A DNA stretch of 64,000 nucleotides, from assembly GCA_937952305.1 (NCBI GenBank), contig CALFZO010000053.1:14401-78400 (forward strand). The letters run 5' to 3'. This DNA is from an uncultured Anaerolineales bacterium (GTDB taxonomy: Bacteria > Chloroflexota > Anaerolineae > Anaerolineales > UBA6663). Below, piece after piece: positions 1 to 64,000 of this stretch. The position numbers and the translations under genes were made by a program. The notes beneath the pieces were generated by a model. It was not told where the DNA came from, searched no databases, and saw only the letters and a list, made by a program, of their open reading frames with translations. Positions within the stretch are counted from its first letter, which is position 1; every line of letters begins with the position of its first letter.

Positions 1-1834
1 CGATGGCGGCATTCAACGCCAGCAGATTGGTCTGCGCGGCGATGTCGTCGATGGTCTCCACCACGGCGCCGATCTGTCCGGACCGCTTGCCCAATTCCTT
101 GACGCGGGCCGCCAGCTGCCCGGTGGCCGTGCGGACACGGCCCATGCCCTCGACGCTCTGCGCGGCCAGGCGCTGGCCCTCGCCGGCCGCCTGGGCCGAG
201 TCGGCGGCGGCCTGCGCCATCGTCTGGGTAGCGGCCAACACGGTCGTGAGGCTGGTGTCCAGCCCGGACTGGGCGCGCGCGGCCTGGGTCATCTGGCCGG
301 CCTGGGCCTGGGCGCCTTCGCGGATGCCGGCGACGGCGCCCGCCAACTGCCCCATGACCGCCGAGGTGGTGGCGACCGCGCCGGCCTGTTCCTGCGCGCC
401 CTTGGCCACGCCGTCGATGGCGCGCTTCATCTGCTCCACGGACGCCGCCGTGCGCGTGATGCTCTCGGTCTGCTGGCCGGCGCCGTGCGCGACCTGCTGC
501 ATGGTGGTCGATATCTGCCCGGTAGCATCGCCGGCCTGGGTGGCGGCGGAAGCGAGTTCAGCCGAGGTCTGGGCCAGGGCCTGCGCGTCCTGGGCCACCT
601 GGCCGATGATCTGGCGCAGGCTGGTCAGCATGGCGGCGAAAGCCAGGCCGAGCTCGTCGCGTTCGCCGCGCACCGTCAGCGCCACCGTCAGATCACCGCG
701 CGCTACGCGGCCGGTCGTATCGGCTAGTTCTTGGAGGTAGCGCTCGGCAGTGGCCAGGGCGCGGCCCAACACGCCGATCTCGTCTCGGCGCCGGACGACG
801 GCCTCCTTGGCGCCGGCCCCTTGATTGCGATTGAGGTCGCCCTGGGCGATATTGTTCAGCGTGCCCATCATCGTCACCAGCGGCGCGGTCAGTCGCTGAG
901 AAATCCACACGGCCAACAGAACAACCACCACCGCCAGGGCGACCGTCAGGATCAGCATGAGGTTGGCCAGCTGGCTGACCGCGCCATAGGCCTCGGCCGC
1001 ATCCTGCTCGACAATGACGGCCCAGCCGGTCTGCGCCACTGGGGCGTAGGCGCCCAGGACCGCCACGCCGCGATAGTCTGGATACTCGGCGAAGCCGGTT
1101 TCGCCGGCCAGGCCAGCCCGGGCCGCCGGCGTGTCGACGTTCAACTCCAGCTCGGCTCGCTCGCGCACCAGGCCGGCCGCGATCAGATCCTCGGTGAAGC
1201 GCGAGGGTGTGATGAAGTAGCCGGCCGAGTTGATCAGGTAGGCCTCCCCCGTCGCGCCAAGGCGGGCCGAGGCTAGTTGCTCGAACAGGGTCTCGGTGCT
1301 GATGGAACCAGCCACCATGCCGATGATGCGGCCCTGCAGCCGGATGGGCACGGCCAGCACAAAGACCGGGTGGCCGGTCGCCTTCGAGATCAGCACATCG
1401 GAAATGTAGGTCTCACCGGCCATCGCCTGTGTGAAGTAAGCGCGTTCGCCGACATTGAGGAGAGCGCCGGCGTTTGTAGCCACCATCTGGCCAGTGGCAT
1501 CTGTTACAAACAGGCTCTCAAATTCGGTCCAGCGTGTGCTGGCATTCCGGATCAAAGGTTCCACTTGGACCGGATTCAGGCTTTGGATCTCGCTGTCTTC
1601 AGCCAGCACCTCGAGATCGTGTGTCCAGCCGGTCAGGGATTGGTCGACCATGTCGGCGTGCAGGGCGGCCAGGCTGGCCAGGGCGCCGGAGGTCTGCATC
1701 TGGAGCGCCTGCTGGCTCTGCCAGTAAGCCACTAGGCTGACCACGATCAAGGGGATCAGCGACAGGCCCAGAAACAGGGCCAGGAACTGGGCCCGCAGTG
1801 AATGCCAGAAGGAAATCCGTTCAGTGTACGTCAT
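1..1834 (-). CDS. Methyl-accepting chemotaxis protein, C-terminus cut by window edge (Cache-like sensor + HAMP + MA domain)
   Basis: Absent from the ORF track because it runs off the left edge. My minus-strand translation from ATG at 1834 (GGGAG about 8 nt upstream) gives MTYTERISFWHSLRAQFLALFLGLSLIPLIVVSLVAYWQSQQAL. It continues with a Cache-like stretch TDATGQMVATNAGALLNVGERAYFTQAMAGETYISDVLISKATGHPVFVLAVPI, a second TM, HAMP, and an MA domain ending [23 protein letters not shown] at base 2. Confidence 0.9.
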   Translation of the reverse strand, partial: MTYTERISFWHSLRAQFLALFLGLSLIPLIVVSLVAYWQSQQALQMQTSGALASLAALHADMVDQSLTGWTHDLEVLAEDSEIQSLNPVQVEPLIRNASTRWTEFESLFVTDATGQMVATNAGALLNVGERAYFTQAMAGETYISDVLISKATGHPVFVLAVPIRLQGRIIGMVAGSISTETLFEQLASARLGATGEAYLINSAGYFITPSRFTEDLIAAGLVRERAELELNVDTPAARAGLAGETGFAEYPDYRGVAVLGAYAPVAQTGWAVIVEQDAAEAYGAVSQLANLMLILTVALAVVVVLLAVWISQRLTAPLVTMMGTLNNIAQGDLNRNQGAGAKEAVVRRRDEIGVLGRALATAERYLQELADTTGRVARGDLTVALTVRGERDELGLAFAAMLTSLRQIIGQVAQDAQALAQTSAELASAATQAGDATGQISTTMQQVAHGAGQQTESITRTAASVEQMKRAIDGVAKGAQEQAGAVATTSAVMGQLAGAVAGIREGAQAQAGQMTQAARAQSGLDTSLTTVLAATQTMAQAAADSAQAAGEGQRLAAQSVEGMGRVRTATGQLAARVKELGKRSGQIGAVVETIDDIAAQTNLLALNAAI

Positions 1835-1909
1835 GATGGTTGCTCCCGCTCAATCAGTGTGGGCCGCGGCATCCCCCGTCATCCCTGCGGTTAGAAAGCT
1901 CATGTTTCG

Positions 1910-4174
1910 TCAGTTCGCCCAGATCCCGGCCGGTACCGGCGCGGCGGCCGCCCGGGCCGCGGCGGCGGGTTCGTCCAGGCTGAGGGCCGCACCGTCCGCC
2001 AGCTGGAAGTGCGCCACGGCCGTCTGCAGGCTGGCGGCCAGCCCCGTCAACGATTGGACCGAGTCGGCCACAGCCTGAACCTGGGTGGTGACGACCTGCG
2101 CCGATTGGGCGATCTCTCCGGCCGCAGTCGAATTAGCGGCGCTGACCTGGGTGATGCCGTCAATGGCCTGGATCGCCCGCTCGGCTTCGGCGGCCATCCC
2201 CTGCGCGGCCGCGGAGTTCTGTTCCACGACGCCGTGCACGTTGGCCAGGCTGTCGACGAGGTGCTGGTTCATCTCGCCCATGCTGCGGGCGGCCGCCTGG
2301 TACTCAGCGGCCAACGCCAGGAGATCGCGCACGGTCGCGCTCAACGCCTGGCTCGCGCCCTCCATATCGACAACGGAGGCGCGCGCTTGCTTGACCTCGC
2401 CGGCCGTGGCCTGGGCCGCGTGGGCGATCGTGCGGAACGCCTCACCGGCGCGATCCGTCAGCGCCGCGGCGGCGCTCACATCGGCGCCGGCCTGCCCCAT
2501 CGCGGTCACGGCTTCGCCGGCCTCGGCCTGGACACGCCGGATCATGGTCGTGATTTCCCGGGTGGCCTGCGCCGAGCGCTCGGCCAATTTGCGCACTTCA
2601 TCCGCGACCACGGCGAAGCCCAGCCCGTGTTCACCTGCCCGGGCCGCCTCGATGGCGGCATTGAGCGCCAGCAGGTTGGTCTGGGCGGCGATATCGTCGA
2701 TCGTCTCCACGATCGCGCCGATCTGGCCGGATTGCTGCCCCAGTTCCCGCACCCGTTCGGCCAGGACATCGGTGGCCGCGCGGACCCTGGCCATACCGGC
2801 CACGGTCTGCTCCACCAGCTCGACGCCCTGCGCCGCAAACTCAGCCGAGCGGTCGGCTTCGACCGCGACCCCGGCCACGGTGGCCGTCACCGTCGCCAGG
2901 TCGACATCCAGCTCGGTCCGCACCGCATCGGCCCGCTGCAGGCCCGCGGTCTGCTCGGCGGCGATATCGCGCAGCCCCCACACCGCCTGGGACAGGTTGC
3001 CCATCAGCGCGTTGGCGTCCGCCACAGCCGCAGCCTGGTCGCGGGAACCACTGGCGACCTGGTCGATCGTCTGGCGCATGGCCTGCATGGCGGTCGTGGT
3101 GCCGGTAAGATTGTCGGCCTGCTCGGTGATCCCGTGCGCCATCTGGCCGATGACCAGGCCGATCTGGCGCGCGTCCTGGCCGGCATGGGCGGCCGCCACG
3201 GCCAAGCGCGTGGAGGCCGAGCGGACTTCGTTGGCGCCGTCCGCCACCTGCGCCACCGATTGCTGCAGGCCAGCCGCCATGGTCGCAAAGGCCCGGCCCG
3301 TGGCGCGCAGCTCTTCCACCAGGCGATTGTGGGCGCGGGCCATCTGGCCGATCTCGTCGCCGGAGTCAACGGCCACAGTCTCGGCCGTCACGTAAACGGT
3401 CTGGGTCAAATCACCGCGCGCCAGGGCCTCGGCCGCCGCCGTCAAGCGCTGGAGGTCGCCGTTCGTGATCTGTTCGACCTGGCGCGTGAGGACGGCCACC
3501 GGCCGGGCGATCAGCCGGGCCATCACGGCGCCCAGGCCAGCCGCAATCGGCAGGAGGACGACGAAGATCAGCAGGGACCCCTGGAGGGCTTGCCGCTCAC
3601 GCGTCAGCAGCAGATCGGCGGCGATATCGATGCCCAGCACGGCCTCGCGCCGGCCGGCGGCGTCGAAAACCGGCGCATAGCCGGTGAACCAGACGCCCCA
3701 CTCGTCCGTGTAGAAGTCCGGCTCAACGGCCGGCTCCATCAGCGTGGCAAAGTGGGCCTGCAGCCACGGGCTGGCGCTGTCATACGCGTCGCCGATGGCG
3801 CTGCCCGTTTCGGCATCGGTGTCCAGGACAAAGTAGGTGTTTCCGGCCGCATCCTGGCGCAGCGTGTAGATGTAGGCGATGTCGGGAGCCGCCGCGGCCA
3901 CCTGGCGGAGCTGCTGCAGCAGGCCGGAGTAGTCAGGCCCGGCCTGATCGGCCGCCGTCTGCAGCCGGGCGTGCGCGTCGCCGTCGACCTGCACGGCCAC
4001 GGTTGCGGCCAGGTCGCGCAGGCGGCTCTCCAGGTCCTGGCGCATCTGGGCTCGCAACATCCCGAAGAGCACGGCCACAAAGAGGGTGGCGGCGCCCAGC
4101 GTAGCCAGGATGTAGCTGGCGGAGAGTTTGACTCCCAATCGCAAGCTCTTGAAAAAACTGATGATCGTCATCAT
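1910..4174 (-). CDS. Methyl-accepting chemotaxis protein (TM, periplasmic sensor, TM, HAMP, MA)
   Basis: ORF 1910..4294 trimmed to ATG 4174 ([27 protein letters not shown]). The longer N-terminus is R/P-rich and overlaps the upstream MCP stop at 4200. Tip motif is [34 protein letters not shown]. Confidence 0.9.
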
Positions 4175-4199
4175 AGTTGGGACCCAAGCGAACAGCGGC

Positions 4200-6425
4200 T
4201 TACCAGCGGTCGGGCGCTCCAGCGAGGACCGGCTGGGCGGCGGCCGGCTGCGGCCGCCCGTTGACAGGCGGCAGCGGCGCGGCGGCCGGCTCACCCAGGC
4301 GGAAGCGCTGCACGGCGGTCTGGAGCGCGCCGGCCATCGCCGCCACCGACAGGGCGGCGTCCGAGACGGACTGCGCCTGGGCGCTCATCTGCTCGGCGCT
4401 GGCGCTCACTTCTTCCACGGCGGCGCTGTTCTCCTCGCTCACGCTGGCGATGTTCTCAATGGAGTGGCTGACCTGGCTGGCGTTCGCCGACATCTCTTCG
4501 GCCGAGGCCGAGTTCTGCTCGATCACGGCGCTGACGTTATCCAGGCCGGCGGTCACCCGGCTGTTCAGCTCGTTCATCAGGTCAGCGGCCTGGCGGTTAT
4601 GCGCGGCCCGCTGGCCGGCCTCGGTTACGGCGCTCCCCAGCGCCTGGCTGGAGGCCGCCATCTCCTGGACGGCGGTCTGGATCGCCTGAACCTGGGTCAG
4701 GAGGGTGTGGGTCTCGGCCGCGATCGCCTGGAAGGCGGAGCCGGCGGCGGCGGTGGCGTCCGTGGCCGCACTCACATCGGCGCCGGCCGACTGCATCGCC
4801 GTCACGACCTCGCCGGTGCCAGCCTGCACCTGACGGATCATGTCGCCGATCTCCTTGGTGGCCTGGGCGGAGCGCTCGGCCAGCTTGCGCACCTCTTCCG
4901 CCACCACGGCGAAGCCCAACCCGTGTTCGCCGGCTCGGGCGGCCTCAATCGCGGCGTTGAGGGCGAGCAGGTTGGTCTGCGCGGCGATATCGTCGATCGT
5001 CTCCACGATGGCGCCGATCTGGCCGGTACGCCGGCCCAGGTCCCGCACGTGCTGGGCGAGCGCGCTGGTGGCTTCACGGACGCGCTCCATCCCGGCTGTG
5101 CTTTGGGCCGCCAGCTGCGTGCCGCCGCCGGCGGACTGGGTCGACTGTTCGGCGACGCCGGCCACGGCGCGCGTGGCGGCTTCCACCGCGCTCAAGTTGT
5201 TGCTGAGGTTGGCGTGGGCCGCCAGGGCGCGCTGCATGTCAGCGGCCTGGGCCTGCGCCCCGCGCCGAAGATCGTCCACGGCGGTCGCCAGCTGGTTCAT
5301 GGCGGCCGCGGTGGCGGCGGCGGCCCGGGCCTGCTCCTGCGAGCCTTGGGCCACGCCGTCGATGGCGCGCCGCATCTGCTCGACGGACGAAGCCGTCTGC
5401 GTGACGCTGGTGGACTGTTGGGTGGCGCCATGCGCGATCTGCTGCATGGTGAGACTGATCTGGTTCGTGGCCTGGCCGGCCTGGTCCGCGGCATCCGCCA
5501 GACTGGCCGAGGCGCCCTGCAGCTGGTGGGCGTTGTCCTGGACCTCGTGCAGGGTCGCGCGCAGGGAGGCCAGCATCTGGGCGAAGGCCCGTCCGAGCGC
5601 ATCGTGCTCGGAGCGCGGCTGGACCTCCACGGTCAGGTCGCCGGCAGCCAGGCGCGCCGCCGCGTGCGCCATGGCCTGGAGGTACGCGATCATGTCCTGG
5701 AAAGCGCGGGCCATCACGCCGGTCTCATCCTGAGACATGACGGTGATGGTCTGGTCGACATCGCCCAGCGCCAGGCGTTGGGCGGCGCCGGTCACGGCCG
5801 TGATCGGCCGCGCCAGGCGGGCGGCCAGGATGAGCGCCACCGCCACCGCCACGGCCAGGACCACCGCCGCGACCGCGAGACCCAGCCAGCCGATCTGGCC
5901 GACCGAGGTCTCGGCCGCGTCGAGGGAGTTGTTCGCTTCTAATTCGACCGCCGCCATGACCACATCCAGGCGATCGGTGAGCGCGTCCCCAGCCACGTCG
6001 AAGACCTCCATAGCCGCATTGCCGGCAGCCAGGCCGTCGTCGATATAGGCCTGGGCCATGGCGCGCCCGTCGGTGTAGAAGGTTTCAAATGACGCCCCGA
6101 GCGCGTCGAACTGGGCCTGGTCGTGCGGGTGCAGCGCCGCGAGTTCGGCCAGTTTCTGGCGGAAATCCGCGGCGTACCGTTCCGCGTCGGCGAAGCCACC
6201 GGGGTCATGGGTGGCGCTGACATCGGTCAACCATTGCCAGACCTGGCTGACGTCGAACTTGATGGCCTGCGCCAGCATGGCGGCGTTGTAGCCGTCGCGG
6301 CGAGCCAGCTCCATGGCGGTCATACTGCGCTGCGCCAGCGTCCAATTGACGACCACCTGCGCGAGCATCAGCGCCAACACCAGGCCAAAGCCGGCCAGGA
6401 TCTTGGATCGAATCGACCACTGCAT
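4200..6425 (-). CDS. Methyl-accepting chemotaxis protein (helical-bundle type sensor, HAMP, MA)
   Basis: ORF 4200..6551 trimmed to ATG 6425 ([28 protein letters not shown]), just downstream of the previous stop at 6448. Tip motif is [34 protein letters not shown]. Confidence 0.9.
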
Positions 6426-6447
6426 AAAGTCCTCTTCGAGGCCGGCC

Positions 6448-9400
6448 TCAATGGGCGCGGCCGTTGCCGTTGGCCGGGTAGGCGGCCACGGGCACCGCCA
6501 CGGCCGGAGCCGGATAGGCCGCCACCGAAGCGGCCTGAGGCGCCACAGCACAGGCCTGCTTCAGGGCATCCAGGGCCGCCACCACCTGGCGCGAGGCCGC
6601 GCGCAGTTGTTCCAGGGCGCTAGCCGCGACCGCGGCCTGGCCGGCAGTGTGAGCGACGACCAAGGTGCGCAGGGCGCGGTGCACGGCCTCGTGCGGCACG
6701 GCCACGGCGCCGAACTCAGGCAGATGCCCGCAATCCCGCTGGCCGCGGCCGGCATACCAATGCCCCAGGGCGCACTCGGTGTGGGTCTGCACGTCGGACT
6801 CGCGGATCACGTGCCCGCCCTGCAGCATCGTCTCGGCGCGCTTGACCCAGTTCAGGTGGGCGCGCTTGAAGGTTTCAACCATGTCCGCGCTGATGGCCGA
6901 GTGCTCTTCCAGCGTGAACTGCCCCACCACCTGCTTGAGGGCCTGGGCCATCTCCGCCAGCGACTGGGCGGAGGCGGACACTTCTTCCACCTGAGCCGTC
7001 ATCTCCTCGGCGCTGGCGCTGACTTCTTCCACAGCGGCGCTGTTCTCTTCCGAGACGCTGGCGATATTCTCGATCGAATGCGTGACCTCGGAGGCGCTGG
7101 CCGCCATCTGCTCGGTGGCGGCCGTGTTCTGCTCGACGACGGCGCCGACGTTATCCAGGCTGGCGACCACCTGGTCATTGAGCGTGCCCATGCCATCGGC
7201 GGCGGCGCGGTTCTGCTGCGCCACCCGGCCGGCCTCGGCCACAGCCTGGTCCAAGGCCTGGTTGGAGCGCGTCAGCGCGGCGACGGCCGTCTCGATGGCT
7301 TTGACCTGCCCCAGGAGGGTCTCGGTGCCGGCCGCAATCTCGCCGAAAGCTGAGCCGGCCGACTCGGTGGCGCCGGCGGCCGTAACGACATCGGCGCCGG
7401 CCTGCTGCATCACCGCCACCACCTCACCGGCACCGGACTGCACGGCCCGGATCATGTCGCCGATCTCCTTGGTGGCCTGGGCCGAGCGCTCGGCCAGCTT
7501 CCGCACCTCGTCCGCCACCACCGCAAAGCCCTTGCCGTGCTGGCCGGCCCGGGCCGCCTCGATCGCGGCGTTGAGGGCCAGCAGGTTGGTCTGCGAGGCG
7601 ATATCGTCGATGGTCTCCACGATGGCGCCGATCTGACCGGAGCGTTTGCCCAGGTCACGCACGCGGCCGGCCAACTGCTCGGTCGTCCCGCGCACCCGTT
7701 CCATGCTGGCGCGGCTGGCTCCGGCCAGCCGGGTGCCTTCGGCGGCGGCCCGGGCCGAACGGGCGGCGGCCTCGGCCACGCTCCCGGCGGCAGCCTCCAT
7801 CGCGCCCAGGCTCTGGCGCGCCTCCGCCTGGGCGCTCTCGGCGCGCTGGGCGCCTTCGGCCTGAGCGACCGCGCCGGTGCGGATGCCGGCGGTGGCGCTG
7901 GCCAACTGGCCCATCGTCGAGGCAGTCGCGGCCACAGCGTGCGCCTGCTCTTGAGCCCCCTTGGCGACGCCGTCGATGGCGCGGCGCAGTTCTTCCACGG
8001 ACACAGCCGTGCGCGTGATGCTGTCTGACTGCTGGGACGAGCCGCGCGCCACCTGCTGCATCGTCAGGCTGATTTGCGACGTCGCCCGGCCCGCCTCGTC
8101 GGCGGCGGACGCCAGTTGGCCGGCCGCCGCTTCCAGCCCGTAGGCGTTCTCAGCCACTTCCTTCATCAGTTGGCGCAGGTTATCGGTCATGGCGCGAAAT
8201 TCGCCGCCGACATCGTGCAGGCGCGCGATGACGGCGTTGAAAGCCTCGCCGAGCTGCCCAAACTCGTCGCGCGAGCGGACGGCGAGGCGCTCGGTGGAAA
8301 CCGTCAGCACGCGGGTCAGGTCGCCGCGCGCCAGCAAGCCCAGCTCATTGGCCAGGGTCGGCAGATCGGTCTCGGCGATGCGGCGAGCCGTGGTCACCGT
8401 TTGGCGCAGGTCTTCCGTAGCGGAGAAGTAGAACCCGCCGAACATCCAGAAGGCCAGCCCAATCGCCACGACGGTCAGGCCGACAACGACCGCCAGGTTC
8501 CAGGTGCCGGCGGCGATGCGCGCTTCCAGCAGCTGATCGAGCGCGTCCGACAGCGTGCCGACCAGCTCAAACTGGTGATCGATCGCCACCGTGGCCGCTT
8601 GAAAGTACTCGTCCGTAGTGAGCGTGACGGTGCTGGCGCCGATCAATTGGTTGTCCAACAGGTCCAGGAAGAGGCGCGTTTCGTCGTCGACGGCCGCGAG
8701 GGGCGCCGCGAGCGACTCGGCCAGAGCCGGGTTGTAGGCCAGGGCCCGCGCCAGGCCGTCGGCGCCGGCCGCGGCCGAGACACGCGCCAGCTGCGCGAGC
8801 AGCGTCAGTTGGGCGCGCAGATCCGGGGAGAGTTCACCGCTGGCGATGGCGCCCGAACCAAGAGCGCGCGCCTGGCCGAGGTACTCCGTGGTCTGGGGGA
8901 AGTTGACGACGATTGCGTCGATCAGGTAGTACGTGTCGACAGCCGGGTCGAGCGTCAGGCCGGACGCATCGGCGACGGCGGTGCGGAACTGCAGGAGTTG
9001 CCGCACCAGTTCGGTGTGGCGCGTGAAGCTCTCGGCGGCCGGAAGCGTCTCAACTTCGGCCTGCAGCACCTGCCAGGCCTGCTTCACCTCGGACCAGGCC
9101 GCGCTCGTCTGGAACTCCTGGCCGGACTGTTGATCCAGAACTTCCAACGCGCTCAGGTCCTCGGCGATGAGGGCCTGTTTCTGGAGCATGACGTCGCGAT
9201 AGGTCGCATCGCCCTTCAGGAACGTGGCGGCCGCGCCGCGATGCTGCTGCACATGCTGGATCAGGGCCAGCACAGGCCGCAGATAGGCGCTGCCGGCGAG
9301 CTCGCGGCGCGCGATCTGAATATCGCTATTGAGCGTCGTCACCAAGTTATAGGCGAAGAAGGCCAGCGGCAGCGAGAAGATCGCGGCCAGAACCAGGAGC

Positions 9401-9462
9401 TTGCGCGAGAACGCCAGGCGCGCCATGAGCGCCATCGGCACACCGAACACGATGCGTTGCAT
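6448..9462 (-). CDS. Methyl-accepting chemotaxis protein with N-terminal NIT-like sensor and C-terminal CZB zinc-binding domain
   Basis: ORF 6448..9480 starts on GTG. I prefer ATG 9462 ([18 protein letters not shown]), which has AGGA 8 nt upstream. NIT-like signature [25 protein letters not shown] tip [35 protein letters not shown]-terminus [37 protein letters not shown]...PHEAVH fits the CZB H..W / C.LG.W / H...H pattern. Confidence 0.9.
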
Positions 9463-9531
9463 ATCGTCAGTCCTGTCCACGGCGCCGCCCAGCAGCGCCG
9501 CACTAAAAGTGCATGCCCCGGACGCGCGTCG

Positions 9532-11802
9532 CTAACGTCCGACGAGCGCCAGCGGCCGAGCCGCCGGCCGGCCGTTCGGCGCCGGGACCGGCCCCGGCGG
9601 CGCCAGCTCGGCCGCCAATTTGAAGCGCGCCACCACCGTCTGCAGTTCCTGGGCCAGGTCCGCCAGGGCCTGCGCCGAATCAGTCACCGACTGCACCTGC
9701 GCGCTCATCTGTTCGGCGCTGGCGCTGACCTGCTCGACCGCGGCACTGTTCTCCTCAGAGACGCTGGCGATGTTCTCCACCGACTGGGTCACCTCGCCGG
9801 CGCTGGCGGCCATCTCCTCCGTCGCCGCCGTGTTCTCTTCCACCACGGCGCTGAAGTTGTCCAGGCCAGCCACCACGCGGCCGTTCAAAGTGTTCATGGT
9901 ATCGGCGGTGCGGCGGTGCTCCGTGGCCAGGGCCCCCACCTGGTGCAGGGCCGTCTGCAGGGTGGTGCTGACGCGCTCCATATCCGCCACGGCCGCCTCA
10001 ATCGTGTTCACCTGCCCGCTCAGGCCCCGGGCTTCGGCCGCAATCGTCTGAAAAGCTGTGCCGGCGGCCGAGGTGGCGTCCACGGCCGTGCGCACATCGC
10101 CGCCGGCCGCCTGCATCGCGTCCACGACTTCCGCCGCCCCGGTCTGCACGAGCTTGATCATCGTGCCGATCTCCTGGGTGGCCTGGGTGGACCGTTCGGC
10201 CAGCTTGCGCACCTCGTCGGCCACGATGGCGAAGCCCTTACCGTGCTCGCCCGCCCGCGCCGCTTCGATGGCGGCGTTCAGAGCCAGCAGGTTGGTCTGG
10301 GAGGCGATGTCGTCGATGGTCTCGACGATCGAGCCCACCTGGCCAGTCCGCTTGCCCAGATCGCGGACGCGCGCGGCCAACTGCTCGGTCGTCGACTGCA
10401 CCCGCTGCATGTTGGCCATGCTCTGGGTCGCCAGGTGCGCGCCCTCACCGGCCGTCTGGGCGGCCTGGCCGACAGCCTGTACCGCGGCAGTGGTGGCCTG
10501 CCCCACCGCCGTCAGGCTGCGTTCCAGGCCGGCGTGCGCGGCCGTGGCCTGATCGACGGCCGTCGCCTGCGACTGGGTTCCGGTCCACAGCGAGCCCACC
10601 GCCTGGGCCAGCTCACCCATCACCGCCGAGGTCGCCGCGACAGCGTGGGCCTGCTCCTGGGCGCCCTTGGCAACGCCGTCAATCGCGCGCCGCATCTCCT
10701 CCATGGAGGCCGCGGTGCGCGCCACGCTCTGCGATTGCTGGTTGGCGCCGTTGGCGACCTGCTGCATCGTGACGCTGATCTGGTGGGTGGCCTGGCCCGC
10801 TTCCTCGGCCGCCCCGGCCAGGTCGCGGGAGGTCGCGGTCACGCGCCCGGCATTCCCGGCCACCTGGGTCAGCAGCGTGCGCAGGCTCACCGTCATCTGC
10901 GCGAAGGTCTGGCCGAAAGCATCGCGGTCGGAACGCGGCGTGACGTTCACCGTCAGGTCGCCGGCCTGCAGACGCGCCGCCACGGCCGTCATATCAGTCA
11001 GATACGCCACCATCGCCCGGAAGGCGCGTGCCAACTGGCCGATCTCGTCCTGGGTATCGAGGGCGATGGTCTGGTTCAGATCGCCGTCGGCGATAGCCGC
11101 CGCCGAGCGGGTCAGGGCCGCGACTGGGCGGGTGATGGCGCGCGCGATCACAACTCCCACCAGCACCACCAACACCGCCGTCAGTCCGGCGACCGCGAAC
11201 ATGCCCAGCTCGCTCTGCTGGATCATGGTCGTCGCCGCCACTTCGACAGTGGCGTTATGGGCGGTGGCCAGCGTCACGACTTCGTCGACGGCGGCGCGGT
11301 GGCGCTCATAAGCCGGCCGCAGCGCCGCCTGCTCAACCGCGCGCGCGGCCGCCAGGTCGCCCGCCAGCAGCGCCGGCAGGAAGCGGTCATCGCGCGCGGT
11401 GTAGAAAGCCAGGGCCGCCTCGGCCGCTGTCTTGACCATGGTGGTCTTGAGCTGCCCGTCCGGCAGGGCCGTCTGCCAATACTCCCACCGGGCCGTGTAT
11501 TCGGTGCGCAGGCGGTGCGCTTTATCCACCAGGCTGTTCAACGCCGCGGCGTCGGCTCCCGCTTCGGCTGCCTGCATCAACTCGAAGACGTTCAGGTAAG
11601 ACTCGATGATGTAAGCCGGCGGCGGCAGGATGTCGGCGATCAGGTCCTTGCCCTGGATGATCTCGGTGTAGAGCGGGCCATGCACCTTGACGGCGCGCAA
11701 GGCCAGGTACTCGCCGCCGGCCAGAAGCAAGAGGCCGGCCAGGCTCAGGCCGATCAGCAGATACAGTTTGCGGCCAATCGAGAGGTTGTTCAGCCAACGC
11801 AT
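9532..11802 (-). CDS. Methyl-accepting chemotaxis protein (helical periplasmic sensor, HAMP, MA)
   Basis: ORF 9532..11817 (GTG) trimmed to ATG 11802 ([27 protein letters not shown]), with GAGGAG 7 nt upstream. Tip motif is [34 protein letters not shown]. Confidence 0.9.
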
Positions 11803-11841
11803 GCGCCCGCTCCTCACTCACACAGGAAACAATCAGTCTGT

Positions 11842-12201
11842 CTACGCCGGAACCGCCTGACGCAGCGTGTCGATCACCTTTTGCGTCGCCAACGGTTTGG
11901 TCAAACAGGTGTACGCCCCCAGACGCGTCGTTTCGAGCATGTCGCCCTGGCCAGCCTGGCCCGTGAACATCACCACCGGCAGCTTGGGCGCGACGCGCCG
12001 GATAATGCGCAGCGCGTTGATCCCGTCGAGGCGCGGCATGCGGATGTCCATCAGCACGCCGTCCCAGCCGCCATCCAGCACCTTGAGCACGGCCTCGACG
12101 CCGTCCAGGGCGATCCCGGTCTCATAGCGGGCCTGGCTGAGCTCGTCGGCCAGGTATTCGGCCAAGTCGCGTTCGTCGTCCACGATCAGTAACCGGGTCA
12201 T
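11842..12201 (-). CDS. Single-domain CheY-like response regulator (REC only)
   Basis: 119 aa: MTRLLIVDDERDLAEYLADELS...GVLMDIRMPRLDGINALRIIR...TKP. The acidic pocket DD, the phospho-acceptor D in LMDIRMP and the conserved K in TKP are all present. Confidence 0.9.
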   Translation of the reverse strand: MTRLLIVDDERDLAEYLADELSQARYETGIALDGVEAVLKVLDGGWDGVLMDIRMPRLDGINALRIIRRVAPKLPVVMFTGQAGQGDMLETTRLGAYTCLTKPLATQKVIDTLRQAVPA

Positions 12202-12273
12202 AGTGTGATTTCCTTGGTGGCCGGCGCCGGGCCAGGGTGAGGCCGGGCGGCGACCGGAAAAGCAGGGAGCGTC

Positions 12274-12642
12274 TCAGACCGCCCGCGGCGCGGCAAGCAC
12301 GTCGCGGATCTCGGTCAACAGATCATCGATCTGGATGGGCTTGCTCAGGCAGGTGACGCCGTGGGAGGAGGCCTGGGCCATGTAGCCGCGCCCGACATGG
12401 CCGGTGAGCCCCAGAATCGGGACGCCCGGCGTCACCTTGCGCAAGACCCGGATCAGCTGGACGCCATCCAGGCCGGGCAGCATCATGTCCAGCAGGTACA
12501 GATCGAACCGCTCGTCCACGGCCGCCACGATGGCGTCCGCGCCATTCCCCACCGCCGTCACCGAAAAACGCCGGTCGACCAGTTCGTCGCTCAGGAAGTT
12601 GCGAACGTCGACTTCGTCTTCAACCAACAGGATCTTGGGCAT
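12274..12642 (-). CDS. Single-domain response regulator (REC only)
   Basis: ORF 12274..12816 trimmed to ATG 12642 (MPKILLVEDEVDVRNFLSDELV...LYLLDMMLPGLDG...SKP). The longer N-terminus is P/R-rich and lies inside the upstream kinase gene. The start overlaps the kinase stop by 23 nt. Confidence 0.85.
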   Translation of the reverse strand: MPKILLVEDEVDVRNFLSDELVDRRFSVTAVGNGADAIVAAVDERFDLYLLDMMLPGLDGVQLIRVLRKVTPGVPILGLTGHVGRGYMAQASSHGVTCLSKPIQIDDLLTEIRDVLAAPRAV

Positions 12643-14971
12643 GGCAGGTTTCCAGGGAAGGCATGAGAGCGGGCGCCGCCAACACCGGCCCGGCCTCGCT
12701 GTAGTCGTCGAAGCGACCGGAGGCCGGCCCAGGGGGAACAGGCCCGGGCAGCTTGGGACGCGCGGTGGGGAAACGCAGGGTGAAGTTGGTGCCGTGGCCG
12801 GCATGCGAGTCCACACTGATCGTGCCGTTGTATGCGCGCACGATACCGGCCACGATCGACAAGCCCAGGCCGGTGCCCTTCCCGACCGGCTTGGTCGTAA
12901 AGAAGGGGTCGAAGATCTTGGCTCGGATGGTGTCCGGGATGCCGGTGCCGGTATCGGCCACAGTCAACACGAGCTGCGCGGCCGCCTCGTCATAACCAGT
13001 GGCGATCTTGATCTCACCACCGCTCGGCATCGCATCGCGGGCATTGGTGAGGAGATTGATGAGAATCTGGATGATCTGGTTGCGGTCACACTCCAGCGGC
13101 GGCAGGCCGGGCGCCAGGTCCGTGACGACGCTGATGTTGGACCAGCTGCGCAGCTGATGCTCGATCAGCAGCAGCGTATCCTGGACCAGGTGGTCCAGAT
13201 CGGCCGGGCCGGCCTGACCGCCCGAGACACGCGCATAGGTGTGCAGTGAGCGCACGATCTCGGCGCAGCGCCAACCGTTGCGGTGGACCACATCCAGGTT
13301 GCGGCGCAGGTTTTCCGGTGTCAGCGCGCCGTCGTCCAGGCGCCGCAGCAGGCTCTGGCTCACGCCCGTGATCACCTGCAAGGGCGAATTCATTTCATGG
13401 GCCACGCCGGCCGCCAGCGTCCCCAGGTCGGCCAGTTTCTGCGCGTTGAGCATCCAGGCCTGGGCCTGCTTCTGCTCGGTGATATCGGATTGGACCGTGA
13501 CCACCAGGCGCCGACCGGCCATCTCCACCTGGTTGACGCGGGCGGCGGCCGTGAACACCGTGCCGTCCTTGCGCCGGCAGCGCAGTTCGCCGGTCCAGCG
13601 GCTTTCGGACAGCAATTGCGCGTGCAGCTCGGCCACGCCGCCCAGGTTGGGGTGCTTGGCCGTCTCGGCGCTGAGGACGCTGATGTGCTGGCCCGCCAGT
13701 TCGCTGTGAGCGTATCCGAACATGGCATCCAGGGAGCGGTTGGTGAAGATCAGATTGCCGGCCTGGTCGGCCACACTGACACCCTCGTCCAGCCGATCCA
13801 GGATGTAGGCTTGCTGCGCCAGGGCGTCTTCAGCCTGCTTGCGCACCGAAATATCGCGGGTGACGCCGACCAGATCGCAGTCTTGGTGCTCGTTCAACAT
13901 CAAGGTCGTGCTGACCTCGGTCCAGACAGTGGTGCCGTCCCGGCGCAGCAGCAGGATCTGATCGATCCGCTGCCTGGCCGCCGGATCGCCATCCCGAAAA
14001 GCCTCCAGCCGGCCGAGCAGCCCAGTTGTCATCTCCGGCCAGGATTCAGGCGCGATGACGCCGTCCAGTGTCTGGTTCAGCATTTCCTCCGGCGTGTAGC
14101 CGAGCAGGCCGCGTACCGACGGGCTGACGAAGGAGAAGCGCATGGTCTCGGTGCTGAGCACCCAGACCACGTCGGCCGTGTTTTCGGCCAGGAGGCGGTA
14201 CTGGCGTTCGCTCTGGCGCAGGGCCGTGGCCATGGCGAGCTCGTGGGTGATGTCCCGCACGACGTGCACCAAGCCGGTCAGCCGGCCGTCGGACTGGATC
14301 GGAAACGTGGAAACCCGGAACCATCCCGGCAGGGCCGCAAACTGCACTGCCGCGATCTCCGCCTGGAAGAGGCCCTCCGGCACCGACTGATCGCCGAGCA
14401 GCAGTTTTGGCAGGCTGCGCCCCAACACATCGGCGTATTGCAGGCCCAGCCGTTCGATCACGGCCCGGTTGCAGCGCACGATCCGGCGGGCGGTATCGGT
14501 CATGATGACCATGTCGCCGACAGCGTCCAGCGCCGTCTCCCATTCCTGCTTGGCGCGGCGGATGGCATCCTCCACTTGCTTGGCCCGCAGCAGGTAGCGG
14601 ACGCGCCGGCGGACGGCGGCGTAGTTCAGCGGCTTGGTGAGGTAGTCGATGGCGCCAGCCTCGAAGGCCTGATTGATCGAGGCCTCGTTGTCCAGCGACG
14701 TGATGATGAGCAAGGGGACATGCCGGCGCTCAGCATCGGGCGCCAGGCGCTGACAGGCTTCCAGCCCATCCATGACCGGCATCATCAGATCGAGCAACAC
14801 CAAGTCCGGCTGGGCCGCGGCATAGGCGTCGAGACCCTGCTGACCATCGGAGGCCTCGGTCACCTGGTAACCGTCCTGCGTGAACACCAGGCGCAACAAG
14901 GCCCGCACGGCCGGGTCGTCGTCTACGATCAAGATTCGGGGGGCAACTGACTGCGTCAGCACGCGGGTCAC
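12620..14971 (-). CDS. Hybrid sensor histidine kinase: N-terminal REC + multiple PAS + HisKA + HATPase_c
   Basis: 783 aa. REC: RILIVDDDPAVRALL...LVLLDLMMPVMDGLEAC...TKP. PAS-like repeats: WETALDAVGDMVIMTD, YRLLAENTADVVWVL, ILDRLDEGVSVADQAGNLIFTN. H-box GTLAAGVAHEMNSPLQVI. G-boxes VADTGTGIP and GKGTGLGLSIV. The GTG start at 14971 is uncertain. Confidence 0.9.
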   Translation of the reverse strand: MTRVLTQSVAPRILIVDDDPAVRALLRLVFTQDGYQVTEASDGQQGLDAYAAAQPDLVLLDLMMPVMDGLEACQRLAPDAERRHVPLLIITSLDNEASINQAFEAGAIDYLTKPLNYAAVRRRVRYLLRAKQVEDAIRRAKQEWETALDAVGDMVIMTDTARRIVRCNRAVIERLGLQYADVLGRSLPKLLLGDQSVPEGLFQAEIAAVQFAALPGWFRVSTFPIQSDGRLTGLVHVVRDITHELAMATALRQSERQYRLLAENTADVVWVLSTETMRFSFVSPSVRGLLGYTPEEMLNQTLDGVIAPESWPEMTTGLLGRLEAFRDGDPAARQRIDQILLLRRDGTTVWTEVSTTLMLNEHQDCDLVGVTRDISVRKQAEDALAQQAYILDRLDEGVSVADQAGNLIFTNRSLDAMFGYAHSELAGQHISVLSAETAKHPNLGGVAELHAQLLSESRWTGELRCRRKDGTVFTAAARVNQVEMAGRRLVVTVQSDITEQKQAQAWMLNAQKLADLGTLAAGVAHEMNSPLQVITGVSQSLLRRLDDGALTPENLRRNLDVVHRNGWRCAEIVRSLHTYARVSGGQAGPADLDHLVQDTLLLIEHQLRSWSNISVVTDLAPGLPPLECDRNQIIQILINLLTNARDAMPSGGEIKIATGYDEAAAQLVLTVADTGTGIPDTIRAKIFDPFFTTKPVGKGTGLGLSIVAGIVRAYNGTISVDSHAGHGTNFTLRFPTARPKLPGPVPPGPASGRFDDYSEAGPVLAAPALMPSLETCHAQDPVG

Positions 14972-15084
14972 CTCTCAAGCAACTAGACACAGGCGCGCCG
15001 CACGGGCGCCCGCATTGAGCAGTGTAGGCACCCCGCCGGCGAGTGTCCGTAAAGGGCTGAAGAAAGGCGGATAAACGGGCCGTA

Positions 15085-15131
15085 AAAACAAAGCCGGCGG
15101 CCGGCACCCTTCACGGGCCCGGCCGCCGGCC
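15085..15131 (-). terminator. Rho-independent terminator after the 15155..18196 MCP gene
   Basis: On the minus strand, GCCGGCGGCCGG and CCGGCCGCCGGC form a perfect 12-bp stem (15120-15131 with 15094-15105) around a 14-nt loop, followed by TTTGTTTTT. Confidence 0.6.
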
Positions 15132-15154
15132 ATCGTCGCCAAAAATGGTCGTCG

Positions 15155-18100
15155 TCAGTTGGGCCTAATCAGGCTGAGCGGCTCAACGCGCGGCGACATG
15201 GCTTTGGGCCGCACCGGCGCCGGCGGGGCCGGGTCGGCCGGGCTGTCCGGCAGGCGGAACTGACCGACCAGGGCTTTCAGGGCAGCCGCCCGGGCGGCCA
15301 GCGTCCGGGCATTCTGGTCCACATCCTGGACCTGCGAGCTCATCTGCTCAGCGCTGGCGCTGACTTCTTCCACGGCGGCGCTGTTCTCCTCGCTGACACT
15401 GGCGATGTTCTCGATCGCCTGGGTCACCGCGGCCGATCCGGACTCCATCGTGCCGGTTGCGGCGGCATTGGCAGCGGCGGCCGCGTTCACGGCCTCAACG
15501 GCCGCCGTGAGGGCGCTGGCTGCCGTGAGCATGTCCCGCGACACCTTGACCGTGCCGCCCGCCCGACTTTGGGCCTTCTCGGCCGCCGCCAGAATCCCGG
15601 CCAGGGCTTCGCCAGCCTGGTTGACGTGCTCGGAGCCGCGGTCCACCGCCTGGACCCCCTCCGCCATGGCGTGCACGGCCTCGGCTACGGCCGCCTGGAT
15701 GCCCGCGATCAGGCCGCCGATCTCCTGCGTCGCCTGGGCCGAGCGTTCCGCCAGCTTGCGGACCTCATCCGCCACCACCGCAAAGCCGCGGCCGTGTTCG
15801 CCGGCCCGGGCCGCTTCGATCGCGGCGTTGAGGGCCAGCAGGTTGGTCTGCGACGCGATGGTCTCGATCGTTTCCACGATCGTGCCGACCTGGGCCGACC
15901 GCGCCCCCATCTCCTGCACCTTGTCCGCCGAAGCCCCGACTCTGGCCTTCAGGCTGGACATGTCGGCTATCGTCTCCTCGACGATGCGGGAGCCGCTGCG
16001 CGCCGCCTCCGCCGCCGCCAGGGTCTCGCGGGTCACCGTTTCGGCGTTGCCGGACACCTGCTGAATGGCCGCGCTGATCTCGCCGGTCGCCGCCGTGGCG
16101 CGGTGCACGGCCGTCGTCTGGGCCTGCGTGCCGCGCGCGACCGACTCGATTGCCTGCCGCATCTGGGCGACCGAGGCGGCGGTGCGCGTCACGCTGGTAG
16201 TCTGCTGCGTGGTGCCCTGGGCGACCTGCTGCATCGTGGCCGCAATCTGGCCCGTCGCCTGACCGGCCTGGCCGGCGGCTGTGGCCAACTGCCCGGCCGA
16301 CGCCTGGACGGCGGCCGCGTTGTCGGCCACCTGGCCGATCAACTGGCGCAGATTAACCACCATCTGCGCCAGCGCCTGCCCCAACCCGTCCTGTTCAGAG
16401 CGCGGCTGGATATCACGGGTGAGATCGCCGGCCGCCACGGACCGGGCCAGGGCGACGCTGGCGCGCAGGAAATTCAAGAGGTCATGGAGCGCTGCAGCCA
16501 GGGCGCCAATTTCGTCCTCCGACTCCACGACGACGTCGCGGGACACGTCGCCGCGCCGCGCCACATCCGAGATGGCCGCCACCATCGCCTCCAGCGGCCC
16601 CACGATCAGGCGCGAGACCGCCAGCGCCAGGAGGCCGGCCAACAGCGCGGCCACGGCTCCAGCCAGCGTGACGCCGGCTTCAGCCGCGTTGGCCGCCGCC
16701 AACGCTTCCGCTTCGGTCTGCGAGACCACCACCAGCCAGTGCAGGGCTTCGACGGCGGGGCGGCTGGCCGCCTCCACCCCGCGGACCGGCGCGGGGGCCA
16801 GCAGGCTCGTTTCGCCTCCGAACGGAGCCGTCAGGACCGCGCCGTCGGCAACGCTGAGGCGCTGCCACAATTCCGGCTCGGCGGGCAACAGCCCGGCGGC
16901 CGTCACGCGCTCGCCGCTGGGCAACCACAACGCCACGGCGCCGGTCTGGCCGAACCCGGCCTGCGCCAGGCTCTCCGCCATCGCGGTCACGGCATACGTC
17001 GTGCGCAGAACGCCGATGACGGCGCCGGCCTGGTCACGCACCGGCACGGCCAGATCGATCCCCATCAGCCCCGCACTGTCGTCGTACTCCGGCTGGCCGA
17101 TGAACAGGCCGCCCCGACCGGCGGCGTAGGCGGTCTGCCACCAGTCTTCGTCCGATTGCACGTAGTCCGAGGTCCGGTTGGTGGCTGCCACCACGGCGCC
17201 GAAGCGATCGGTGACGAACACCTCGCGGTTATCCGGGAAACGGGCCCGCAGCTGGCGCAGGCCGTCGGCCAGCGGGCCAGCCAGCCGGGCGGCCACCAGC
17301 GGGGCGGTGTCATCATCAGCGGCATCCGCCTGCCGCCAGGCCTGGTCCAGCTTTTCCAGATCGGGCTGGAGGCCCGCCAGGGTAGCCGCCGCCGGATAGG
17401 CGGCGTTGGCCGCCGCCAGTTGGGTCTGCAGGCCGGCATCCAGGGTGAAAGCCTGCAACTGATCCAGCGGCCGAGACAGGGCGGCACCGATCCAGTCGCT
17501 CTGCGCGTGCGCCAGGTATTGCAGGTGCTGGCTGGTATCGGCGACCAGGCGGCGGCGGGCGTTGGCCTGGGCCCCAACGCCGACGAGGCCGATGGTGAGC
17601 ACCAGCATGCCCAGGAAGACCAAGATGAACTTGGTGTTGAGCGAGAAGCGCCGGTACTGCCGGACGACCGCCACGGCCGCTAGCAGCAGCACGAGGACGA
17701 CGAAGCCATTGATATAGAGGGCGCTGTTGGGCACGCTGGGTGAGGGCCGGGCCGGGCCAATCACATCCAGCGCCGCCACCGTGCTGGCCGCCAGCACGGA
17801 AGCCAGCACCCCGGCGGCCGTCTGCGCCCGGGGCAGCAGCGTAATCGCGATCACCATCCCGATCAGGAGCATGAACGCGCCGAACTGCAGGCCAAAGCTG
17901 GCGCCGGCGCCGCTCCAGACCTCGACCGCCATCTGGACCAAGGCCACGCCCAGCAGAAGCACAGCCGCCGACGTCATCCGGCCCTGCCGGACCAGGACCA
18001 AGGCGACGAGGTCAAAGACCAGCGTGGCGATCTGGAGCGCGAGCGTCGTCGGCGCGGGCAGCTGCCCGGCGGCGCTGGCCAACGATGCGATCAGGCCCAG

Positions 18101-18196
18101 CAAGTTTAGGCCGGCCAAAGCGCCGACCAGCCAGAGGCTATTGCGCCTACGCGTGCGGACGGCGTCATCCGACTCAGAGTTCAGGGATAAGGACAT
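15155..18196 (-). CDS. Methyl-accepting chemotaxis protein with multi-TM N-terminal region, Cache-like domain, HAMP, MA
   Basis: 1013 aa starting at ATG 18196, with GAGG 8 nt upstream. Several hydrophobic helices occupy the first roughly 200 aa. Cache-like stretch [31 protein letters not shown]...[23 protein letters not shown]. Tip motif [34 protein letters not shown]. Confidence 0.9.
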
Positions 18197-18254
18197 CGGG
18201 TCTACCTCGTGGGCGCGTCACCCGGCTGGCTGGCCGGTAATGGCGTCACCAAGC

Positions 18255-21200
18255 TCAGGCCGCCAACACCGGTGCGGGTAACGGGACGGGCGGCGCGGCT
18301 GGAACCGGCTGGGCCTCCGCGGCCATCAGTTGAAAGTGGGCGACCGCCCCTTCCAAATCACGCGCCAGCGCCGTCAGCGCCTCGGCCGCCAGGCCCACCT
18401 GCCGCACTTGCGCGCTCATCGCCTCAGCCGAAGCCGAGGCTTCGTCCACGGCGGCGGCATTCTCCGCGCTGGCACTGGCGATACCGGCGATGGCGCGCGA
18501 GGCTTCCCGGGCGCCGGCAGCCATTTCATCCGTCGCGGTCTGGTTGGATTCGACGACAGCGCTGACTGCTTCCATGGCCCACAACAAATCGTGCGCGGCC
18601 GCGCTCATGGCCTGCGTGGACTGCCGGGCCGCTTCGGCCTGGGCATTGGCGGCTTCGGCCGCCTGCAGGATGGCGTTCAGGGATTGGCCGGCCGCCTGCG
18701 TGTGCTGGGCGCGGGCCTCCACCGCGCGGGCGCCCTCGTCCATAGCGCGCACGGCGGCCGCCACGGACAGCTGGATGGCGCGGATCAGCGCGCCGATTTC
18801 CTTGGTGGCGGCGCCCGCCCTCTCGGCCAGATGGCGCACCTCGTCGGCCACCACAGCAAAACCGGCGACGTTGAACCGGAACAGCACGGCACTGTCGGCG
18901 CGCAGCCCGACCTGCACCAGGCCGGGCTGGTCCGGGCGGGAGACGCCGACAAATTTGTACAGCTCCCGGTCCACGGTGCGGCGCTGAATACCCTGACAGA
19001 CGACGCCCTCGCGCTGGTGCAGCAACTGCCGGAAGGCGTAGGTCTGGCTCTTGGGGTCGTCCGAGAAGCGGAAGCCAGCCTTGCCAGGCTCGTTGCTGTA
19101 GACGACCACGCCGTCGCCGTCGGTGACGGTGACGACCTCCAACCCGGCCAGACGCGCCAGCCGGTCCCAGAAGGCGGGCTCACCGGTGGGCTTCGCCAGT
19201 ACCAGGACCTGCGCGATCAGCCGGGCGGCGGCGATCATGTATTTGTCCAGCAGGCGCTCCACCTGCTGAGTCGCTTGGGCGTCAACGCGGGCCGCTTCGA
19301 TGGCGGCGTTGAGCGCCAGCAGATTGGTCTGTGAGGCGATGTCGTCGATCGTCTCGACGATGGCGCCAATCTGGTCCGAGCGTTGCCCCATCTCACGCAC
19401 ACGCGCCGCTGAGTCGCCCACCTGCGCGCGCAGGGTCTCCATACCGGCGATGGTCTCCGCCACCAGCTGCGTCCCGGTGCGCGCGGCCTGGGCGACGCTG
19501 GCGGCTTCGCGCGTGACCGCGTCCGCATTGCCGGCCACCTGCTCCAGGGCCGTTTCGATTTGCCGGGCCATCGTGTTCGCGTTGCCCACGGCCTGCGTCT
19601 GGTCCTGGGAGCCGGTCACCACGCCGTCCGCGGCCCGCTGCATCTGTTCGACGGCCGCCGCTGTGCGCGTCACGGCCTGCGTCTGCTGCTGCGTGCCGTC
19701 CGCGACCTGCTGGATCGTGGCCGCGATCTGTTCTGTCGCCCGCCCGGCCGGGCCAGCGGCCGCCGCCAGTTGGTCTGAGGCGGAGCGGACGGCGCCGGCG
19801 GCCTCGCCCACCTGCCGCAGGAGGCCGCGCAGATCGACGACCATGCGCTCGAAGGCGTGGCCCAGCTCATCCTGGTCGGAGCGCGGCCGAACCTGGAGCG
19901 TCAGGTCACCGGCGGCGATCTGGTCGGCGACGCCCGTCATCTCACGCACAAAGCCGGTCATGCGCCGGAAAGCGCGGCTGAGGGCGCCGAGCTCGCCGCT
20001 GCCCAGGTCGGGCACTTCCTGGCGCAGATCGCCCACCGCGAGCGCGTCGGCGACCGCCATCATGTGCCCGAGCGGCCGCGCGATCGCGGCTGCCAAGCGC
20101 CAACTCAGCCAGGCGCCGATGGCGGCCAACAACAGGCCTGACCCGAAAAAGATCCCCAGCGTGCGCGCCTGCCCGGCTTGCAGTTCGGCGGCAAAGGCCT
20201 GGAATTCGTCCTCATAGGCGCTGACGCCGATCACCCAATCGTAAGGCGCGAAGTAGGCCAGCCGCGCGATCTTCCAGCGCGGCGCGGCCTCGCCGGCGTT
20301 CTGCCAGCGGTAGCGGGCGGTCCCAAACTCGCCCGGCGGCAAGGCCAGGGCCGTCTGCACGATCTCCTGAATCACCGGCTGGCCGTCGGCGTCGCGCATC
20401 TCCCAGATATCTTCGCCGTCCCGCTCGCCGTTGCGCGAGACAATGTAGCGGCCGCGGTCTTCGCCCTGACCGCCCAAGATGTAGACGTAGCCGGTCTGGC
20501 CGACGCGCGTCTCGTACAGGGCGTGGCGCAGGGCGGGCACGCTGTCTTGGCGGACGCCAACGTAAATCATGCCGAGGATGGCGCCGTCTGCAGCCGTCAA
20601 CGGCGCGTAGGCCGTCAGGTACCAGGCGTTGACGACGTAGGCGACGCCGTGATAGGTCTCGCCCTGGAGGATCGCGGCGACGACGGGGTTGGACGCGCCG
20701 TCCGGGTTGACGGCCGGGATATAGGTGCCGATGGCGCGCCGGCCGTCGGTCGTCGGCACGGTGGTGGCCACCCGCAGCATATCGCCGGCGGCATTCATAC
20801 GTTGGAACAGCGTGGCCGTGCCGCCCACCATCTGAGTCACCTGGTCCACCACCGGCGTCATGACCCCGGCGTCGGCGTTCTGCCCGAGCCAACGTCCGCC
20901 CACGAGCGCCTGCGGGAGCGCCACCACGGTCACGGTCTGATTTATCTGATGCACGGCTTCCCAGGAGGCCGTAGCCGTACCTAAGCCGAAGCCGCCACTC
21001 TGCGCCAGGACGTACTGGGCCACGCTCAGGTTGTGATCCACCTGTTGGCGCAAGGCCTCATCCTGGGCTTCGACCAGGCTCATCACACCCTGGGTGATGT
21101 GGTCCAGGTCGGCGGCCACCAACTTCTCGACCTCCGTCTGAGCCGCGGTCGAGAAGCTGGTCATCTGCCAGGCACCCACGCCGATCAGCACGGCCGCAGT

Positions 21201-21272
21201 GACCACGACGCCGCTGGTGCCCAACAGCCCGAGTTGGAATCGGAGAGACAGCGATCGGAGGCGCGCAAACAT
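18255..21272 (-). CDS. Methyl-accepting chemotaxis protein (double Cache-type sensor, HAMP, MA) with a domain inserted at the signalling hairpin tip
   Basis: 1005 aa starting at ATG 21272, with AGGA 9 nt upstream. Cache-like stretches: GGTATLFQRMNAAGDMLRVATTVPTTDGRRAIGTYIP...GETYHGVAYVVNAWYLTAYAPL and TGYVYILGG...APYDWVIGVSAY. The MA motif is split: [12 protein letters not shown], about 140 aa, then [17 protein letters not shown]. Confidence 0.9.
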   Translation of the reverse strand: MFARLRSLSLRFQLGLLGTSGVVVTAAVLIGVGAWQMTSFSTAAQTEVEKLVAADLDHITQGVMSLVEAQDEALRQQVDHNLSVAQYVLAQSGGFGLGTATASWEAVHQINQTVTVVALPQALVGGRWLGQNADAGVMTPVVDQVTQMVGGTATLFQRMNAAGDMLRVATTVPTTDGRRAIGTYIPAVNPDGASNPVVAAILQGETYHGVAYVVNAWYLTAYAPLTAADGAILGMIYVGVRQDSVPALRHALYETRVGQTGYVYILGGQGEDRGRYIVSRNGERDGEDIWEMRDADGQPVIQEIVQTALALPPGEFGTARYRWQNAGEAAPRWKIARLAYFAPYDWVIGVSAYEDEFQAFAAELQAGQARTLGIFFGSGLLLAAIGAWLSWRLAAAIARPLGHMMAVADALAVGDLRQEVPDLGSGELGALSRAFRRMTGFVREMTGVADQIAAGDLTLQVRPRSDQDELGHAFERMVVDLRGLLRQVGEAAGAVRSASDQLAAAAGPAGRATEQIAATIQQVADGTQQQTQAVTRTAAAVEQMQRAADGVVTGSQDQTQAVGNANTMARQIETALEQVAGNADAVTREAASVAQAARTGTQLVAETIAGMETLRAQVGDSAARVREMGQRSDQIGAIVETIDDIASQTNLLALNAAIEAARVDAQATQQVERLLDKYMIAAARLIAQVLVLAKPTGEPAFWDRLARLAGLEVVTVTDGDGVVVYSNEPGKAGFRFSDDPKSQTYAFRQLLHQREGVVCQGIQRRTVDRELYKFVGVSRPDQPGLVQVGLRADSAVLFRFNVAGFAVVADEVRHLAERAGAATKEIGALIRAIQLSVAAAVRAMDEGARAVEARAQHTQAAGQSLNAILQAAEAANAQAEAARQSTQAMSAAAHDLLWAMEAVSAVVESNQTATDEMAAGAREASRAIAGIASASAENAAAVDEASASAEAMSAQVRQVGLAAEALTALARDLEGAVAHFQLMAAEAQPVPAAPPVPLPAPVLAA
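18867..19286 (-). other. In-frame insertion of about 140 aa replacing the AGEHG U-turn of the MCP signalling domain; possible PDC/Cache/PAS-like fold
   Basis: Boundaries read from codons: CGC(R) 19289-19287, then GTT(V) 19286, through GTC(V) 18869-18867, then GCC GGT TTT GCT GTG GTG (AGFAVV). Insert sequence: VDAQATQQVERLLDKYMIAAARLIAQVLVLAKPTGEPAFWDRLARLAGLEVVTVTDGDGVVVYSNEPGKAGFRFSDDPKSQTYAFRQLLHQREGVVCQGIQRRTVDRELYKFVGVSRPDQPGLVQVGLRADSAVLFRFNV. Confidence 0.7.
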
Positions 21273-21435
21273 AGGCCTATTCCTTGGACGACCGATTCAA
21301 CACATCGGCCGGAGTCCCCGCTCCCATCCGGCCACAGCCATGCCTCAGCTCAACGTGAACTAACCCACAGGAACGCTAACGTGGGCCAGCCGGCCAGTCC
21401 ATAAAGAACAGCTAAGGCGAAGCTGAATACGGCCT

Positions 21436-21466
21436 AAAAAAAACAGCCTCACAGACGTGAGGCTGT
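21436..21466 (-). terminator. Rho-independent terminator ending the PAS-GGDEF/cheW/MCP transcription unit
   Basis: Minus strand reads ACAGCCTCAC-GTCT-GTGAGGCTGT, a perfect 10-bp stem with a 4-nt loop, followed by a T-run of 7-8. It lies about 30 nt downstream of the MCP stop at 21499. Confidence 0.75.
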
Positions 21467-21498
21467 CGCGACGAACTGGCCTAAAAGAGCGGCGTTGG

Positions 21499-23628
21499 TC
21501 AGCGGACGGGCAGCGCGGCGCTGCCGTTCGCGGCCGCCGCCTGAGCCGGCCGACGATGACCGGTCTCGAGGGAGGCCAGCGGCGGCGGGCTGGCGGCGGC
21601 TCCGGCCGACCATTGAAATTGCGCCACAACTTCGCGCAGGGCGCTGGCTTGTTGCGCCAGGGTCTGAGCAGAGGCGGAGAAGGCCTCCACCTGCGTGTGC
21701 ACGTCCGTGGCCGACGTGGAGACGGCCTGCACGGCCGCACTGGTCTGCGCGCTGACCTCGGCAATGGCGTCAATGGACACTGAGACTGTGGCCGCATTGG
21801 TCGTCATCGCTTCCGTGGCGGCCGTATTGGACGTGACCACGTCTGAGACGGCCTCGACCGCAGTGACCACATCGGCGGAGGCTTCCCGCATCATCAGCGT
21901 GGCCGCCAGCGCCTCCTCCGCCTGGGCGTTGACAGCCTGGACGGTCTCCATGATCTGGGTGAGCGCCGCGCCGGCGGCATGGGCGCGAGCGACGCCGTCC
22001 TCCACCTCATGCGCACCGGATTCCATGGCCGTGACGGCTTGCTCCATCACGGCGCGGATGTCGCGCACCAGGCCGCCGATCTCCTTCGTCGACGCGGTGG
22101 CGCGCTCGGCCAGTTTGCGCACTTCGGCCGCCACCACGGCAAACCCCTGGCCGTGCTCGCCAGCCCGGGCTGCCTCGATGGCGGCGTTGAGGGCCAGCAG
22201 GTTGGTCTGAGCGGCGATATCGCCGATGGTCTCCACGATCGCGCCGATCTGCTCCGAGCGCCGCCCCATTTCGCGCACGCTCCCGGCCGAGGCGCCGACC
22301 GTGACGCGGATCGCGTCCATGCTCTTGATCGTAGCCGCCACCGTGTCCGCGCCCTCGCGGGCGGCCGCGGCGGCCTGGATCGAGTCGCGCGTGACGACTT
22401 CGGCGTTGTCGGCCACCTTCTCCACCATCTGGGTGATTTGGTCCACGACCTGAGACGCCCGAGCCACGGCTGCCGCCTGCGCGCGGGCGCCCTGGGCGAC
22501 GCCGTCGATGGCCTGACGCACCTCGGACATGGACGCCGTGGTGGCGGCCACGCTCTCGGCCTGATGCAGCGTGCCATCCGCGATCTGTTGGATGGTGGTC
22601 GCGATCTGGGCGGTCGCCTGGTCGGCCTCGCCGGAGGCTGCCGCCAGCTGGTCGGCGGCCCCATCCAGGCGGGTTGCGCTCTCGGCGACGCGCGCAATGA
22701 CGGCGTGCAGAGCAGCCGCCATCGTCGCCAGGGCTTGGCCAAAGACATCCCCAGCCGAGCGCGGCGTCACCACGACCGTCAAATCCTGGCGGGCCAGGCG
22801 GTTCGCGGCCCCCGCCGCCGCCTGCAGATAGGCGACGAGGTCGGCGAAGGCGCTGGCCATGAGGCCGACTTCGTCGTGCGTGACCGCCGGCAGGCTGACC
22901 GCCAGGTCGCCGCGCGCCAGTTGTTGCGTGGCGGCGGTCAGCCGGACCACCGGCGCCGAAATCCAGCGCGCCAGCAGGGCAGCCAGACCCAAGGCGGCGA
23001 GGCTGGCCGCCAGGCCGATGATCAGGATCTGGGTGTACAACTGGGACGTCAGCGCTTGCGCGCTCTGGTTGGAAAGCTCGGCGAAGCGGTAGTTGACGGC
23101 GACGAGGTCGTCCAGGGCCGCCCGCATGGCGGCCAAGGCCGCCTCGGCCGCCGCCGCCGACACCGGTTCGCCGGCCAGCAGCGCCGCGCGCTGCGGCGCG
23201 AAGTCCGCATAGGCCCGCTGAAACGCGGCCAGGGCATCCGCTTCTGACTGCTGTAAGGCTAATTCGCCCTGGGCTGCCAGGGTCGCCGTAAACTCAGGGC
23301 TGAGCGTGGTCAGCCATTCGGATTCGTAGCGCGCCAGCACGGCCGTCAGCGCTTCGTCGGCGGCGCGCGCGGCGGCGCGCTGCGCGGCCTGAGCTTCCGG
23401 CGCGCTGTCTGCGTTCGCCACCACCTGCACGGCGACGTTGAGGCGCTCGCGCTCCAGGTTGGCCTGATCCAGATTGATGATCGGGATCAACATGAAGCCA
23501 TACAGGTTGTCGTACTCGGCCTGCAGCCGCCCGAACCCTGTCAGCGCCGCTGCGGTCAGCCCGGACACCGCCAATGGCGTGATGGCCGCCACAAGCATCA
23601 ACTTCCAGATCAGCTTGAGATTGCGCAT
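21499..23628 (-). CDS. Methyl-accepting chemotaxis protein (helical sensor, HAMP, MA)
   Basis: ORF 21499..23817 trimmed to ATG 23628 ([24 protein letters not shown]), with GAGGAGAGG upstream. The discarded N-terminus is R/W/P-rich. Tip motif [34 protein letters not shown]. Confidence 0.9.
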
Positions 23629-23728
23629 CGCGCCTCTCCTCGGGGAGGTACCCGCCGGCCAACGCGCGACGGCCGCCCCTGGGGGTGGCCGTCGCAGAGG
23701 CTGACGCCGTGAGCGATACCCGGGCGGC

Positions 23729-24187
23729 TCAGGCCGCCACCGGCAGATGGTCCAGCGTCGATTGTTCCTGAAGCGACAAAACCTTGCCCAGGTCCAGCAG
23801 GATGACCAGGCGCTCACTGACCTTGGCGATGCCGCGGATGAAAGCCGAGTCCACGGTGGTCACGATCGGCGACGGCGGTTCGATCGCGTCTTCGCTGACG
23901 CGCAGCACTTCGCTGACGCCGTCCACGACGATGCCGACCGTGGCGCCGCCCATCTCGACCACGACGATGCGCATGTCTTTGGTGGCCTCGCCGCGCGCCA
24001 GGCCGAAGCGCTTGCGCAGGTCGATCACCGGCAGCACCTTGCCGCGCAGGTTGGTGACGCCCTCCACGAACTGCGGAGCGCGCGGCACCGCCGTGATCGT
24101 CTGCATCTTGATGATGCCTTCGACTGCGGCGATGTCCACACCATACTGCTCATTGGCGAGGTCAAACACGACGAGTTGGTGCTCCAT
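23729..24187 (-). CDS. cheW: Chemotaxis coupling protein CheW
   Basis: 152 aa: [63 protein letters not shown]. This is the typical CheW-like domain. Confidence 0.95.
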
Positions 24188-24223
24188 AATCCAGGCTCCT
24201 TTTGACAGTTCTGCGTCCGGCCC

Positions 24224-25129
24224 TCAGGCGGACGCCGTGACACAATTCCGGCCGGCGGCCTTGCTCTGATACAACAACTGGTCGGCGCGCCGCACGAGGC
24301 CGTCCGGCGTATCGTCGGCCGCGCTCAGGGCGGCGCCGATGGAGACGGTCACGCGCAGGACGCCGGCCTCGGTGGACAGCGCCGAACGCTCGATCAGCGC
24401 GCGCAGCTTGTTGGCGACGCCGGCGAGCTGTTGGGGGTCAATCCCCAGCAGCAAGATCATGAATTCCTCGCCGCCCCAGCGGCCGACGAAATCCGTGGCG
24501 CGGACGCTGTGGCGCAGCGTCTCGGCCACCATCTTGAGAACCTCATCGCCAACGTCGTGGCCGTAGGTGTCGTTGACTCGTTTGAAAAGGTCGACGTCGA
24601 CAAACAGCGCCGCGAACGGCATGCCGGTCTCGCGCGCCTCGACCAGACAGGCCTCCAGCTTGCGCCCCAGGAAACGCCGATTGCCCAGCCCGGTCAGCGG
24701 GTCGCGTTCGGCGGTTTCCGCGAGCTGACTGGCGCGTTGCCGGGCCGCGGTCAGGAGCGAGTTATCGCTGAACGATTCGACCGCCCCGACAATCTGGCCG
24801 GAGGCGTCCAGCATCGGCGCCACCCGCACCAGCACCGGCACGCGGTGGCCGCTGCTGTGGCGCAGATAGACCTCGGCTTCCCGCACCGCGCCATCCTGCA
24901 TGGATTGCGCCAGCGGGCAGAGGCTGTGGCACAGAACGCAGCCCTGCTCGTTGACGTGCGAGAGAATGTTATCCGAGCAGGGTCGACCAACGACCTCTTC
25001 AGCGGCGTAACCGGAAATGCGCTCCGCGCCTTTGTTCCAGTACGTGATGGAGCGCTGCCGATCGACGAAGTACACGCCATCGTAGAGGTTATCGAGAACG
25101 CCCTTGTAAAACTCACCCGTATCCGACAT
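24224..25129 (-). CDS. PAS-GGDEF diguanylate cyclase (GGEEF active site, RxxD I-site, Cys-rich PAS core)
   Basis: ORF 24224..25156 trimmed to ATG 25129 (MSDTGEFYKGVLDNLYDGVYFVDRQRSITYWNKGAERISGY). GGDEF domain: DPLTGLGNRRF...DVDLFKRVNDTYGHDVGDEVL...RATDFVGRWGGEEFMILL. Confidence 0.9.
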   Translation of the reverse strand: MSDTGEFYKGVLDNLYDGVYFVDRQRSITYWNKGAERISGYAAEEVVGRPCSDNILSHVNEQGCVLCHSLCPLAQSMQDGAVREAEVYLRHSSGHRVPVLVRVAPMLDASGQIVGAVESFSDNSLLTAARQRASQLAETAERDPLTGLGNRRFLGRKLEACLVEARETGMPFAALFVDVDLFKRVNDTYGHDVGDEVLKMVAETLRHSVRATDFVGRWGGEEFMILLLGIDPQQLAGVANKLRALIERSALSTEAGVLRVTVSIGAALSAADDTPDGLVRRADQLLYQSKAAGRNCVTASA

Positions 25130-25327
25130 CGGCTGTCTCTGACGGCGGTTGCGCACTCTCCGACCCAGCTGTCCGCCGCCGAGGGAGTCGAACCCTCGGC
25201 TTCCGGCACCTGGCGGCTGCCAGGCTTGGTCCTGCCCAGCGGACGGCCGGGCCGGAACGCCGCACTGCTGCGGCGGCTGTTGCTCCCACCGTCTGGCCCA
25301 GAATAGGCGCGTTCATCACCGGCGTCA

Positions 25328-25366
25328 GTAAAGGTCCGCTAAAGACCAGCTAAAGCCGCACTAAAC
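25328..25366. promoter_or_regulatory. Four phased direct repeats (G/C)TAAA(G/C) with exact 11-bp period in the only long gap of the che cluster
   Basis: Plus strand has GTAAAG at 25328, CTAAAG at 25339, CTAAAG at 25350 and CTAAAC at 25361. This is an AT-rich island in a GC-rich context, about 200-240 nt upstream of the PAS-GGDEF start on the minus strand. Confidence 0.4.
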
Positions 25367-25508
25367 AGGGCCGCCCCAGCGGCTGGGCCAGGAGGGGTTG
25401 GCCGGCCCAAGCGGCGCCGATCTAGCCAATTCAAATGGACAGGCGAGCGGAGCCGCTCGGCGGCACAGGCGAAGGGCGCCTGATCCTGGGGGATTTTATG
25501 GACCTGGC

Positions 25509-26033
25509 TTAGTGGCTGTTGACCGACGGGCGGGCAGGCACGGGCAGGGCAGCTGCGGACAGGCCGCGGTTGGCGCCTTCGCGCAGCGCCAGCTGAACCG
25601 TGATCGTGCCGCACTCACCCTGGAAGGGGACAATCAGGCGGGCAAAGTCGAGGGTCGAGATGGTGGCGCCGCGTCCAACCAGCAGCGTGGGCGGCGAGAT
25701 GGTGGCTTCGTATCCGGCCTCGGACAGCTTCACGCTGGCGCGGCCGGTGATCACATTGCCGAGCTCGGCCACGCCGCTCTGGGCCAGGCCGTCGAATTGG
25801 GTCAGAGATTCCCCCAGCATGCGGGAGCTCAAATTGATAGCGGTCGTCTGGCTCATGCTGTAGAACACCGTCCCCTGCACGCGCCCGACCAGGCTGAGGA
25901 TGACGGTGACCTCGTCGGTCACGTAAGGCTGCTTGTCGAGCGACAGATCCCCCCGCGTGACGGCGACCTGGGCCTCGGCCTGCAGGACCTCAAAGGCGGC
26001 ATCGAGGAACGGGTTGAGGAATTTGACGTTCAT
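25509..26033 (-). CDS. cheX: CheX-type CheY-P phosphatase (paralogue 1)
   Basis: 174 aa: MNVKFLNPFLDAAFEVLQAEAQV..., with one S-x3-E-x2-N site (SGVAELGNV). It aligns along its length with the adjacent paralogue. Confidence 0.8.
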   Translation of the reverse strand: MNVKFLNPFLDAAFEVLQAEAQVAVTRGDLSLDKQPYVTDEVTVILSLVGRVQGTVFYSMSQTTAINLSSRMLGESLTQFDGLAQSGVAELGNVITGRASVKLSEAGYEATISPPTLLVGRGATISTLDFARLIVPFQGECGTITVQLALREGANRGLSAAALPVPARPSVNSH

Positions 26034-26572
26034 CAGAGGCCCTTCGAAGCGCCGACCGGCAGCCCTCCTGCGCCAGCCAGCAGCGGCACATGGGCGCTGC
26101 GCCCGTCCGCGGCGCTCTCGCGCAAGGCCAGATGCACGGTGATTTGGCCCAGCTCGCAGGTCAGCGGCACCACGATCCGCGAGAAGTCCAAGGTCGAAAT
26201 CGTCACGCCCTGGCCGAGGATCAGCGTCGGCGGCGAAATCTCGGCGGCCGCACCGGAGTTGGCCAGCTTGATGCTGGCCCGGCCGGTGATGACGTTGCCG
26301 AGTTCGGCCACGCCGCTCTGGGCCAGCCCATCGAACTGCGCGAACTCCTGAGCCATCATGCGCGACACCAGCGCCAGACCGGTGGCCACCGACAGGCCGT
26401 ACAACACCACGCCCTGCACCTGGCCCACCAAGCTGAGCAGCACCGTCACCTCATCGCTCGTCATAGCCGATTTCTGCAGAGTCAGGTTGCCGCGGTTCAG
26501 CCCCACGCCGACCTCAGCCTGGAGGACTTCGGTGGCCGCCTCGACAAACGGATTCAGGAACTTGACGTTCAT
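26033..26572 (-). CDS. cheX: CheX-type CheY-P phosphatase (paralogue 2)
   Basis: 179 aa: MNVKFLNPFVEAATEVLQAEVGV...SGVAELGNVITGRASIKL. Its stop overlaps the next start by 1 nt. Confidence 0.8.
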   Translation of the reverse strand: MNVKFLNPFVEAATEVLQAEVGVGLNRGNLTLQKSAMTSDEVTVLLSLVGQVQGVVLYGLSVATGLALVSRMMAQEFAQFDGLAQSGVAELGNVITGRASIKLANSGAAAEISPPTLILGQGVTISTLDFSRIVVPLTCELGQITVHLALRESAADGRSAHVPLLAGAGGLPVGASKGL

Positions 26573-26601
26573 CTAGTCTCACCTCCGCGCGCCGCGCCGG
26601 C

Positions 26602-27390
26602 TCAGCTGAGGCGCTGATAGAACGAAATGCCGGAACTGCGCAGTCCCAGTTCCTGGGCGCGCGGCACGATCTCGGTACCGCCCACAAACAGGATCCCGCC
26701 TGGGCGCAGCGCTTGCTGGAACTTGCGATACAGATCGGTCTTGGCCGCCTCGGTGAAGTAGATGACCACGTTGCGGCACACGATCAGATCGAAGTCCCCC
26801 TCGAACGCATCCGCCAGCATGTTCTGCTCTTGAAACATGACCCGCTTGGCCAGCGCATCGGTGACGAAGAAGGGTGGGCCGCCCGGCTGGAAGAACTGCT
26901 GGCGCTGTGCGGCCGTGACGTTCTGCACGTCGTCCGCCGAATACGGGCCGCGCGCCCGGGCGCGCGCCAACGCGCCGCGGTCCAAGTCGGTAGCCAGCAG
27001 GGTGTGCCGGCGGCCGGGCGTCTCTTCTTCGAGCAGCATGGCCAGGCTGTACGGCTCCAGGCCGATGGAGCAGCCGGCGCTCCACACGCGCAGACGCTGC
27101 CGCCCGGTCAGCAGCATGGGCAGGATGGTCCGCCGGAGGGCCTGCCAACGCTCCGGGTCACGAAAGAACGCCGACACGTTGATGGTCAGGTAGTCGCGCA
27201 GGCGCGCCAGTTCGGTGGTGTCGGCGCGCAGCCGCTTCAGGTAGTCCGGCCACGTCGGCGCTCCCACGCGCACCAACCACGAATCCAGCCGGCGCTTCAT
27301 CTGCTCATCTTTGTAGTGGTCAAGGTTGATCTGCAGCAAGCTGCGGATGGAGTGCTTGACCAGGCTGTAGACTTCCGCTTCCATACTCAC
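26602..27390 (-). CDS. cheR: Chemotaxis protein methyltransferase CheR
   Basis: 262 aa: LTINVSAFFRDPERWQAL...LRVWSAGCSIGLEPYSLAMLL...FDLIVCRNVVIYF. These are CheR SAM-binding motifs. Confidence 0.95.
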   Translation of the reverse strand: MSMEAEVYSLVKHSIRSLLQINLDHYKDEQMKRRLDSWLVRVGAPTWPDYLKRLRADTTELARLRDYLTINVSAFFRDPERWQALRRTILPMLLTGRQRLRVWSAGCSIGLEPYSLAMLLEEETPGRRHTLLATDLDRGALARARARGPYSADDVQNVTAAQRQQFFQPGGPPFFVTDALAKRVMFQEQNMLADAFEGDFDLIVCRNVVIYFTEAAKTDLYRKFQQALRPGGILFVGGTEIVPRAQELGLRSSGISFYQRLS

Positions 27391-27407
27391 CTTGCGCGCT
27401 GGGCGCG

Positions 27408-28508
27408 CTATTCCCGCACCAGGCGCTCAATCGCGCCAGCCACGTCGGGTAACGGCACGACGACGTCAGCCGCGGCCGCCTCGACCACGCTGCGGGGCAT
27501 CCCCCACACAACGCACGACGACTCATCCTCAGCGATCACGCGTCCGCCCGCGCCGCGAATCAACAGGGCGCCGTTGGTGCCATCCCGGCCCATGCCGGTG
27601 AGCACCACCCCCACCACGGCGCCGCGGTAGCGCTGCGCCACGGACGCCATCGTGACATCAATCGCCGGACGCACGCCGTGCACGGTGGGGTTCTGGTTCA
27701 GGCTGACGCGGTCGTGCGCGTCCAGGGTCATGTGGAAACCGCCGGGGGCCAGCAGCACCTGGCCGGTCTCCGGCGTGTCGCCGGGCTCGGCCTCTTTCAC
27801 CCGCAGGGCCGCCAACTGGTCCAGACGCTCCGCCAGGGAGCGCGTGAAGCCAACCGGCATATGCTGGACGATCACGACCGCCGCCGACAGCGTGGCCGGC
27901 AGCGCGGAGACAACCGTACCCAAAGCGCGCGGCCCACCCGTGGAAGCCCCGATGACCACAACTTTGTCGCGGCCGCTGAGCCGGCGCGTCGTTTTAGGGC
28001 TGGCGCGGTCGCCCTTCGGCGCCGGCGGCGCCGGGGCCGCGGGCGGGGCCGTAATCGCGCGCACGCGCGCCTGAGCTGCCGCGCGGACCTTGGCCACCAC
28101 CTCGTCCATGACGACGCTCATGTTCGCCTTGGCGGCCGGTTTGGCGACGAAGTCCACGGCCCCCCAGGTGAGCGCCTGCACGGTCTCGCGCGCGCCCTCG
28201 GTCGTCAGGCTGCTGAGCATCACCACCGGGCGCGGGTCCGTGGCCATGATCTGCCGGAGCGTGGACAGACCGTCCAGCCGCGGCATTTCCACGTCCAGGG
28301 TGATGACGTCTGGCTGCAGGCGCGGCAGCAGTTCTAACGCCTCGCGGCCATCCCGCGCCACGCCGGCCACCGCTAACCCGGGCGTCTCGCCCAGGTGCTT
28401 GCTGATGGTGAAGCGCATGTAGGCGGAATCGTCCACCACCAACACGCGCACCGGCGCCGCCGGGCCAGATACCGGCGGCCGGGAGGCCGCGGCCTGTACC
28501 GTGGCCAT
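27408..28508 (-). CDS. cheB: Protein-glutamate methylesterase/deamidase CheB (REC + methylesterase)
   Basis: 366 aa. REC: VRVLVVDDSAYMR...VITLDVEMPRLDG. Esterase domain: VVIGASTGGPRAL...VIVQHMPVGFT...TGMGRDG. Confidence 0.95.
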   Translation of the reverse strand: MATVQAAASRPPVSGPAAPVRVLVVDDSAYMRFTISKHLGETPGLAVAGVARDGREALELLPRLQPDVITLDVEMPRLDGLSTLRQIMATDPRPVVMLSSLTTEGARETVQALTWGAVDFVAKPAAKANMSVVMDEVVAKVRAAAQARVRAITAPPAAPAPPAPKGDRASPKTTRRLSGRDKVVVIGASTGGPRALGTVVSALPATLSAAVVIVQHMPVGFTRSLAERLDQLAALRVKEAEPGDTPETGQVLLAPGGFHMTLDAHDRVSLNQNPTVHGVRPAIDVTMASVAQRYRGAVVGVVLTGMGRDGTNGALLIRGAGGRVIAEDESSCVVWGMPRSVVEAAAADVVVPLPDVAGAIERLVRE

Positions 28509-28510
28509 GG

Positions 28511-28867
28511 TTAGCCGAGCGCCTTGGTGATCGCGGCCAAGACGCGGGCCGGCTCGAAGGGCTTGACGACGAAATCCTTGGCGCCGGACTTGATCGCTTC
28601 CAGCACCACCGACTCCTGCCCGAGCGCCGTCAGCATGACCACCCGGGCGTTCGGGTCGCCCGACCGGATCGCCTTGAGGGCGGCCAGGCCGTCCATCTCC
28701 GGCATGGTCACATCCATCAGCACGGCGTCCGGCCGGTGGGCCTTGTACGTGCTGACGGCGACGGCGCCGTTCTCGGCCTCCATAACCTCATGGCCGTTGC
28801 TGACCAGCATCTTGGAGATGCGTACGCGCAGGAACTCGGCATCGTCGACAATTAGAATCTTCGCCAT
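28511..28867 (-). CDS. cheY: Chemotaxis response regulator CheY
   Basis: 118 aa: MAKILIVDDAEFLRVRISKML...AVLMDVTMPEMDGLAALKAIR...DFVVKPF. Confidence 0.95.
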   Translation of the reverse strand: MAKILIVDDAEFLRVRISKMLVSNGHEVMEAENGAVAVSTYKAHRPDAVLMDVTMPEMDGLAALKAIRSGDPNARVVMLTALGQESVVLEAIKSGAKDFVVKPFEPARVLAAITKALG

Positions 28868-28927
28868 CCTCAGTGCTCCCTTCGTCTTCGGCCGGCCGCA
28901 GCCGGCTTCGGTCCAATTTTGCGCGGG

Positions 28928-29428
28928 CTAGAGATCCCGCGTCTCGCTGCCCAATACCCGCACATTCATCCGGCCATTGGCGACGTACAGGCGCACCGTT
29001 CGGCCTTTGTTGCCGCCGACCTCCTCAGCCGAGACGCGCAGCCGCAGGCCAGACAGCGTCGCCCGGGCGGCGGCGATGTTGCGCTCGCCGATGTTGAGCG
29101 CCTGTTTGAAGCTCGACAGCGCCAGCATGTTGGCGCCGCCCACCACGCGCACCACCAACCGGCTGCGCAAGGCCCCCAGCTGTTCCACCGTCTGCAGCAG
29201 CCCGGCGATGCCGCTGTCTACATACTTGGGACACTGCGGATCCGCACCGTTGGTGCGCTCGGGCAGAACGGCATGCAACAAACCGGTCACCCGCGTCAGC
29301 GGGTCATACACCCCCACGGCCACACACGAACCCAGCCCATAAGCCACCAGCACATCGCCGGGCTCGCGACTGACCTTGATTTCGCCCAGGCCTACGGCCA
29401 GACTGTTCCCTTCGATGACCGCTTCCAT
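28928..29428 (-). CDS. cheD: Chemoreceptor glutamine deamidase CheD
   Basis: ORF 28928..29449 trimmed to ATG 29428 (MEAVIEGNSLAVGLGEIKVSREPGDVLVAYGLGSCVAVGVYDP...GLLHAVLP), with GAGGGG upstream. The longer form would overlap the cheC stop at 29439. Confidence 0.9.
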   Translation of the reverse strand: MEAVIEGNSLAVGLGEIKVSREPGDVLVAYGLGSCVAVGVYDPLTRVTGLLHAVLPERTNGADPQCPKYVDSGIAGLLQTVEQLGALRSRLVVRVVGGANMLALSSFKQALNIGERNIAAARATLSGLRLRVSAEEVGGNKGRTVRLYVANGRMNVRVLGSETRDL

Positions 29429-29438
29429 GTCCCCTCGC

Positions 29439-30044
29439 CTATGCCGCAAACGCTGCCAGCGTTGCCGGATCCGGGATCACCCAGAAGTCCAGGTCGACGG
29501 CCCGGTCGTCGCGCATGAGCTGGCCCTGCATCAGCAGCACATGCTCGCCGACACCGCCGCAGACCGCCACAATAATGTCCAGCACAGCGCCGACCATATC
29601 GACCATGACGGCCGGCGGCGAGGGCCGGGCATCCACCTTCAAGCGCTTGGCGATGGCGTTCAGGAAGAAGGTGCCGGTCAGGTTGCCGACCTCCGCCAGG
29701 GCCGAACGCTCGATCGAGCCCAGCTGGGTGGTCGTCCCCGGCGGCTCATCCATCAGCAGGTCGGCCAGTTCCAGGGCCTTCGGATACGGCATGACGAGCA
29801 TGATCTGGCCGGAGATGTCGCCGGTCACCTGCAGGTAGATGCCGACCGCTTCCGACTCAGGCCCGCCCGCCAGGGCCGCGATCTCCGAGATCGGGACCAG
29901 CCGCGCATCCGGGTCCGCCACTGTGATGGTGGCGCCGATCATGCTGGCCAGGCCGTCGGCGGCATTGCGGATCCCTTCCGAGGCCATGATCCGCAGCAGG
30001 TCGTGCAGGCGTTCGTCAAATCCAGCGGTTGCGGTTGCGTTCAT
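29439..30044 (-). CDS. cheC: CheC-type CheY-P phosphatase
   Basis: 201 aa: LLRIMASEGIRNAADGLASMIG...SIERSALAEVGNLTGTFFLNAI. This fits the CheC D/S-x3-E-x2-N signature and N-terminal pseudo-repeat, and the gene sits next to cheD as in Firmicutes/Thermotoga-type clusters. Confidence 0.85.
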   Translation of the reverse strand: MNATATAGFDERLHDLLRIMASEGIRNAADGLASMIGATITVADPDARLVPISEIAALAGGPESEAVGIYLQVTGDISGQIMLVMPYPKALELADLLMDEPPGTTTQLGSIERSALAEVGNLTGTFFLNAIAKRLKVDARPSPPAVMVDMVGAVLDIIVAVCGGVGEHVLLMQGQLMRDDRAVDLDFWVIPDPATLAAFAA

Positions 30045-30080
30045 TCCAGCTCCTTCCCACCTCAGCCATTTCGCCGTGGC

Positions 30081-32537
30081 TCAGGCACCGGCCAGCTTGA
30101 ACAGGCCGGGCACATCCACGATCAGCGCGATCTGGCCGTCCCCCAGGATGGCGGCGCCGGCCACGCCGACGGTCTCGCCCACCAGCGGGCCAAGCGATTT
30201 GATGACGACTTCTTGCTCCCCCACCAACCGGTCCACGCGCAGCCCCATCGTCGACTTGCCCCAGCGCACCGCCACGACATATTCGCGGCTGGCGGCGCCG
30301 CCGTCGGTGGGCGCAAAGCCGAGGGCCTCCGACAGGCGCAGCAACGGCAACACGCTGCCGCGCAGCAGCGTCACCGGCCGGCTGTTGACGGTATGGATTT
30401 CGCCGGCCGTCAGGTGCAGGGCTTCCATGACACTCGCCAGCGGGATGGCGAAGACCGGCGCCGCCACGCCCGCGACATCCGCGGACGTCTGCACCAACAA
30501 CGCCGGGACAATCGCCAAGGTCAGCGGCAAACCGACCTGGAACTTCGTGCCGCGGCCCGGCCAGGTCTCGACGGTGACGTTGCCGTTCAGGCGCTCGACG
30601 TTGGAGCGGACGATGTCCATGCCCACGCCGCGCCCAGACAGACCGCTGACCGTCTTGGCCGTAGACAGGCCCGGCGCAAAGATCAGGTCTACGGCCTGGG
30701 CCGGCGTCAACGCGGCCGCTTCCGCTTCGGTCAGCAGGCCTTTGCGGACAGCGCTGGCCTTCACCTGGTCGCCGTCGATGCCGCGGCCGTCGTCCTCGAC
30801 GGTCAGGATGATGCGGCCCTCTTCGTGGCGGGCGGTCAGGAGCACGGTCCCGCGCTCCGGCTTGCCGGCGGCGCGCCGCTCGTCCGGGGTCTCCAGGCCA
30901 TGGTCGATGGCGTTGCGGAGCATGTGGATGAGCGGATCGCTGATGGCCTCGATGACGGACCGGTCGAGCTCGGTGTCCTCGCCGCGCAGGACCAGGTCCA
31001 CCTGCTTGCCAGTCTGCCGAGCCAGATCCCGCACCAGGCGCGGGAACTTGTTGAAAGCGCTGGCGATCGGCAGCATGCGGATGCGCATGACCTCTTCTTG
31101 CAACTGGTCGGTCAGGCGGCCCAGGTTGAGGGCGGCCTCGCCCAGTTCGTCCACGCGCTCGTCGCTGCGCCAGCGCTGTTCAAAGTCGCGGTGCAGTTGG
31201 TAGAGCCGATTGCGGCCCGTGATCAGCTCACCGACCAGGTTCATCAGGCTGTCCAGCCGTTCGACGCTGGTGCGCACGGTTTGCTCGGCGCGGGCGCGGC
31301 CCTTCTCGGGCGCGGCCTGGCTGGCCTGCAGCGCGGAACGCAGTTGCGAGATCTGCTGGGCGATGGCCTGGTCCAGGATTTCCTGGGGGACGAAGCCCAT
31401 GCGCACGAGCGTCTGGCCGAGCAGGTGCCGGGGCTCGCGTTCAGCGGCCTGGTAATCAATGGCGGCCTGAAGCTGGGCGGCGGTGAGGCGCCCGGCACTG
31501 ACCAGATATTCGCCCACGCGCTGGGCGCTCTCATCGGACGGTTGCTCCGTAGGCGGCGCGCCGACGGGCGGCGGGGCCGGCTCGGGCGGTGCGACCAAAT
31601 CAATGACTAGGTCATCCAGGGTCAGACGGGCGACGTCGGGAATAGCCGCCAGGGCCTGGCGGATGGCCTCGGCAGGCTGCGCGGTGATCACCTGCGCCAT
31701 GAAGTACGGGATCGGCGTCGAGGTCTCAATGGCCGCCTGATCCGGCTGCATGCTGACAATCTCGCCCAACTCCTGGAGCGCCAGCATGGCCTGGAAGGCG
31801 CGCGCCGCCGAGGCGAAGCAGCCCGGCGTAAAGTCTACGCGCACGGACAGTGGGGCGGCCGGGGCCGGAGCGGCCGGCGGCGCGGAGCGGCGGCGCGCCG
31901 GTTTGGCGGCTTTGGCGCCCGGGCCAGCCTTGCGCGTCGTCTTGGCCGCGCGCCCGCTCTTGGCGCGGGCGGTGGTCTTCTTGCCGGAACGCGCCCGCTT
32001 GGGCGCGGGCGGCAGCTGGACGACCGTGTGGCCGTTCTTGCCATTCTTGCCGTTCGGCGGGGCAGCGCCCACAGCGACCGGGCTGACGGCCACAGGCGCC
32101 AGGGCCGGAACAACCACCGGAGCCGGGGCGGCCAGGCTGGGTGCGGCCTGGGCGAAGCGCGTCAGGCGAGCCACCAGCACGGCGATGTCCACCGGACTGC
32201 GCTGGCGGTCCACGACTTCAGTGAGCAAGAGGCGCAGCGCGTCCAGCGACTCCAGCAAGGCGTCGGCCATGCGCACGTCCACCGTGTGGGTGCCTTTGCG
32301 CAGCCCATCCAGCACGGTTTCCATCACGTGCGTGAGTTCCGCCATGCGCTGATGCCCGATCGCCCCGGCCGACCCCTTGAGGGTATGCGCGGCCCGGAAC
32401 AGGGCCTGCAACAAGGGCGGATCGTCACCTTCGCGCTCCAGGCGGACCAAGCCCTCGTCTAGAATCTGGAGGTGCTCGTTGGCCTCGGCCAGGAAGATCT
32501 GCAATTCGTCTTCAGCGATGTCGAAGTTGAGTTCCAT
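30081..32537 (-). CDS. cheA: Chemotaxis histidine kinase CheA (Hpt/P1, basic low-complexity linker, P2-like, MshEN-like motif pair, P3, P4, P5)
   Basis: ORF 30081..32585 trimmed to ATG 32537 (MELNFDIAEDELQIFLAEANEHLQILDEGL...LFRAAHTLKGSAGAIG, the Hpt His). P3: VRTSVERLDSLMNLVGELI. P4: DPLIHMLRNAIDHG...GRGIDG...GRGVGMDIV. P5 CheW-like domain at the C-terminus. Confidence 0.95.
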   Translation of the reverse strand: MELNFDIAEDELQIFLAEANEHLQILDEGLVRLEREGDDPPLLQALFRAAHTLKGSAGAIGHQRMAELTHVMETVLDGLRKGTHTVDVRMADALLESLDALRLLLTEVVDRQRSPVDIAVLVARLTRFAQAAPSLAAPAPVVVPALAPVAVSPVAVGAAPPNGKNGKNGHTVVQLPPAPKRARSGKKTTARAKSGRAAKTTRKAGPGAKAAKPARRRSAPPAAPAPAAPLSVRVDFTPGCFASAARAFQAMLALQELGEIVSMQPDQAAIETSTPIPYFMAQVITAQPAEAIRQALAAIPDVARLTLDDLVIDLVAPPEPAPPPVGAPPTEQPSDESAQRVGEYLVSAGRLTAAQLQAAIDYQAAEREPRHLLGQTLVRMGFVPQEILDQAIAQQISQLRSALQASQAAPEKGRARAEQTVRTSVERLDSLMNLVGELITGRNRLYQLHRDFEQRWRSDERVDELGEAALNLGRLTDQLQEEVMRIRMLPIASAFNKFPRLVRDLARQTGKQVDLVLRGEDTELDRSVIEAISDPLIHMLRNAIDHGLETPDERRAAGKPERGTVLLTARHEEGRIILTVEDDGRGIDGDQVKASAVRKGLLTEAEAAALTPAQAVDLIFAPGLSTAKTVSGLSGRGVGMDIVRSNVERLNGNVTVETWPGRGTKFQVGLPLTLAIVPALLVQTSADVAGVAAPVFAIPLASVMEALHLTAGEIHTVNSRPVTLLRGSVLPLLRLSEALGFAPTDGGAASREYVVAVRWGKSTMGLRVDRLVGEQEVVIKSLGPLVGETVGVAGAAILGDGQIALIVDVPGLFKLAGA
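31353..31520 (-). other. Tandem MshEN/T2SSE_N-type 24-residue motifs (candidate c-di-GMP binding site) embedded in CheA
   Basis: RVGEYLVSAGRLTAAQLQAAIDYQ, an 8-aa spacer, then LLGQTLVRMGFVPQEILDQAIAQQ. Each matches (R/x)LGxx(L/V/I)(L/V/I)xxG(L/V/I)(L/V/I)xxxxLxxxLxxQ at almost every fixed position. Confidence 0.55.
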
Positions 32538-32612
32538 CAGGCCGATCCTAGCATCCCGGTCAGGGGAAAACCGTAAAGCACCCATAAAAGAACGACAAAG
32601 CCGCCATGAAAT

Positions 32613-32882
32613 CTAGGCCTCAGGCGCCGGCGGCGACGCCGCGGACGCTGCGGGCGCAGTGCCGGCGTCAGGGGAGACCGAGCTGCCGGGCAGGAGGATG
32701 TTGTGTTGGCGCGCAAAGGCTTCCAGATCGGCCCGGCGGATGCGGATGTTGAGACCCAGCTGGGTGTTGTAAGCGGGCAACCCCTTGGTCCGGATCCAAC
32801 GCCGGATCGTTTCAGCTGAGACGCCGCAGAAACGCGCCGCTTCCGTCGTCGTCAGGATGTCAGTTACAGGTGCCGTTTCCAT
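32613..32882 (-). CDS. Small helix-turn-helix DNA-binding protein (excisionase/MerR-like HTH_17 type)
   Basis: ORF 32613..33044 trimmed to ATG 32882 (METAPVTDILTTTEAARFCGVSAETIRRWIRTKGLPAY) because the longer form overlaps the kinase gene stop at 32914. The start choice is uncertain. Confidence 0.7.
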   Translation of the reverse strand: METAPVTDILTTTEAARFCGVSAETIRRWIRTKGLPAYNTQLGLNIRIRRADLEAFARQHNILLPGSSVSPDAGTAPAASAASPPAPEA

Positions 32883-32913
32883 GGTCAACTTTGGTCCTTG
32901 TCCCGCACCAGCC

Positions 32914-34278
32914 TCAACGGACATGGAGGTAAGTCTCGGCGATCCAGCCGGTCCCATCCCACTCGGCGTCGGCGGCCTCGGGAATGCTGAGCCGATACCA
33001 CCAAGCGCCATCACAGGTGCGCCGCTCCAGGATCCGGCCGACATCGCCGTCGTTGGCGACGCCGAGCACGCCCAGCCAGAAACCAGCCGGGCAGCCGCGC
33101 AACAGGCTGACGCTGGCCTGGCCGTCGCCGTCGACGCGCACGCCTGAGCCCACCGCGAAGCGCGGCGCCGTGTTGGCGGTGGGCGTGCTCACTTCAATCA
33201 ACTGCGTGGCGCCCCAGCCAATTCCGACCACGAGCACGACGATGCCCAGCAAGACGGCGGCCGGCGCCAACCAGGCGCGCCGATCCCGCGGGCTGGGCGG
33301 CGCCGCGTACTCGCTGTCCTCGTAGGCCGAGAACTCCTCCAGCGGCGTCCCGGAGCGCGCGCTGCTGGGCAAAGACGCGCTGCTGGACCGCACGGGGACC
33401 GGCTCAGTCGGGTCCGGCTCAGAGCGGGCGGCCGGCTGGGCCTGAGCGCGTTCCACAGCCACATGCAGGGCGTGGGCCAACAACTGCGCTGACTGGTAGC
33501 GCTCCATGGGGTCCTTGGACAAGGTCCGCATGACCACGGATTCCACGCCGGGCGGCAGGTGACGCCCGAGCACACGCGGCGTGGGCGGCAATTCTGAGAT
33601 GTGCTTGACGGCCACGGCCAGCGTGCCGCCCTGGAACGGCGTCTGCCCGACCAGCATTTCGTAGAGAATCACACCCAGCGTGTAGACGTCGCTGCGCTTG
33701 TCGCCGGGGGCGCCGCGGGCCTGCTCCGGCGAGATGTAGGCCGGCGTGCCAGTCAGGCCGCCCGTGCCGGACAAGCGCGGGTGATCGATCCAGTAGACCA
33801 GGCCGAAGTCGGTGAGGACCGGCGTGCCGTCGTCGCGGAACATGATGTTGGCCGGCTTGAGGTCACGATGGATCACGCCGTGGCGGTGGGCGAAGTCGAC
33901 GGCGGCGCAGATGATCTGCATCCACTGGTCGGCCTGCTCCAACGAGACGGGCCGCCGCTGGCGGGCCATCTCCATCAAGCGGAGCTCCAGCGTGCCGCCG
34001 CCCAGGTACTCCATCACGATGTAGGCGTTGTCGCCGTCCACCACGAATTCCTCCACCCGCACGATGTTCGGGTGATGGATGCGCTTCATAACCTCGGCCT
34101 CGCGCCGGAAGCGATCCAGCGAGCCGCCGTGGTTGAAGAGGTGCGGATGGATGGTTTTGATGGCGCAGACTTCGCCCGTGACCGTGTGGCGGGCCTTGTA
34201 GACGTCGGCCATGCTGCCCCGGCCGGCGAGTTCTTCCAACTGGTACTGCCCGATCGTCTGGCCGATGGTGGTGCTCAC
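32914..34278 (-). CDS. Hanks-type Ser/Thr protein kinase with one TM and an extracellular SH3b-like C-terminal domain
   Basis: Kinase motifs: GRGSMADVYKA, AIK, HRDLKPANIMF, DFGL, GTPAYISPE. TM: AWLAPAAVLLGIVVLVVGIGWG. I prefer the GTG start at 34278 (GAGAGG 5 nt upstream) over the ORF-track GTG at 34368. Confidence 0.9.
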   Translation of the reverse strand: MSTTIGQTIGQYQLEELAGRGSMADVYKARHTVTGEVCAIKTIHPHLFNHGGSLDRFRREAEVMKRIHHPNIVRVEEFVVDGDNAYIVMEYLGGGTLELRLMEMARQRRPVSLEQADQWMQIICAAVDFAHRHGVIHRDLKPANIMFRDDGTPVLTDFGLVYWIDHPRLSGTGGLTGTPAYISPEQARGAPGDKRSDVYTLGVILYEMLVGQTPFQGGTLAVAVKHISELPPTPRVLGRHLPPGVESVVMRTLSKDPMERYQSAQLLAHALHVAVERAQAQPAARSEPDPTEPVPVRSSSASLPSSARSGTPLEEFSAYEDSEYAAPPSPRDRRAWLAPAAVLLGIVVLVVGIGWGATQLIEVSTPTANTAPRFAVGSGVRVDGDGQASVSLLRGCPAGFWLGVLGVANDGDVGRILERRTCDGAWWYRLSIPEAADAEWDGTGWIAETYLHVR

Positions 34279-34458
34279 AGGGGCCTCTCTAGGATGGCGC
34301 AACGCGGGGCGGCGGGCGAGACGCCCGACCCGGCCTCCTTCAGACGCCACACATCGGTTGTCGACCACACATCAGTCAGACTTGAGCGCGCCGGCCGCGC
34401 CAACGAGGAGTTTTAGGGGAGCTTTACGGAAGCGGCGGGAACGGGCGGCCGGGCGCGG

Positions 34459-37326
34459 TCACCACTCGGTGAGCTTCCAGATTTCGGGCTGCCAATGCGG
34501 CCCTTGCGGGCCGGCGCCGATATCGGCGAACAGCCGGACGGCCTGCTTGAGGTGGCGCATGGCCTCATCACTGAGGCCCTGCGCGTAATAGAGGTCGGCC
34601 AGGTTGTTGTGCAGGGCCGCTTCGCGGTGGCGATCACCCCGGGCCACGCACAGGCCCAGCGCTTGTTGGGTTAAGGACAGCGCCCGCGCCAGGTCGCCTT
34701 CTTCCCGACACACCAGCGCCAGGTTGTTGAGCGCGGCCACCAGGGCATCCGGGTCGTCCAAAGACTCGGCCAAGTGGCGGCTATGCTCCAGATGGTGGCG
34801 CGCTTCGGCCAGAGCTTCGCGCCGGCTGGCCAGGCTGCCCAGGCGGTTATGGGCCTGCGCCAAGGCCCGGGCATCGCCAGCGGCCTGGGCTAGAGCCAGC
34901 GCGCGCTGGGCCAGCCTCTCAGCGGCCTCAGCCTGGCCGCGCCGCTGAGCCGTGCGGCTCCAGTCTGCGTATAGCCGAGCCTGGACGGCCGGCGTGACCG
35001 CCTCGGTCATGGCCAGCTCTGCCGCCCGGAAGTGATCGTCCGCCAGTTCCCAGTCGCCGCGCCGGTCGTAGACGATGGCCAGCTTGTGTTCGAGCAGGCC
35101 CAGAGACTCAGCCGGGCTGGTGGCGGCGGCCGCCTCATAGCTGTTCAGGGCGGCGGCATAGTCGCCGGCCAACGTGTGCAGGTCACCGATCGCGCCGTGC
35201 AACTCGTGCGGTTGCGGATAGCCGAGAGACAGGGCGGCCTGGAAGTGGGCCAGCGCCTCGGCGTTGGCGTAGACCGACCGGGCATGGTCGCCGGCACGCC
35301 GGAAGAACTCGGCGGCCTCGGGTTCGCGCCCGCCCAGGCGGAAGTGGTGGGCGATCTCGGCGGCCCGTTCGCCGCCGCCGGGCACGGTCCGGCCGCGCCG
35401 CCGCGCGACCAAGGTCTCGGCTGTCCGCCGGTGCAGCAGGCGGCGGCGGCCCAGGCCGGTCTGGGCATAAGCCAACGCGCGCAGTTTCTCGTGGGTGAAG
35501 TCGTACGCCACCTGGCCAGACGGCGCGGCGACCTCGACGACCAGGCCGCGGGCCACCAGCTCTTCCAAAGCGGCGATGGTCTCGTCCTCACTGCGGCCAC
35601 TCACGGCCTGCAAGGCTTCCAGATCAAACGAACGCCCGATGACGGCGGCCGCGCCGAGCAGTTGCTGGCCGGTCTCGCCGGCCGCCGCCAGGCGCGCGCT
35701 GAGCAAAGCCCGCACGCCGGCCGGGAGCGGCCAATCGCCGCTCAGATCTGGACGGCAAGCCAGCGCCGCCAGGTATTCGACGACAAAGAGCGGCGCGCCC
35801 TCGGTCTCGCCTTGCAAACGCGCCAGGACGGCCTCAGACAGGGCCTCGGGCGGCAAGGCACTGGCCGCCAACGCGCGCACGTCCTCCGGCTGAAGCCGCT
35901 GTAACTCCAGGACACGGCCGGTCGCGGCCCGTTGCGCCTCGGCCAGGCACTGGCGCAATGGATGATGAGGCGGCACATCGCCGCCGCGCCAGGTGGTCAC
36001 GATAAAGAGCGGCGGCTGGGCCGACCGCCGGATCAGGTACGCCAGCAGGTCGACTGAGGCCTCGTCGGCCCATTGCACATCGTCAAAGAAGAGCAGGCCG
36101 GGCGTGGCAGCGGACGCCAACGCCAATAAGGTCTGCCGCACGCCTTCGAAGAAACGACTCTGCGCGCCCGGCCCATCCAATGGCGGCGCGCCGCCGGCCT
36201 GGCCCAACTCCGGCAACAGGCGGGCCGCTTCCCAACGCTGCGGCTCGGCCACCGCCTGCAAGCGGGCCGCGGCGCCAGGCAGCGCCAGAGCCGCGCGCAG
36301 GACATCCACGATCACGCCGTAGGCCAGGTTCGCCTGGCCGTGATAACAACGCGCCGCCAGGACGGCCGGCTGGTCCGGCGCGAGCGCGGCCAGGAAGTCC
36401 TGGGCCAGGCGCGTCTTGCCGATGCCGGCTTCGCCGTCCAGCACCACCCACTGACCAGCAGTGCCCGCCGCGGTGTGAGCGGCCGCGAGCGCGGCCCATT
36501 CCGCCGCCCGGCCCACCAGGGGCAGCGCGGCGGCCGGGCGGCGCGCCGGCGGCGGCGCGGGCGGGCCGGCCTGAGCCGCGGTCGGCGGCGCCAGCCGGTT
36601 GAGCTTGATGGCTTCGTAGAGGCGCAGCGTCTCTTCCAGCGGGGCGACGCCTAGTTCGGCCTGCAGCACGCGCTCGCACTCATGGTATTGCCGCAGCGCC
36701 GCAGCCCGTTGACCCGACCAGGCATACAACCGCATGAGCTGGCGGTGGGCCGGCTCATGCAGAGCGTCCAGCGCCAGCCAGCGCCGGGCATAACTCAGGG
36801 CGCGCTCGTAATCGGCGGCGGCGGTGTGGGCGCGCACCAAACGCTCGAGCACGGCCGCGATTTCGTGCTTAAGCGTTTCGGCCTGGAAGAATTGCCAATC
36901 ATCGAACGACGCGCTATCGCGCAGCGAGAAGCCGGCCAGAAAATCGTCGCGGTACAGGTCGGCGGCCTCCGCCTGCGCGGCCAGATCCTCGGCCCGCGCG
37001 CGGAGGTCACGAAAGGCGAGCACGTCCACCCAGACCGGCGCGCCCAAACCCACCGTCTCGCGCTCGATGCTCAAGCCGAGGCCGCCCAAGGCCGTGTTGA
37101 GCGTGGACAACGTCCGCCGCAGCGCGGCGTGCGCCTTGGCGGCCTCCGCGTCCGGCCAGAGCAACGCCGCCAGCTTCTCCCGCGCCTGGCGTTCGCCGGA
37201 CAGCGCCAGGTAGGCCAGCAGCGCCAACGCTTTGCGCGTGTCGACGACCACCGGCCGGCCGGCCTGCTCCAGGCGCGGCGAACCAAAGAGATAGAGGCGG
37301 ATCGTCTGGACAGCGTCTTTGGGCAC
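34459..37326 (-). CDS. SARP/AfsR-like regulator: winged-helix + BTAD + AAA/NB-ARC-like ATPase + TPR repeats
   Basis: wHTH/BTAD: IRLYLFGSPRLEQAGRPVVVDTRKALALLAYLAL...YRDDFLAGF...HEPAHRQLMRLYAWSGQRAAALRQYHECERVLQAELGVAPLEETLRLYEAI. Walker A: GEAGIGKTRL. TPR-like C-terminus. The ORF-track N-terminus (to 37851) is R/P-rich and overlaps a plus-strand gene with good codon bias. The GTG at 37326 is my proposed start and is uncertain. Confidence 0.85.
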   Translation of the reverse strand: MPKDAVQTIRLYLFGSPRLEQAGRPVVVDTRKALALLAYLALSGERQAREKLAALLWPDAEAAKAHAALRRTLSTLNTALGGLGLSIERETVGLGAPVWVDVLAFRDLRARAEDLAAQAEAADLYRDDFLAGFSLRDSASFDDWQFFQAETLKHEIAAVLERLVRAHTAAADYERALSYARRWLALDALHEPAHRQLMRLYAWSGQRAAALRQYHECERVLQAELGVAPLEETLRLYEAIKLNRLAPPTAAQAGPPAPPPARRPAAALPLVGRAAEWAALAAAHTAAGTAGQWVVLDGEAGIGKTRLAQDFLAALAPDQPAVLAARCYHGQANLAYGVIVDVLRAALALPGAAARLQAVAEPQRWEAARLLPELGQAGGAPPLDGPGAQSRFFEGVRQTLLALASAATPGLLFFDDVQWADEASVDLLAYLIRRSAQPPLFIVTTWRGGDVPPHHPLRQCLAEAQRAATGRVLELQRLQPEDVRALAASALPPEALSEAVLARLQGETEGAPLFVVEYLAALACRPDLSGDWPLPAGVRALLSARLAAAGETGQQLLGAAAVIGRSFDLEALQAVSGRSEDETIAALEELVARGLVVEVAAPSGQVAYDFTHEKLRALAYAQTGLGRRRLLHRRTAETLVARRRGRTVPGGGERAAEIAHHFRLGGREPEAAEFFRRAGDHARSVYANAEALAHFQAALSLGYPQPHELHGAIGDLHTLAGDYAAALNSYEAAAATSPAESLGLLEHKLAIVYDRRGDWELADDHFRAAELAMTEAVTPAVQARLYADWSRTAQRRGQAEAAERLAQRALALAQAAGDARALAQAHNRLGSLASRREALAEARHHLEHSRHLAESLDDPDALVAALNNLALVCREEGDLARALSLTQQALGLCVARGDRHREAALHNNLADLYYAQGLSDEAMRHLKQAVRLFADIGAGPQGPHWQPEIWKLTEW

Positions 37327-37446
37327 GCGTCGATTGTACTGCAACTCCGCGCGCCAACCGTAACGCGGCCCGTAACGACGGCCGGACGCCGCGCCGTTAG
37401 AGTGCAACTGAACTGACCGGCGCAACCACGCCGGCAAGGAGGCCCC

Positions 37447-37911
37447 ATGACCCGGACCACGGAACAGCCCGGCCGCGCGCACACCTGGGGCGAAGACATC
37501 GTCGACGGATTGCTGCGCGGGACCGGCGCCGGCGGGTTGATGATCGCGTACGTGCTGCTGGCCGGCGCGCTGAGCGGCGAGGCGGCGGCGGCCACGCTCG
37601 GACGCTTCGACCCCGCCCGCGGCGGCGAGGCGCTGCGCGGCGGCCTGGCGCACCTGGCGACGGCGGCCGTATACGGCGCGGTCTTCGGAGCAGCCTGGCA
37701 CGCACTCAGCCCGTGGCGGGCGCGGCTGCCAGGCTGGCTGGCCGGCCTGGCCTACAGCGTCCTGCTGCTGGCCCTGGCCAACGGCCTCCTGCTGCCGTGG
37801 ATGACGCCGGCGCTGCGCGGCTTCCCGGCGCTGCATTTCTTCGTCGCGCACTTGCTGTACGGCGTCACCCTGGGCTGGCTGAGCGCGCGGCGCCTATCAG
37901 CCGGCGGCTGA
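37447..37911 (+). CDS. Hypothetical integral membrane protein
   Basis: 154 aa with GC3-rich codons in this frame and three or four hydrophobic helices (LMIAYVLLAGAL, AAVYGAVFGAAW, LAGLAYSVLLLALANGLLL, FFVAHLLYGVTLGWL). No family recognised. Confidence 0.6.
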   Translation: MTRTTEQPGRAHTWGEDIVDGLLRGTGAGGLMIAYVLLAGALSGEAAAATLGRFDPARGGEALRGGLAHLATAAVYGAVFGAAWHALSPWRARLPGWLAGLAYSVLLLALANGLLLPWMTPALRGFPALHFFVAHLLYGVTLGWLSARRLSAGG

Positions 37912-37943
37912 GTTCATCCAAGTTTTAGCAGAAGGGATCGGCC

Positions 37944-38912
37944 ATGTTTGACTATCTCGGAGTTGGCGTTCTGGTTCTCCTGGCGGCGTTGTTCGGCTGG
38001 CTGGTGACGCGGGCCTGGGGCGCGCAGCAGGCCTGGCTCAAGTGGCTGGGCGCCGGCGTGGCCGGCACGTTGACGTTGATCAGCGGCGCCATCCTCGTCA
38101 TAGCCCTGATCGGCTTCTATCGGCTCAACGCCAAACAGCCGAACGCGGCCGCGGACATCCGCGTGGCCGGCACGCCGGAACAGGTGGCGCGCGGCGCGCA
38201 GTTAGCGCAGATCTGCGCCGGCTGCCATGGCGGCGGCCAACTGCCGCTGACCGGGCAGAATGCCTTGAGCGAGGGCGCGCCGCCCATCGGCACCCTCTAC
38301 GTGCCCAACCTGACCATGGCCGGCGAGATGAAGGACTGGACGGACGGCGAGATCATCCGCGCCATCCGGGAGGGCGTACACCAGGATGGGCGCTCGCTGC
38401 TGATCATGCCGTCGGCGGTCTTCCGCAACATGAGCGACGCCGACGCGCACGCGCTGGTGGCCTATCTGCGCTCGACCACGGCCGGCGAGGCCTCGCCGCC
38501 CACGCGCCTCAACCTGCTGGGCGCGCTCTTCATCGGCGCGGGCCTGTTCCCGCTCTCGGCCCAACCGCCCCTGGAAAGCGCTGTGGCAGCGCCGCCGGCC
38601 GGCGTCACAAAGGAGTATGGCGCCTATCTGGTCTCGATCGCGGCCTGCACCGAATGCCACGGCCCGGACCTGGCCGGCCAGCCGGAAAACCCCAACGGCC
38701 CGCCGGGCGGCCCTAACCTGACCACGCTCGTGCCGCAGTGGACGGAGGCGCAGTTCCTGGCCTTCTTCAACACCGGCCAGACGCCAGCGGGCGCAACAAT
38801 GTCCGAGTCTATGCCGTGGAAAGAAGTGCGCGGTTTCGCCAGCGATGACGACCTGCGGGCGATGTACCTCTATTTGAGCGCGCTCCCGCCCCAGGCCGGG
38901 CCGAGCGAATAG
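37944..38912 (+). CDS. Membrane-anchored dihaem c-type cytochrome
   Basis: 322 aa with N-terminal TM helices and two CxxCH sites (CAGCHG and CTECHG). Confidence 0.85.
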   Translation: MFDYLGVGVLVLLAALFGWLVTRAWGAQQAWLKWLGAGVAGTLTLISGAILVIALIGFYRLNAKQPNAAADIRVAGTPEQVARGAQLAQICAGCHGGGQLPLTGQNALSEGAPPIGTLYVPNLTMAGEMKDWTDGEIIRAIREGVHQDGRSLLIMPSAVFRNMSDADAHALVAYLRSTTAGEASPPTRLNLLGALFIGAGLFPLSAQPPLESAVAAPPAGVTKEYGAYLVSIAACTECHGPDLAGQPENPNGPPGGPNLTTLVPQWTEAQFLAFFNTGQTPAGATMSESMPWKEVRGFASDDDLRAMYLYLSALPPQAGPSE

Positions 38913-38940
38913 AGCCGCGCCTACGCCGGCAGGGGGAGTT

Positions 38941-38971
38941 CTGAGCGCCGCGCGTGATGCGCGGCGCTCAG
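38941..38971 (+). terminator. Perfect 13-bp inverted repeat hairpin downstream of the cytochrome c gene (terminator-like, weak T-tail)
   Basis: CTGAGCGCCGCGC-gtgat-GCGCGGCGCTCAG, 29 nt after the stop at 38912. It is followed by cttgtgg only, so intrinsic termination is uncertain. Confidence 0.45.
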
Positions 38972-39087
38972 CTTGTGGCGCAACGGCGCCGTTCGGCCGA
39001 GGCCAAAGATCAGACTTTGGTCGCTGTTCGGCCCGCCGCGATCTCGGCCAGAATAACTACTATTCCGACCAATCAAGGCGTCTAACC

Positions 39088-39588
39088 ATGGATATTGCCA
39101 TCACCCTGCTGCGTGTGATCCACATCTTCTCGGCCATCTTCTGGGCCGGGGTCACCTTCTTCACCCTGAGCATTCTGGAGCCCACCGTCAGGGCATCCGG
39201 CCCGGAGGGCAGCCGCTTCATGGCGCGGCTGGCGACGGTCGGCGGGATGAGCCGCACGATGGGGATCGCCGGCGCCGTCGTCATCATCTCCGGCCTGCTC
39301 ATGTACGGCCCGGTCACCGGCAACCTAAACCCGGCCGTGATCTTCAACGGCCGCCTGGCGCTGACCCTGGGCGCGATCGCGGGGTTGGCCGCCGGCGTCT
39401 CGGGCTTTTTGATCCAGGGCCGCACCTCCGGGCGCCTCGCCAAACTGGGGGCCGCCATCGCCGCCCAGGGCCAGCCGCCGTCGCCGGCGCAGGCTCAGGA
39501 GCTGGCAGCGCTGCAGGCCGCCATGAGCCGCGGCACCGTGATCAGCGCCGTGCTGATGGCGCTCGCTATCCTCGGGATGTCACTGTAG
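39088..39588 (+). CDS. Hypothetical 4-TM membrane protein
   Basis: 166 aa: MDIAITLLRVIHIFSAIFWAGVTFFTLSILEP.... It lies between two cytochrome c genes. No confident family. Confidence 0.65.
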   Translation: MDIAITLLRVIHIFSAIFWAGVTFFTLSILEPTVRASGPEGSRFMARLATVGGMSRTMGIAGAVVIISGLLMYGPVTGNLNPAVIFNGRLALTLGAIAGLAAGVSGFLIQGRTSGRLAKLGAAIAAQGQPPSPAQAQELAALQAAMSRGTVISAVLMALAILGMSL

Positions 39589-39660
39589 CCCCCGGCGCCC
39601 AGACCGACTGTGATCATCCGCCAGCCGATCACCAGCGCCCCACCTCGTCCGCAACCCGCC

Positions 39661-40551
39661 ATGGACCGCGTCTTCCGCTGGATCGGCGTCGCCGTCGGCG
39701 CCCTGGCGGGTCTGCTCCTGATCGGCGTCACGGCCCTCTACACCCTGACCGAGGCGCGCCTCAACCGCGTTTACGTGATCCGGCCGGAGCCGCTCCTCAT
39801 CCCGGCCAGCGTGGACGCCACGCGCCGCGATTGGCCTTACACGCTGGTGGCGTTCTGCCGGGACTGTCACGGCCCGGACCTGGCCGGCCAGGTTTTGGAA
39901 GACGACCCGCTGATGGGCACATTCGTGTCCAGCAATCTGACGGCCGGCCGGGGCGGCATCGCCAGCTCCTATTCGGATCAAGACTGGATCCGCGCCCTCC
40001 GGCACGGCGTCCGCCCGAACGGCAAACCGCTCGTCGGCATGCCGTCTAACGTCTTCAACCGGCTGAGCGACAACGACCTGGCCGTGCTGATCGCCTTGGT
40101 GCGCGCCCAGCCGCCGGTCGATCACGAGCTGCCGGCGACGAGGCTGGGGCCGCTGGTGCGGCTGATGCTGGTGACCGGCAACCTCGGCCCGGACGCGCTG
40201 CCGGCCGAGGCCATCGACCACGCCGCCCCGCGCCCCAATGTGCCCGCGCCCGCCGTCAGCGTCGAGTATGGCCGCTACATGGCCGTGCTGTGCGCCACCT
40301 GCCACGGCGACGACATGTCCGGCGGACCGGACGCCGGCCAGGGCATGAACCTGACGCCGGGCGGCACGATCAAAGACTGGACCGAAGCCGCCTTCCTGCA
40401 GACTCTGCGCACCGGCGTGGCCCCGGACGGCCGCGCGCTGGATCCGGACCAGATGCCCTGGAACGACATCCAGAACCTGAGCGACGATCAGCTGCGCGCC
40501 ATCTGGGTCTACCTGCGCTCACTGCCGGCCATTGAAACGGAGTATCGCTGA
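39661..40551 (+). CDS. Membrane-anchored dihaem c-type cytochrome
   Basis: ORF 39610..40551 (GTG) trimmed to ATG 39661 (MDRVFRWIGVAVGALAGLLLIGV). It has two CxxCH sites (CRDCHG, CATCHG). Confidence 0.85.
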   Translation: MDRVFRWIGVAVGALAGLLLIGVTALYTLTEARLNRVYVIRPEPLLIPASVDATRRDWPYTLVAFCRDCHGPDLAGQVLEDDPLMGTFVSSNLTAGRGGIASSYSDQDWIRALRHGVRPNGKPLVGMPSNVFNRLSDNDLAVLIALVRAQPPVDHELPATRLGPLVRLMLVTGNLGPDALPAEAIDHAAPRPNVPAPAVSVEYGRYMAVLCATCHGDDMSGGPDAGQGMNLTPGGTIKDWTEAAFLQTLRTGVAPDGRALDPDQMPWNDIQNLSDDQLRAIWVYLRSLPAIETEYR

Positions 40552-40580
40552 GTCGGCCCGCCGACGGCCAGCCGCACCCG

Positions 40581-41930
40581 ATGCAAACCCTGCCGAACGC
40601 CCTCCCCGCCCAGCCGCTGCCGGCCCGCGCGCCCTGGCTGGCCTTCGGCCGCGCTGCCATCGGCGGCCTGGCCGTGCTCACGCTGGCCCTGGTGATAGCG
40701 GGCCTGCCGGCGCGGCTGGAACAACTGCTGGACCTGGCCCGCCAGAACCAGCGGGCGCTGAGCGATCTGCAGATTTCGGCCGAGGCCTACGCCGGCTACC
40801 TGCTGGCGCTGGACCTGGTGGTGGTGGCCGCGCACCTCGGCATCGCGTTCTTCGTGGCCGGCTGGTGCCGCACGCAGGCGCGCATGGCGCTGCTGGTGGC
40901 GGCGGCCCTGGTGACCAACGGCGCCCTGGTGCCGCTGGCGGCCAGCTACACCGACATCGCTTTGCCGGCGGCCTGGCGCTTGCTCGTGGAACTGGCCATC
41001 CTGGCCGGCCTGTCCACTGGGCCGCTGCTCCTCTTCGCGTTTCCGGACGGCCGCTTTGTGCCAGGTTGGACCGCCTGGCTGGCGGGAGCCTGGATCGCGT
41101 GGGTGGTGGCCGGCCTGCTCGGACCGGCCGGGGCCTGGAGCTTCCGGACGTGGCCGGCCGGGCTCGTGCTGGTGGTGCTGCTGGCGTTCGTGGCCCTGGG
41201 CATCTACGCCCAAATCCATCGTTACCTGAAAGTCTCCAACCAGGTCGAGCGCCAGCAGACCAAGTGGGCCGTGGTCGGGCTGACTGCGGCCGTGGCCGGG
41301 CCGTTCGCGTACTTCGTCCCGTTCGTGCTCTTCCCGTCGCTGCGCCAGGGCGGCGTGCCCAACTTCTTTCACCAACTCATCGGTCCGCAGTTCTTCACCA
41401 CGGTCGCGCTCACGCGCCTGGCCGGCGCCACCGCGCTGACCCTGGTGCTGCTGGCCTTCCCGCTCTCGTTCGCCGTGGCCGTCCTGCGCTACCGGCTGTG
41501 GGACATCGACCTGATCATCCGGCGCACGCTGGTGTACTCGGTGCTGACGGCGCTGTTGGCCCTGGCCTATCTGGTCCTGGTCATCGCGCTGCAGAGCCTC
41601 CTGCGCGGCGTGGCCGGCGAGGAGTCGCCGCTGGCCGTGGTCGTCTCGACGCTGGCGATTGCCGCCCTGGCCGCGCCGCTGCGCCGGCGTGTGCAGACCG
41701 CCATCGACCAGCGCTTCTACCGGCACGCCTACGACTCGGCCCGCACGCTGGCCGGCTTCGCCCAGACGGTGCGCGACGAGACCGACCTGGACGCGATGGC
41801 GGCCCGGCTGGTGACAGTGGTGGCCGACACGATGCAGCCCGAACACGTCACGCTGTGGCTCAAGCCGCTGTCCGACCTGCGCCCGGTGCGGACACGCCCG
41901 GCCGCGCCCGGTGAGCCGCGCCCGCGTTAG
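40581..41930 (+). CDS. Orphan multi-TM sensor-like membrane protein, paralogue 1 of 6 (no output domain)
   Basis: 449 aa with about 10 predicted TM helices. Family signature: VERQQTKW ... LRYRLWDIDLIIRRTLVYSVLTALLALAYLVLV ... LAVVVSTLAIAALAAPLRRRVQTAIDQRFYRHAYDSARTLAGFAQTVRDETDLDAMAARLVTVVADTMQPEHVTLWLKP, then the protein ends. Confidence 0.8.
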   Translation: MQTLPNALPAQPLPARAPWLAFGRAAIGGLAVLTLALVIAGLPARLEQLLDLARQNQRALSDLQISAEAYAGYLLALDLVVVAAHLGIAFFVAGWCRTQARMALLVAAALVTNGALVPLAASYTDIALPAAWRLLVELAILAGLSTGPLLLFAFPDGRFVPGWTAWLAGAWIAWVVAGLLGPAGAWSFRTWPAGLVLVVLLAFVALGIYAQIHRYLKVSNQVERQQTKWAVVGLTAAVAGPFAYFVPFVLFPSLRQGGVPNFFHQLIGPQFFTTVALTRLAGATALTLVLLAFPLSFAVAVLRYRLWDIDLIIRRTLVYSVLTALLALAYLVLVIALQSLLRGVAGEESPLAVVVSTLAIAALAAPLRRRVQTAIDQRFYRHAYDSARTLAGFAQTVRDETDLDAMAARLVTVVADTMQPEHVTLWLKPLSDLRPVRTRPAAPGEPRPR

Positions 41931-41983
41931 CCAAAAATGCCGCTGCGACGGCCACTCACCTAAAGGGGTGCAACACAACCACC

Positions 41984-43537
41984 ATGCCCACACGCCAAAC
42001 CGCCCTCGCCCTCAGCCTGGCCAGCGCCCTGCTCTTCTCCGCGTGCAGCGGTCCGGCCGGCCCCGCCCTCACGCCCGCCGGCCCGACCGAGACCGGCAGC
42101 AACGCGCCGGCCGCCGCGACGCTGACCCCACCCGCGGCCACCCCCCCCCCGGCCGGCCGATCAGCCCGGCTCTCCGAATTGCGCCGCCAGGTGGAGGCGC
42201 AGACACAAGCCGAGGGCGATTGGAGCACGGCCGCCGAGGGTACGCAGATCCGGGCCGGCGGCGGCGCGCGCACCGGGGCGGCCGCGTTTGTGCGCCTGGA
42301 TATCTCCGATGGCAGCCGCGTGCGCCTGGCCGGGAACTCGGTCTTTCAGTTGACCGAGCTTTCGCCCGGCGAGGCCGACCCGGTGACCCGGCTGAAACTC
42401 GAAGCGGGCCAGATCTGGATCATGGTCACCAAGCTGCTCGGCGCCGGCTCCTTCGAGGTGGAGACGCCGACCGGCGTCGCCACGGTGCGCGGCTCGCTGA
42501 TGAGCACGCGCTACGATCCGGCCTCCGGCCAGGTGGTGGTCAGCTGCCTGGAAGGCGCCTGCCGGCTCACCGGGACCAGCGGGCAGAGTGTGGATCTGGT
42601 CCCCGGCCAGCAGACCGAGATCCTGGGCCCCGGCCAGGACCCGATGCCCGCGCACCCGATGGACGCCGAGCAGTTAGCCGGCTGGGCCGGCAACTTCCCC
42701 GAGGGCGCCGAACTGGTGAAAGCCGTTGAGCCCGGCCCGGCCGTGAGCGGCCTGATCACGCCCACGCTCGCAGTACCGGCCGGCCACGTCATCAGCGGCT
42801 ACTGGCTGGACACCTATGGCGACACCACCGTCGAGGGCGAGTGCCTGCAGGGCGCCGCGGGCAACGGCGGCGGCGATGGGCTGAGCCCGGACGAGCGACC
42901 GCTGACGCCGGTGCGCCAGGTGGAGGACGGCTCGGCCATCTGGGTGTACGACGCGCGGCAGAGCTTCGCCCAAATCGACGCCGGCGTGTACGCGCGCGAA
43001 AACACTTATGAGACCATGAGTTTCGACCAGCAGTTTCAGCCGATCACGGTCACGCTCACGTTTCGCGACGAGCTGCGCGTCCTGGCCCCGGACCGGATCG
43101 AATGGCTCACGACCAACAGCGAAAAGGGCGGCTGCCTCACCCGTTACACGCGCACCCTGGACCTGGTGCGCGCCGAGCCGCTGGTGCTGCTGCCGGGCCG
43201 GCCGCCGTTTCCGGGCGAGTACGCGGTGACATGGCGCACAGACGCCTGCCCGCCGGAACTGGCCGCGGCCGTGCCGGCGTTCGACCGGATTCGGGTGACG
43301 CCGGCCTACGACGGGGGCCTGATCCTGTACGGGCCGGACTTCTATCAGCAGCTGGAGGCGGACGAAGACGGGGCCTACGTCTGGGAGCAGGCCGCCGAGT
43401 CTGGCGCCCGCTTCCGGCTCTCCCTGGACGTGGACGATCCCCGGCATCTCTACCCCACCTGGAGTGTTTTCAAAGGTGCGGGCGAGCATTGCAGCGGCGT
43501 CGGCGAGCTGCGCTTTCAGAAGCCCCCGGCCCCGTGA
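41984..43537 (+). CDS. Lipoprotein with FecR-like domain and large C-terminal domain of unknown function
   Basis: Lipobox LLFSAC after MPTRQTALALSLASA. FecR-like stretch: VRLDISDGSRVRLAGNSVFQLTEL...LKLEAGQIWIMV...FEVETPTGVATVRGS. Confidence 0.8.
   Translation: MPTRQTALALSLASALLFSACSGPAGPALTPAGPTETGSNAPAAATLTPPAATPPPAGRSARLSELRRQVEAQTQAEGDWSTAAEGTQIRAGGGARTGAAAFVRLDISDGSRVRLAGNSVFQLTELSPGEADPVTRLKLEAGQIWIMVTKLLGAGSFEVETPTGVATVRGSLMSTRYDPASGQVVVSCLEGACRLTGTSGQSVDLVPGQQTEILGPGQDPMPAHPMDAEQLAGWAGNFPEGAELVKAVEPGPAVSGLITPTLAVPAGHVISGYWLDTYGDTTVEGECLQGAAGNGGGDGLSPDERPLTPVRQVEDGSAIWVYDARQSFAQIDAGVYARENTYETMSFDQQFQPITVTLTFRDELRVLAPDRIEWLTTNSEKGGCLTRYTRTLDLVRAEPLVLLPGRPPFPGEYAVTWRTDACPPELAAAVPAFDRIRVTPAYDGGLILYGPDFYQQLEADEDGAYVWEQAAESGARFRLSLDVDDPRHLYPTWSVFKGAGEHCSGVGELRFQKPPAP
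42141..42150 (+). repeat. Homopolymeric C10 tract inside the lipoprotein CDS (encodes PPP)
   Basis: Direct read: cca cccccccccc ggcc, in frame as ACC CCC CCC CCG (ATPPPAG). Confidence 0.9.
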
Positions 43538-43648
43538 CCGGCGCCGAGCGCCAAACCCGAGGAAGCGGGCCGCGGGGGCTTGGTAACGCTTTTCGTAACG
43601 GCCAGGGGACGGACTGGCCGTATCCTACTGCCAAGCTGGAGTCCGAAC

Positions 43649-45130
43649 ATGACACCTGAGAGCGGGTTTGATTTGATCGTGGTCGGTGGCGGCCCCGCCG
43701 GCGTAACCGCGGCGCTGCGCGCCCGGGAACTGGGCGCCAGCGTGGCCCTGGTGGAGCGCGGCCGGCTGGGCGGCACCTGCACCAACGACGGCTGCGCGCC
43801 GACGCGCGTGCTGGCCAAGGCCGCGCGCCTGGTCCGCGACGCCGAGCAGTTCGACGAGTACGGGCTGACGCCCCACCAGCCGGAGGTAGATCTGCCCCGG
43901 CTGCTGGCGCGCACCCAGCAAGTGGTCTACCGCCTGCAGGAGAAGAAGCAGCTCATCGACCACCTGGCCGGCACGGGCGTGGCCGTGTACGCGGACGCCG
44001 GCCCGGCGCGCTTTGCGGACGCCCGCACCCTGGCCCTGGCGGATGGGCGCACCCTGACCGGCGACAAATTCATCCTGGCGGCCGGCGGCCACGCCCGGCG
44101 TCTGCCCTTCCCCGGCGCCGAACTGGCCCTGACGCACAGCGACGTCTGGACGCTCACGCGCCTGCCGCGCTCGCTGGCCGTGGTCGGCGCGGCGGCCACC
44201 GGCTGCCAGTTAGCGTCCATCTTCGCGGCCTTCGGGACCGAGGTCCATCTGCTGGAAGTGCTGCCGCGCCTCGTGCCGGCCGAGGACGAGGCCGTGTCGG
44301 CGGCGCTGACCGCTGCCTTCCAGGCGCGCGGCCTGGACGTGGTCACCGGCCTGGCGGGCGTGGACCGGATCGAGCAGACCGGGGACGGACTCGCCCTGCA
44401 CTACCGGATGGCCGCGCAGTCGAACGGGTCCGCCAGCGAGGGGCGCGTCCTAACCGTCGAGGCCGTGGTGCTCTCGGTGGGCTGGATCGGCAATCTGGAG
44501 GCGCTCAACCTGGAAGCCGCCGGCGTCGCCACACAGCGCGGCTACGTGACCGTGGACGACACCTTGCGGACCTCAGCCGCGCACATCTGGGCGGCCGGCG
44601 ACATTACGGGGCGCATGATGCTGGTGCAGAGCGCGGGCCATGACGCGCGCGTGGCCGTGGAGAATGCCCTGCTTGGGAGCGGACGCCAGTACCGGCACAC
44701 GGTGGTCCCGCACGGCGGCTTCACCGACCCCGAGTACGGGAGCGTGGGCCTGACCGAAACCCAGGCGCTGAGCCAGCATCCGGATTGTGTCGTGGCACTG
44801 GTGCCTTACGGCGACATCGACCGGGCCGTGATCGACGACCGGACCGAGGGCTTCTGCAAGCTGATTGTGTCCCGCGGTACGCGCGAGATCCTGGGCGCGC
44901 ACGTGGTGGGCGAGCAGGCCGTGGAGATCGTGCAGATCGCGGCGGCCGGCATGGCGGCCGGGATGAAGATTGAGCAATTGGCCGAGCTGGAACTGGCCTA
45001 CCCGACCTTCACGGCCATCCTGGGCCTGGCCGCGCGCCAGATCGTGCGCACGCTGGGCCTGACGCCGCTGGCCGAGGAATGGCGCACGCTCAAGCGGTTG
45101 GCCGGGGCGGAGTGGGAGCGCGGCCAATGA
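43649..45130 (+). CDS. Class I pyridine nucleotide-disulfide oxidoreductase (dihydrolipoamide dehydrogenase / mercuric reductase-like)
   Basis: ORF 43580..45130 trimmed to ATG 43649 (GGAG 8 nt upstream): MTPESGFDLIVVGGGPAGVTAALRA...GGTCTNDGCAPTR (redox CxxxxC), a second GxGxxG in VVGAAATGCQLA, and a C-terminal dimerisation domain with AYPTFTA in place of HPT. Confidence 0.9.
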   Translation: MTPESGFDLIVVGGGPAGVTAALRARELGASVALVERGRLGGTCTNDGCAPTRVLAKAARLVRDAEQFDEYGLTPHQPEVDLPRLLARTQQVVYRLQEKKQLIDHLAGTGVAVYADAGPARFADARTLALADGRTLTGDKFILAAGGHARRLPFPGAELALTHSDVWTLTRLPRSLAVVGAAATGCQLASIFAAFGTEVHLLEVLPRLVPAEDEAVSAALTAAFQARGLDVVTGLAGVDRIEQTGDGLALHYRMAAQSNGSASEGRVLTVEAVVLSVGWIGNLEALNLEAAGVATQRGYVTVDDTLRTSAAHIWAAGDITGRMMLVQSAGHDARVAVENALLGSGRQYRHTVVPHGGFTDPEYGSVGLTETQALSQHPDCVVALVPYGDIDRAVIDDRTEGFCKLIVSRGTREILGAHVVGEQAVEIVQIAAAGMAAGMKIEQLAELELAYPTFTAILGLAARQIVRTLGLTPLAEEWRTLKRLAGAEWERGQ

Positions 45131-46383
45131 AACCTCTGGCCTGGGCGATTTTCGCGCTGGCCACCCTGAGCGGCCTGGCCGGAGCGGGCGTGGCGCTGGG
45201 CCGCGCCGAAACGGCGAACTCGCTAGTGACGATCGTTGACCTGAGCGCGTGGGTGAGCATGCCGCTCGCCTTCGGCGGCGTCGGCGCACTGATCGTCTCC
45301 CGGCTGCCGCGCCAGCCGATCGGCTGGCTGCTGCTCTGCCCGGCCGCCCTGTCCGGGGGTATCGTCCCGCTGACTCTCTATCTGCAAGCGCTGGCCGCGG
45401 CCCCGGCGCCGCCGCCGGCCAGCCTGCCGCTGTTGTTGCTGCTCTGGTTCTCCAACTGGGGCTGGCTGCTGCTGATCCAGCCGATCGGCCTGATCGCACT
45501 GCTCTTCCCGACCGGCCGGCCGCCCGGGTCGCGCTGGGGCTGGCTGCTGCCGGCGACGGCCGCCCTGGCGGCGGCCTTTATCATCGTCGTGACGCTGCAG
45601 CGCCAGATCGCCTGGCCGGACGACCCGCGCCTCGCGCTGGCCAACCCGCTCGGCCTGCTCGACCAGGCGGCGGCCGAGCAGGGTGTCGTGGTCTGGATCG
45701 GCTGCCAGGCGCTGATCATGGCCCTCTCGGGGGCCGCCTTGCTGGCCCGCTTCCGCCGCGCCGACCCCGTCGAGAAGGCGCAGATCCGCTGGCTGCTCAG
45801 CGCCAGCGGCCTCTTCCTGACGATCTACATCCTCAGCCAGGTCAGCGGCGCTGGCGGCAGCGAGGGCCTGGCCGGCGACCTGAGCGCCACCGCTCTCAAC
45901 CTGACCCTGCCGCTCATCCCAATCGCCATCGGCATCGCCATTCTGCGGCACCGGCTGTTCGACATCGACCTGATCATCCGGCGCACACTGATCTATTCCA
46001 CGCTCACCGCCCTGCTGGCGCTGACCTACTTCGGCCTGGTGCTCGTGCTTCAAGGCGCGGTCGGCGCGCTGGGCGGCGCGCGCTCAGAGTGGATCACGGT
46101 CGCGTCCACGCTGGCTGTGGCCGCGCTGGTCGCGCCCCTGCGCGCGCGCGTCCAGGCCTTCATCGACCGGCGCTTTTTCCGCCGCAAGTACGACGCGGCG
46201 CGCACGCTGGCCGGCTTCGCGGCCGTGGCCCGCGATGAAACTGATCTGGGCGTGTTGACCGGCAAACTGGCCGGCGTCGTCCAGGGGACGATGGAGCCGG
46301 AGACGGTCGGCGTGTGGCTGAGACCGTCATCCCCCGGCCTGCCTCTCAACGACCAGGAAGACCTCAGCGCCTGGAGGACGTGA
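45127..46383 (+). CDS. Orphan multi-TM sensor-like membrane protein, paralogue 2 of 6
   Basis: ORF 45079..46383 trimmed to ATG 45127 (ATGA overlap with the preceding stop): MKPLAWAIFALATLSGLAG... VEKAQIRW ... LRHRLFDIDLIIRRTLIYSTLTALLALTYFGLV ... IDRRFFRRKYDAARTLAGFAAVARDETDLGVLTGKLAGVVQGTMEPETVGVWLRP, ending soon after. Confidence 0.8.
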   Translation: MKPLAWAIFALATLSGLAGAGVALGRAETANSLVTIVDLSAWVSMPLAFGGVGALIVSRLPRQPIGWLLLCPAALSGGIVPLTLYLQALAAAPAPPPASLPLLLLLWFSNWGWLLLIQPIGLIALLFPTGRPPGSRWGWLLPATAALAAAFIIVVTLQRQIAWPDDPRLALANPLGLLDQAAAEQGVVVWIGCQALIMALSGAALLARFRRADPVEKAQIRWLLSASGLFLTIYILSQVSGAGGSEGLAGDLSATALNLTLPLIPIAIGIAILRHRLFDIDLIIRRTLIYSTLTALLALTYFGLVLVLQGAVGALGGARSEWITVASTLAVAALVAPLRARVQAFIDRRFFRRKYDAARTLAGFAAVARDETDLGVLTGKLAGVVQGTMEPETVGVWLRPSSPGLPLNDQEDLSAWRT

Positions 46384-46787
46384 TGGACACAGCCAGCAAG
46401 GTGCTCGTCGCAAGCGGGGTGCTCAACCTGGCCTTCGGCCTGCTGGTGGGCGCGCTGCTGGCCGTCTTGCGGACCCGGAATCCGGAGGCCGAGCACCGCT
46501 ACCTGCTCACGGCTCACAAGGCCGGCCTGCAGCAGGGCCTGATGCTGCTCGGCCTGACCTGGGCCGTAGCGCTCTCGCCGCTGGCGGCGGGCACAGAGAC
46601 TCTGGCCGCCGGCTTGCTGGCGGCCTCCAGCGCCTTCCTGGACCTGGCGGCCGTGGTCAACTGGGCGCTGCGCGTCGGTGACGAGTTCAAGGCCAGGTCG
46701 CCGGGCCTGATCGTGGGCGGGGTCTCGGCCGCGCTCTCGATGCCGGGGCTGGCCATCCTGGCCTGGGGCGTCTTTCAGGGGCTGTGA
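46383..46787 (+). CDS. Hypothetical 4-TM membrane protein
   Basis: ORF 46314..46787 trimmed to ATG 46383 (TGATG overlap with the previous stop): MDTASKVLVASGVLNLAFGLLVGALLAVL.... No family recognised. Confidence 0.6.
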   Translation: MDTASKVLVASGVLNLAFGLLVGALLAVLRTRNPEAEHRYLLTAHKAGLQQGLMLLGLTWAVALSPLAAGTETLAAGLLAASSAFLDLAAVVNWALRVGDEFKARSPGLIVGGVSAALSMPGLAILAWGVFQGL

Positions 46788-46793
46788 AGCATC

Positions 46794-48077
46794 ATGCAAC
46801 CGGCCGCTTCCCCCCGCTCTCGTCTCTGGCTGGCCTGGGGGCTGTGCGCCGCAGCCGGTCTGATCCTGGCGGCCGACGTCCTGCTCACGCTGGCCTCCGG
46901 ACTGACGCCGGAGGCCGCCTTCACCGAAGCGCTCTTCGTCCTGCCCGTCTTCGCCTATAGCGTTCTGGGCGCTCTGATCGTCACCTATCGGTCCGAGAAC
47001 CGCGTCGGCTGGCTGCTCCTGGCCGGCGGCCCGCTGCTGGCGCTGAGCCTCCTGGCGGACGATACGCTCCGCTATGGCTACACGGTCATGGCCGCCCCGC
47101 CGGCCGGCCTGGACGGTATGGCCGCGCTTTACGATACGATCGGCCTGGCGCCCGCGTACCTCTTGTTCGTCCTGCTGCCCCTGTGGTTCCCCACCGGCCG
47201 CTTCGTCTCCGCCGGCTGGCGGCGCCTGGCCTGGGGCGCGGCCGGCCTGATGTCGGCCGTGGGCCTGGCCCAGCTTTTTCTGCGGGACGCCATCGACCTC
47301 GACCCATCCCACGGGATTGCGCTCGTGGTGGACAACCCGCTGGCGCTCTCGTTCGCGCCCCCCGTCCTGGCTCGGGCGGATTGGTTTGCGATCACCACGC
47401 CGATCTTCGCGCTCAGCATCCTGGCCGGGGTGCTCTCGCAGGTCGCGCGCTACCGGCGCGCCCGCGGCGACGAGCGCCAGCAAATCAAGTGGTTCGTGTT
47501 TCTGGCCGGCGTGGTGCTCATCCCGTATATGACCCTGCTCATGGCGCAGGCCAGCCTCATCCCCGAGATCGGTGATTCGCGGCTCAGTTTCGTCTTCCAG
47601 ATCCTGGGCCTGCTGACCTTCCCGGCCGGGATCGGGGTCGCGGTCTTCAAGTACCAGCTGTATCACATCGACGTCATCATCCGCCGGACCCTGATCTATT
47701 CGACCCTGACCGGCCTGCTGGCCCTCACCTATCTGGGCTTGGTGATCTCTCTTCAGAGTGCAGTCAGCGTCTTCGGCGGCGCGCGCTCGGAGTGGATCAC
47801 GGTGGCGTCCACGCTGGCGGTCGCCGCCCTGGTGGCGCCGCTGCGCGGGCGGGTGCAGCGCTTCATCGACCGGCGCTTCTTCCGCCACAAGTACAACGCC
47901 CAGGAGGTGCTGGCCGATTTCGCCGCCGCCGCGCGCGACGAGACCGACCTGCACGCGCTGACCCGGAAACTGGCCGGCGTGGTGCGCGAGACGATGGAGC
48001 CCGAGAACTTGGGCGTGTGGCTGCGGCCGGCCGCAGACCTGTCGGGTCGCCGGGATAACAGACGCGAGGCCTCATAG
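46794..48077 (+). CDS. Orphan multi-TM sensor-like membrane protein, paralogue 3 of 6
   Basis: 427 aa: GDERQQIKW ... FKYQLYHIDVIIRRTLIYSTLTGLLALTYLGLV ... IDRRFFRHKYNAQEVLADFAAAARDETDLHALTRKLAGVVRETMEPENLGVWLRP, ending soon after. Confidence 0.8.
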   Translation: MQPAASPRSRLWLAWGLCAAAGLILAADVLLTLASGLTPEAAFTEALFVLPVFAYSVLGALIVTYRSENRVGWLLLAGGPLLALSLLADDTLRYGYTVMAAPPAGLDGMAALYDTIGLAPAYLLFVLLPLWFPTGRFVSAGWRRLAWGAAGLMSAVGLAQLFLRDAIDLDPSHGIALVVDNPLALSFAPPVLARADWFAITTPIFALSILAGVLSQVARYRRARGDERQQIKWFVFLAGVVLIPYMTLLMAQASLIPEIGDSRLSFVFQILGLLTFPAGIGVAVFKYQLYHIDVIIRRTLIYSTLTGLLALTYLGLVISLQSAVSVFGGARSEWITVASTLAVAALVAPLRGRVQRFIDRRFFRHKYNAQEVLADFAAAARDETDLHALTRKLAGVVRETMEPENLGVWLRPAADLSGRRDNRREAS

Positions 48078-48116
48078 TGGGATACGACCCGACAGGTCTA
48101 GCGTGAGGATGCGATC

Positions 48117-49022
48117 ATGCCAAGCTGGCAAAACCTCGTCCTCCATCTCTCTCAACTAGGCTTTCGGGCCTTTACCCGGCGTTTCACCGGTCTGGACGTG
48201 GCGCAAGAGCGCCGCCAGGCGGCGCTGGCGGAGAAGATGTTCAAGGTGAAGCCATCCGTTCAGATCTCGGCTGTCACCGCCGATGACGTGCCGGCGGAAT
48301 GGATTACCCCTGTTGGCCCTTTCACCGACCGGGTGGCGCTCTATGTGCACGGCGGCGCCTTCTATTCTGGGTCGCTGGCCGGGACACGCCCAGTGGCTGC
48401 CGAGGTGGCGCTGGCCGGCCAGGCGCGCGTGCTGTCGATTGACTATCGTCTGACGCCCGAACATCCTTTCCCGGCGGCGCTCGATGATGCGCGAAAGGCG
48501 TATGAATGGCTGCTGGCCGACGGCTTGGCCCCGGAAGCCATCGTGTTGGTCGGCGACTCAGCCGGCGGCAATCTGGCGCTGGCGCTGTTGATTCAACTGC
48601 GTGATCAGGGCCGGCCCTTGCCGCGGGCCGCCGTCTGCCTGTCCCCGGCCACCGACCTCACGCTGTCTGGAGATACCTGGACTTTGAATGCGCGTCGGGA
48701 CCTGTTATTGAACCCGGAGAAAATCCGGGCGGCCATCGACCTTTACCTGCGCGGCGCGGACCCGCGCACGCCGCTGGCCTCGCCGCTCTATGCCGATCTG
48801 CGCGGCCTGCCGCCGCTGTTGATCCTGGCCGGGTCGGAGGAACGCCTGCTCTCCGACGCCACGCGCTTCACCGAAAAAGCCCGGACGGCGGGCGTGACGG
48901 TAACGCTGGAAATCTGGGACGGCATGCAGCACGGCTGGCATGTCCTGCACGGCTTCCTGCCGGAGGGCTGGCGGGCGCTCGAGCGGGTCGGGGCTTTCAT
49001 TCAGGACGCCGGCCGCCCATGA
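48117..49022 (+). CDS. Alpha/beta hydrolase fold-3 esterase/lipase (HSL family)
   Basis: 301 aa with oxyanion motif VHGGAFYSGS and nucleophile elbow GDSAGGNLA. GAGGA RBS. Confidence 0.85.
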   Translation: MPSWQNLVLHLSQLGFRAFTRRFTGLDVAQERRQAALAEKMFKVKPSVQISAVTADDVPAEWITPVGPFTDRVALYVHGGAFYSGSLAGTRPVAAEVALAGQARVLSIDYRLTPEHPFPAALDDARKAYEWLLADGLAPEAIVLVGDSAGGNLALALLIQLRDQGRPLPRAAVCLSPATDLTLSGDTWTLNARRDLLLNPEKIRAAIDLYLRGADPRTPLASPLYADLRGLPPLLILAGSEERLLSDATRFTEKARTAGVTVTLEIWDGMQHGWHVLHGFLPEGWRALERVGAFIQDAGRP

Positions 49023-50323
49023 AGATCGTCATCACCTCCCTCGGCTCGCGCGGCGATATCCAGCCCTACCTGGCCCTGGCCGTGGGCCTGCAGCGGGCCG
49101 GCCATCAGGTAACGCTGGCCACCTCGCACAACTTCACGGACTGGATCCAGGCCCATGGCGTCGGCGTGCACCCGACGCGCTTCAGCGTGCAGGAATTCAT
49201 GCAGTTGCCGGAGACGAAGGCCGCGCTGCGCAGCCGCAACCCGGTCCGCCAGTTCCGGATGGGGCGCGAGATCATGCAGCGCAGCACCGAGGCGCAGGAC
49301 GACGCCTGGCGGGCCATCCAGGACGCCGATTTCGTCATCCAATCCGGCACGGGCGTGGGCGCCCTGGAAGCGCACGCCAAACTCGGCCTCCCCGGAGCCT
49401 TCGCCTACGTTCAACCGTTCGCGGCCACGCGCGCCTTCCCGTCGTTCTTCCTGGGGCTGAGCCGCTCCTTGGGCGGGCCGCTCAACCGCCTGACCCACCG
49501 GCTGGCGCACCAGATGCTGTGGAGCGTCGTCGGCGGGCCGCAGACCAACCAATGGCGCAAGCGGCTGGGCCTGCAGCCCTGGCGCTCCTACGCCGAGATG
49601 TTCGCCTACGGCCGGCGCCTGGGCGCCCCCGTCGTCTACGGCTTCAGCCCGAGTTTCCTGCCCAAGCCGGCCGATTGGGACGAGCTTCAACACGTCACCG
49701 GCTATTGGTTCCTGGACCCTCGGCCGAGCTGGGCGCCGCCGGAAGACCTGGTCCGCTTCCTGGAGGGCGGTCCGCCGCCCGTGTACATCGGCTTCGGCAG
49801 CATGAACCACGAGGACCCGGAGCACAACACGCGCCTGGCCATGCGGGCGCTGGCGCTGAGCGGACAGCGCGGCGTGCTGCTCACCGGCTGGGGAGGCCTG
49901 CGGCGCCAGGAGGCGCCCGCAAACGTGCACTTCGTGGACGACGTGCCGCACGCCTGGCTATTCCCGCGCATGGCAGCCGTGGTCCATCACGGCGGCGCCG
50001 GCACCACGGGCGCCGGCCTGCGCGCTGGCGTGCCCACCCTCATCACGCCACTGGCGCCCAACGACCAGCCGGCGTGGGCCGAGCGCGTGGTGAAATTAGG
50101 GGTTGGGCCGCGCCTGCCCGGGACCAAGGCCCTGACCGCCGAAAAACTGGCCGAGGCTATCCAAACGGCCGTGAACGACCAAGCGCTGCGCGCCCGGGCC
50201 GCTGGCCTGGGTCAGGCCCTGCGGGCTGAAGACGGCGTGGCAAAGGCGGTTGCAATCGTCGAGCAGCACGCCGCCCGGCTGCCGAGGAATGGGCATGGGC
50301 CGGCGGCGGGGCGTGGTGCGTGA
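49019..50323 (+). CDS. GT1-family glycosyltransferase (UDP-glycosyltransferase/MGT-like), paralogue 1
   Basis: 434 aa: MKIVITSLGSRGDIQPYLALAVGLQRAGHQV... and the C-terminal nucleotide-sugar motif HHGGAGTTGAGLRAGVPTLITPLAPNDQPAWA. ATGA overlap with the hydrolase stop. Confidence 0.85.
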   Translation: MKIVITSLGSRGDIQPYLALAVGLQRAGHQVTLATSHNFTDWIQAHGVGVHPTRFSVQEFMQLPETKAALRSRNPVRQFRMGREIMQRSTEAQDDAWRAIQDADFVIQSGTGVGALEAHAKLGLPGAFAYVQPFAATRAFPSFFLGLSRSLGGPLNRLTHRLAHQMLWSVVGGPQTNQWRKRLGLQPWRSYAEMFAYGRRLGAPVVYGFSPSFLPKPADWDELQHVTGYWFLDPRPSWAPPEDLVRFLEGGPPPVYIGFGSMNHEDPEHNTRLAMRALALSGQRGVLLTGWGGLRRQEAPANVHFVDDVPHAWLFPRMAAVVHHGGAGTTGAGLRAGVPTLITPLAPNDQPAWAERVVKLGVGPRLPGTKALTAEKLAEAIQTAVNDQALRARAAGLGQALRAEDGVAKAVAIVEQHAARLPRNGHGPAAGRGA

Positions 50324-50447
50324 GGCACTGGGCCGCGAGTTGTCATCAGATGGCTTCGTCAAACGGACCAACGGATGAGCCTGATAAGTCACCTCCGTTC
50401 CCATTCGCCTATTCGCTTCTCATCTGGTGTTGCCGGAACAGCCTGCC

Positions 50448-51821
50448 ATGAAAATCCTCATCGTCACCCTCGGCTCGCGCGGCGATGTCCAGCCCTACCT
50501 GGCGCTGGCCGTAGGCCTCCAACAGGCCGGTCACTCGGTCACGCTGGCGGCGCCCGCGACCTTCGCAGACTGGATCCGCTCGTACGGGGTGGCGGCGGAG
50601 CCGGTTCGCTTCAACCCGCAGGCGGCCATGCAACAGCTGGGGAAAGGCCGGGGCGGGCTGCGCACCCTGACGGCGATTCTGCGCCTGCTGCGGGACGGGA
50701 TGGCCGACGCCCAGGCCCAGGTCTGGGAGGCCGCCCAGAAGACCGATTACTTCATCCAGTCCGCGACCGGAATGGGGGTGTTGGAGGCGGCCGACGCGTT
50801 CGGGCGGCCGGGGGCGTTCGCGTATCTCTACCCGTTCGCGCCCACCCGCGCCTGGCCTATGTTCTGGCTGCCGTTCCGGTGGTCGGCCGGCCGGCAGTAC
50901 AACTGGCTGACTCATCATCTCATGCTCCACCTGCTGTGGCAGGTGGGCGGGCGGATGGCGAACGCCTGGCGTCGGAAGCTGGGCCTGCCAGGCTGGCGCT
51001 GGGCGCAGGACAGCTTGGCCCGCGCCCGAACGCTCGGTGTGCCGTTCCTGTACGGCTACAGCCCCAGCCTGCTGCCCAAGCCGGCGGATTGGGATGACCA
51101 TCAGCACGTCACCGGCTACTGGTTCCTGGATCCCGAGCCCGGCTGGCAGCCACCCGCTGATCTGCTGCGCTTCCTGGAGGCCGGCCCGCCGCCGGTCTAC
51201 CTCGGCTTCGGCAGCATGAACGCTGAAGACCCGGAACGTCACACGCGCCTGGCGCTGCGGGCGTTGGAGCTGAGTGGGCAGCGCGGTCTGCTCCTGACCG
51301 GCTGGGGCGGCCTGGCGCGTCCGGCCGAGCCGGGCGCGACGGACCGCGTGCACAGCGTGGACAATGTGCCGCATGCCTGGCTTTTCCCGCGCCTGGCCGC
51401 GGTCGTGCATCACGGCGGCGCCGGCACCACGGCGGCGACCCTGCGCGCCGGCGTACCCGGCATCCTGACGCCGTTCGGCGGCGATCAGATTGCCTGGGCT
51501 GATCTGGTGGGGCAAGCCGGCGTGAGTCCGCGGGCCACAGGCATCCAGCGGCTGACGCCGGAACGGCTGGCGGCCGCGATTGGGCAGGCCGTGAACGACC
51601 CGGCGCTGCGCGCCCGCGCCGCCGCGCTCGGCCAGGCGATCCGGGCTGAAGACGGCGTGGCGAGAGCGGTTGAGATCATCGAGAGGCACGGCGCCGGGTT
51701 ACCGGCGGAACGCGCCGGGTTACCGGCGGAACGCGCCGGGTTACCGGCGGAACGCGCCGGCGCCAACGGGAAGGGACGACCCGGTCCATCGTCACAGTCC
51801 CAGGCAGGAGCCGCCCCATGA
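50448..51821 (+). CDS. GT1-family glycosyltransferase, paralogue 2, with a C-terminal GLPAERA x3 repeat tail
   Basis: ORF 50427..51821 trimmed to ATG 50448: MKILIVTLGSRGDVQPYLALAVGLQQAGHSV...HHGGAGTTAATLRAGVPGILTPFGGDQIAWA...GAGLPAERAGLPAERAGLPAERAGANGKG. Confidence 0.85.
   Translation: MKILIVTLGSRGDVQPYLALAVGLQQAGHSVTLAAPATFADWIRSYGVAAEPVRFNPQAAMQQLGKGRGGLRTLTAILRLLRDGMADAQAQVWEAAQKTDYFIQSATGMGVLEAADAFGRPGAFAYLYPFAPTRAWPMFWLPFRWSAGRQYNWLTHHLMLHLLWQVGGRMANAWRRKLGLPGWRWAQDSLARARTLGVPFLYGYSPSLLPKPADWDDHQHVTGYWFLDPEPGWQPPADLLRFLEAGPPPVYLGFGSMNAEDPERHTRLALRALELSGQRGLLLTGWGGLARPAEPGATDRVHSVDNVPHAWLFPRLAAVVHHGGAGTTAATLRAGVPGILTPFGGDQIAWADLVGQAGVSPRATGIQRLTPERLAAAIGQAVNDPALRARAAALGQAIRAEDGVARAVEIIERHGAGLPAERAGLPAERAGLPAERAGANGKGRPGPSSQSQAGAAP
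51691..51760 (+). repeat. Perfect 21-bp tandem repeat, 3 copies plus a 7-nt partial copy
   Basis: gcgccgggttaccggcggaac at 51691, 51712 and 51733, then gcgccgg. It encodes the (A)GLPAER heptad repeat in the GT C-terminus. Confidence 0.95.
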
Positions 51822-52738
51822 ACACCCTTCCGCCCCCGCCCGGCCAACTCTTCGACATCGGCGGCTACCGACTGCACCTGTGGCGGCAGGGCCACACCTC
51901 ACCTGGCGGCGCTCGGGAGAGGCAACCGATCACCGTGCTGGACAGCGGATTGGTCGGCAACTCGCTGGTCTGGGCCAATACGCTGGCGGCCCTGGCCGCC
52001 TTCACCCAAGCCGCCGCCTTCGACCGGGCCGGCTACGCCTGGAGCGATCCCGCGCCGGCCGGCACACCGCGCACCAGCGCGCAGATGGCGGCCGAACTGC
52101 GCGCCCTGCTGCGGGCGGCCGGCCTCGAGCCGCCCTACATCCTGGTCGGGCACTCGGCCGGCGCCATTCATACCCTGGTGTACACCGACCTCTACCCCGC
52201 CGAGGTGGCCGGCCTGGTGCTGGTGGACCCGTCCCACCCGGAGATGTTCACGCGCGCGCCTGGCGTCCCGGATGGCCCGGCGATTGCCCGGCCTTATCGC
52301 GCCATCGCGGCGCTGGGGAGGCTGGGTCTGCTGCGCTGGCTGGGGCCGATCTTGTTGGGGGCGCTGCTCGGCGATAGCCGGCGCCACTTGCCGCCTGAGG
52401 CCGGGCGGGCGCTGACGGCCTTCAGCCAGCGTCCGCAGGATTACGCCAATGCCGCGCGCGAGGCCCAGGACGCCAACGAGAGCTTCGCCCACGCCGCCCA
52501 GGCCCTGACGCGCCTGGGCGACCGCCCTGTGGAAGTGCTGAGCGCCGAGTGGTGGGCGACGGGCCAGGCCACGCCCATGAAGCGCGCCCTGCTGGGCCTG
52601 CACCGGGAGCTGGCCGGCCACTCGGCGCGCGGGCAGCACAGCCTCGTCGCCGGGACCGATCACGCCAACCTGCCCGTGGCGCGCCCGGACGCGATCGCCG
52701 ACGCGGTGCAGCGCATCCTGAAAGGGCGGCTGGCTTGA
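51818..52738 (+). CDS. Alpha/beta hydrolase
   Basis: 306 aa with nucleophile elbow LVGHSAGA (GxSxG). ATGA overlap with the GT stop. Confidence 0.8.
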   Translation: MNTLPPPPGQLFDIGGYRLHLWRQGHTSPGGARERQPITVLDSGLVGNSLVWANTLAALAAFTQAAAFDRAGYAWSDPAPAGTPRTSAQMAAELRALLRAAGLEPPYILVGHSAGAIHTLVYTDLYPAEVAGLVLVDPSHPEMFTRAPGVPDGPAIARPYRAIAALGRLGLLRWLGPILLGALLGDSRRHLPPEAGRALTAFSQRPQDYANAAREAQDANESFAHAAQALTRLGDRPVEVLSAEWWATGQATPMKRALLGLHRELAGHSARGQHSLVAGTDHANLPVARPDAIADAVQRILKGRLA

Positions 52739-54051
52739 CAACGCCCGGCTACCCTCAGACGCGCCTGAGCGGCTGGCGGCGCAACATCGCCCGAGCGGTG
52801 TGGCTGATGGCCATCGCGCCGATGGTGCTGGCCTTTGTCCTGGGCATCCCGATGCGCTTCAAATTCCTGAGCCGGGTCATGCCGGACGCGGCGGCCGATC
52901 CGTTTGACAACTTGATCCCCGTGCCAGACGCGATGGTGAGCACTTTCGCCGGCCACCTCGGCCCGGCTGAGGCAGAGGCCCTGGCGCGGCTGGGCTTTGA
53001 GATGACGGGCTATGCCATCGTCATCCTGGCCTTCGAAATTCTGCTAGGCCTGGTTTGCCTGGCGATTGGTTTTCTGCTGTTCTGGCGGCGCTCGGATGAT
53101 TGGCTGGCGCTGTGGTCCTCGCTCCTGCTCATCCTATTGGGGATAAGCGGCGTTTCGCTGATTGTGCCGACACTGATGACTGTGTCGGCGGTTTGGACCG
53201 TCGTCAACCTGCTGGCGGCCCTTGTAGGTATGCTGAGCAACGTACACGTGCTCTTTCTCTCGCCCGACGGGCACATGCAGCCGCGTTGGGCGTTGCCGGT
53301 CGCGGCCGGCGTCTCGGGCTACATCCTGGCGCTGGCCGGGTATGTCGGTTGGCTATCCGTCGGCCAGACCCTCAGCCCGCTGCTCCTCTTGATTTTCCCG
53401 GTGTGGATCGTCGGCCTCGGCCTGGGAGTCTATGCCCAGATCGTGCGCTACCGGCGCCTATCCACGGCTCAACAACGCCAGCAGACCAAGTGGGTGGCCG
53501 TCGGCCTGGCGACGACGACGCTGGGCTTCATCGCCAACGCCTGGCTGCTGTCGCTGGCCGGGCAGGAGCCCGGCCTGCCGCGCGTGCTGTACAGCGTGGG
53601 ACGCACGGCGACCGTGACGATATGCATGTTGTTCTTCCCCGTCTGCGTGGCGTTCGCGGTCTTGCGCTATCACCTGTGGGACATCGATCTGATCATCCGT
53701 CGCACGCTGATTTACTCCGTGCTCACCGCCCTGTTGGCGCTCACGTACTTTTCCCTGGTCCTCGGCCTGCAGAGTCTGGCCACCGCCCTCGGCGGAACGC
53801 GCACCGAATGGGTAACGGTGGCCTCCACACTGGCTGTGGCCGCGCTGGTTACGCCCCTGCGTGGGCGTGTCCAGGCTTCCATCGACCGGCGCTTCTACCG
53901 CCGCAAGTACAATGCGGCCCAAACCCTGGCCACCTTCGCGGCCGTGGCGCGGGATGAGACCAAACTAAACACGTTGACGAGCAAACTGGCCGGCGTGGTG
54001 CAGGACACCATGGAGCCCGAAAGCGTGACCGTATGGCTGAAACTTCGATAG
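52735..54051 (+). CDS. Orphan multi-TM sensor-like membrane protein, paralogue 4 of 6
   Basis: The 5' part of ORF 52549..54051 lies inside the hydrolase gene. I propose the TTG start at 52735 (TTGA overlap), giving TTPGYPQTRLSGWRRNIARAVWLMAIAPMVLAF, which mimics the R-rich/W/TM N-termini of the other paralogues. ATG 52807 is the alternative. Signature: TAQQRQQTKW ... LRYHLWDIDLIIRRTLIYSVLTALLALTYFSLV ... IDRRFYRRKYNAAQTLATFAAVARDETKLNTLTSKLAGVVQDTMEPESVTVWLKLR, then stop. Confidence 0.7.
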   Translation: MTTPGYPQTRLSGWRRNIARAVWLMAIAPMVLAFVLGIPMRFKFLSRVMPDAAADPFDNLIPVPDAMVSTFAGHLGPAEAEALARLGFEMTGYAIVILAFEILLGLVCLAIGFLLFWRRSDDWLALWSSLLLILLGISGVSLIVPTLMTVSAVWTVVNLLAALVGMLSNVHVLFLSPDGHMQPRWALPVAAGVSGYILALAGYVGWLSVGQTLSPLLLLIFPVWIVGLGLGVYAQIVRYRRLSTAQQRQQTKWVAVGLATTTLGFIANAWLLSLAGQEPGLPRVLYSVGRTATVTICMLFFPVCVAFAVLRYHLWDIDLIIRRTLIYSVLTALLALTYFSLVLGLQSLATALGGTRTEWVTVASTLAVAALVTPLRGRVQASIDRRFYRRKYNAAQTLATFAAVARDETKLNTLTSKLAGVVQDTMEPESVTVWLKLR

Positions 54052-55484
54052 ACGAACGTCGCTGGACGCGCGGCGCCTGGCTGACGGTGCTGGCGGCCGG
54101 GATATTTATCGCCCTCAACCTGGCGCATGTGGCCTACCGCTTCAGCCTGCCCAGCCTGGGCTGGGTGGTCTGGGACCCCGGCTCAAATGAAGGCCAGGGC
54201 CAATTCTGGCTGGTCACCAACGCAGTCGAAGCGCCCTCCGCGCTGCAGCCCGGCGATGTGGTGACGCACTTGGGCGCGCTGGAATTGAGCTCTTATGATG
54301 TGATGGCGGCCGACGCCTGGCCGCGCCCGGCGCAATGGCGCGTCGGCGGGCAAATCAACGTGACCGTTGAGCGTCAGGGACAGACGCTGGTCATTGCGGC
54401 GCCAGTGGTGCAATGGACTGGGCCGGCCTGGTGGCGGGCCAATGTTCTCGACCCCCGTCAGCTCTGGGAGTGGGTCGTTACGGCGCTTCTGCTCGGGCTC
54501 GTGGGCTATACGCTGGCCCATCGGCCGGGCAACCTGGCCGCGCGTTTTCTCTTTGCCGTTGGCCTGGCCCAACTCTCGATCTCGCTGAGCAACACCTTGC
54601 CGGACCATCTCGCCCTGGCGCTGGACCCGCCCGGCGCGATCAGCAAAGCGCTGTTCGGCAACATTATCTTCGCCTATCTGCTGGGGCCGGCCTTTCTGGG
54701 CTTTGCCCTCACTTTCCCCAGGCCCAAAGCCTGGATCCAACGCCAGCCACGCTGGCTGCTGGCGCCCTTTCTCCTCGGCGCCACCACCATTGTGCTCCTC
54801 GCCGTCCTGCCGGCGTACGCGAGTATCGGCTTCGGCCTGACGTTTGCGATGCTGGTGAGCGGCCTGGGGGCGCTTCTCCACTCCGGCGTTACCCAGCGCG
54901 ATGCCATCAGCCGCGCCCAACTGCGCTGGGCGGTTGGAGGGGTCTCGGTCGGCGTGAGTCTGTTCCTGTTAAACGCTCTCCTGTTTCCGGGCCAACCCCT
55001 GTACCGCGAATGGCTGAGCGCTTTGGCGAGTCTCGGTTTCCCCGTCATCGTGTTTTCGCTGACCATCGCCATCCTGCGCTACCGGCTGTTCGACATCGAC
55101 CTCATCATCCGCCGCACGCTCATCTACTCGCTGCTGACGGCGCTGTTAGCGCTGACGTATTTCGGCCTGGTGATCGGGCTGCAGGGCGTTGTCTCAGCGC
55201 TGGGAGGCGCGCGCTCGGAGTGGGTGACAGTGGCCTCGACCCTGGCCGTCGCCGCGCTGGTGGCGCCGCTGCGCGTCCGCGTCCAGCGCTTCATCGACCG
55301 GCGTTTCTACCGGCGCAAGTACGACGCCGCGCGCGTCCTGAGCGCCTTCGGCGCGGCCGCGCGGGACGAGACCGATTTGAACACCCTCACCGGCCGGCTG
55401 ACCGGCGTGGTGCAGGAGACCATGGAACCCGAGAGCGTCGGCGTATGGCTGCGGTCGGAAAACATCGATGACCACCGCCCCTGA
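54033..55484 (+). CDS. Orphan multi-TM sensor-like membrane protein, paralogue 5 of 6, with an extra PDZ-like loop domain after TM1
   Basis: 483 aa. Its start overlaps the paralogue 4 stop by 19 nt. PDZ-like stretch: LQPGDVVTHLGALELSS...WRVGGQINVTVERQGQTLVIAAPVV. Signature: ISRAQLRW ... LRYRLFDIDLIIRRTLIYSLLTALLALTYFGLV ... IDRRFYRRKYDAARVLSAFGAAARDETDLNTLTGRLTGVVQETMEPESVGVWLRS. Confidence 0.8.
   Translation: MAETSIDERRWTRGAWLTVLAAGIFIALNLAHVAYRFSLPSLGWVVWDPGSNEGQGQFWLVTNAVEAPSALQPGDVVTHLGALELSSYDVMAADAWPRPAQWRVGGQINVTVERQGQTLVIAAPVVQWTGPAWWRANVLDPRQLWEWVVTALLLGLVGYTLAHRPGNLAARFLFAVGLAQLSISLSNTLPDHLALALDPPGAISKALFGNIIFAYLLGPAFLGFALTFPRPKAWIQRQPRWLLAPFLLGATTIVLLAVLPAYASIGFGLTFAMLVSGLGALLHSGVTQRDAISRAQLRWAVGGVSVGVSLFLLNALLFPGQPLYREWLSALASLGFPVIVFSLTIAILRYRLFDIDLIIRRTLIYSLLTALLALTYFGLVIGLQGVVSALGGARSEWVTVASTLAVAALVAPLRVRVQRFIDRRFYRRKYDAARVLSAFGAAARDETDLNTLTGRLTGVVQETMEPESVGVWLRSENIDDHRP
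55290..55400 (+). repeat. Gene-conversion-like identity tract, copy A (pairs with 56539..56649)
   Basis: 110 of 111 nt are identical to 56539..56649, including a 96-nt perfect run (55305-55400 = 56554-56649). Flanking sequence in the two paralogues differs at many synonymous and non-synonymous sites. Confidence 0.85.
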
Positions 55485-56781
55485 GCGCCGCTCGGCGCGG
55501 ACCCTGTGGATCTGGTTTTTGCTGACCGCCGGCCTCGGCGTGGCCAGCCTTTTGCTCTTCGTCCGCAACGCGGACACGGCTGTGCCGAGCTCCTGGGGCG
55601 CCGTCGGCGGCGCCCGCAACAGCGCCGCCGATTGGATCGATCCCATCCAGCAAAGCCTGCTCTCGCCTCTGACCCTGAGTGCCCTGGGGGTCTTGATCCT
55701 GCGGCGGCAGCGCGGCCATCCCATCGGGCGCCTGCTCGTCACCCTGGGCTGCGTCTCCGCCCTGGCGCAATTCACCCAGGAATGGGCCGTGTATGGCTAC
55801 TACACGGCGCCGGGCGCTGCGATTGGCGCGGGGTTGGCCGCCTGGGTGACGAACTGGATTTGGATCGTGCTCTTCTTCCTCTTGCTCCTGACGGCCGCCC
55901 TGTTTCCAGACGGGCGCTTCCTATCACGCCGCTGGGGCTGGCTCACCGGCAGCCTTTTGTTTGTCTTCGCCGGGCCCATCCTGATCGCGGCCATGGGCGA
56001 GCCGCGCCTGTCGTCGGCCTTTCAGATCGCCAACCCCTTCGTCTCTGGTTTCCCAGAGGCCGTCTACTCGGCGCTCTTCCGCGTCAGCGTGGCGTTTATG
56101 CCGATCACGGCCGTCGCGGTGCTGATCGCGGCCATAGTCCGGTATCGCGCCAGCCAGGCGCGCGAGCGCCAGCAGATGAAATGGCTGCTGGCCGGCGTGG
56201 CGCTGATGGCGGCGCTGACTGTGGCCGGTTTGGGCCTCAATTTTGGGTTGGGCCAGGACCTCGGCGCTACTCTGGTGAACGCGGCCGTCTTGGGGCCGGC
56301 CCTGGGCGTTGGCGCCGCCCTGCTGCGCCATCAGCTCTACGACATCGACATCATCCTGCGCCGGACCTTGATCTACTCGACGCTCTCCGGCCTGCTGGCG
56401 CTGACGTATTTCGGCCTGGTGATCGTCCTGCAGGGGACGGTGACGACGCTGGGCGGGGCGCGCTCGGAGTGGGTGACGGTGGCCTCGACCCTGGCGGTGG
56501 CGGCCCTGTTTGCGCCGCTGCGCGCCCGGGTACAGCATTTCATCGACCGGCGCTTCTACCGGCGCAAGTACGACGCCGCGCGCGTCCTGAGCGCCTTCGG
56601 CGCGGCCGCGCGGGACGAGACCGATTTGAACACCCTCACCGGCCGGCTGGCCCAGGTGGTGGATGGGGCCCTGCAGCCGCAGACCCTCACGCTCTGGCTG
56701 AGGCCGCCGACCGAGGACCGGCCGCGGCCCGGGGCGCTTCGTAACGCAGATCGTAACGATCACGGGATGCCGGCCGGGTAG
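55468..56781 (+). CDS. Orphan multi-TM sensor-like membrane protein, paralogue 6 of 6
   Basis: 437 aa. Its start overlaps the paralogue 5 stop by 17 nt. Signature: ARERQQMKW ... LRHQLYDIDIILRRTLIYSTLSGLLALTYFGLV ... IDRRFYRRKYDAARVLSAFGAAARDETDLNTLTGRLAQVVDGALQPQTLTLWLRP, ending 25 aa later. Confidence 0.8.
   Translation: MTTAPERRSARTLWIWFLLTAGLGVASLLLFVRNADTAVPSSWGAVGGARNSAADWIDPIQQSLLSPLTLSALGVLILRRQRGHPIGRLLVTLGCVSALAQFTQEWAVYGYYTAPGAAIGAGLAAWVTNWIWIVLFFLLLLTAALFPDGRFLSRRWGWLTGSLLFVFAGPILIAAMGEPRLSSAFQIANPFVSGFPEAVYSALFRVSVAFMPITAVAVLIAAIVRYRASQARERQQMKWLLAGVALMAALTVAGLGLNFGLGQDLGATLVNAAVLGPALGVGAALLRHQLYDIDIILRRTLIYSTLSGLLALTYFGLVIVLQGTVTTLGGARSEWVTVASTLAVAALFAPLRARVQHFIDRRFYRRKYDAARVLSAFGAAARDETDLNTLTGRLAQVVDGALQPQTLTLWLRPPTEDRPRPGALRNADRNDHGMPAG
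56539..56649 (+). repeat. Gene-conversion-like identity tract, copy B (pairs with 55290..55400)
   Basis: See copy A. The comparison was made by direct alignment of the two printed sequences. Confidence 0.85.
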
Positions 56782-56793
56782 ACTGGAGACAAG

Positions 56794-58404
56794 ATGAGCG
56801 TTTGGCTGAATTCCCTGTGGAAGAAGCTCTTCGGTCCGCCGGCCGGGTCGGCCCCGGCCGATCCGGCCCCCGCCCCGCCGGTGGAGGCGGGGGCGTCGCC
56901 GGCTATCCTGGATCTGGACATCGCGCCCCACGACCCGCTGGCCGCCTACTTCCAGAGCGCGCCCCATCCGGTGGAGATCGACAAGCTCAACTTCGACTCG
57001 CCGGCCCTGCGCCAGCTCAAGGCCAACGGCACCCGGCTGGTTGTCCCGCTGGTCAGCCAGGGCGAGTTGATCGGCCTGATCAACCTCGGGCCGCGCCGCA
57101 GCGAGCAGGATTACTCGGCCGACGACCGCGGCCTGCTGAGCAACCTGGCCACCCAGGCGGCCCCGGCCGTGCGTGTGGCCCAGCTCGTCCGGCAGCAGCA
57201 ACTGGAAGCGCAGGAACGCGAGCGCATGGAGCAGGAGCTGCGCGTCGCACGCCTGATCCAGCAGACGCTGCTCCCGCGCGAACTGCCGCAGCTGGCCGGT
57301 TGGAACCTCTCGGCCTACTACCAGCCGGCCCGCGCCGTCGGCGGCGACTTCTACGACTTTATCCGCCTGGAGGACGGCCGGCTGGTGCTGATCATCGGCG
57401 ACGTGACCGACAAGGGTGTGCCGGCGGCCCTGGTGATGGCCACCACGCGCAGCATCCTGCGCTCCGGCGCCCAGCGCTGGGCCTCGCCCGGCCAGGTCCT
57501 GCAGTACGCCAACGACATGCTGGTGGGCGACATCCCGCCCAAGATGTTCGTCACCTGCCTGTACGCCCTGCTCGACCCAGCCAGCGGAAACCTGGTGTAT
57601 GCCAATGCCGGCCACGACTTGCCCTACCGCCGCCACCGCGACGGCGTGGCCGAGATGCGCGCCATCGGCATGCCGCTCGGCCTGCTGCCCGGCATGGTCT
57701 ACGACGAACAAACCGTGCAGCTGGAACCCGGCGACAGCGTGCTGCTGTACAGCGACGGCCTGGTGGAGGCCCACAATCCGCAGCGCGAGATGTTCGGGTT
57801 CCCGCGCCTGCAGGCGTGCCTGACCCAGCATCCCGGCGGCGCCGGCCTGGTGGATTACCTGCTGGCCGAACGGGCCGGCTTTGTCGGCCCGGACTGGGAC
57901 CAGGAGGACGACACGGCTCTGGTCATCCTGCAGCGCGAGGCCGCCGCCGACGACGGCCTGCGCCCGCTGGCCTCCTTTGATTGGCCCAGCGAGCCCGGCA
58001 ACGAGCGCCTGGCGATGGAGAAGGTGGCCGCGGTGGTGCGCGCGGCCGTAGACCTGCCGCCGGCGCGCCTGGAGCGCCTGAAGACGGCCGTGGCCGAGGC
58101 GACTATGAACGCCATGGAGCACGGCCACAAGTACCAGCCCGAGCTCACCGTGCACTTCGAGGTGCGCGCCTCGGCGACGCGCCTGGCCGTGCAGATCACC
58201 GACCACGGCGGCCAGCCCATGCCGCGCGCGCAGACGCCGGACCTGGACGCCAAGCTGGCCGGGCAGCAATCGCCGCGCGGCTGGGGCCTGTTCCTGATCG
58301 AGAAGATGGTGGATGAACTCAATGTGACCACGGACGGCCAGCACCACACGGTCGAGTTGGTCATGCACATACCGGAGGCTGCGCATGGCCACCAAGATGC
58401 TTGA
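56794..58404 (+). CDS. Soluble fusion protein: GAF-like C-terminal half + SpoIIE/PP2C phosphatase + RsbW-like HATPase Ser-kinase domain
   Basis: 536 aa, with GGAG 8 nt upstream. N-terminus: VVPLVSQGELIGLINLGPRRSEQDYSADDRGLLSNLATQAAPAVRVAQLV. PP2C motifs: RLIQQTLLP, VGGDFYDF, IIGDVTDKGVPAAL, LLYSDGLVEA, DDTALVIL. Kinase N-box AEATMNAMEHG and G-box GWGLFLIEKMVDEL. Confidence 0.9.
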   Translation: MSVWLNSLWKKLFGPPAGSAPADPAPAPPVEAGASPAILDLDIAPHDPLAAYFQSAPHPVEIDKLNFDSPALRQLKANGTRLVVPLVSQGELIGLINLGPRRSEQDYSADDRGLLSNLATQAAPAVRVAQLVRQQQLEAQERERMEQELRVARLIQQTLLPRELPQLAGWNLSAYYQPARAVGGDFYDFIRLEDGRLVLIIGDVTDKGVPAALVMATTRSILRSGAQRWASPGQVLQYANDMLVGDIPPKMFVTCLYALLDPASGNLVYANAGHDLPYRRHRDGVAEMRAIGMPLGLLPGMVYDEQTVQLEPGDSVLLYSDGLVEAHNPQREMFGFPRLQACLTQHPGGAGLVDYLLAERAGFVGPDWDQEDDTALVILQREAAADDGLRPLASFDWPSEPGNERLAMEKVAAVVRAAVDLPPARLERLKTAVAEATMNAMEHGHKYQPELTVHFEVRASATRLAVQITDHGGQPMPRAQTPDLDAKLAGQQSPRGWGLFLIEKMVDELNVTTDGQHHTVELVMHIPEAAHGHQDA

Positions 58405-58735
58405 AACCGCTCTGCGGCGCCACGGCGACGTCGCCATCCTGGACCTGACCGGCGAGATCGACGGTTTTGCCGACGAGGTCCTCAACGCCGCCTACGCCGC
58501 GGCCGAGCAGACCGCGCCGCGCGCGATCCTGCTCAACTTCAAAGGCGTCGACTACATCAACAGCACCGGCATCGCCCTGATCGTGGGCCTGCTGGCCCAG
58601 GCGCGCCGCGCCGGCCGAAAGCTGCTCACCTGTCACCTCGGCCCGCATTACACCGAGATTTTCCAGATCACGCGCCTGGCCGATTTCATGAGCCTGTATC
58701 CGGACGAAGCCAGCGCGCTGGCTCAGGACAGCTGA
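58385..58735 (+). CDS. STAS-domain anti-sigma-factor antagonist-like protein (RsbV/SpoIIAA family), copy 1
   Basis: 116 aa, with GGAGG 8 nt upstream. Its start overlaps the previous stop by 20 nt. Sequence: DVAILDLTGEIDGFA...LLNFKGVDYINSTGIALIVGLL, with a candidate phospho-Ser in NSTG. Confidence 0.9.
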   Translation: MATKMLETALRRHGDVAILDLTGEIDGFADEVLNAAYAAAEQTAPRAILLNFKGVDYINSTGIALIVGLLAQARRAGRKLLTCHLGPHYTEIFQITRLADFMSLYPDEASALAQDS

Positions 58736-58775
58736 CCGCCGCCGCGCCCTCGGCTGTTCATCACTCGGAGGCCTA

Positions 58776-59129
58776 ATGTCCAAACCCAACCTTCGCCTGT
58801 CCGTCCGCCCGCTGGGCGGCGGCTGTTGCGCCATCGACCTCTTTGGCGAGGTGACCGCCTTCGCCGAGAACAGCCTGATGGACGCCTACACGCAGGCCAC
58901 CGGCGCCGGCGCCACCACCCTGCTCCTCAACTTCAGCGGCCTGGAGTACATGAACAGCTCCGGCATCGGCCTGCTGGTGACGCTGCTCATCCGCGCCAAT
59001 CGGCACACGCCGCGCCAGCGCCTGCTGGCCGTCGGTCTGAGCGAGCACTACCGCCAGATCTTCGAGCTGACGCGCCTGAACGAGGCCATCGGCATCTACG
59101 CCACAGAGGCCGAGGCCCTGGCCGCGTAA
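58776..59129 (+). CDS. STAS-domain anti-sigma-factor antagonist-like protein, copy 2
   Basis: 117 aa, with GGAGG 5 nt upstream: CCAIDLFGEVTAFA...LLNFSGLEYMNSSGIGLLVTLL. Confidence 0.9.
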   Translation: MSKPNLRLSVRPLGGGCCAIDLFGEVTAFAENSLMDAYTQATGAGATTLLLNFSGLEYMNSSGIGLLVTLLIRANRHTPRQRLLAVGLSEHYRQIFELTRLNEAIGIYATEAEALAA

Positions 59130-59149
59130 CAGCCCGTGTGGAGGTCGCC

Positions 59150-59908
59150 ATGACCGAACCTGCCCCCAACCCCGCCCCGCGGGATGCCGGCCAATGGGCC
59201 CGGCCCGTGGACAAGCTCAACCTCTCCGGCGTGCAGGCCGGCGGCATCCGCCTGAACGTCGAGGGCCGGCACCTCACCGGGCCGATCCGCGGCTTCGGCC
59301 AGATGTGGCAGAAGACTTATTGGGTGCGCCTGCCCGGCGCCGCCGCCGCCCCGGCCGACGTCATCGCGGTCTGGAAGGCCGAGTTCCCGAACTTCTGGCC
59401 CAAGGGCAACCGCTTTTACGGGCCGTTGACGGGCATTCGGCCGGGCGAGGTGGCCGTGCTGAACTTGGCCGGCCCGGGCGGCGTCACCGCCCCCGGCGAT
59501 ACGCCCGTTATCGCCACCGGCATCATGGTGATCTTCGCCGACGACGTCTCCTTCAGCTTCATGACGCCGGAAGGCCACATCCTGGCCGGCCTGATCACGT
59601 TCAGCGCTCACACCGACGAAGGCGCGACCGTGGCCCAGGTGCAGGCCCTGATCCGGACCATGGACCCGCTTTACGAGCTGATGTTCCGGGTGGGCATCGG
59701 CCACAAGACCGAGGACGATTTCTGGCTGGCCACGCTGCGCAGCCTGGCGGCGCGCTTCGGCGTCAACGGCCTGCCGCAGCTGCGCTCGGCGCTGGTGGAC
59801 CCGCGCGTGCAGTGGTCGGAGGCCAAGAACGTCTGGCAGAACGCGGCCATCCGCACCGGCCTGTATCTGCCCGTGGCCTTGCTCAAGAAAGTTTTCCGCC
59901 GCGCCTGA
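59150..59908 (+). CDS. Conserved hypothetical protein, tandem paralogue A (family not recognised)
   Basis: ORF 58826..59908 trimmed to ATG 59150 (GGAGG 5 nt upstream), because the 5' part overlaps the STAS gene out of frame. Sequence: MTEPAPNPAPRDAGQWARPVDKLNL...IRGFGQMWQKTYWVRLPG...VWKAEFPNFWPKGNRFYGPLTGIRPGEV. Confidence 0.7.
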   Translation: MTEPAPNPAPRDAGQWARPVDKLNLSGVQAGGIRLNVEGRHLTGPIRGFGQMWQKTYWVRLPGAAAAPADVIAVWKAEFPNFWPKGNRFYGPLTGIRPGEVAVLNLAGPGGVTAPGDTPVIATGIMVIFADDVSFSFMTPEGHILAGLITFSAHTDEGATVAQVQALIRTMDPLYELMFRVGIGHKTEDDFWLATLRSLAARFGVNGLPQLRSALVDPRVQWSEAKNVWQNAAIRTGLYLPVALLKKVFRRA

Positions 59909-59915
59909 GGCCGCC

Positions 59916-60671
59916 ATGTCTAACCCGCTTCCCCCCGCCCCCGCGCCGCGCGATGCCGCCTTCTGGGCCAGACCGATGACCAAGATCACGGTGGAGGCCG
60001 TGCCGGCCGGCGCCGTCAACCTCAATGTCGACGGCCACACCATCGTCAGCCCGCTGCAGGGCTTCGGCGCGCTCTGGCAGAAAACGTACCGGGTGCGCCT
60101 GCCCGGCGTGACGACCAGTGCCGCGGACGTGATGCGCGTCTGGAAGGAGAACTTCCCCAAGTTCCAGCCGCCCGGCAACCACTTTTATCCGCCCAGCACG
60201 GGCATCGACCCCGGCCGCGTCATCTTCATCGACAGCACCCTGCCCATCTTCCCCGGCCTGCCCGGCCTGATACCGATCGCGGCCGGCGTGGTCGTGATCT
60301 ACGAAGACGACGAGTGCTTCACGGTGATGACGCCGGACGGCTTCCCGGAGTCCGGCTGGAATACGTTCAGCGTAACGGACGAGGCCGGCGTGCCGGTGGC
60401 CCAGGTGCAATCCCTGGCGCGCGCCGCCGATCCCGTCTACGAGTTTGGCATGTACCTGATGGGCGGGGCCGAGATGCAGGAGAAAACCTGGCAGCACGTG
60501 CTCACGGCTCTGGCCGCCTACTTCGGCGTGGCCGGCCAGGTGCAGATGCACAAGGTCTGCCTGGACCCGCGCTGGCAGTGGCGCGAGGCCCGCAACCTGT
60601 GGCGCAACGCCGCGCTGCGCACCTTCTTCTACCTGCCGGTGGCGCTGGCCCGGAAGGCGCTGCGGCGCTGA
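59916..60671 (+). CDS. Conserved hypothetical protein, tandem paralogue B
   Basis: 251 aa: MSNPLPPAPAPRDAAFWARPMTKITV...LQGFGALWQKTYRVRLPG...VWKENFPKFQPPGNHFYPPSTGIDPGRV. It aligns end to end with paralogue A. Confidence 0.7.
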   Translation: MSNPLPPAPAPRDAAFWARPMTKITVEAVPAGAVNLNVDGHTIVSPLQGFGALWQKTYRVRLPGVTTSAADVMRVWKENFPKFQPPGNHFYPPSTGIDPGRVIFIDSTLPIFPGLPGLIPIAAGVVVIYEDDECFTVMTPDGFPESGWNTFSVTDEAGVPVAQVQSLARAADPVYEFGMYLMGGAEMQEKTWQHVLTALAAYFGVAGQVQMHKVCLDPRWQWREARNLWRNAALRTFFYLPVALARKALRR

Positions 60672-60722
60672 GCGCGGCGCTATACTATCCGAGGTCCGGC
60701 TGCGCGCTGGACCCGTGTCCCT

Positions 60723-62174
60723 ATGCCTGACTCAGCTGAGCTGGATGCCGTCGTCGTCGGCGCCGGGCCCAACGGCCTGGCCGCCGCCATCACCCTGGCG
60801 CGGGCCGGGCTGCGCGTGCGCGTCTACGAGGCGGCGGCAACGGTCGGCGGCGGCACGCGCTCGGCCGAGCTGACGCTGCCCGGCTTCCTGCACGACGTGT
60901 GCTCGGCCGTCCATCCGCTCGGGCTGGCCTCGCCTTTCTTCCGCTCACTGCCCCTGGCCGAGCTCGGTCTCGAATTTATCCAGCCGCCCCTGCCGCTGGC
61001 GCATCCGCTGGACGATGGCAGCGCCGTGGCCCTGGCGCGCTCCGTGGACGAGACGGCCGCCGGGCTGGGCGGCGACGCCGCCGCCTATCGCCGCGTGGCC
61101 GGGTTCCTCAAGGACGAGTGGCAGAAGATCATCGCCGAGTTCCTGGGCCCGCTGCGCGCGCCGCGCCATCCGCTGGCCATGACCGGCTTCGGTCTGCTCG
61201 CCCTCCAGTCCGCGCGCGGACTAGCCGAGCGGGCCTTTCGCGGCCCGCGCGCCCGAGCCTTGTTCGCGGGCCTGGCCGCGCACTCCATCCAGCCGCTGGA
61301 GGCTTCGCCCACGGCCGCCTTCGGGCTGATGCTCGGCATGCTCGCGCACGGCGTCGGCTGGCCGGTGGTGCGCGGCGGCTCACAGCAGATCGCCGAGGCC
61401 CTGGCCCGCCAACTGCGCTGCCTGGGCGGCGAGATCGTCACCGGCTGGCGCGTCGACCGATTGGAGGCCCTGCCCTCCGCCCGGCTGGCGCTCCTGGACG
61501 TGACGCCGCGCCAATTTCTGGCGCTGGCCGGGCCGCGCCTGCCCGGCTCTTACCGGGAGGCGCTGACGCGCTATCGCTACGGGCCGGGCGTGTTCAAGCT
61601 GGATTTCGCGCTGGACGGCCCCGTGCCGTGGCGCGCGCCCGAGTGCCATCAGGCCGGCACCGTCCACCTCGGCGGCACGCTGCCCGAGATCGCGGCCTCG
61701 GAGAGCGCGATCTGGCGCGGCCAGGTAGTTGAGCGCCCATACGTGCTGGTGGCCCAGCAGAGCCTGTTCGATCCGGGGCGCGCGCCGGCCGGCCGGCACA
61801 CGCTCTGGGCCTACTGCCACGTGCCGCACGGCTCGACCCAGGACATGCGTGGCGCGATCGAGGCCCAGATCGAGCGCTTTGCGCCAGGCTTCCGCGAGCG
61901 CATCCTGGCGCGCCACACCTACACCGCAACGGAGCTCGAGCGCTACAACCCCAACTACGTCGGCGGCGACATCAACGGCGGCGTGCAGGATTTCCGGCAG
62001 CTGTTCACGCGGCCGGCGGTGCGTTTTCCGCCCTACAGCACGCCGCTGCCCGGCGTCTTCCTGTGCTCGTCGTCCACGCCGCCCGGCGGCGGCGTCCACG
62101 GGATGTGCGGCTATTACGCCGCGCAGGCCGCCCTGGCCGCGTTGCAGCGCGGCTCCCCGCGCGCCCTCCCGTAA
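60723..62174 (+). CDS. Phytoene desaturase (CrtI)-family FAD/NAD(P)-dependent oxidoreductase
   Basis: 483 aa: DAVVVGAGPNGLAAAITLARAGLRVRVYEAAATVGGG (dinucleotide-binding fold), with length and C-terminal pattern typical of CrtI-like amine-oxidase-fold enzymes. Confidence 0.8.
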   Translation: MPDSAELDAVVVGAGPNGLAAAITLARAGLRVRVYEAAATVGGGTRSAELTLPGFLHDVCSAVHPLGLASPFFRSLPLAELGLEFIQPPLPLAHPLDDGSAVALARSVDETAAGLGGDAAAYRRVAGFLKDEWQKIIAEFLGPLRAPRHPLAMTGFGLLALQSARGLAERAFRGPRARALFAGLAAHSIQPLEASPTAAFGLMLGMLAHGVGWPVVRGGSQQIAEALARQLRCLGGEIVTGWRVDRLEALPSARLALLDVTPRQFLALAGPRLPGSYREALTRYRYGPGVFKLDFALDGPVPWRAPECHQAGTVHLGGTLPEIAASESAIWRGQVVERPYVLVAQQSLFDPGRAPAGRHTLWAYCHVPHGSTQDMRGAIEAQIERFAPGFRERILARHTYTATELERYNPNYVGGDINGGVQDFRQLFTRPAVRFPPYSTPLPGVFLCSSSTPPGGGVHGMCGYYAAQAALAALQRGSPRALP

Positions 62175-62198
62175 CAACGGCCGCCTCCCAAAACAATA

Positions 62199-62217
62199 AG
62201 CCGGCCCGTGGCCGGCT
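62199..62217 (-). terminator. Short hairpin with T-rich tail downstream of the R2-like gene
   Basis: AGCCGGCC-cgt-GGCCGGCT forms an 8-bp stem. On the minus strand it is followed by TTATTGTTTT. It lies between convergent genes. Confidence 0.4.
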
Positions 62218-62246
62218 CGTCATCCCACAGGCGAAGGCGCGGACGG

Positions 62247-63089
62247 TCAACGCGGCGCGGGCGCGCCGGGCAGGCCGGCGTAGGCGCGCTGCAGCACGCC
62301 ATAGCGTTTCTGGAACTGGTCCAGCGCGTACTCGGTCATCTCGGCCAGATCGAGGCCGAACGGGATCTGGTCGCCGTAGCGCGCCAGGGCGTCCGGGATC
62401 ACGCCGATGGCCAGAGGCAGCAAGTCATTCAGCGTGTCGTTGTAGTCATCCCACAGATCCGGTTGAGCGCTGAGCAGTTGGGTCAGCGCGTACAGGCCGT
62501 AGGCGATGTGGCGACTCTCATCGCGCTTGATGTGTTCAAAGCCCGCCACCAGGCCCGGCAGGACGCCGCGCCGCTGGCAGGCCAGGAACGCGGCCTGATA
62601 ACCGGTCTCGGCCAAAACGCCTTCGACGGTGACGTGATACGTCAGGTAGGCCCGCGCCAGCGCCCGCGGGGATTGGTCGGTCAGCAAGGCGTCCAGGGCC
62701 TGCGGCAGCCGCTCGAAGAAAAGCGTGCGGTAGTTCGGGCCGTAGTAGTGGTCCTGGTCCACGGGCTGGCGCACCACCTCGGCCAACCAGCGGCTGAACC
62801 ATTCCACGTGCAGGCTCTCGTCGAAGAGCTGCGTGGTCAGGTACATCTCCTCCTCGCGCCGGCCGCCCAGCCGGCCCACCGCCCACAGCAGCGGCGCCAG
62901 GTCGGTGGCCACCGCCTCCTCGCCGGCGCTGAACATCGACAACAGGTTGAGCAGCACATCCTGCTCGGCGGCGGCCAGCGCCGCCCAATCGCGGAGGTCG
63001 GCGGCCAGGTCGAGGGCGGCCGGATCCCAGCGGTACTTCTTGGCGAGCTGGTAATCGCGCAGCGGCGGGAGATCGTGGCGCAGCGGCAT
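62247..63089 (-). CDS. Ferritin-like diiron protein of the ribonucleotide reductase R2 / R2-like ligand-binding oxidase family
   Basis: 280 aa with paired E..H metal motifs (FDESLHVEWF and RDESRHIAYG) and additional carboxylates (SAGEEAV, VEGVLAETG). Confidence 0.8.
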   Translation of the reverse strand: MPLRHDLPPLRDYQLAKKYRWDPAALDLAADLRDWAALAAAEQDVLLNLLSMFSAGEEAVATDLAPLLWAVGRLGGRREEEMYLTTQLFDESLHVEWFSRWLAEVVRQPVDQDHYYGPNYRTLFFERLPQALDALLTDQSPRALARAYLTYHVTVEGVLAETGYQAAFLACQRRGVLPGLVAGFEHIKRDESRHIAYGLYALTQLLSAQPDLWDDYNDTLNDLLPLAIGVIPDALARYGDQIPFGLDLAEMTEYALDQFQKRYGVLQRAYAGLPGAPAPR

Positions 63090-63110
63090 CGGGTTGGCGT
63101 CTCAGAGCGC

Positions 63111-63809
63111 TCAGGCGTCCGGGTTGTCTAAACGGAATCCATGGCCGCGGACGGTAGCCACGAATTGGGCCTGCGGGTCCACCTCGGCCAGCCGGTCGCG
63201 CAGGCGCCGCACCAGAGCATCGATGGCCTGCTCGGAGACACCGGCACCCTGGGTCTCCGGCCAGACCGTGTCGATGATGGCCTCGCGCGAGCAGACCTCG
63301 CCCGGATGCGCGAAGAGCAGCTCCAGGAAGCGGAATTGCGGCGCGGAGAGCGGCGGGTCCAGCTCGTGCTCGCCCACCCAGACCCGCCGCGCGGCGCTGT
63401 CCAGGCGCAGGCGGCCGGCCGCCGGGCGCGGCTGGGCCTCCGCTTGGGCCAGGACGCTGGCCAGCGGGCTGCCCGCCTGCAGCGGCACGGTGGCTTCCGA
63501 ACCCACATACGCCAGACGCGCCACCAGGGCCACCTGGATCAGATCGCCGTCCTGCAGCCGCACCCGGCCCTGCACCGGCTGGCCGTTGAGGTGCGTGCCG
63601 TTCTTGCTGCCGAGGTCCTCCAGCTCAAAGCCGTCCGGCGTGCGCAGCAGCCGGGCGTGCGTGCGGCTTACCTGGCGGTCCGGAATCACAATATCGTTGT
63701 CGGGCTCGCGCCCGATCGTCAGTTCAGATTTAGTGAGCGCCCAGCGCTGCCCGGCGGCCGGGCCGGTCTGGGCAATCACGATGGGCACACGCTCGTCGCC
63801 AATCATCAT
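63111..63809 (-). CDS. FHA domain fused to OmpR/PhoB-type winged-helix DNA-binding domain
   Basis: 232 aa. FHA: LTIGREPDNDIVIPDRQVSRTHARLLRTPDGFELEDLGSKNGTHLNGQPV. C-terminal trans_reg_C-like domain: LSAPQFRFLELLFAHPGEVCSREAIIDTVWP...IDALVRRLRDRL...VATVRGHGFRL. Confidence 0.85.
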   Translation of the reverse strand: MMIGDERVPIVIAQTGPAAGQRWALTKSELTIGREPDNDIVIPDRQVSRTHARLLRTPDGFELEDLGSKNGTHLNGQPVQGRVRLQDGDLIQVALVARLAYVGSEATVPLQAGSPLASVLAQAEAQPRPAAGRLRLDSAARRVWVGEHELDPPLSAPQFRFLELLFAHPGEVCSREAIIDTVWPETQGAGVSEQAIDALVRRLRDRLAEVDPQAQFVATVRGHGFRLDNPDA

Positions 63810-64000
63810 CGGCCTCTATCCGGTTCGAGTTATAATTACCCGCAGTAGCAGGCTGCTCACGAACTGCACAGAGCCAGTTCGCGCCGGAGCTCGTGCCGCC
63901 CGCGTGGGGCGGCGGGAAAGCCTGCGCCTCACGCTCTGCAAATACTAACGCAACTGAGGGTCATATGCTCCCGCCACTCCAGGCTGGAGATACGCTGCGC

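What the first reader, a model, noticed from the sequence alone, without database searches (positions are those of the whole stretch)
18867..19286. Globular domain of about 140 aa inserted exactly at the hairpin tip of an MCP signalling domain
Six other complete MCPs in this window read [14 protein letters not shown](E/Q)HG(L/K/R/Q)GFA(V/I)[10 protein letters not shown] across the cytoplasmic U-turn. In the 18255..21272 MCP the same motif is split in frame. It reads ...[15 protein letters not shown], then 140 aa (VDAQATQQVERLLDKYMIAAARLIAQVLVLAKPTGEPAFWDRLARLAGLEVVTVTDGDGVVVYSNEPGKAGFRFSDDPKSQTYAFRQLLHQREGVVCQGIQRRTVDRELYKFVGVSRPDQPGLVQVGLRADSAVLFRFNV), then [17 protein letters not shown]. The AGEHG turn residues are therefore replaced. 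The insert has no stops and keeps the GC3-rich codon style of the host gene. Its pattern is a long helix followed by beta-rich TDxxGxVVxS, which looks like a PDC/Cache/PAS-type sensor fold, although that is inference. In studied receptors (Tsr, Tar, Thermotoga TM1143) the tip is the most conserved part and forms the trimer-of-dimers and CheA/CheW contacts. A folded domain there could be a cytoplasmic ligand sensor at the kinase-control end. It could instead be a receptor that cannot join arrays, or a new array-modulating element. I do not know of a described MCP class with a domain inserted at the U-turn, and known length classes differ by symmetric heptad indels.
Basis: partly seen in the sequence, partly recalled or inferred. 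Interest (0 to 1): 0.85.

Follow-up and report, generated by a model that had tools for sequence, protein, structure and literature searches.

The report
Sensor domain capping a chemoreceptor tip
A bacterial chemotaxis receptor has a folded 140-residue sensor-type (PDC/Cache) domain built into the very tip that normally contacts the signalling kinase; the design is conserved in many Chloroflexota, appears undescribed, and suggests a second, intracellular input placed directly at the kinase-control end.

Summary
In the 1005-aa MCP at 18255..21272(-), aa 663-802 (window 18867-19286) replace the six-residue U-turn of the signalling hairpin. The rest of the cytoplasmic domain aligns without gaps to two neighbouring canonical MCPs.

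It is not an artefact. The identical protein occurs on several independent contigs. Exhaustive HMMER finds 503 representative clusters with the domain. Among the best 150, 75 carry it at the same hairpin position, with length 136-141 aa. The insert is under purifying selection (dN/dS 0.26).

AlphaFold2 (pLDDT 91.5) and Foldseek place it in the PDC/Cache sensor fold (DcuS, CitA, DctB, WalK). Its terminal helices are predicted to run continuously into both hairpin arms. The same domain family serves elsewhere as an extracytoplasmic sensor module of MCPs and PP2C phosphatases.

Flanking trimer and CheA/CheW contact motifs stay as conserved as in canonical MCPs. The gene lies in a cheA-C-D-Y-B-R...cheW cluster.

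Best reading: a dual-input chemoreceptor with a cytoplasmic ligand sensor at the kinase-control tip. The ligand and array compatibility are untested. No Pfam or NCBIfam model and no paper describing it were found. Verdict: new variant of a known kind, high interest.

The parts
18255..21272 (-). Tip-insert MCP gene, 1005 aa: TM1, periplasmic Cache_3-Cache_2, TM2, HAMP(s), signalling hairpin with PDC domain at the tip
   Evidence: ORF; Pfam Cache_3-Cache_2 2.6e-93, HAMP, MCPsignal 4e-25 in 2 stretches; hydrophobic segments at aa 14-32 and 371-389
20178..21146 (-). Periplasmic ligand-binding region (aa 43-365), Cache_3-Cache_2
   Evidence: Pfam PF17201, 313 bits; lies between the two predicted TM segments
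19287..19952 (-). Cytoplasmic N-arm (aa 441-662) ending in [18 protein letters not shown]
   Evidence: Gapless alignment to neighbour MCPs; flank conservation in 74 tip-insert clusters equals that of canonical MCPs
18867..19286 (-). Inserted PDC/Cache-like domain (aa 663-802) replacing the hairpin U-turn
18282..18866 (-). Cytoplasmic C-arm (aa 803-997) starting [15 protein letters not shown]
   Evidence: Gapless alignment to MCP_15155 aa 804-997; flank conservation
23729..24187 (-). cheW, two genes upstream of the tip-insert MCP
   Evidence: Pfam CheW 6.3e-41; a CheW gene lies within 6 kb of the tip-insert gene in 8 of 17 loci
26602..32585 (-). cheA (30081-32585), cheC-like (29439-30044), cheD (28928-29449), cheY (28511-28867), cheB (27408-28508), cheR (26602-27390)
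   Evidence: Pfam
15155..18196 (-). Adjacent canonical MCP with intact tip; serves as the collinear reference
   Evidence: Pfam; alignment
21499..23817 (-). Adjacent canonical MCP with intact tip (the listed ORF start is probably over-extended)
   Evidence: Pfam; alignment; overlap with cheW

Best explanation
This is a functional transmembrane chemoreceptor in which the six-residue U-turn of the cytoplasmic hairpin has been replaced by a single-module PDC/Cache-type sensor domain. The long N-terminal helix of the domain continues the N-arm of the hairpin. Its C-terminal helix continues into the C-arm. The domain therefore caps the coiled coil in the same way that periplasmic PDC sensors sit between TM1 and TM2. 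I infer that the domain binds a cytoplasmic small molecule, and that binding shifts its C-terminal helix relative to its N-terminal helix. The tip class has a basic cluster (R73, R86, R103, K111, R117), so the ligand is probably anionic, such as a carboxylate- or phosphate-bearing metabolite. That shift would act directly on the adjacent CheA/CheW-contact and trimer-contact helices. The receptor would then combine a periplasmic input (Cache_3-Cache_2) with an intracellular input applied at the kinase-control end. Shown: the insertion, its conservation, its fold, helix continuity in the model, purifying selection, and the che context. Inferred: ligand binding, coupling to CheA/CheW, and the direction of signalling.
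For: Real and conserved: the identical protein is on at least 3 contigs. Orthologues P0002 and P0006 carry the insert. 75 of the best 150 representative clusters have the domain exactly between the N-arm and C-arm. Insert length is 136-141 aa in 74 clusters. 16 species-representative Chloroflexota genomes carry it, including cultured Bellilinea caldifistulae GOMI-1. dN/dS is 0.26, equal to the LBD and the C-arm. Fold: AF2 pLDDT 91.5, pTM 0.86; all top Foldseek hits are PDC/Cache sensors, DcuS E=4.4e-5 with TM 0.62. Helix continuity: H2-100 and H201-279 in the arms-plus-domain model, pLDDT 88.4. Sensor role elsewhere: the same family lies between TM1 and TM2 at the N-terminus of MCPs, and in 2-3 tandem copies ahead of SpoIIE/PP2C phosphatases. 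A polar core (Q81, Q98, R103, D106, R117, D119, Q125) is shared by all classes, and the tip class adds R73 and R86. Still a Che receptor: flanks [18 protein letters not shown] and [13 protein letters not shown] are as conserved as in 91 canonical MCPs. 54 of 75 family clusters keep methylation-consensus motifs. The gene lies in a cheA-C-D-Y-B-R...cheW-mcp cluster. CheW lies within 6 kb in 8 of 17 tip-insert loci. The cassette is combined with varied N-terminal LBDs.
Against: No ligand is known for any family member. No Pfam Cache model reaches its threshold (sCache_3_2 15.5 bits against 28.4). The window protein itself lacks a strict methylation motif (SAENAA and VDEAS), and 21 of 75 family clusters lack one too. 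There is a steric concern, from established knowledge of Tsr and TM1143 arrays: three dimers converge at their tips, so six extra globular domains of about 15 kDa each just beyond the trimer contacts may not fit canonical trimers-of-dimers or the CheA/CheW baseplate. This could not be modelled here. Confidence is lowest at the C-terminal junction (pLDDT 61). Flank conservation could partly reflect coiled-coil packing needs or recombination with canonical paralogues; the arm tree does not separate tip-insert from canonical MCPs.
Confidence: 0.55

Rival explanations
1. The tip domain is an array-modulating or partner-binding module, not a small-molecule sensor. By occupying the space beyond the tip it changes or blocks trimer-of-dimers formation or CheA/CheW docking. 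The receptor would then act as an array terminator, a spacer, a methylation sink or decoy, or a dock for a different partner.
For: Steric argument from established array geometry. The window protein has degenerate methylation motifs. CheW genes are often adjacent and could encode a dedicated adaptor. PDC and PAS domains can mediate protein contacts.
Against: In every other context the family sits at a sensor position, either between TM1 and TM2 or ahead of output domains. A polar, pocket-like residue set is conserved in all classes. Trimer and CheW contact motifs remain conserved over at least 74 clusters, which is not expected for a receptor that never docks.
Confidence: 0.27
2. The protein uses the MCP coiled coil only as a stalk and signals through something other than CheA, or the PDC domain is itself the output end.
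For: A PAS-GGDEF gene lies inside the che cluster. Some family members are soluble proteins with two copies of the domain.
Against: The che-cluster context, CheW proximity, conserved CheA/CheW-contact flanks, and methylation motifs in most members all argue against it. PDC domains have no known output activity.
Confidence: 0.08
3. The insert is an artefact or selfish element: a chimeric assembly, an intein, a mobile-element remnant, or a decaying pseudogene.
For: None found.
Against: The identical protein is on several contigs, and orthologues at 51-69% identity carry the insert. The insert starts with Val and ends with Asn-Val, so it lacks intein junction residues (read directly from the sequence). 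It has a PDC fold, not a Hint or nuclease fold. There are no terminal repeats or target-site duplications. Its GC3 matches the host gene. dN/dS is 0.26.
Confidence: 0.01

Closest known systems
Canonical transmembrane MCPs of the long heptad classes found with CheC/CheD systems (e.g. Thermotoga TM1143, B. subtilis McpB; E. coli Tsr as reference for tip contacts)
   Same: It has TM1-LBD-TM2-HAMP topology and a long antiparallel hairpin that is collinear with neighbouring MCPs. The [15 protein letters not shown] and [13 protein letters not shown] motifs are conserved. It lies in a che operon.
   Different: The U-turn (A-G-E-H-G-x) is missing and is replaced by a folded 140-aa domain. Known MCP length classes differ by symmetric heptad indels, not by a domain at the tip (own knowledge: Alexander and Zhulin 2007).
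Single-module PDC/sCache sensor domains of DcuS, CitA and WalK (PDB 3by8, 1p0z/2j80, 4ywz)
   Same: The fold and topology match: a long N-terminal helix, a PAS-like alpha/beta core, and a C-terminal helix leaving from the same side. Both termini plug into a pair of antiparallel helices of a dimeric helical bundle.
   Different: Those domains are extracytoplasmic and connect to TM1 and TM2. This one is cytoplasmic and connects to the two arms of the MCP hairpin. Sequence identity is only 10-23%, and it matches no Pfam Cache model above threshold.
Intracellular Cache families YkuI_C and Diacid_rec (PMC4822843)
   Same: These are cytoplasmic Cache-type domains. YkuI (2bas, 2w27) appears among the Foldseek hits.
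   Different: They have different sequence families and architectures (attached to EAL or transcription-regulator domains), and they are not nested inside another domain.
MCPs with extra cytoplasmic sensors at the termini (C-terminal CZB as in TlpD; hemerythrin as in DcrH; N-terminal PAS as in Aer)
   Same: The concept is the same: an intracellular input added to an MCP. Some tip-insert family members also carry CZB or hemerythrin.
   Different: Those sensors sit at chain termini, near the membrane-proximal or adaptation end. Here the sensor is nested at the membrane-distal kinase-control tip.

Membership tests
Methyl-accepting chemotaxis protein (Pfam PF00015 MCPsignal) | MCPsignal profile match above the gathering score | tested here: met
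   89.1 bits against a cut-off of 34.6, but in two stretches
Methyl-accepting chemotaxis protein (Pfam PF00015 MCPsignal) | Contiguous hairpin with the conserved U-turn [AS]-G-[EQD]-x-G-x-G | tested here: not met
   The turn is replaced by aa 663-802. This is the defining departure from the family.
Methyl-accepting chemotaxis protein (Pfam PF00015 MCPsignal) | Conserved tip-flanking (trimer and CheA/CheW contact) motifs | tested here: met
   The consensus of 74 tip-insert clusters is nearly identical to that of 91 canonical MCPs
Methyl-accepting chemotaxis protein (Pfam PF00015 MCPsignal) | Methylation consensus [ASTG][ASTG]xx[EQ][EQ]xx[ASTG][ASTG] | tested here: inconclusive
   The window protein has none by the strict pattern (SAENAA, VDEAS). 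54 of 75 family clusters have at least one.
Methyl-accepting chemotaxis protein (Pfam PF00015 MCPsignal) | Physical coupling to CheW and CheA, and kinase control | not testable with these tools
   Only context is available: the che cluster and a nearby CheW
Cache superfamily / PDC fold | Sequence match to a Cache family model above threshold | tested here: not met
   sCache_3_2 E=0.019, 15.5 bits against 28.4. No NCBIfam hit. The PDB sequence profile search found nothing significant.
Cache superfamily / PDC fold | Long N-terminal helix, PAS-like alpha/beta core and C-terminal helix | tested here: met
   AF2 secondary structure H2-30, H37-46, E51-55, E60-64, H83-90, E95-97, E109-116, E123-129, H130-139. 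Foldseek hits DcuS, CitA, DctB, WalK, TlpB, Tlp3.
Cache superfamily / PDC fold | Extracytoplasmic location between two TM helices | tested here: not met
   This copy is cytoplasmic by topology. Homologues in N-terminal-class MCPs do lie between TM1 and TM2.
Cache superfamily / PDC fold | Small-molecule binding in the pocket | not testable with these tools
   Only conserved polar residues are available as evidence
Intein / mobile insertion | Cys/Ser/Thr at the N-junction, His-Asn plus a nucleophile at the C-junction, Hint fold; or terminal repeats and target-site duplication | tested here: not met
   The junctions are R|VDAQ and FNV|AG. The fold is PDC. There are no flanking repeats.
MCP heptad class 44H | Match to the class-specific HMM or heptad count | not tested
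   Only arm length (about 155 aa per arm) and gapless collinearity with two neighbours are available. The CheC/CheD context is consistent with this class. The assignment is inference.

The most novel reading that the evidence does not exclude
A widespread, undescribed class of chemoreceptors in which the kinase-control tip is itself a ligand-gated sensor. A cytoplasmic metabolite would act directly at the CheA/CheW interface and bypass the roughly 200-angstrom transmembrane relay. The receptor would integrate this with the periplasmic signal. Accommodating six extra domains per trimer would require a non-canonical trimer or baseplate geometry.
Probability: 0.35. Interest if true: 0.9.

Novelty: new variant of a known kind. 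Interest (0 to 1): 0.78.

Why it matters
The hairpin tip is the most conserved part of chemoreceptors and the site where receptor conformation is converted into kinase control. How a ligand signal travels about 200 angstroms down the bundle to that tip is a long-standing open question. A natural receptor family with a sensor domain grafted at the tip would provide three things:
1. A system in which an input is applied right at the kinase-control end, which allows direct tests of tip-conformation models.
2. A challenge to the assumed universality of trimer-of-dimers and baseplate packing.
3. A design template for engineering cytoplasmic inputs into chemoreceptors.

It also defines a new PDC/Cache-like sequence family. 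The family has at least 503 representative clusters across many phyla and three or more architectural contexts, and it lacks a Pfam or NCBIfam model. A cultured carrier, Bellilinea caldifistulae GOMI-1, makes experiments feasible.

Tried and rejected
- The word-indexed homology search with the insert alone and with the domain profile returned nothing or only 2 short proteins. This is a sensitivity limit of that tool, because the exhaustive HMMER search found 503 clusters.
- P0179, a 3012-aa DUF5801/VWA repeat protein, was rejected as a spurious low-complexity hit.
- PDB sequence searches with the single sequence and with the profile gave nothing significant.
- The first genome scan with the 49-sequence alignment failed because no stretch was conserved enough. 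It worked with 10 closer sequences.
- An NJ tree of the hairpin arms was built to test a single origin of the insertion. It was inconclusive: the largest clade that is at least 90% tip-insert holds 31 of 64, and the arms are too conserved.
- A search for mobile-element repeats at the insert borders found only chance matches.
- A search for a conserved non-che partner gene next to tip-insert genes found only CheW, MCP paralogues and antisense ORFs typical of high-GC DNA.
- Seven literature searches found no description of a domain at the MCP U-turn. The library lacks most subscription journals, so absence is not proof.
Full report
**1. Observation**

The minus-strand ORF 18255..21272 encodes a 1005-aa protein. 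It lies between ...[18 protein letters not shown] and [17 protein letters not shown]. Insert GC3 is 0.89, close to the flanks at 0.88 and 0.82, and overall GC shows no discontinuity.

Pfam finds these domains:
- Cache_3-Cache_2, aa 43-365
- HAMP
- MCPsignal in two stretches, the first ending at profile position 63

Hydrophobic segments at aa 14-32 and 371-389 give the usual TM1-periplasmic LBD-TM2 topology, so the insert is cytoplasmic.

Against the neighbouring MCP at 15155..18196, TIP aa 441-662 align without gaps to aa 576-797, and TIP aa 804-997 align to aa 804-997. MCP 21499..23817 behaves the same way. The only difference is that the six turn residues are replaced by about 141 aa. The heptad length of the bundle is unchanged.

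**2. It is real and conserved**

- The identical protein is recorded on at least three contigs from different sources, including JGI metagenome 3300006417.
- P0002 (62% identity, from an Anaerolineales MAG) and the more distant P0006 carry a homologous insert at the same point. P0006 also has a C-terminal hemerythrin.
- An exhaustive phmmer search with the insert alone against 1.84 billion representatives gives 503 clusters at E<=1e-3, 155 at E<=1e-10 and 18 at E<=1e-30.

I mapped the insert, the last 100 aa of the N-arm and the first 100 aa of the C-arm onto the best 150 hits:

| Position of the domain | Clusters |
|---|---|
| Exactly between N-arm end and C-arm start | 75 (plus 11 fragments consistent with this) |
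| N-terminal to an intact MCP signalling domain | 21 |
| C-terminal to short MCPs | 19 |
| No MCP arms detected | 25 |

Among 74 tip-insert clusters the insert length is 136-141 aa, and it is exactly 140 aa in 49 of them.

Between the window gene and its orthologue in L002, dN/dS (NG86) varies little by region:

| Region | dN/dS |
|---|---|
| Insert | 0.26 |
| Periplasmic LBD | 0.26 |
| C-arm | 0.27 |
| HAMP plus N-arm | 0.41 |

No repeats or duplications mark the insert borders. The junction residues (R|VDAQ... and ...FNV|AG) are not intein-like.

**3. What the insert is**

No Pfam or NCBIfam model covers it. The best match is sCache_3_2 at 15.5 bits, below the 28.4-bit cut-off. PDB sequence searches are also negative.

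AlphaFold2 with a 49-sequence family alignment gives a confident model, with mean pLDDT 91.5 and pTM 0.86. Its topology is a long helix (2-30), a helix (37-46), two strands, a helix (83-90), three strands, and a C-terminal helix (130-139).

A second model covers 70 aa of each arm plus the domain (36-sequence alignment, pLDDT 88.4). It predicts one uninterrupted helix through residues 2-100, which is the N-arm running into the domain's N-terminal helix. A second uninterrupted helix covers residues 201-279, which is the domain's C-terminal helix running into the C-arm. Confidence is lowest at the C-terminal junction (pLDDT 61 for residues 201-210). No solved structure shows the combined arrangement.

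The Cache hallmark is a long N-terminal helix extending TM1 and a C-terminal helix leading to TM2 (PMC4822843). Here the same hallmark plugs the domain into the two hairpin arms.

**4. The domain family elsewhere**

- **N-terminal-class MCPs.** The domain lies between TM1 (about aa 7-27) and TM2 (about aa 280-320). It forms the first half of an extracytoplasmic region of about 250 aa, with weak dCache_1 hints.
- **SpoIIE/PP2C phosphatases.** The domain occurs in 2-3 tandem copies ahead of the phosphatase domain.
- **Stand-alone proteins.** Many proteins of about 160 aa carry an N-terminal hydrophobic segment.
- **Short MCPs.** The domain occurs at the cytoplasmic C-terminus.

A scan of species-representative genomes found 287 loci. 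Among the best 80, all 16 tip-insert genes are in Chloroflexota (Anaerolineae or Bellilinea types), including cultured Bellilinea caldifistulae GOMI-1. Other architectures occur in Bacillota (Heliobacterium), Fusobacteria, Alpha- and Gammaproteobacteria, Acidobacteriota, Spirochaetia and Chlorobium.

A polar core is conserved in all classes: Q81, Q98, R103, D106, R117, D119 and Q125. The tip class additionally fixes R73 (86%), R86 (95%) and W40. It has Cys97 in 56% of members, against none of the 21 extracytoplasmic N-terminal-class members.

According to PMC4822843, Cache families are principally extracellular, except the small YkuI_C and Diacid_rec families. A Cache-type module used inside the cell is therefore unusual in itself.

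**5. Is it still a chemoreceptor?**

The flanking motifs are as conserved in 74 tip-insert clusters as in 91 canonical MCPs:
- N side: [18 protein letters not shown]
- C side: [13 protein letters not shown]

In Tsr and TM1143 these helices carry the trimer contacts and the CheW/CheA-P5 contacts (established knowledge).

54 of 75 tip-insert clusters retain at least one strict methylation-consensus motif, against 88 of 94 canonical relatives. The window protein itself has degenerate versions.

The gene sits in a minus-strand chemotaxis cluster. The order is cheA, cheC-like, cheD, cheY, cheB, cheR, a PAS-GGDEF gene, cheW, mcp, the tip-insert mcp, mcp, a REC-PAS histidine kinase, and four more mcp genes.

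A Pfam-confirmed CheW gene lies within 6 kb of the tip-insert gene in 8 of 17 loci. It is directly adjacent in L004 and L013.

The tip-insert cassette is combined with diverse N-terminal modules and some C-terminal ones:
- N-terminal: Cache_3-Cache_2, 4HB_MCP_1, dCache_1, dCache_3, or no periplasmic domain
- C-terminal: CZB or hemerythrin in some members

It therefore behaves as a portable signalling module.

**6. Mechanism**

*Best-supported reading (confidence about 0.55).* This is a dual-input receptor. The cytoplasmic PDC domain binds an intracellular ligand, perhaps an anionic one given the basic cluster. As in periplasmic PDC sensors, binding displaces the C-terminal helix relative to the N-terminal helix. 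That displacement acts directly on the adjacent kinase-control helices.

*Main rival (about 0.27).* The domain modulates array assembly or partner docking and does not sense a metabolite. This rival draws strength from a steric problem. Receptor tips converge in trimers of dimers, so six extra domains just beyond the contact region may not fit canonical packing. I could not model multimers.

*Minor rivals.* A non-Che output is unlikely (about 0.08). An artefact or mobile element is essentially excluded.

**7. Novelty**

There is no Pfam or NCBIfam model, no PDB precedent and no paper in seven full-text searches. The library omits most subscription journals, so this is absence of evidence only.

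To my knowledge, known MCP classes differ by symmetric heptad indels, and extra cytoplasmic sensors sit at the chain termini. I therefore rate this a new variant of a known kind: an MCP with a nested sensor at its tip, and a new PDC/Cache-like sequence family.

Specialist interest should be high, because the insertion touches the most conserved and mechanistically central part of the receptor.

Noticed in passing
window 1910-23817 (- strand): There are seven MCP genes in tandem, including one with NIT plus CZB domains (6448-9480). A REC-PAS-histidine kinase gene (12620-14971) interrupts the run. All lie downstream of the che operon.
   Followed up: partly
window 24224-25156 (-): A PAS-GGDEF diguanylate cyclase gene sits between cheR and cheW inside the chemotaxis cluster. 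This hints at a link between the Che pathway and c-di-GMP.
   Followed up: no
window 21499-23817 (-): The listed ORF start (GTG, 772 aa) is probably over-extended. It overlaps cheW (23729-24187), and the sequence [12 protein letters not shown]... about 63 codons in looks like the true start.
   Followed up: partly
window 32914-37851 (-): A Ser/Thr protein kinase gene and a large BTAD-AAA_16-TPR regulator gene lie immediately upstream of cheA.
   Followed up: no
insert aa 97 (window about 18996-18998); domain alignment of 142 sequences: Cys97, next to the invariant Gln98, is present in 56% of tip-insert domains and 31% of C-terminal (cytoplasmic) domains. It is absent from all 21 extracytoplasmic N-terminal-class domains. 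This may reflect a thiol or redox role, or simply compartment bias.
   Followed up: partly
P0192, P0223; L039 and L045 (Bacillota MAGs): These are soluble MCP-like proteins of about 515-540 aa with two copies of the domain. One copy is near the N-terminus. The second lies just before the C-arm of the signalling domain, so it is a tip copy.
   Followed up: partly
P0178, P0218, P0245, P0251; L029, L054, L074, L075: The same domain family occurs in one to three copies ahead of SpoIIE/PP2C phosphatase domains, some with HAMP. L041 looks like it ends in a nucleotide cyclase-like domain, judged by eye only.
   Followed up: partly
L030, L035-L038, L047, L050, L058 and others: Stand-alone proteins of about 160 aa consist of an N-terminal hydrophobic segment plus this domain. 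They occur in Gammaproteobacteria, Spirochaetia and Dehalococcoidia MAGs and may be exported binding proteins.
   Followed up: no
L008 (Bellilinea caldifistulae GOMI-1, NZ_LGHJ01000012.1): A cultured Anaerolineae isolate encodes a tip-insert MCP of 959 aa with the layout 4HB_MCP_1, HAMP, tip PDC, C-terminal CZB. From memory, this organism is described as a non-motile filament, so what its Che-type receptors control is unclear.
   Followed up: partly
window 25398-26351(+), 39580-40305(-), 40509-41993(-), 46050-47954(-): These long ORFs have no Pfam match at E<=1e-5. In DNA of 70% GC some may be spurious antisense frames.
   Followed up: no

What the first reader, a model, noticed from the sequence alone, without database searches (positions are those of the whole stretch)
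40581..58404. Six output-less paralogous membrane sensor modules arrayed upstream of a single soluble phosphatase/kinase: a possible many-inputs, one-output split sensor
Six plus-strand genes (40581, 45127, 46794, 52735, 54033, 55468) encode proteins with about 10 TM helices. Their N-terminal and loop regions diverge, but they share a conserved C-terminal module. That module runs RY+L(F/W/Y)DID(L/I/V)I(I/L)RRTL(I/V)YS.LT.LLALTY.GLV, then STLA(V/I)AAL..PLR.RVQ..IDRRF(Y/F)R.KY(D/N)A, then (A/V)RDET.L..L...L..VV...M.P....(V/L)WL(R/K). All six stop within 2-25 aa of the WL(R/K) strand, so none has a kinase, cyclase or phosphatase output. From my recollection of homologous families, not verifiable here, this module normally continues into a GAF-like region and an output domain. 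The last three paralogues overlap each other (19 nt and 17 nt). Twelve nt after paralogue 6 comes a soluble protein with no TM and no N-terminal half of that region. It begins with what looks like the distal half of it (VVPLVSQGELIGLINLGPRRSEQDYSADDRGLLSNLATQAAPAVRVAQLV), followed by SpoIIE-PP2C and an RsbW-like kinase domain. One reading is a split architecture in which alternative membrane modules dock onto or complement one shared output protein. Another is a set of decoy or competitor sensors.
Basis: partly seen in the sequence, partly recalled or inferred. Interest (0 to 1): 0.8.

Follow-up and report, generated by a model that had tools for sequence, protein, structure and literature searches.

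The report
GAF sensor domain split across genes
Six membrane proteins each end with the first helix and strand of a GAF sensor domain, and a nearby soluble phosphatase-kinase begins with the rest of that domain, so several alternative membrane sensors probably plug into one shared output enzyme.

Summary
Six plus-strand genes encode multi-pass membrane proteins. Their N-terminal parts are only about 30% identical, but they share a 132-aa C-terminal module, and all stop 2-24 aa after WL(R/K). Twelve nt after the sixth comes a 536-aa soluble protein: partial GAF, PP2C (SpoIIE-type) phosphatase and RsbW-like kinase. Two STAS genes follow.

The key result is that natural fused homologues exist in Rubrobacter (about 770-915 aa). 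In them Pfam GAF profiles align end to end, starting inside the module tail (ETDL...WLK) and running straight into the sequence that opens the window's phosphatase. The gene boundary therefore cuts a GAF domain after helix 1 and strand 1.

The split form is not a pseudogene:
- 24,197 representative proteins match the module.
- About 140 of the best 150 end right after it.
- 175 of 178 copies in 78 genome loci end within 30 aa of it.
- Arrays of 1-9 copies precede the phosphatase-STAS-STAS operon across Chloroflexota.

A modelled tail-phosphatase chimera folds as a full GAF. The phosphatase alone gives about half of one.

Physical docking in trans is inferred, not shown. Most family members elsewhere are not next to such a phosphatase. 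I rate this a new variant of partner-switching signalling, and apparently undescribed.

The parts
40581..41930 (+). Membrane paralogue 1 (449 aa). Conserved module at 41472-41867; the GAF helix1-strand1 tail is about 41754-41867.
   Evidence: module HMM 220 bits, 20 aa after the module. Its orthologue in MAG H61_599 is 70% identical in the N-terminal part and 83% in the module.
45127..46383 (+). Membrane paralogue 2 (418 aa; the ORF could start at 45079). Module at 45931-46326.
   Evidence: 245 bits, 18 aa after the module
46794..48077 (+). Membrane paralogue 3 (427 aa). Module at 47634-48029.
   Evidence: 243 bits, 15 aa after the module. Weak match to the TIGR02916 PrsK profile, positions 137-347.
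52735..54051 (+). Membrane paralogue 4 (438 aa). Module at 53650-54042. Its start overlaps the upstream hydrolase gene by 4 nt.
   Evidence: 238 bits, 2 aa after the module
54033..55484 (+). Membrane paralogue 5 (483 aa). Module at 55062-55457. It carries an extra ~110-aa loop after the first TM segment and overlaps paralogue 4 by 19 nt.
55468..56781 (+). Membrane paralogue 6 (437 aa). Module at 56314-56706. It overlaps paralogue 5 by 17 nt. A TAG stop and 12 nt separate it from the next gene, which is in the same frame.
56794..58404 (+). Soluble output protein (536 aa).
- Conserved N-terminal peptide: residues 1-14, 56794-56835.
- Variable Pro/Ala linker: residues 15-38.
- GAF lacking helix 1 and strand 1: residues 39-126, 56908-57171.
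- Helical linker: to about residue 160.
- PP2C: residues 194-381, 57373-57936.
- RsbW-like kinase: residues 398-523, 57985-58362.
   Evidence: A GGAG motif lies 7 nt before the ATG.
58385..58735 (+). STAS protein A (116 aa), the presumed substrate of the phosphatase and kinase. It overlaps the upstream gene by 20 nt.
   Evidence: STAS 56.5 bits; conserved Ser in the YINSTG motif
58776..59129 (+). STAS protein B (117 aa).
   Evidence: STAS 45.2 bits; conserved Ser in the YMNSSG motif
59150..60671 (+). Two tandem paralogous genes of unknown function (252 and 251 aa, 48% identical). They are conserved downstream of the STAS pair.
   Evidence: The orthologue in L001 is 44% identical. The DUF1990 match is only weak.
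60723..62174 (+). Flavin amine-oxidase-like protein (483 aa), a conserved last member of the gene cluster.

Best explanation
This is a partner-switching signalling locus in which one GAF sensor domain is divided between two polypeptides.

Shown:
- Each of the six membrane proteins is a variable multi-pass sensor region followed by a conserved pair of TM helices and a juxtamembrane helix.
- Each ends in the cytoplasm with GAF helix 1 and strand 1.
- The soluble protein starts with the remainder of that GAF. A conserved helical linker joins it to a PP2C phosphatase fused to an RsbW-like kinase. Two STAS proteins are encoded next.

Inferred:
- The tail of a membrane paralogue docks onto the incomplete GAF, with strand 1 extending its sheet and helix 1 packing on the C-terminal helix. 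This recruits the enzyme to that sensor and completes the domain.
- The state of the completed GAF is passed through the linker helix to the phosphatase. This is the route described for other sensor-linker-PP2C enzymes.
- The phosphorylation state of the two STAS proteins is set in this way.
- Because all paralogues carry nearly the same tail, they would compete for, or share, one output enzyme: many inputs, one output.

The downstream target of the STAS proteins is unknown.
For: 1. Fission point mapped on natural fusions. In P0388, P0489 and P0501, Pfam GAF and GAF_3 (and GAF_2 in P0489) align over profile positions 1 to 127-135. The alignment starts at the module motif (ET)DLDAL and continues into EIEIAPDDP...VVPLVSQGELIGL, the sequence homologous to window residues 40-126.
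2. One fused histidine-kinase model, TIGR02916, matches the paralogues at positions ~11-356 and the phosphatase N-terminus at 408-472.
3. The soluble family never carries the tail: 0 of 120. ORFs were taken stop to stop, so no upstream extension is hidden.
4. The end point is conserved. 175 of 178 complete modules end within 30 aa, as do about 140 of the best 150 representatives.
5. Synteny. Arrays of 1-9 modules lie directly upstream of partial GAF-PP2C-kinase-STAS-STAS in Anaerolineae, Chloroflexia, Ardenticatenaceae, Caldilineae, Dehalococcoidia and one Rubrobacter locus. The phosphatase is present in 13 of 32 full 20-kb loci. About 0.5% would be expected for a single-copy gene.
6. Purifying selection.
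- N-terminal regions of the window paralogues are ~30% identical, modules 54-83%.
- Synonymous sites are at the codon-usage baseline for 14 of 15 pairs.
- Tails are equally intact whether or not a phosphatase is nearby (91.4 vs 90.4 bits).
- The partial GAF is as conserved as the catalytic domain (0.80 vs 0.79), and its C-terminal helix and linker are the most conserved part (0.88).
7. Modelling.
- The chimera has pLDDT 84-88 on the tail, with strand 54-58 assigned.
- Its 22 PDB hits at E<=1e-3 are all GAF-containing proteins.
- TM-score to the Lcd1 GAF (5w10) is 0.63 for the chimera and 0.36 for the phosphatase alone, which has no hit at E<=1e-3.
8. The linker-mediated control of PP2C by N-terminal sensor domains, GAF included, is published (PMC12143880).
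Against: - No interaction was measured or predicted as a true two-chain complex.
- The chimera model used fused homologues in its alignment, so closure of the fold is partly expected from homology. No contact or PAE data were available.
- AlphaFold also models the partial GAF alone with pLDDT around 90, so it may be stable on its own.
- Adding tails to the phosphatase N-terminus raised the Pfam GAF score in only one of three chimeras.
- 19 of 32 full loci, including all eight Rubrobacteraceae ones, have module genes with no such phosphatase within 10 kb. Their neighbours are varied.
- In the window, three of the six paralogues lie 8-16 kb away from the phosphatase, among unrelated genes.
- Whole-genome co-occurrence could not be tested.
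- The phosphatase has its own conserved N-terminal amphipathic peptide, which might substitute for the missing helix. The model gives it low confidence either way.
Confidence: 0.55

Rival explanations
1. The membrane proteins work independently of the phosphatase. The tail is a relic of an old fission that has taken on another role, such as homo- or hetero-dimerisation of the membrane proteins or binding some other partner. The frequent neighbourhood with the phosphatase gene reflects shared ancestry rather than present-day interaction.
For: - Most arrays in other genomes (19 of 32 full loci) have no such phosphatase within 10 kb, and their neighbours are varied.
- Tails are equally conserved in those orphan loci.
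- The partial GAF is modelled confidently without the tail.
Against: - A helix-strand fragment of a GAF cannot be a domain by itself, yet it is under strong purifying selection across thousands of clusters.
- Modules, when clustered with the phosphatase, lie on its strand. They sit directly upstream of the separate phosphatase gene in 12 arrays and a few kb downstream of the operon in three loci.
- Natural fusions join exactly these two parts.
- The enrichment of the phosphatase near modules is roughly 80-fold over chance.
Confidence: 0.2
2. The tails do dock, but as inhibitors or decoys. The membrane proteins sequester the phosphatase-kinase at the membrane, or hold it in an inactive state, and the signal releases it. 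Extra paralogues act as competitors that buffer the output rather than as separate activating inputs.
For: - The anatomical evidence is the same as for docking.
- Sequestration and release is the logic of the stressosome and of partner switching in general (PMC12143880).
- The number of tail-bearing genes greatly exceeds the single acceptor gene.
Against: - In the fused Rubrobacter proteins the same tail is a permanent part of the sensor, which argues that the completed GAF is the working state rather than an off state.
- Nothing in the sequence tells activation from inhibition.
Confidence: 0.17
3. The split is not real. The stops would be sequencing or assembly errors or pseudogenes, or a full-length fusion would be made by stop-codon readthrough or frameshifting. 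Paralogue 6 and the phosphatase gene are in the same frame, separated by one TAG.
For: Paralogue 6 and gene 56794 are in frame, with a single TAG and 12 nt between them. Three other loci are also in frame.
Against: - Only 4 of 15 distinct loci are in frame, which is what chance gives, and the gaps range from 15 to 929 nt.
- The identical 536-aa protein and the same gene calls occur in an independent assembly.
- The soluble protein has its own conserved N-terminal peptide and a GGAG ribosome-binding site.
- The end point is conserved in 175 of 178 copies.
Confidence: 0.02

Closest known systems
Sensor-linker-PP2C phosphatases of partner-switching pathways (B. subtilis RsbU and RsbP, C. difficile RsbZ with tandem GAF, S. 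coelicolor OsaC with GAF and PAS), as reviewed in PMC12143880
   Same: An N-terminal sensory domain, a conserved helical linker and a PPM/SpoIIE-type phosphatase acting on STAS proteins. The linker here is the most conserved part of the protein.
   Different: - The GAF here lacks helix 1 and strand 1, which are encoded at the end of separate membrane proteins.
- The phosphatase is fused to the RsbW-like kinase.
- No sigma factor gene is seen in the cluster.
Bacillus stressosome: RsbRA-RD paralogues feeding one RsbT-RsbU output (own knowledge; RsbT-RsbU part in PMC12143880)
   Same: Several paralogous sensors with variable N-terminal parts and a conserved C-terminal part converge on one PP2C phosphatase.
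   Different: - Stressosome sensors are soluble and share a complete STAS domain.
- They signal through a released kinase, RsbT.
- Here the sensors are membrane proteins that share a fragment of the acceptor's own domain.
Fused Rubrobacter proteins P0388, P0489 and P0501 (TM region, module, GAF, with or without PAS, then PP2C; 767-915 aa)
   Same: The module is 52-59% identical to the window modules, and the GAF remainder and linker are nearly the same sequence as in the window phosphatase.
   Different: - They are one polypeptide.
- They have no N-terminal peptide and no Pro/Ala linker.
- They have no kinase domain.
- Most have a PAS domain inserted.
PrsK-type membrane sensor histidine kinases (NCBIfam TIGR02916) and the Pfam HisKA_7TM N-terminal region
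   Same: The multi-pass N-terminal region followed by GAF is distantly similar. Both window halves match consecutive parts of the TIGR02916 profile.
   Different: - Scores are 16-32 bits against a cutoff of 300, so these are not members.
- The output is a histidine kinase in one chain.
- L045 is a closer fused histidine-kinase relative.
M. tuberculosis Rv1364c (PAS, PP2C, anti-sigma kinase and STAS in one chain; cited in PMC12143880)
   Same: Phosphatase and RsbW-like kinase are fused in one protein.
   Different: - The sensor is a complete PAS domain in the same chain.
- STAS is fused rather than encoded separately.
- There are no membrane partners.

Membership tests
GAF domain (Pfam PF01590 / PF13185 / PF13492) | The profile is matched end to end within one polypeptide. 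| tested here: not met
   The window phosphatase matches only profile positions ~63/72-135, and the paralogues give no GAF hit. In fused homologues the match is end to end and starts in the module tail.
GAF domain (Pfam PF01590 / PF13185 / PF13492) | GAF fold (antiparallel sheet flanked by N- and C-terminal helices) once the two halves are joined. | tested here: met
   The chimera model's 22 PDB hits at E<=1e-3 are all GAF-containing proteins, with TM 0.63 to 5w10. The phosphatase alone gives 0.36 and aligns over 80-95 columns. This rests on a model, not a structure.
PPM/PP2C phosphatase, SpoIIE type (PF07228) | Full-length profile match and metal-binding Asp motifs. | tested here: met
   172.7 bits over profile 2-191 of 192. 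GGDFYD, GDVTDKG, SDG and EDD motifs can be read in the sequence.
RsbW/SpoIIAB-type serine kinase (PF13581 HATPase_c_2) | Full-length profile match with N-box and G-box motifs. | tested here: met
   78.3 bits over profile 2-126 of 127. EATMNAMEHG and DHGG motifs are present. NCBIfam anti-sigma F and RsbW models match below their cutoffs.
Partner-switching module (phosphatase, kinase, STAS antagonist) | Adjacent STAS protein(s) with the conserved phosphorylatable serine. | tested here: met
   Two STAS genes (56.5 and 45.2 bits). The Ser in the Y(I/M)NS(T/S)G motif is invariant in four sequences.
Partner-switching module (phosphatase, kinase, STAS antagonist) | A sigma factor or other defined target released by the switch. 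| tested here: not met
   No sigma factor gene was found among the annotated neighbours between 37.9 and 64 kb. The target is unknown.
PrsK histidine kinase (TIGR02916) | Score above the curated cutoff of 300 bits, and a histidine-kinase output. | tested here: not met
   16.5-32.3 bits, and no HisKA domain.
Stressosome (RsbR/RsbS/RsbT) | Sensors ending in a STAS domain, and a separate RsbT-type kinase. | tested here: not met
   The paralogues have no STAS match, and the only kinase domain is fused to the phosphatase. The resemblance is one of logic only.
Split-domain complementation between the membrane tails and the phosphatase | Physical association of the two chains. | not testable with these tools
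   Only a single-chain chimera could be modelled. No multimer prediction, PAE or experiment was available.

The most novel reading that the evidence does not exclude
Fold complementation as a signalling principle. A genome-encoded library of alternative membrane sensors (six here, up to nine in one array elsewhere) each carries the first helix and strand of a GAF domain. The one soluble phosphatase-kinase has a working sensor domain only when one of them supplies that piece. Receptors would thus be assembled combinatorially, with different inputs competing for a single output by completing its fold.
Probability: 0.35. Interest if true: 0.85.

Novelty: new variant of a known kind. Interest (0 to 1): 0.68.

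Why it matters
Bacterial sensors are normally described as chains of complete domains. When several inputs share one output, they do so through whole-domain contacts, as in the stressosome or in chemoreceptor arrays. Here a very large family (24,197 representative proteins match the module) has no Pfam domain and carries only 'hypothetical protein' names. It ends inside a domain whose remainder opens a conserved phosphatase-kinase.

If the halves do associate, this would be a natural case of signalling by domain complementation. It would also give a simple rule for finding the partners of thousands of orphan membrane proteins in Chloroflexota and Rubrobacteraceae, groups with few studied signalling pathways. 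The hypothesis is directly testable with tail peptides and a soluble enzyme.

Tried and rejected
1. Pfam scan of artificial tail + phosphatase chimeras. Only the paralogue-1 tail extended the GAF match to profile 1-132 (37.7 vs about 30 bits). The other two tails, and a reversed-tail control, gave no gain. The test is inconclusive because the N-terminal part of GAF profiles is weakly conserved.
2. MAFFT alignments A3 and A4 placed the phosphatase's N-terminal peptide once on the tail's strand (MQPxxVSLWL) and once on its helix (TDLxxLxxxL). The two placements contradict each other. I treat the resemblance as unproven, and removed those peptides from the modelling alignment (A5).
4. Readthrough or frameshift was rejected: 4 of 15 loci are in frame, which is chance.
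5. Pseudogene or assembly error was rejected on conservation and an independent assembly.
6. Recent gene conversion as the cause of module similarity was rejected for 14 of 15 pairs, whose third positions are at the codon-usage baseline. It is real only for paralogues 5 and 6, which share a 96-nt identical run.
7. The promoter and terminator scan was uninformative: no promoter-like sites, and only weak intragenic terminator-like sites.
8. Literature searches for a split GAF domain, HisKA_7TM and PrsK found no description of this arrangement.
9. The first homologue search with the 141-aa module returned only short fragments (141-247 aa) and said nothing about fusions. The exhaustive search and the genome loci were needed for that.
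10. A PDZ assignment for the paralogue-5 loop was not supported (PDZ_2 E = 0.21).
Full report
**Observation.**
- Full-length alignment gives 32-40% identity to the first paralogue. The last 132 residues align without gaps, at 80% mean column identity with 55 invariant columns.
- The module consists of two hydrophobic helices (IDLIIRRTLIYS..LLALTY..LV and STLAVAAL..PLR), a basic juxtamembrane stretch (RVQ.FIDRRFYRRKYDA), and the tail RDETDL..L...L..VV...M.P....WL(R/K).
- The proteins stop 2-24 residues after the module.
- None has a Pfam domain above threshold.
- A crude hydropathy scan gives roughly 8-11 hydrophobic segments and a K/R-rich C-terminal stretch, so the tail is probably cytoplasmic.
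- The overlaps of 19 and 17 nt and the 12-nt gap are as stated.

**The next gene.**
Gene 56794-58404 encodes a 536-aa soluble protein. It has a complete SpoIIE/PP2C domain (172.7 bits) and a complete HATPase_c_2 domain (78.3 bits). Its GAF matches cover only the distal part of the profiles, about positions 72-135, at residues 70-126.

Two STAS genes follow, and each keeps the conserved serine. Then come two paralogous genes of unknown function and a flavin amine-oxidase-like gene. The locus is therefore a partner-switching cassette in which phosphatase and kinase are fused.

**How widespread it is.**
*The soluble protein.* It belongs to a homogeneous family of about 540 aa. All 8,000 scored candidates pass E<=1e-10, and the named ones come from Anaerolineales, Anaerolineae and Chloroflexota. 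All of those listed have the same architecture.

*The module.* An exhaustive profile search found 24,197 representative proteins at E<=1e-3 and 4,075 at E<=1e-30. About 140 of the best 150 are proteins of roughly 200-490 aa, short ones being gene fragments, that end within about 30 residues of the module. The exceptions are head-to-tail fusions of two whole paralogues, or low-complexity read-ons.

*Genome loci.* A scan of species-representative genomes returned 78 loci from Anaerolineae, Chloroflexia, Ktedonobacteria, Dehalococcoidia, Caldilineales, Ardenticatenaceae, Promineifilaceae and Rubrobacteraceae.
- I searched all stop-to-stop ORFs of these loci with HMMs for the module, the phosphatase N-terminus, PP2C, the kinase and STAS.
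- 178 complete modules have a median of 10 residues after them, and only three have more than 40.
- Modules form same-strand arrays of up to nine.
- Of 63 arrays with at least 2 kb of downstream sequence, 12 are followed directly by a separate partial GAF-PP2C-kinase gene and STAS genes. Two more are followed by a GAF within a fusion protein.
- Counting loci with full 10-kb flanks, 13 of 32 contain the phosphatase, and none of the eight Rubrobacteraceae ones does.
- A distant relative with a 66%-identical phosphatase has two modules, then the phosphatase, two STAS genes, the unknown gene and the oxidase, in the same order.

**The decisive result: natural fusions.**
One locus, L063 from a Rubrobacter MAG, has the module and the phosphatase N-terminus in a single ORF, two residues apart in HMM terms. 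Using it as a query returned more than 100 clusters of such proteins:
- TM region, module, GAF, PAS and PP2C, about 890-930 aa;
- P0501, 767 aa, without the PAS domain.

In P0388, P0489 and P0501 the Pfam GAF and GAF_3 profiles (and GAF_2 in P0489) align end to end, over positions 1 to 127-135. The alignment begins at (ET)DLDALS...VSLWL(K/R), which is the module tail. After about 20 residues it continues into EIEIAPDDP...VVPLVSQGELIGL...APAV, the sequence homologous to residues 40-126 of the window phosphatase.

The gene boundary in the window therefore falls inside a GAF domain, after its first helix and first strand.

Three further results agree with this:
- A more distant relative, L045, has the same TM region followed by a GAF and a HisKA_3 kinase.
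- The NCBIfam PrsK model matches the paralogues at profile positions ~11-356 and the phosphatase N-terminus at 408-472.
- None of 120 soluble family members contains the tail (best 5.6 bits), whereas the fusions score 44-50 bits.

**Not an artefact.**
- The identical 536-aa protein, with the same neighbouring gene calls, occurs in an independent sludge-metagenome assembly.
- Paralogue 6 and the phosphatase gene are in the same frame across a single TAG. This holds in only 4 of 15 distinct loci, and the gaps range from 15 to 929 nt, so programmed readthrough is not supported.
- The phosphatase has a GGAG motif 7 nt before its ATG.
- It also has a moderately conserved N-terminal peptide (consensus MTTxLRNxWQxLxG) that the fusions lack.

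**Selection.**
- Window paralogues 1, 3 and 5 have orthologues in the nearest MAG with 70-85% identity in the N-terminal region. Paralogues within the window share only about 30% there, so the duplications are old.
- Their modules are still 54-83% identical. Third-codon positions are at the level expected from codon usage alone for 14 of 15 pairs, so this similarity is due to purifying selection.
- Only paralogues 5 and 6 share a 96-nt identical run, which suggests local gene conversion.
- Tails are equally intact in loci with and without a phosphatase nearby.
- In the soluble family the partial GAF is as conserved as the PP2C domain (0.80 vs 0.79 majority frequency), and its last helix plus linker is the most conserved segment (0.88).

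**Modelling.**
*Chimera.* I modelled a chimera of the paralogue-5 tail and phosphatase residues 1-150. Its alignment held fused, tail-only and phosphatase-only rows.
- Mean pLDDT was 80.5.
- The tail was modelled as helix 34-49 and strand 54-58 at pLDDT 84-88, and the rest of the GAF scored above 90.
- Its 22 PDB matches at E<=1e-3 are all GAF-containing proteins, with TM 0.63 to the 171-aa Lcd1 GAF.

*Phosphatase alone.* The N-terminus by itself gives a hairpin plus helices.
- It has no PDB match at E<=1e-3.
- It aligns over 80-95 columns, with TM 0.36 to the same GAF.
- Its N-terminal peptide is of low confidence.

*Caveats.* The fused rows in the alignment make closure of the fold partly expected. 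No inter-residue confidence was available. The partial GAF alone is still modelled confidently.

**Mechanism.**
*Shown:* the anatomy, the fission point, the synteny and the selection.

*Inferred:*
- A membrane paralogue's tail docks in trans and completes the GAF.
- The signal passes through the C-terminal helix and linker to the PP2C, as described for RsbU, RsbP, RsbZ and related enzymes (PMC12143880).
- The fused kinase and the phosphatase set the phosphorylation state of the two STAS proteins.
- The six near-identical tails share or compete for one acceptor.

Whether docking activates the enzyme, tethers it or inhibits it cannot be told from sequence. The target of the STAS proteins is unknown.

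**Against.**
Most module genes elsewhere are not next to such a phosphatase, and their neighbours are varied. Three of the window's six lie 8-16 kb away, among a FecR-domain gene, a flavoprotein disulfide reductase, hydrolases and glycosyltransferases. This fits trans-acting partners, but it fits independence equally well. Genome-wide co-occurrence could not be checked.

**Novelty.**
Searches of the literature library found no description of a split GAF or of this family. The components (GAF-PP2C phosphatases, the RsbW-like kinase, STAS, PrsK-like membrane sensors) are known. The division of one domain between an expandable set of membrane proteins and one soluble enzyme is, as far as I could find, not described. 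I therefore rate it a new variant of a known kind.

Noticed in passing
window 54033-55484 (residues ~34-143 of paralogue 5): Paralogue 5 has an extra loop of about 110 aa after its first TM segment, with a PDZ-like motif (LQPGDVVTHLG). Pfam PDZ_2 reaches only E = 0.21. Some database relatives (P0242, P0249) have a similar insert. It may be a distinct input domain.
   Followed up: partly
window 55062-55457 vs 56311-56706: The modules of adjacent paralogues 5 and 6 share a 96-nt identical run, with 0.74 third-position identity. The other 14 pairs are at the codon-usage baseline. This suggests a local gene-conversion tract.
   Followed up: partly
window 56779-56796: Paralogue 6 and the phosphatase gene are in the same reading frame, separated by one TAG and 12 nt. 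The same is true in L027, L013 and L016 but not in 11 other loci, so it is probably chance.
   Followed up: yes
window 56794-56835: The phosphatase family has a moderately conserved N-terminal peptide (consensus MTTxLRNxWQxLxG) with hydrophobic residues in an amphipathic-helix pattern. A variable Pro/Ala-rich linker follows it. The fused Rubrobacter forms lack both. Its role (membrane binding, docking, or a surrogate for helix 1) is unknown.
   Followed up: partly
window 59150-59908 and 59916-60671: Two tandem paralogous genes (252 and 251 aa, 48% identical, only a weak DUF1990 match) lie between the STAS pair and an amine-oxidase-like flavoprotein gene (60723-62174). One copy plus the flavoprotein is conserved in the distant locus L001.
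   Followed up: partly
window 41984-45130; also L004 8342-9958 and L029 11318-12892: A FecR-domain protein and a pyridine-nucleotide disulfide oxidoreductase sit between paralogues 1 and 2. A similar secreted protein (not Pfam-scanned) follows the orthologous module in L004. An oxidoreductase-like ORF (not Pfam-scanned) sits inside the module array of an unrelated Chloroflexota MAG (L029).
   Followed up: no
window 48117-52738: Between paralogues 3 and 4 lie two alpha/beta hydrolases and two EryCIII/GT28-like glycosyltransferases. The last hydrolase overlaps the start of paralogue 4 by 4 nt, so it may be co-transcribed with the sensor array.
   Followed up: no
window 37944-38912 and 39610-40551: Two c-type cytochrome genes lie directly upstream of paralogue 1.
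   Followed up: no
proteins P0241, P0242, P0245, P0249 (917-961 aa): Some database proteins are head-to-tail fusions of two complete membrane paralogues, each with its own module and WL(R/K) end, joined by a low-complexity linker. They could be real fusions or lost stop codons.
   Followed up: partly
L045 585-3085: In a Rubrobacteraceae MAG, a truncated module gene lies directly upstream of a histidine kinase that has the same type of TM region fused to a GAF, HisKA_3 and HATPase_c.
   Followed up: partly
L025 1186-3039: An ORF right after a module gene has a similar multi-pass N-terminal region, but it continues into a soluble domain of about 300 aa instead of the module. The domain was not identified.
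   Followed up: no
window 55924-58485 (-), 46050-47954 (-), 40509-41993 (-): Long minus-strand ORFs (853, 634 and 494 aa) lie antisense to the sensor and phosphatase genes. They are the usual spurious ORFs of high-G+C DNA. The plus-strand genes have the homologues.
   Followed up: partly
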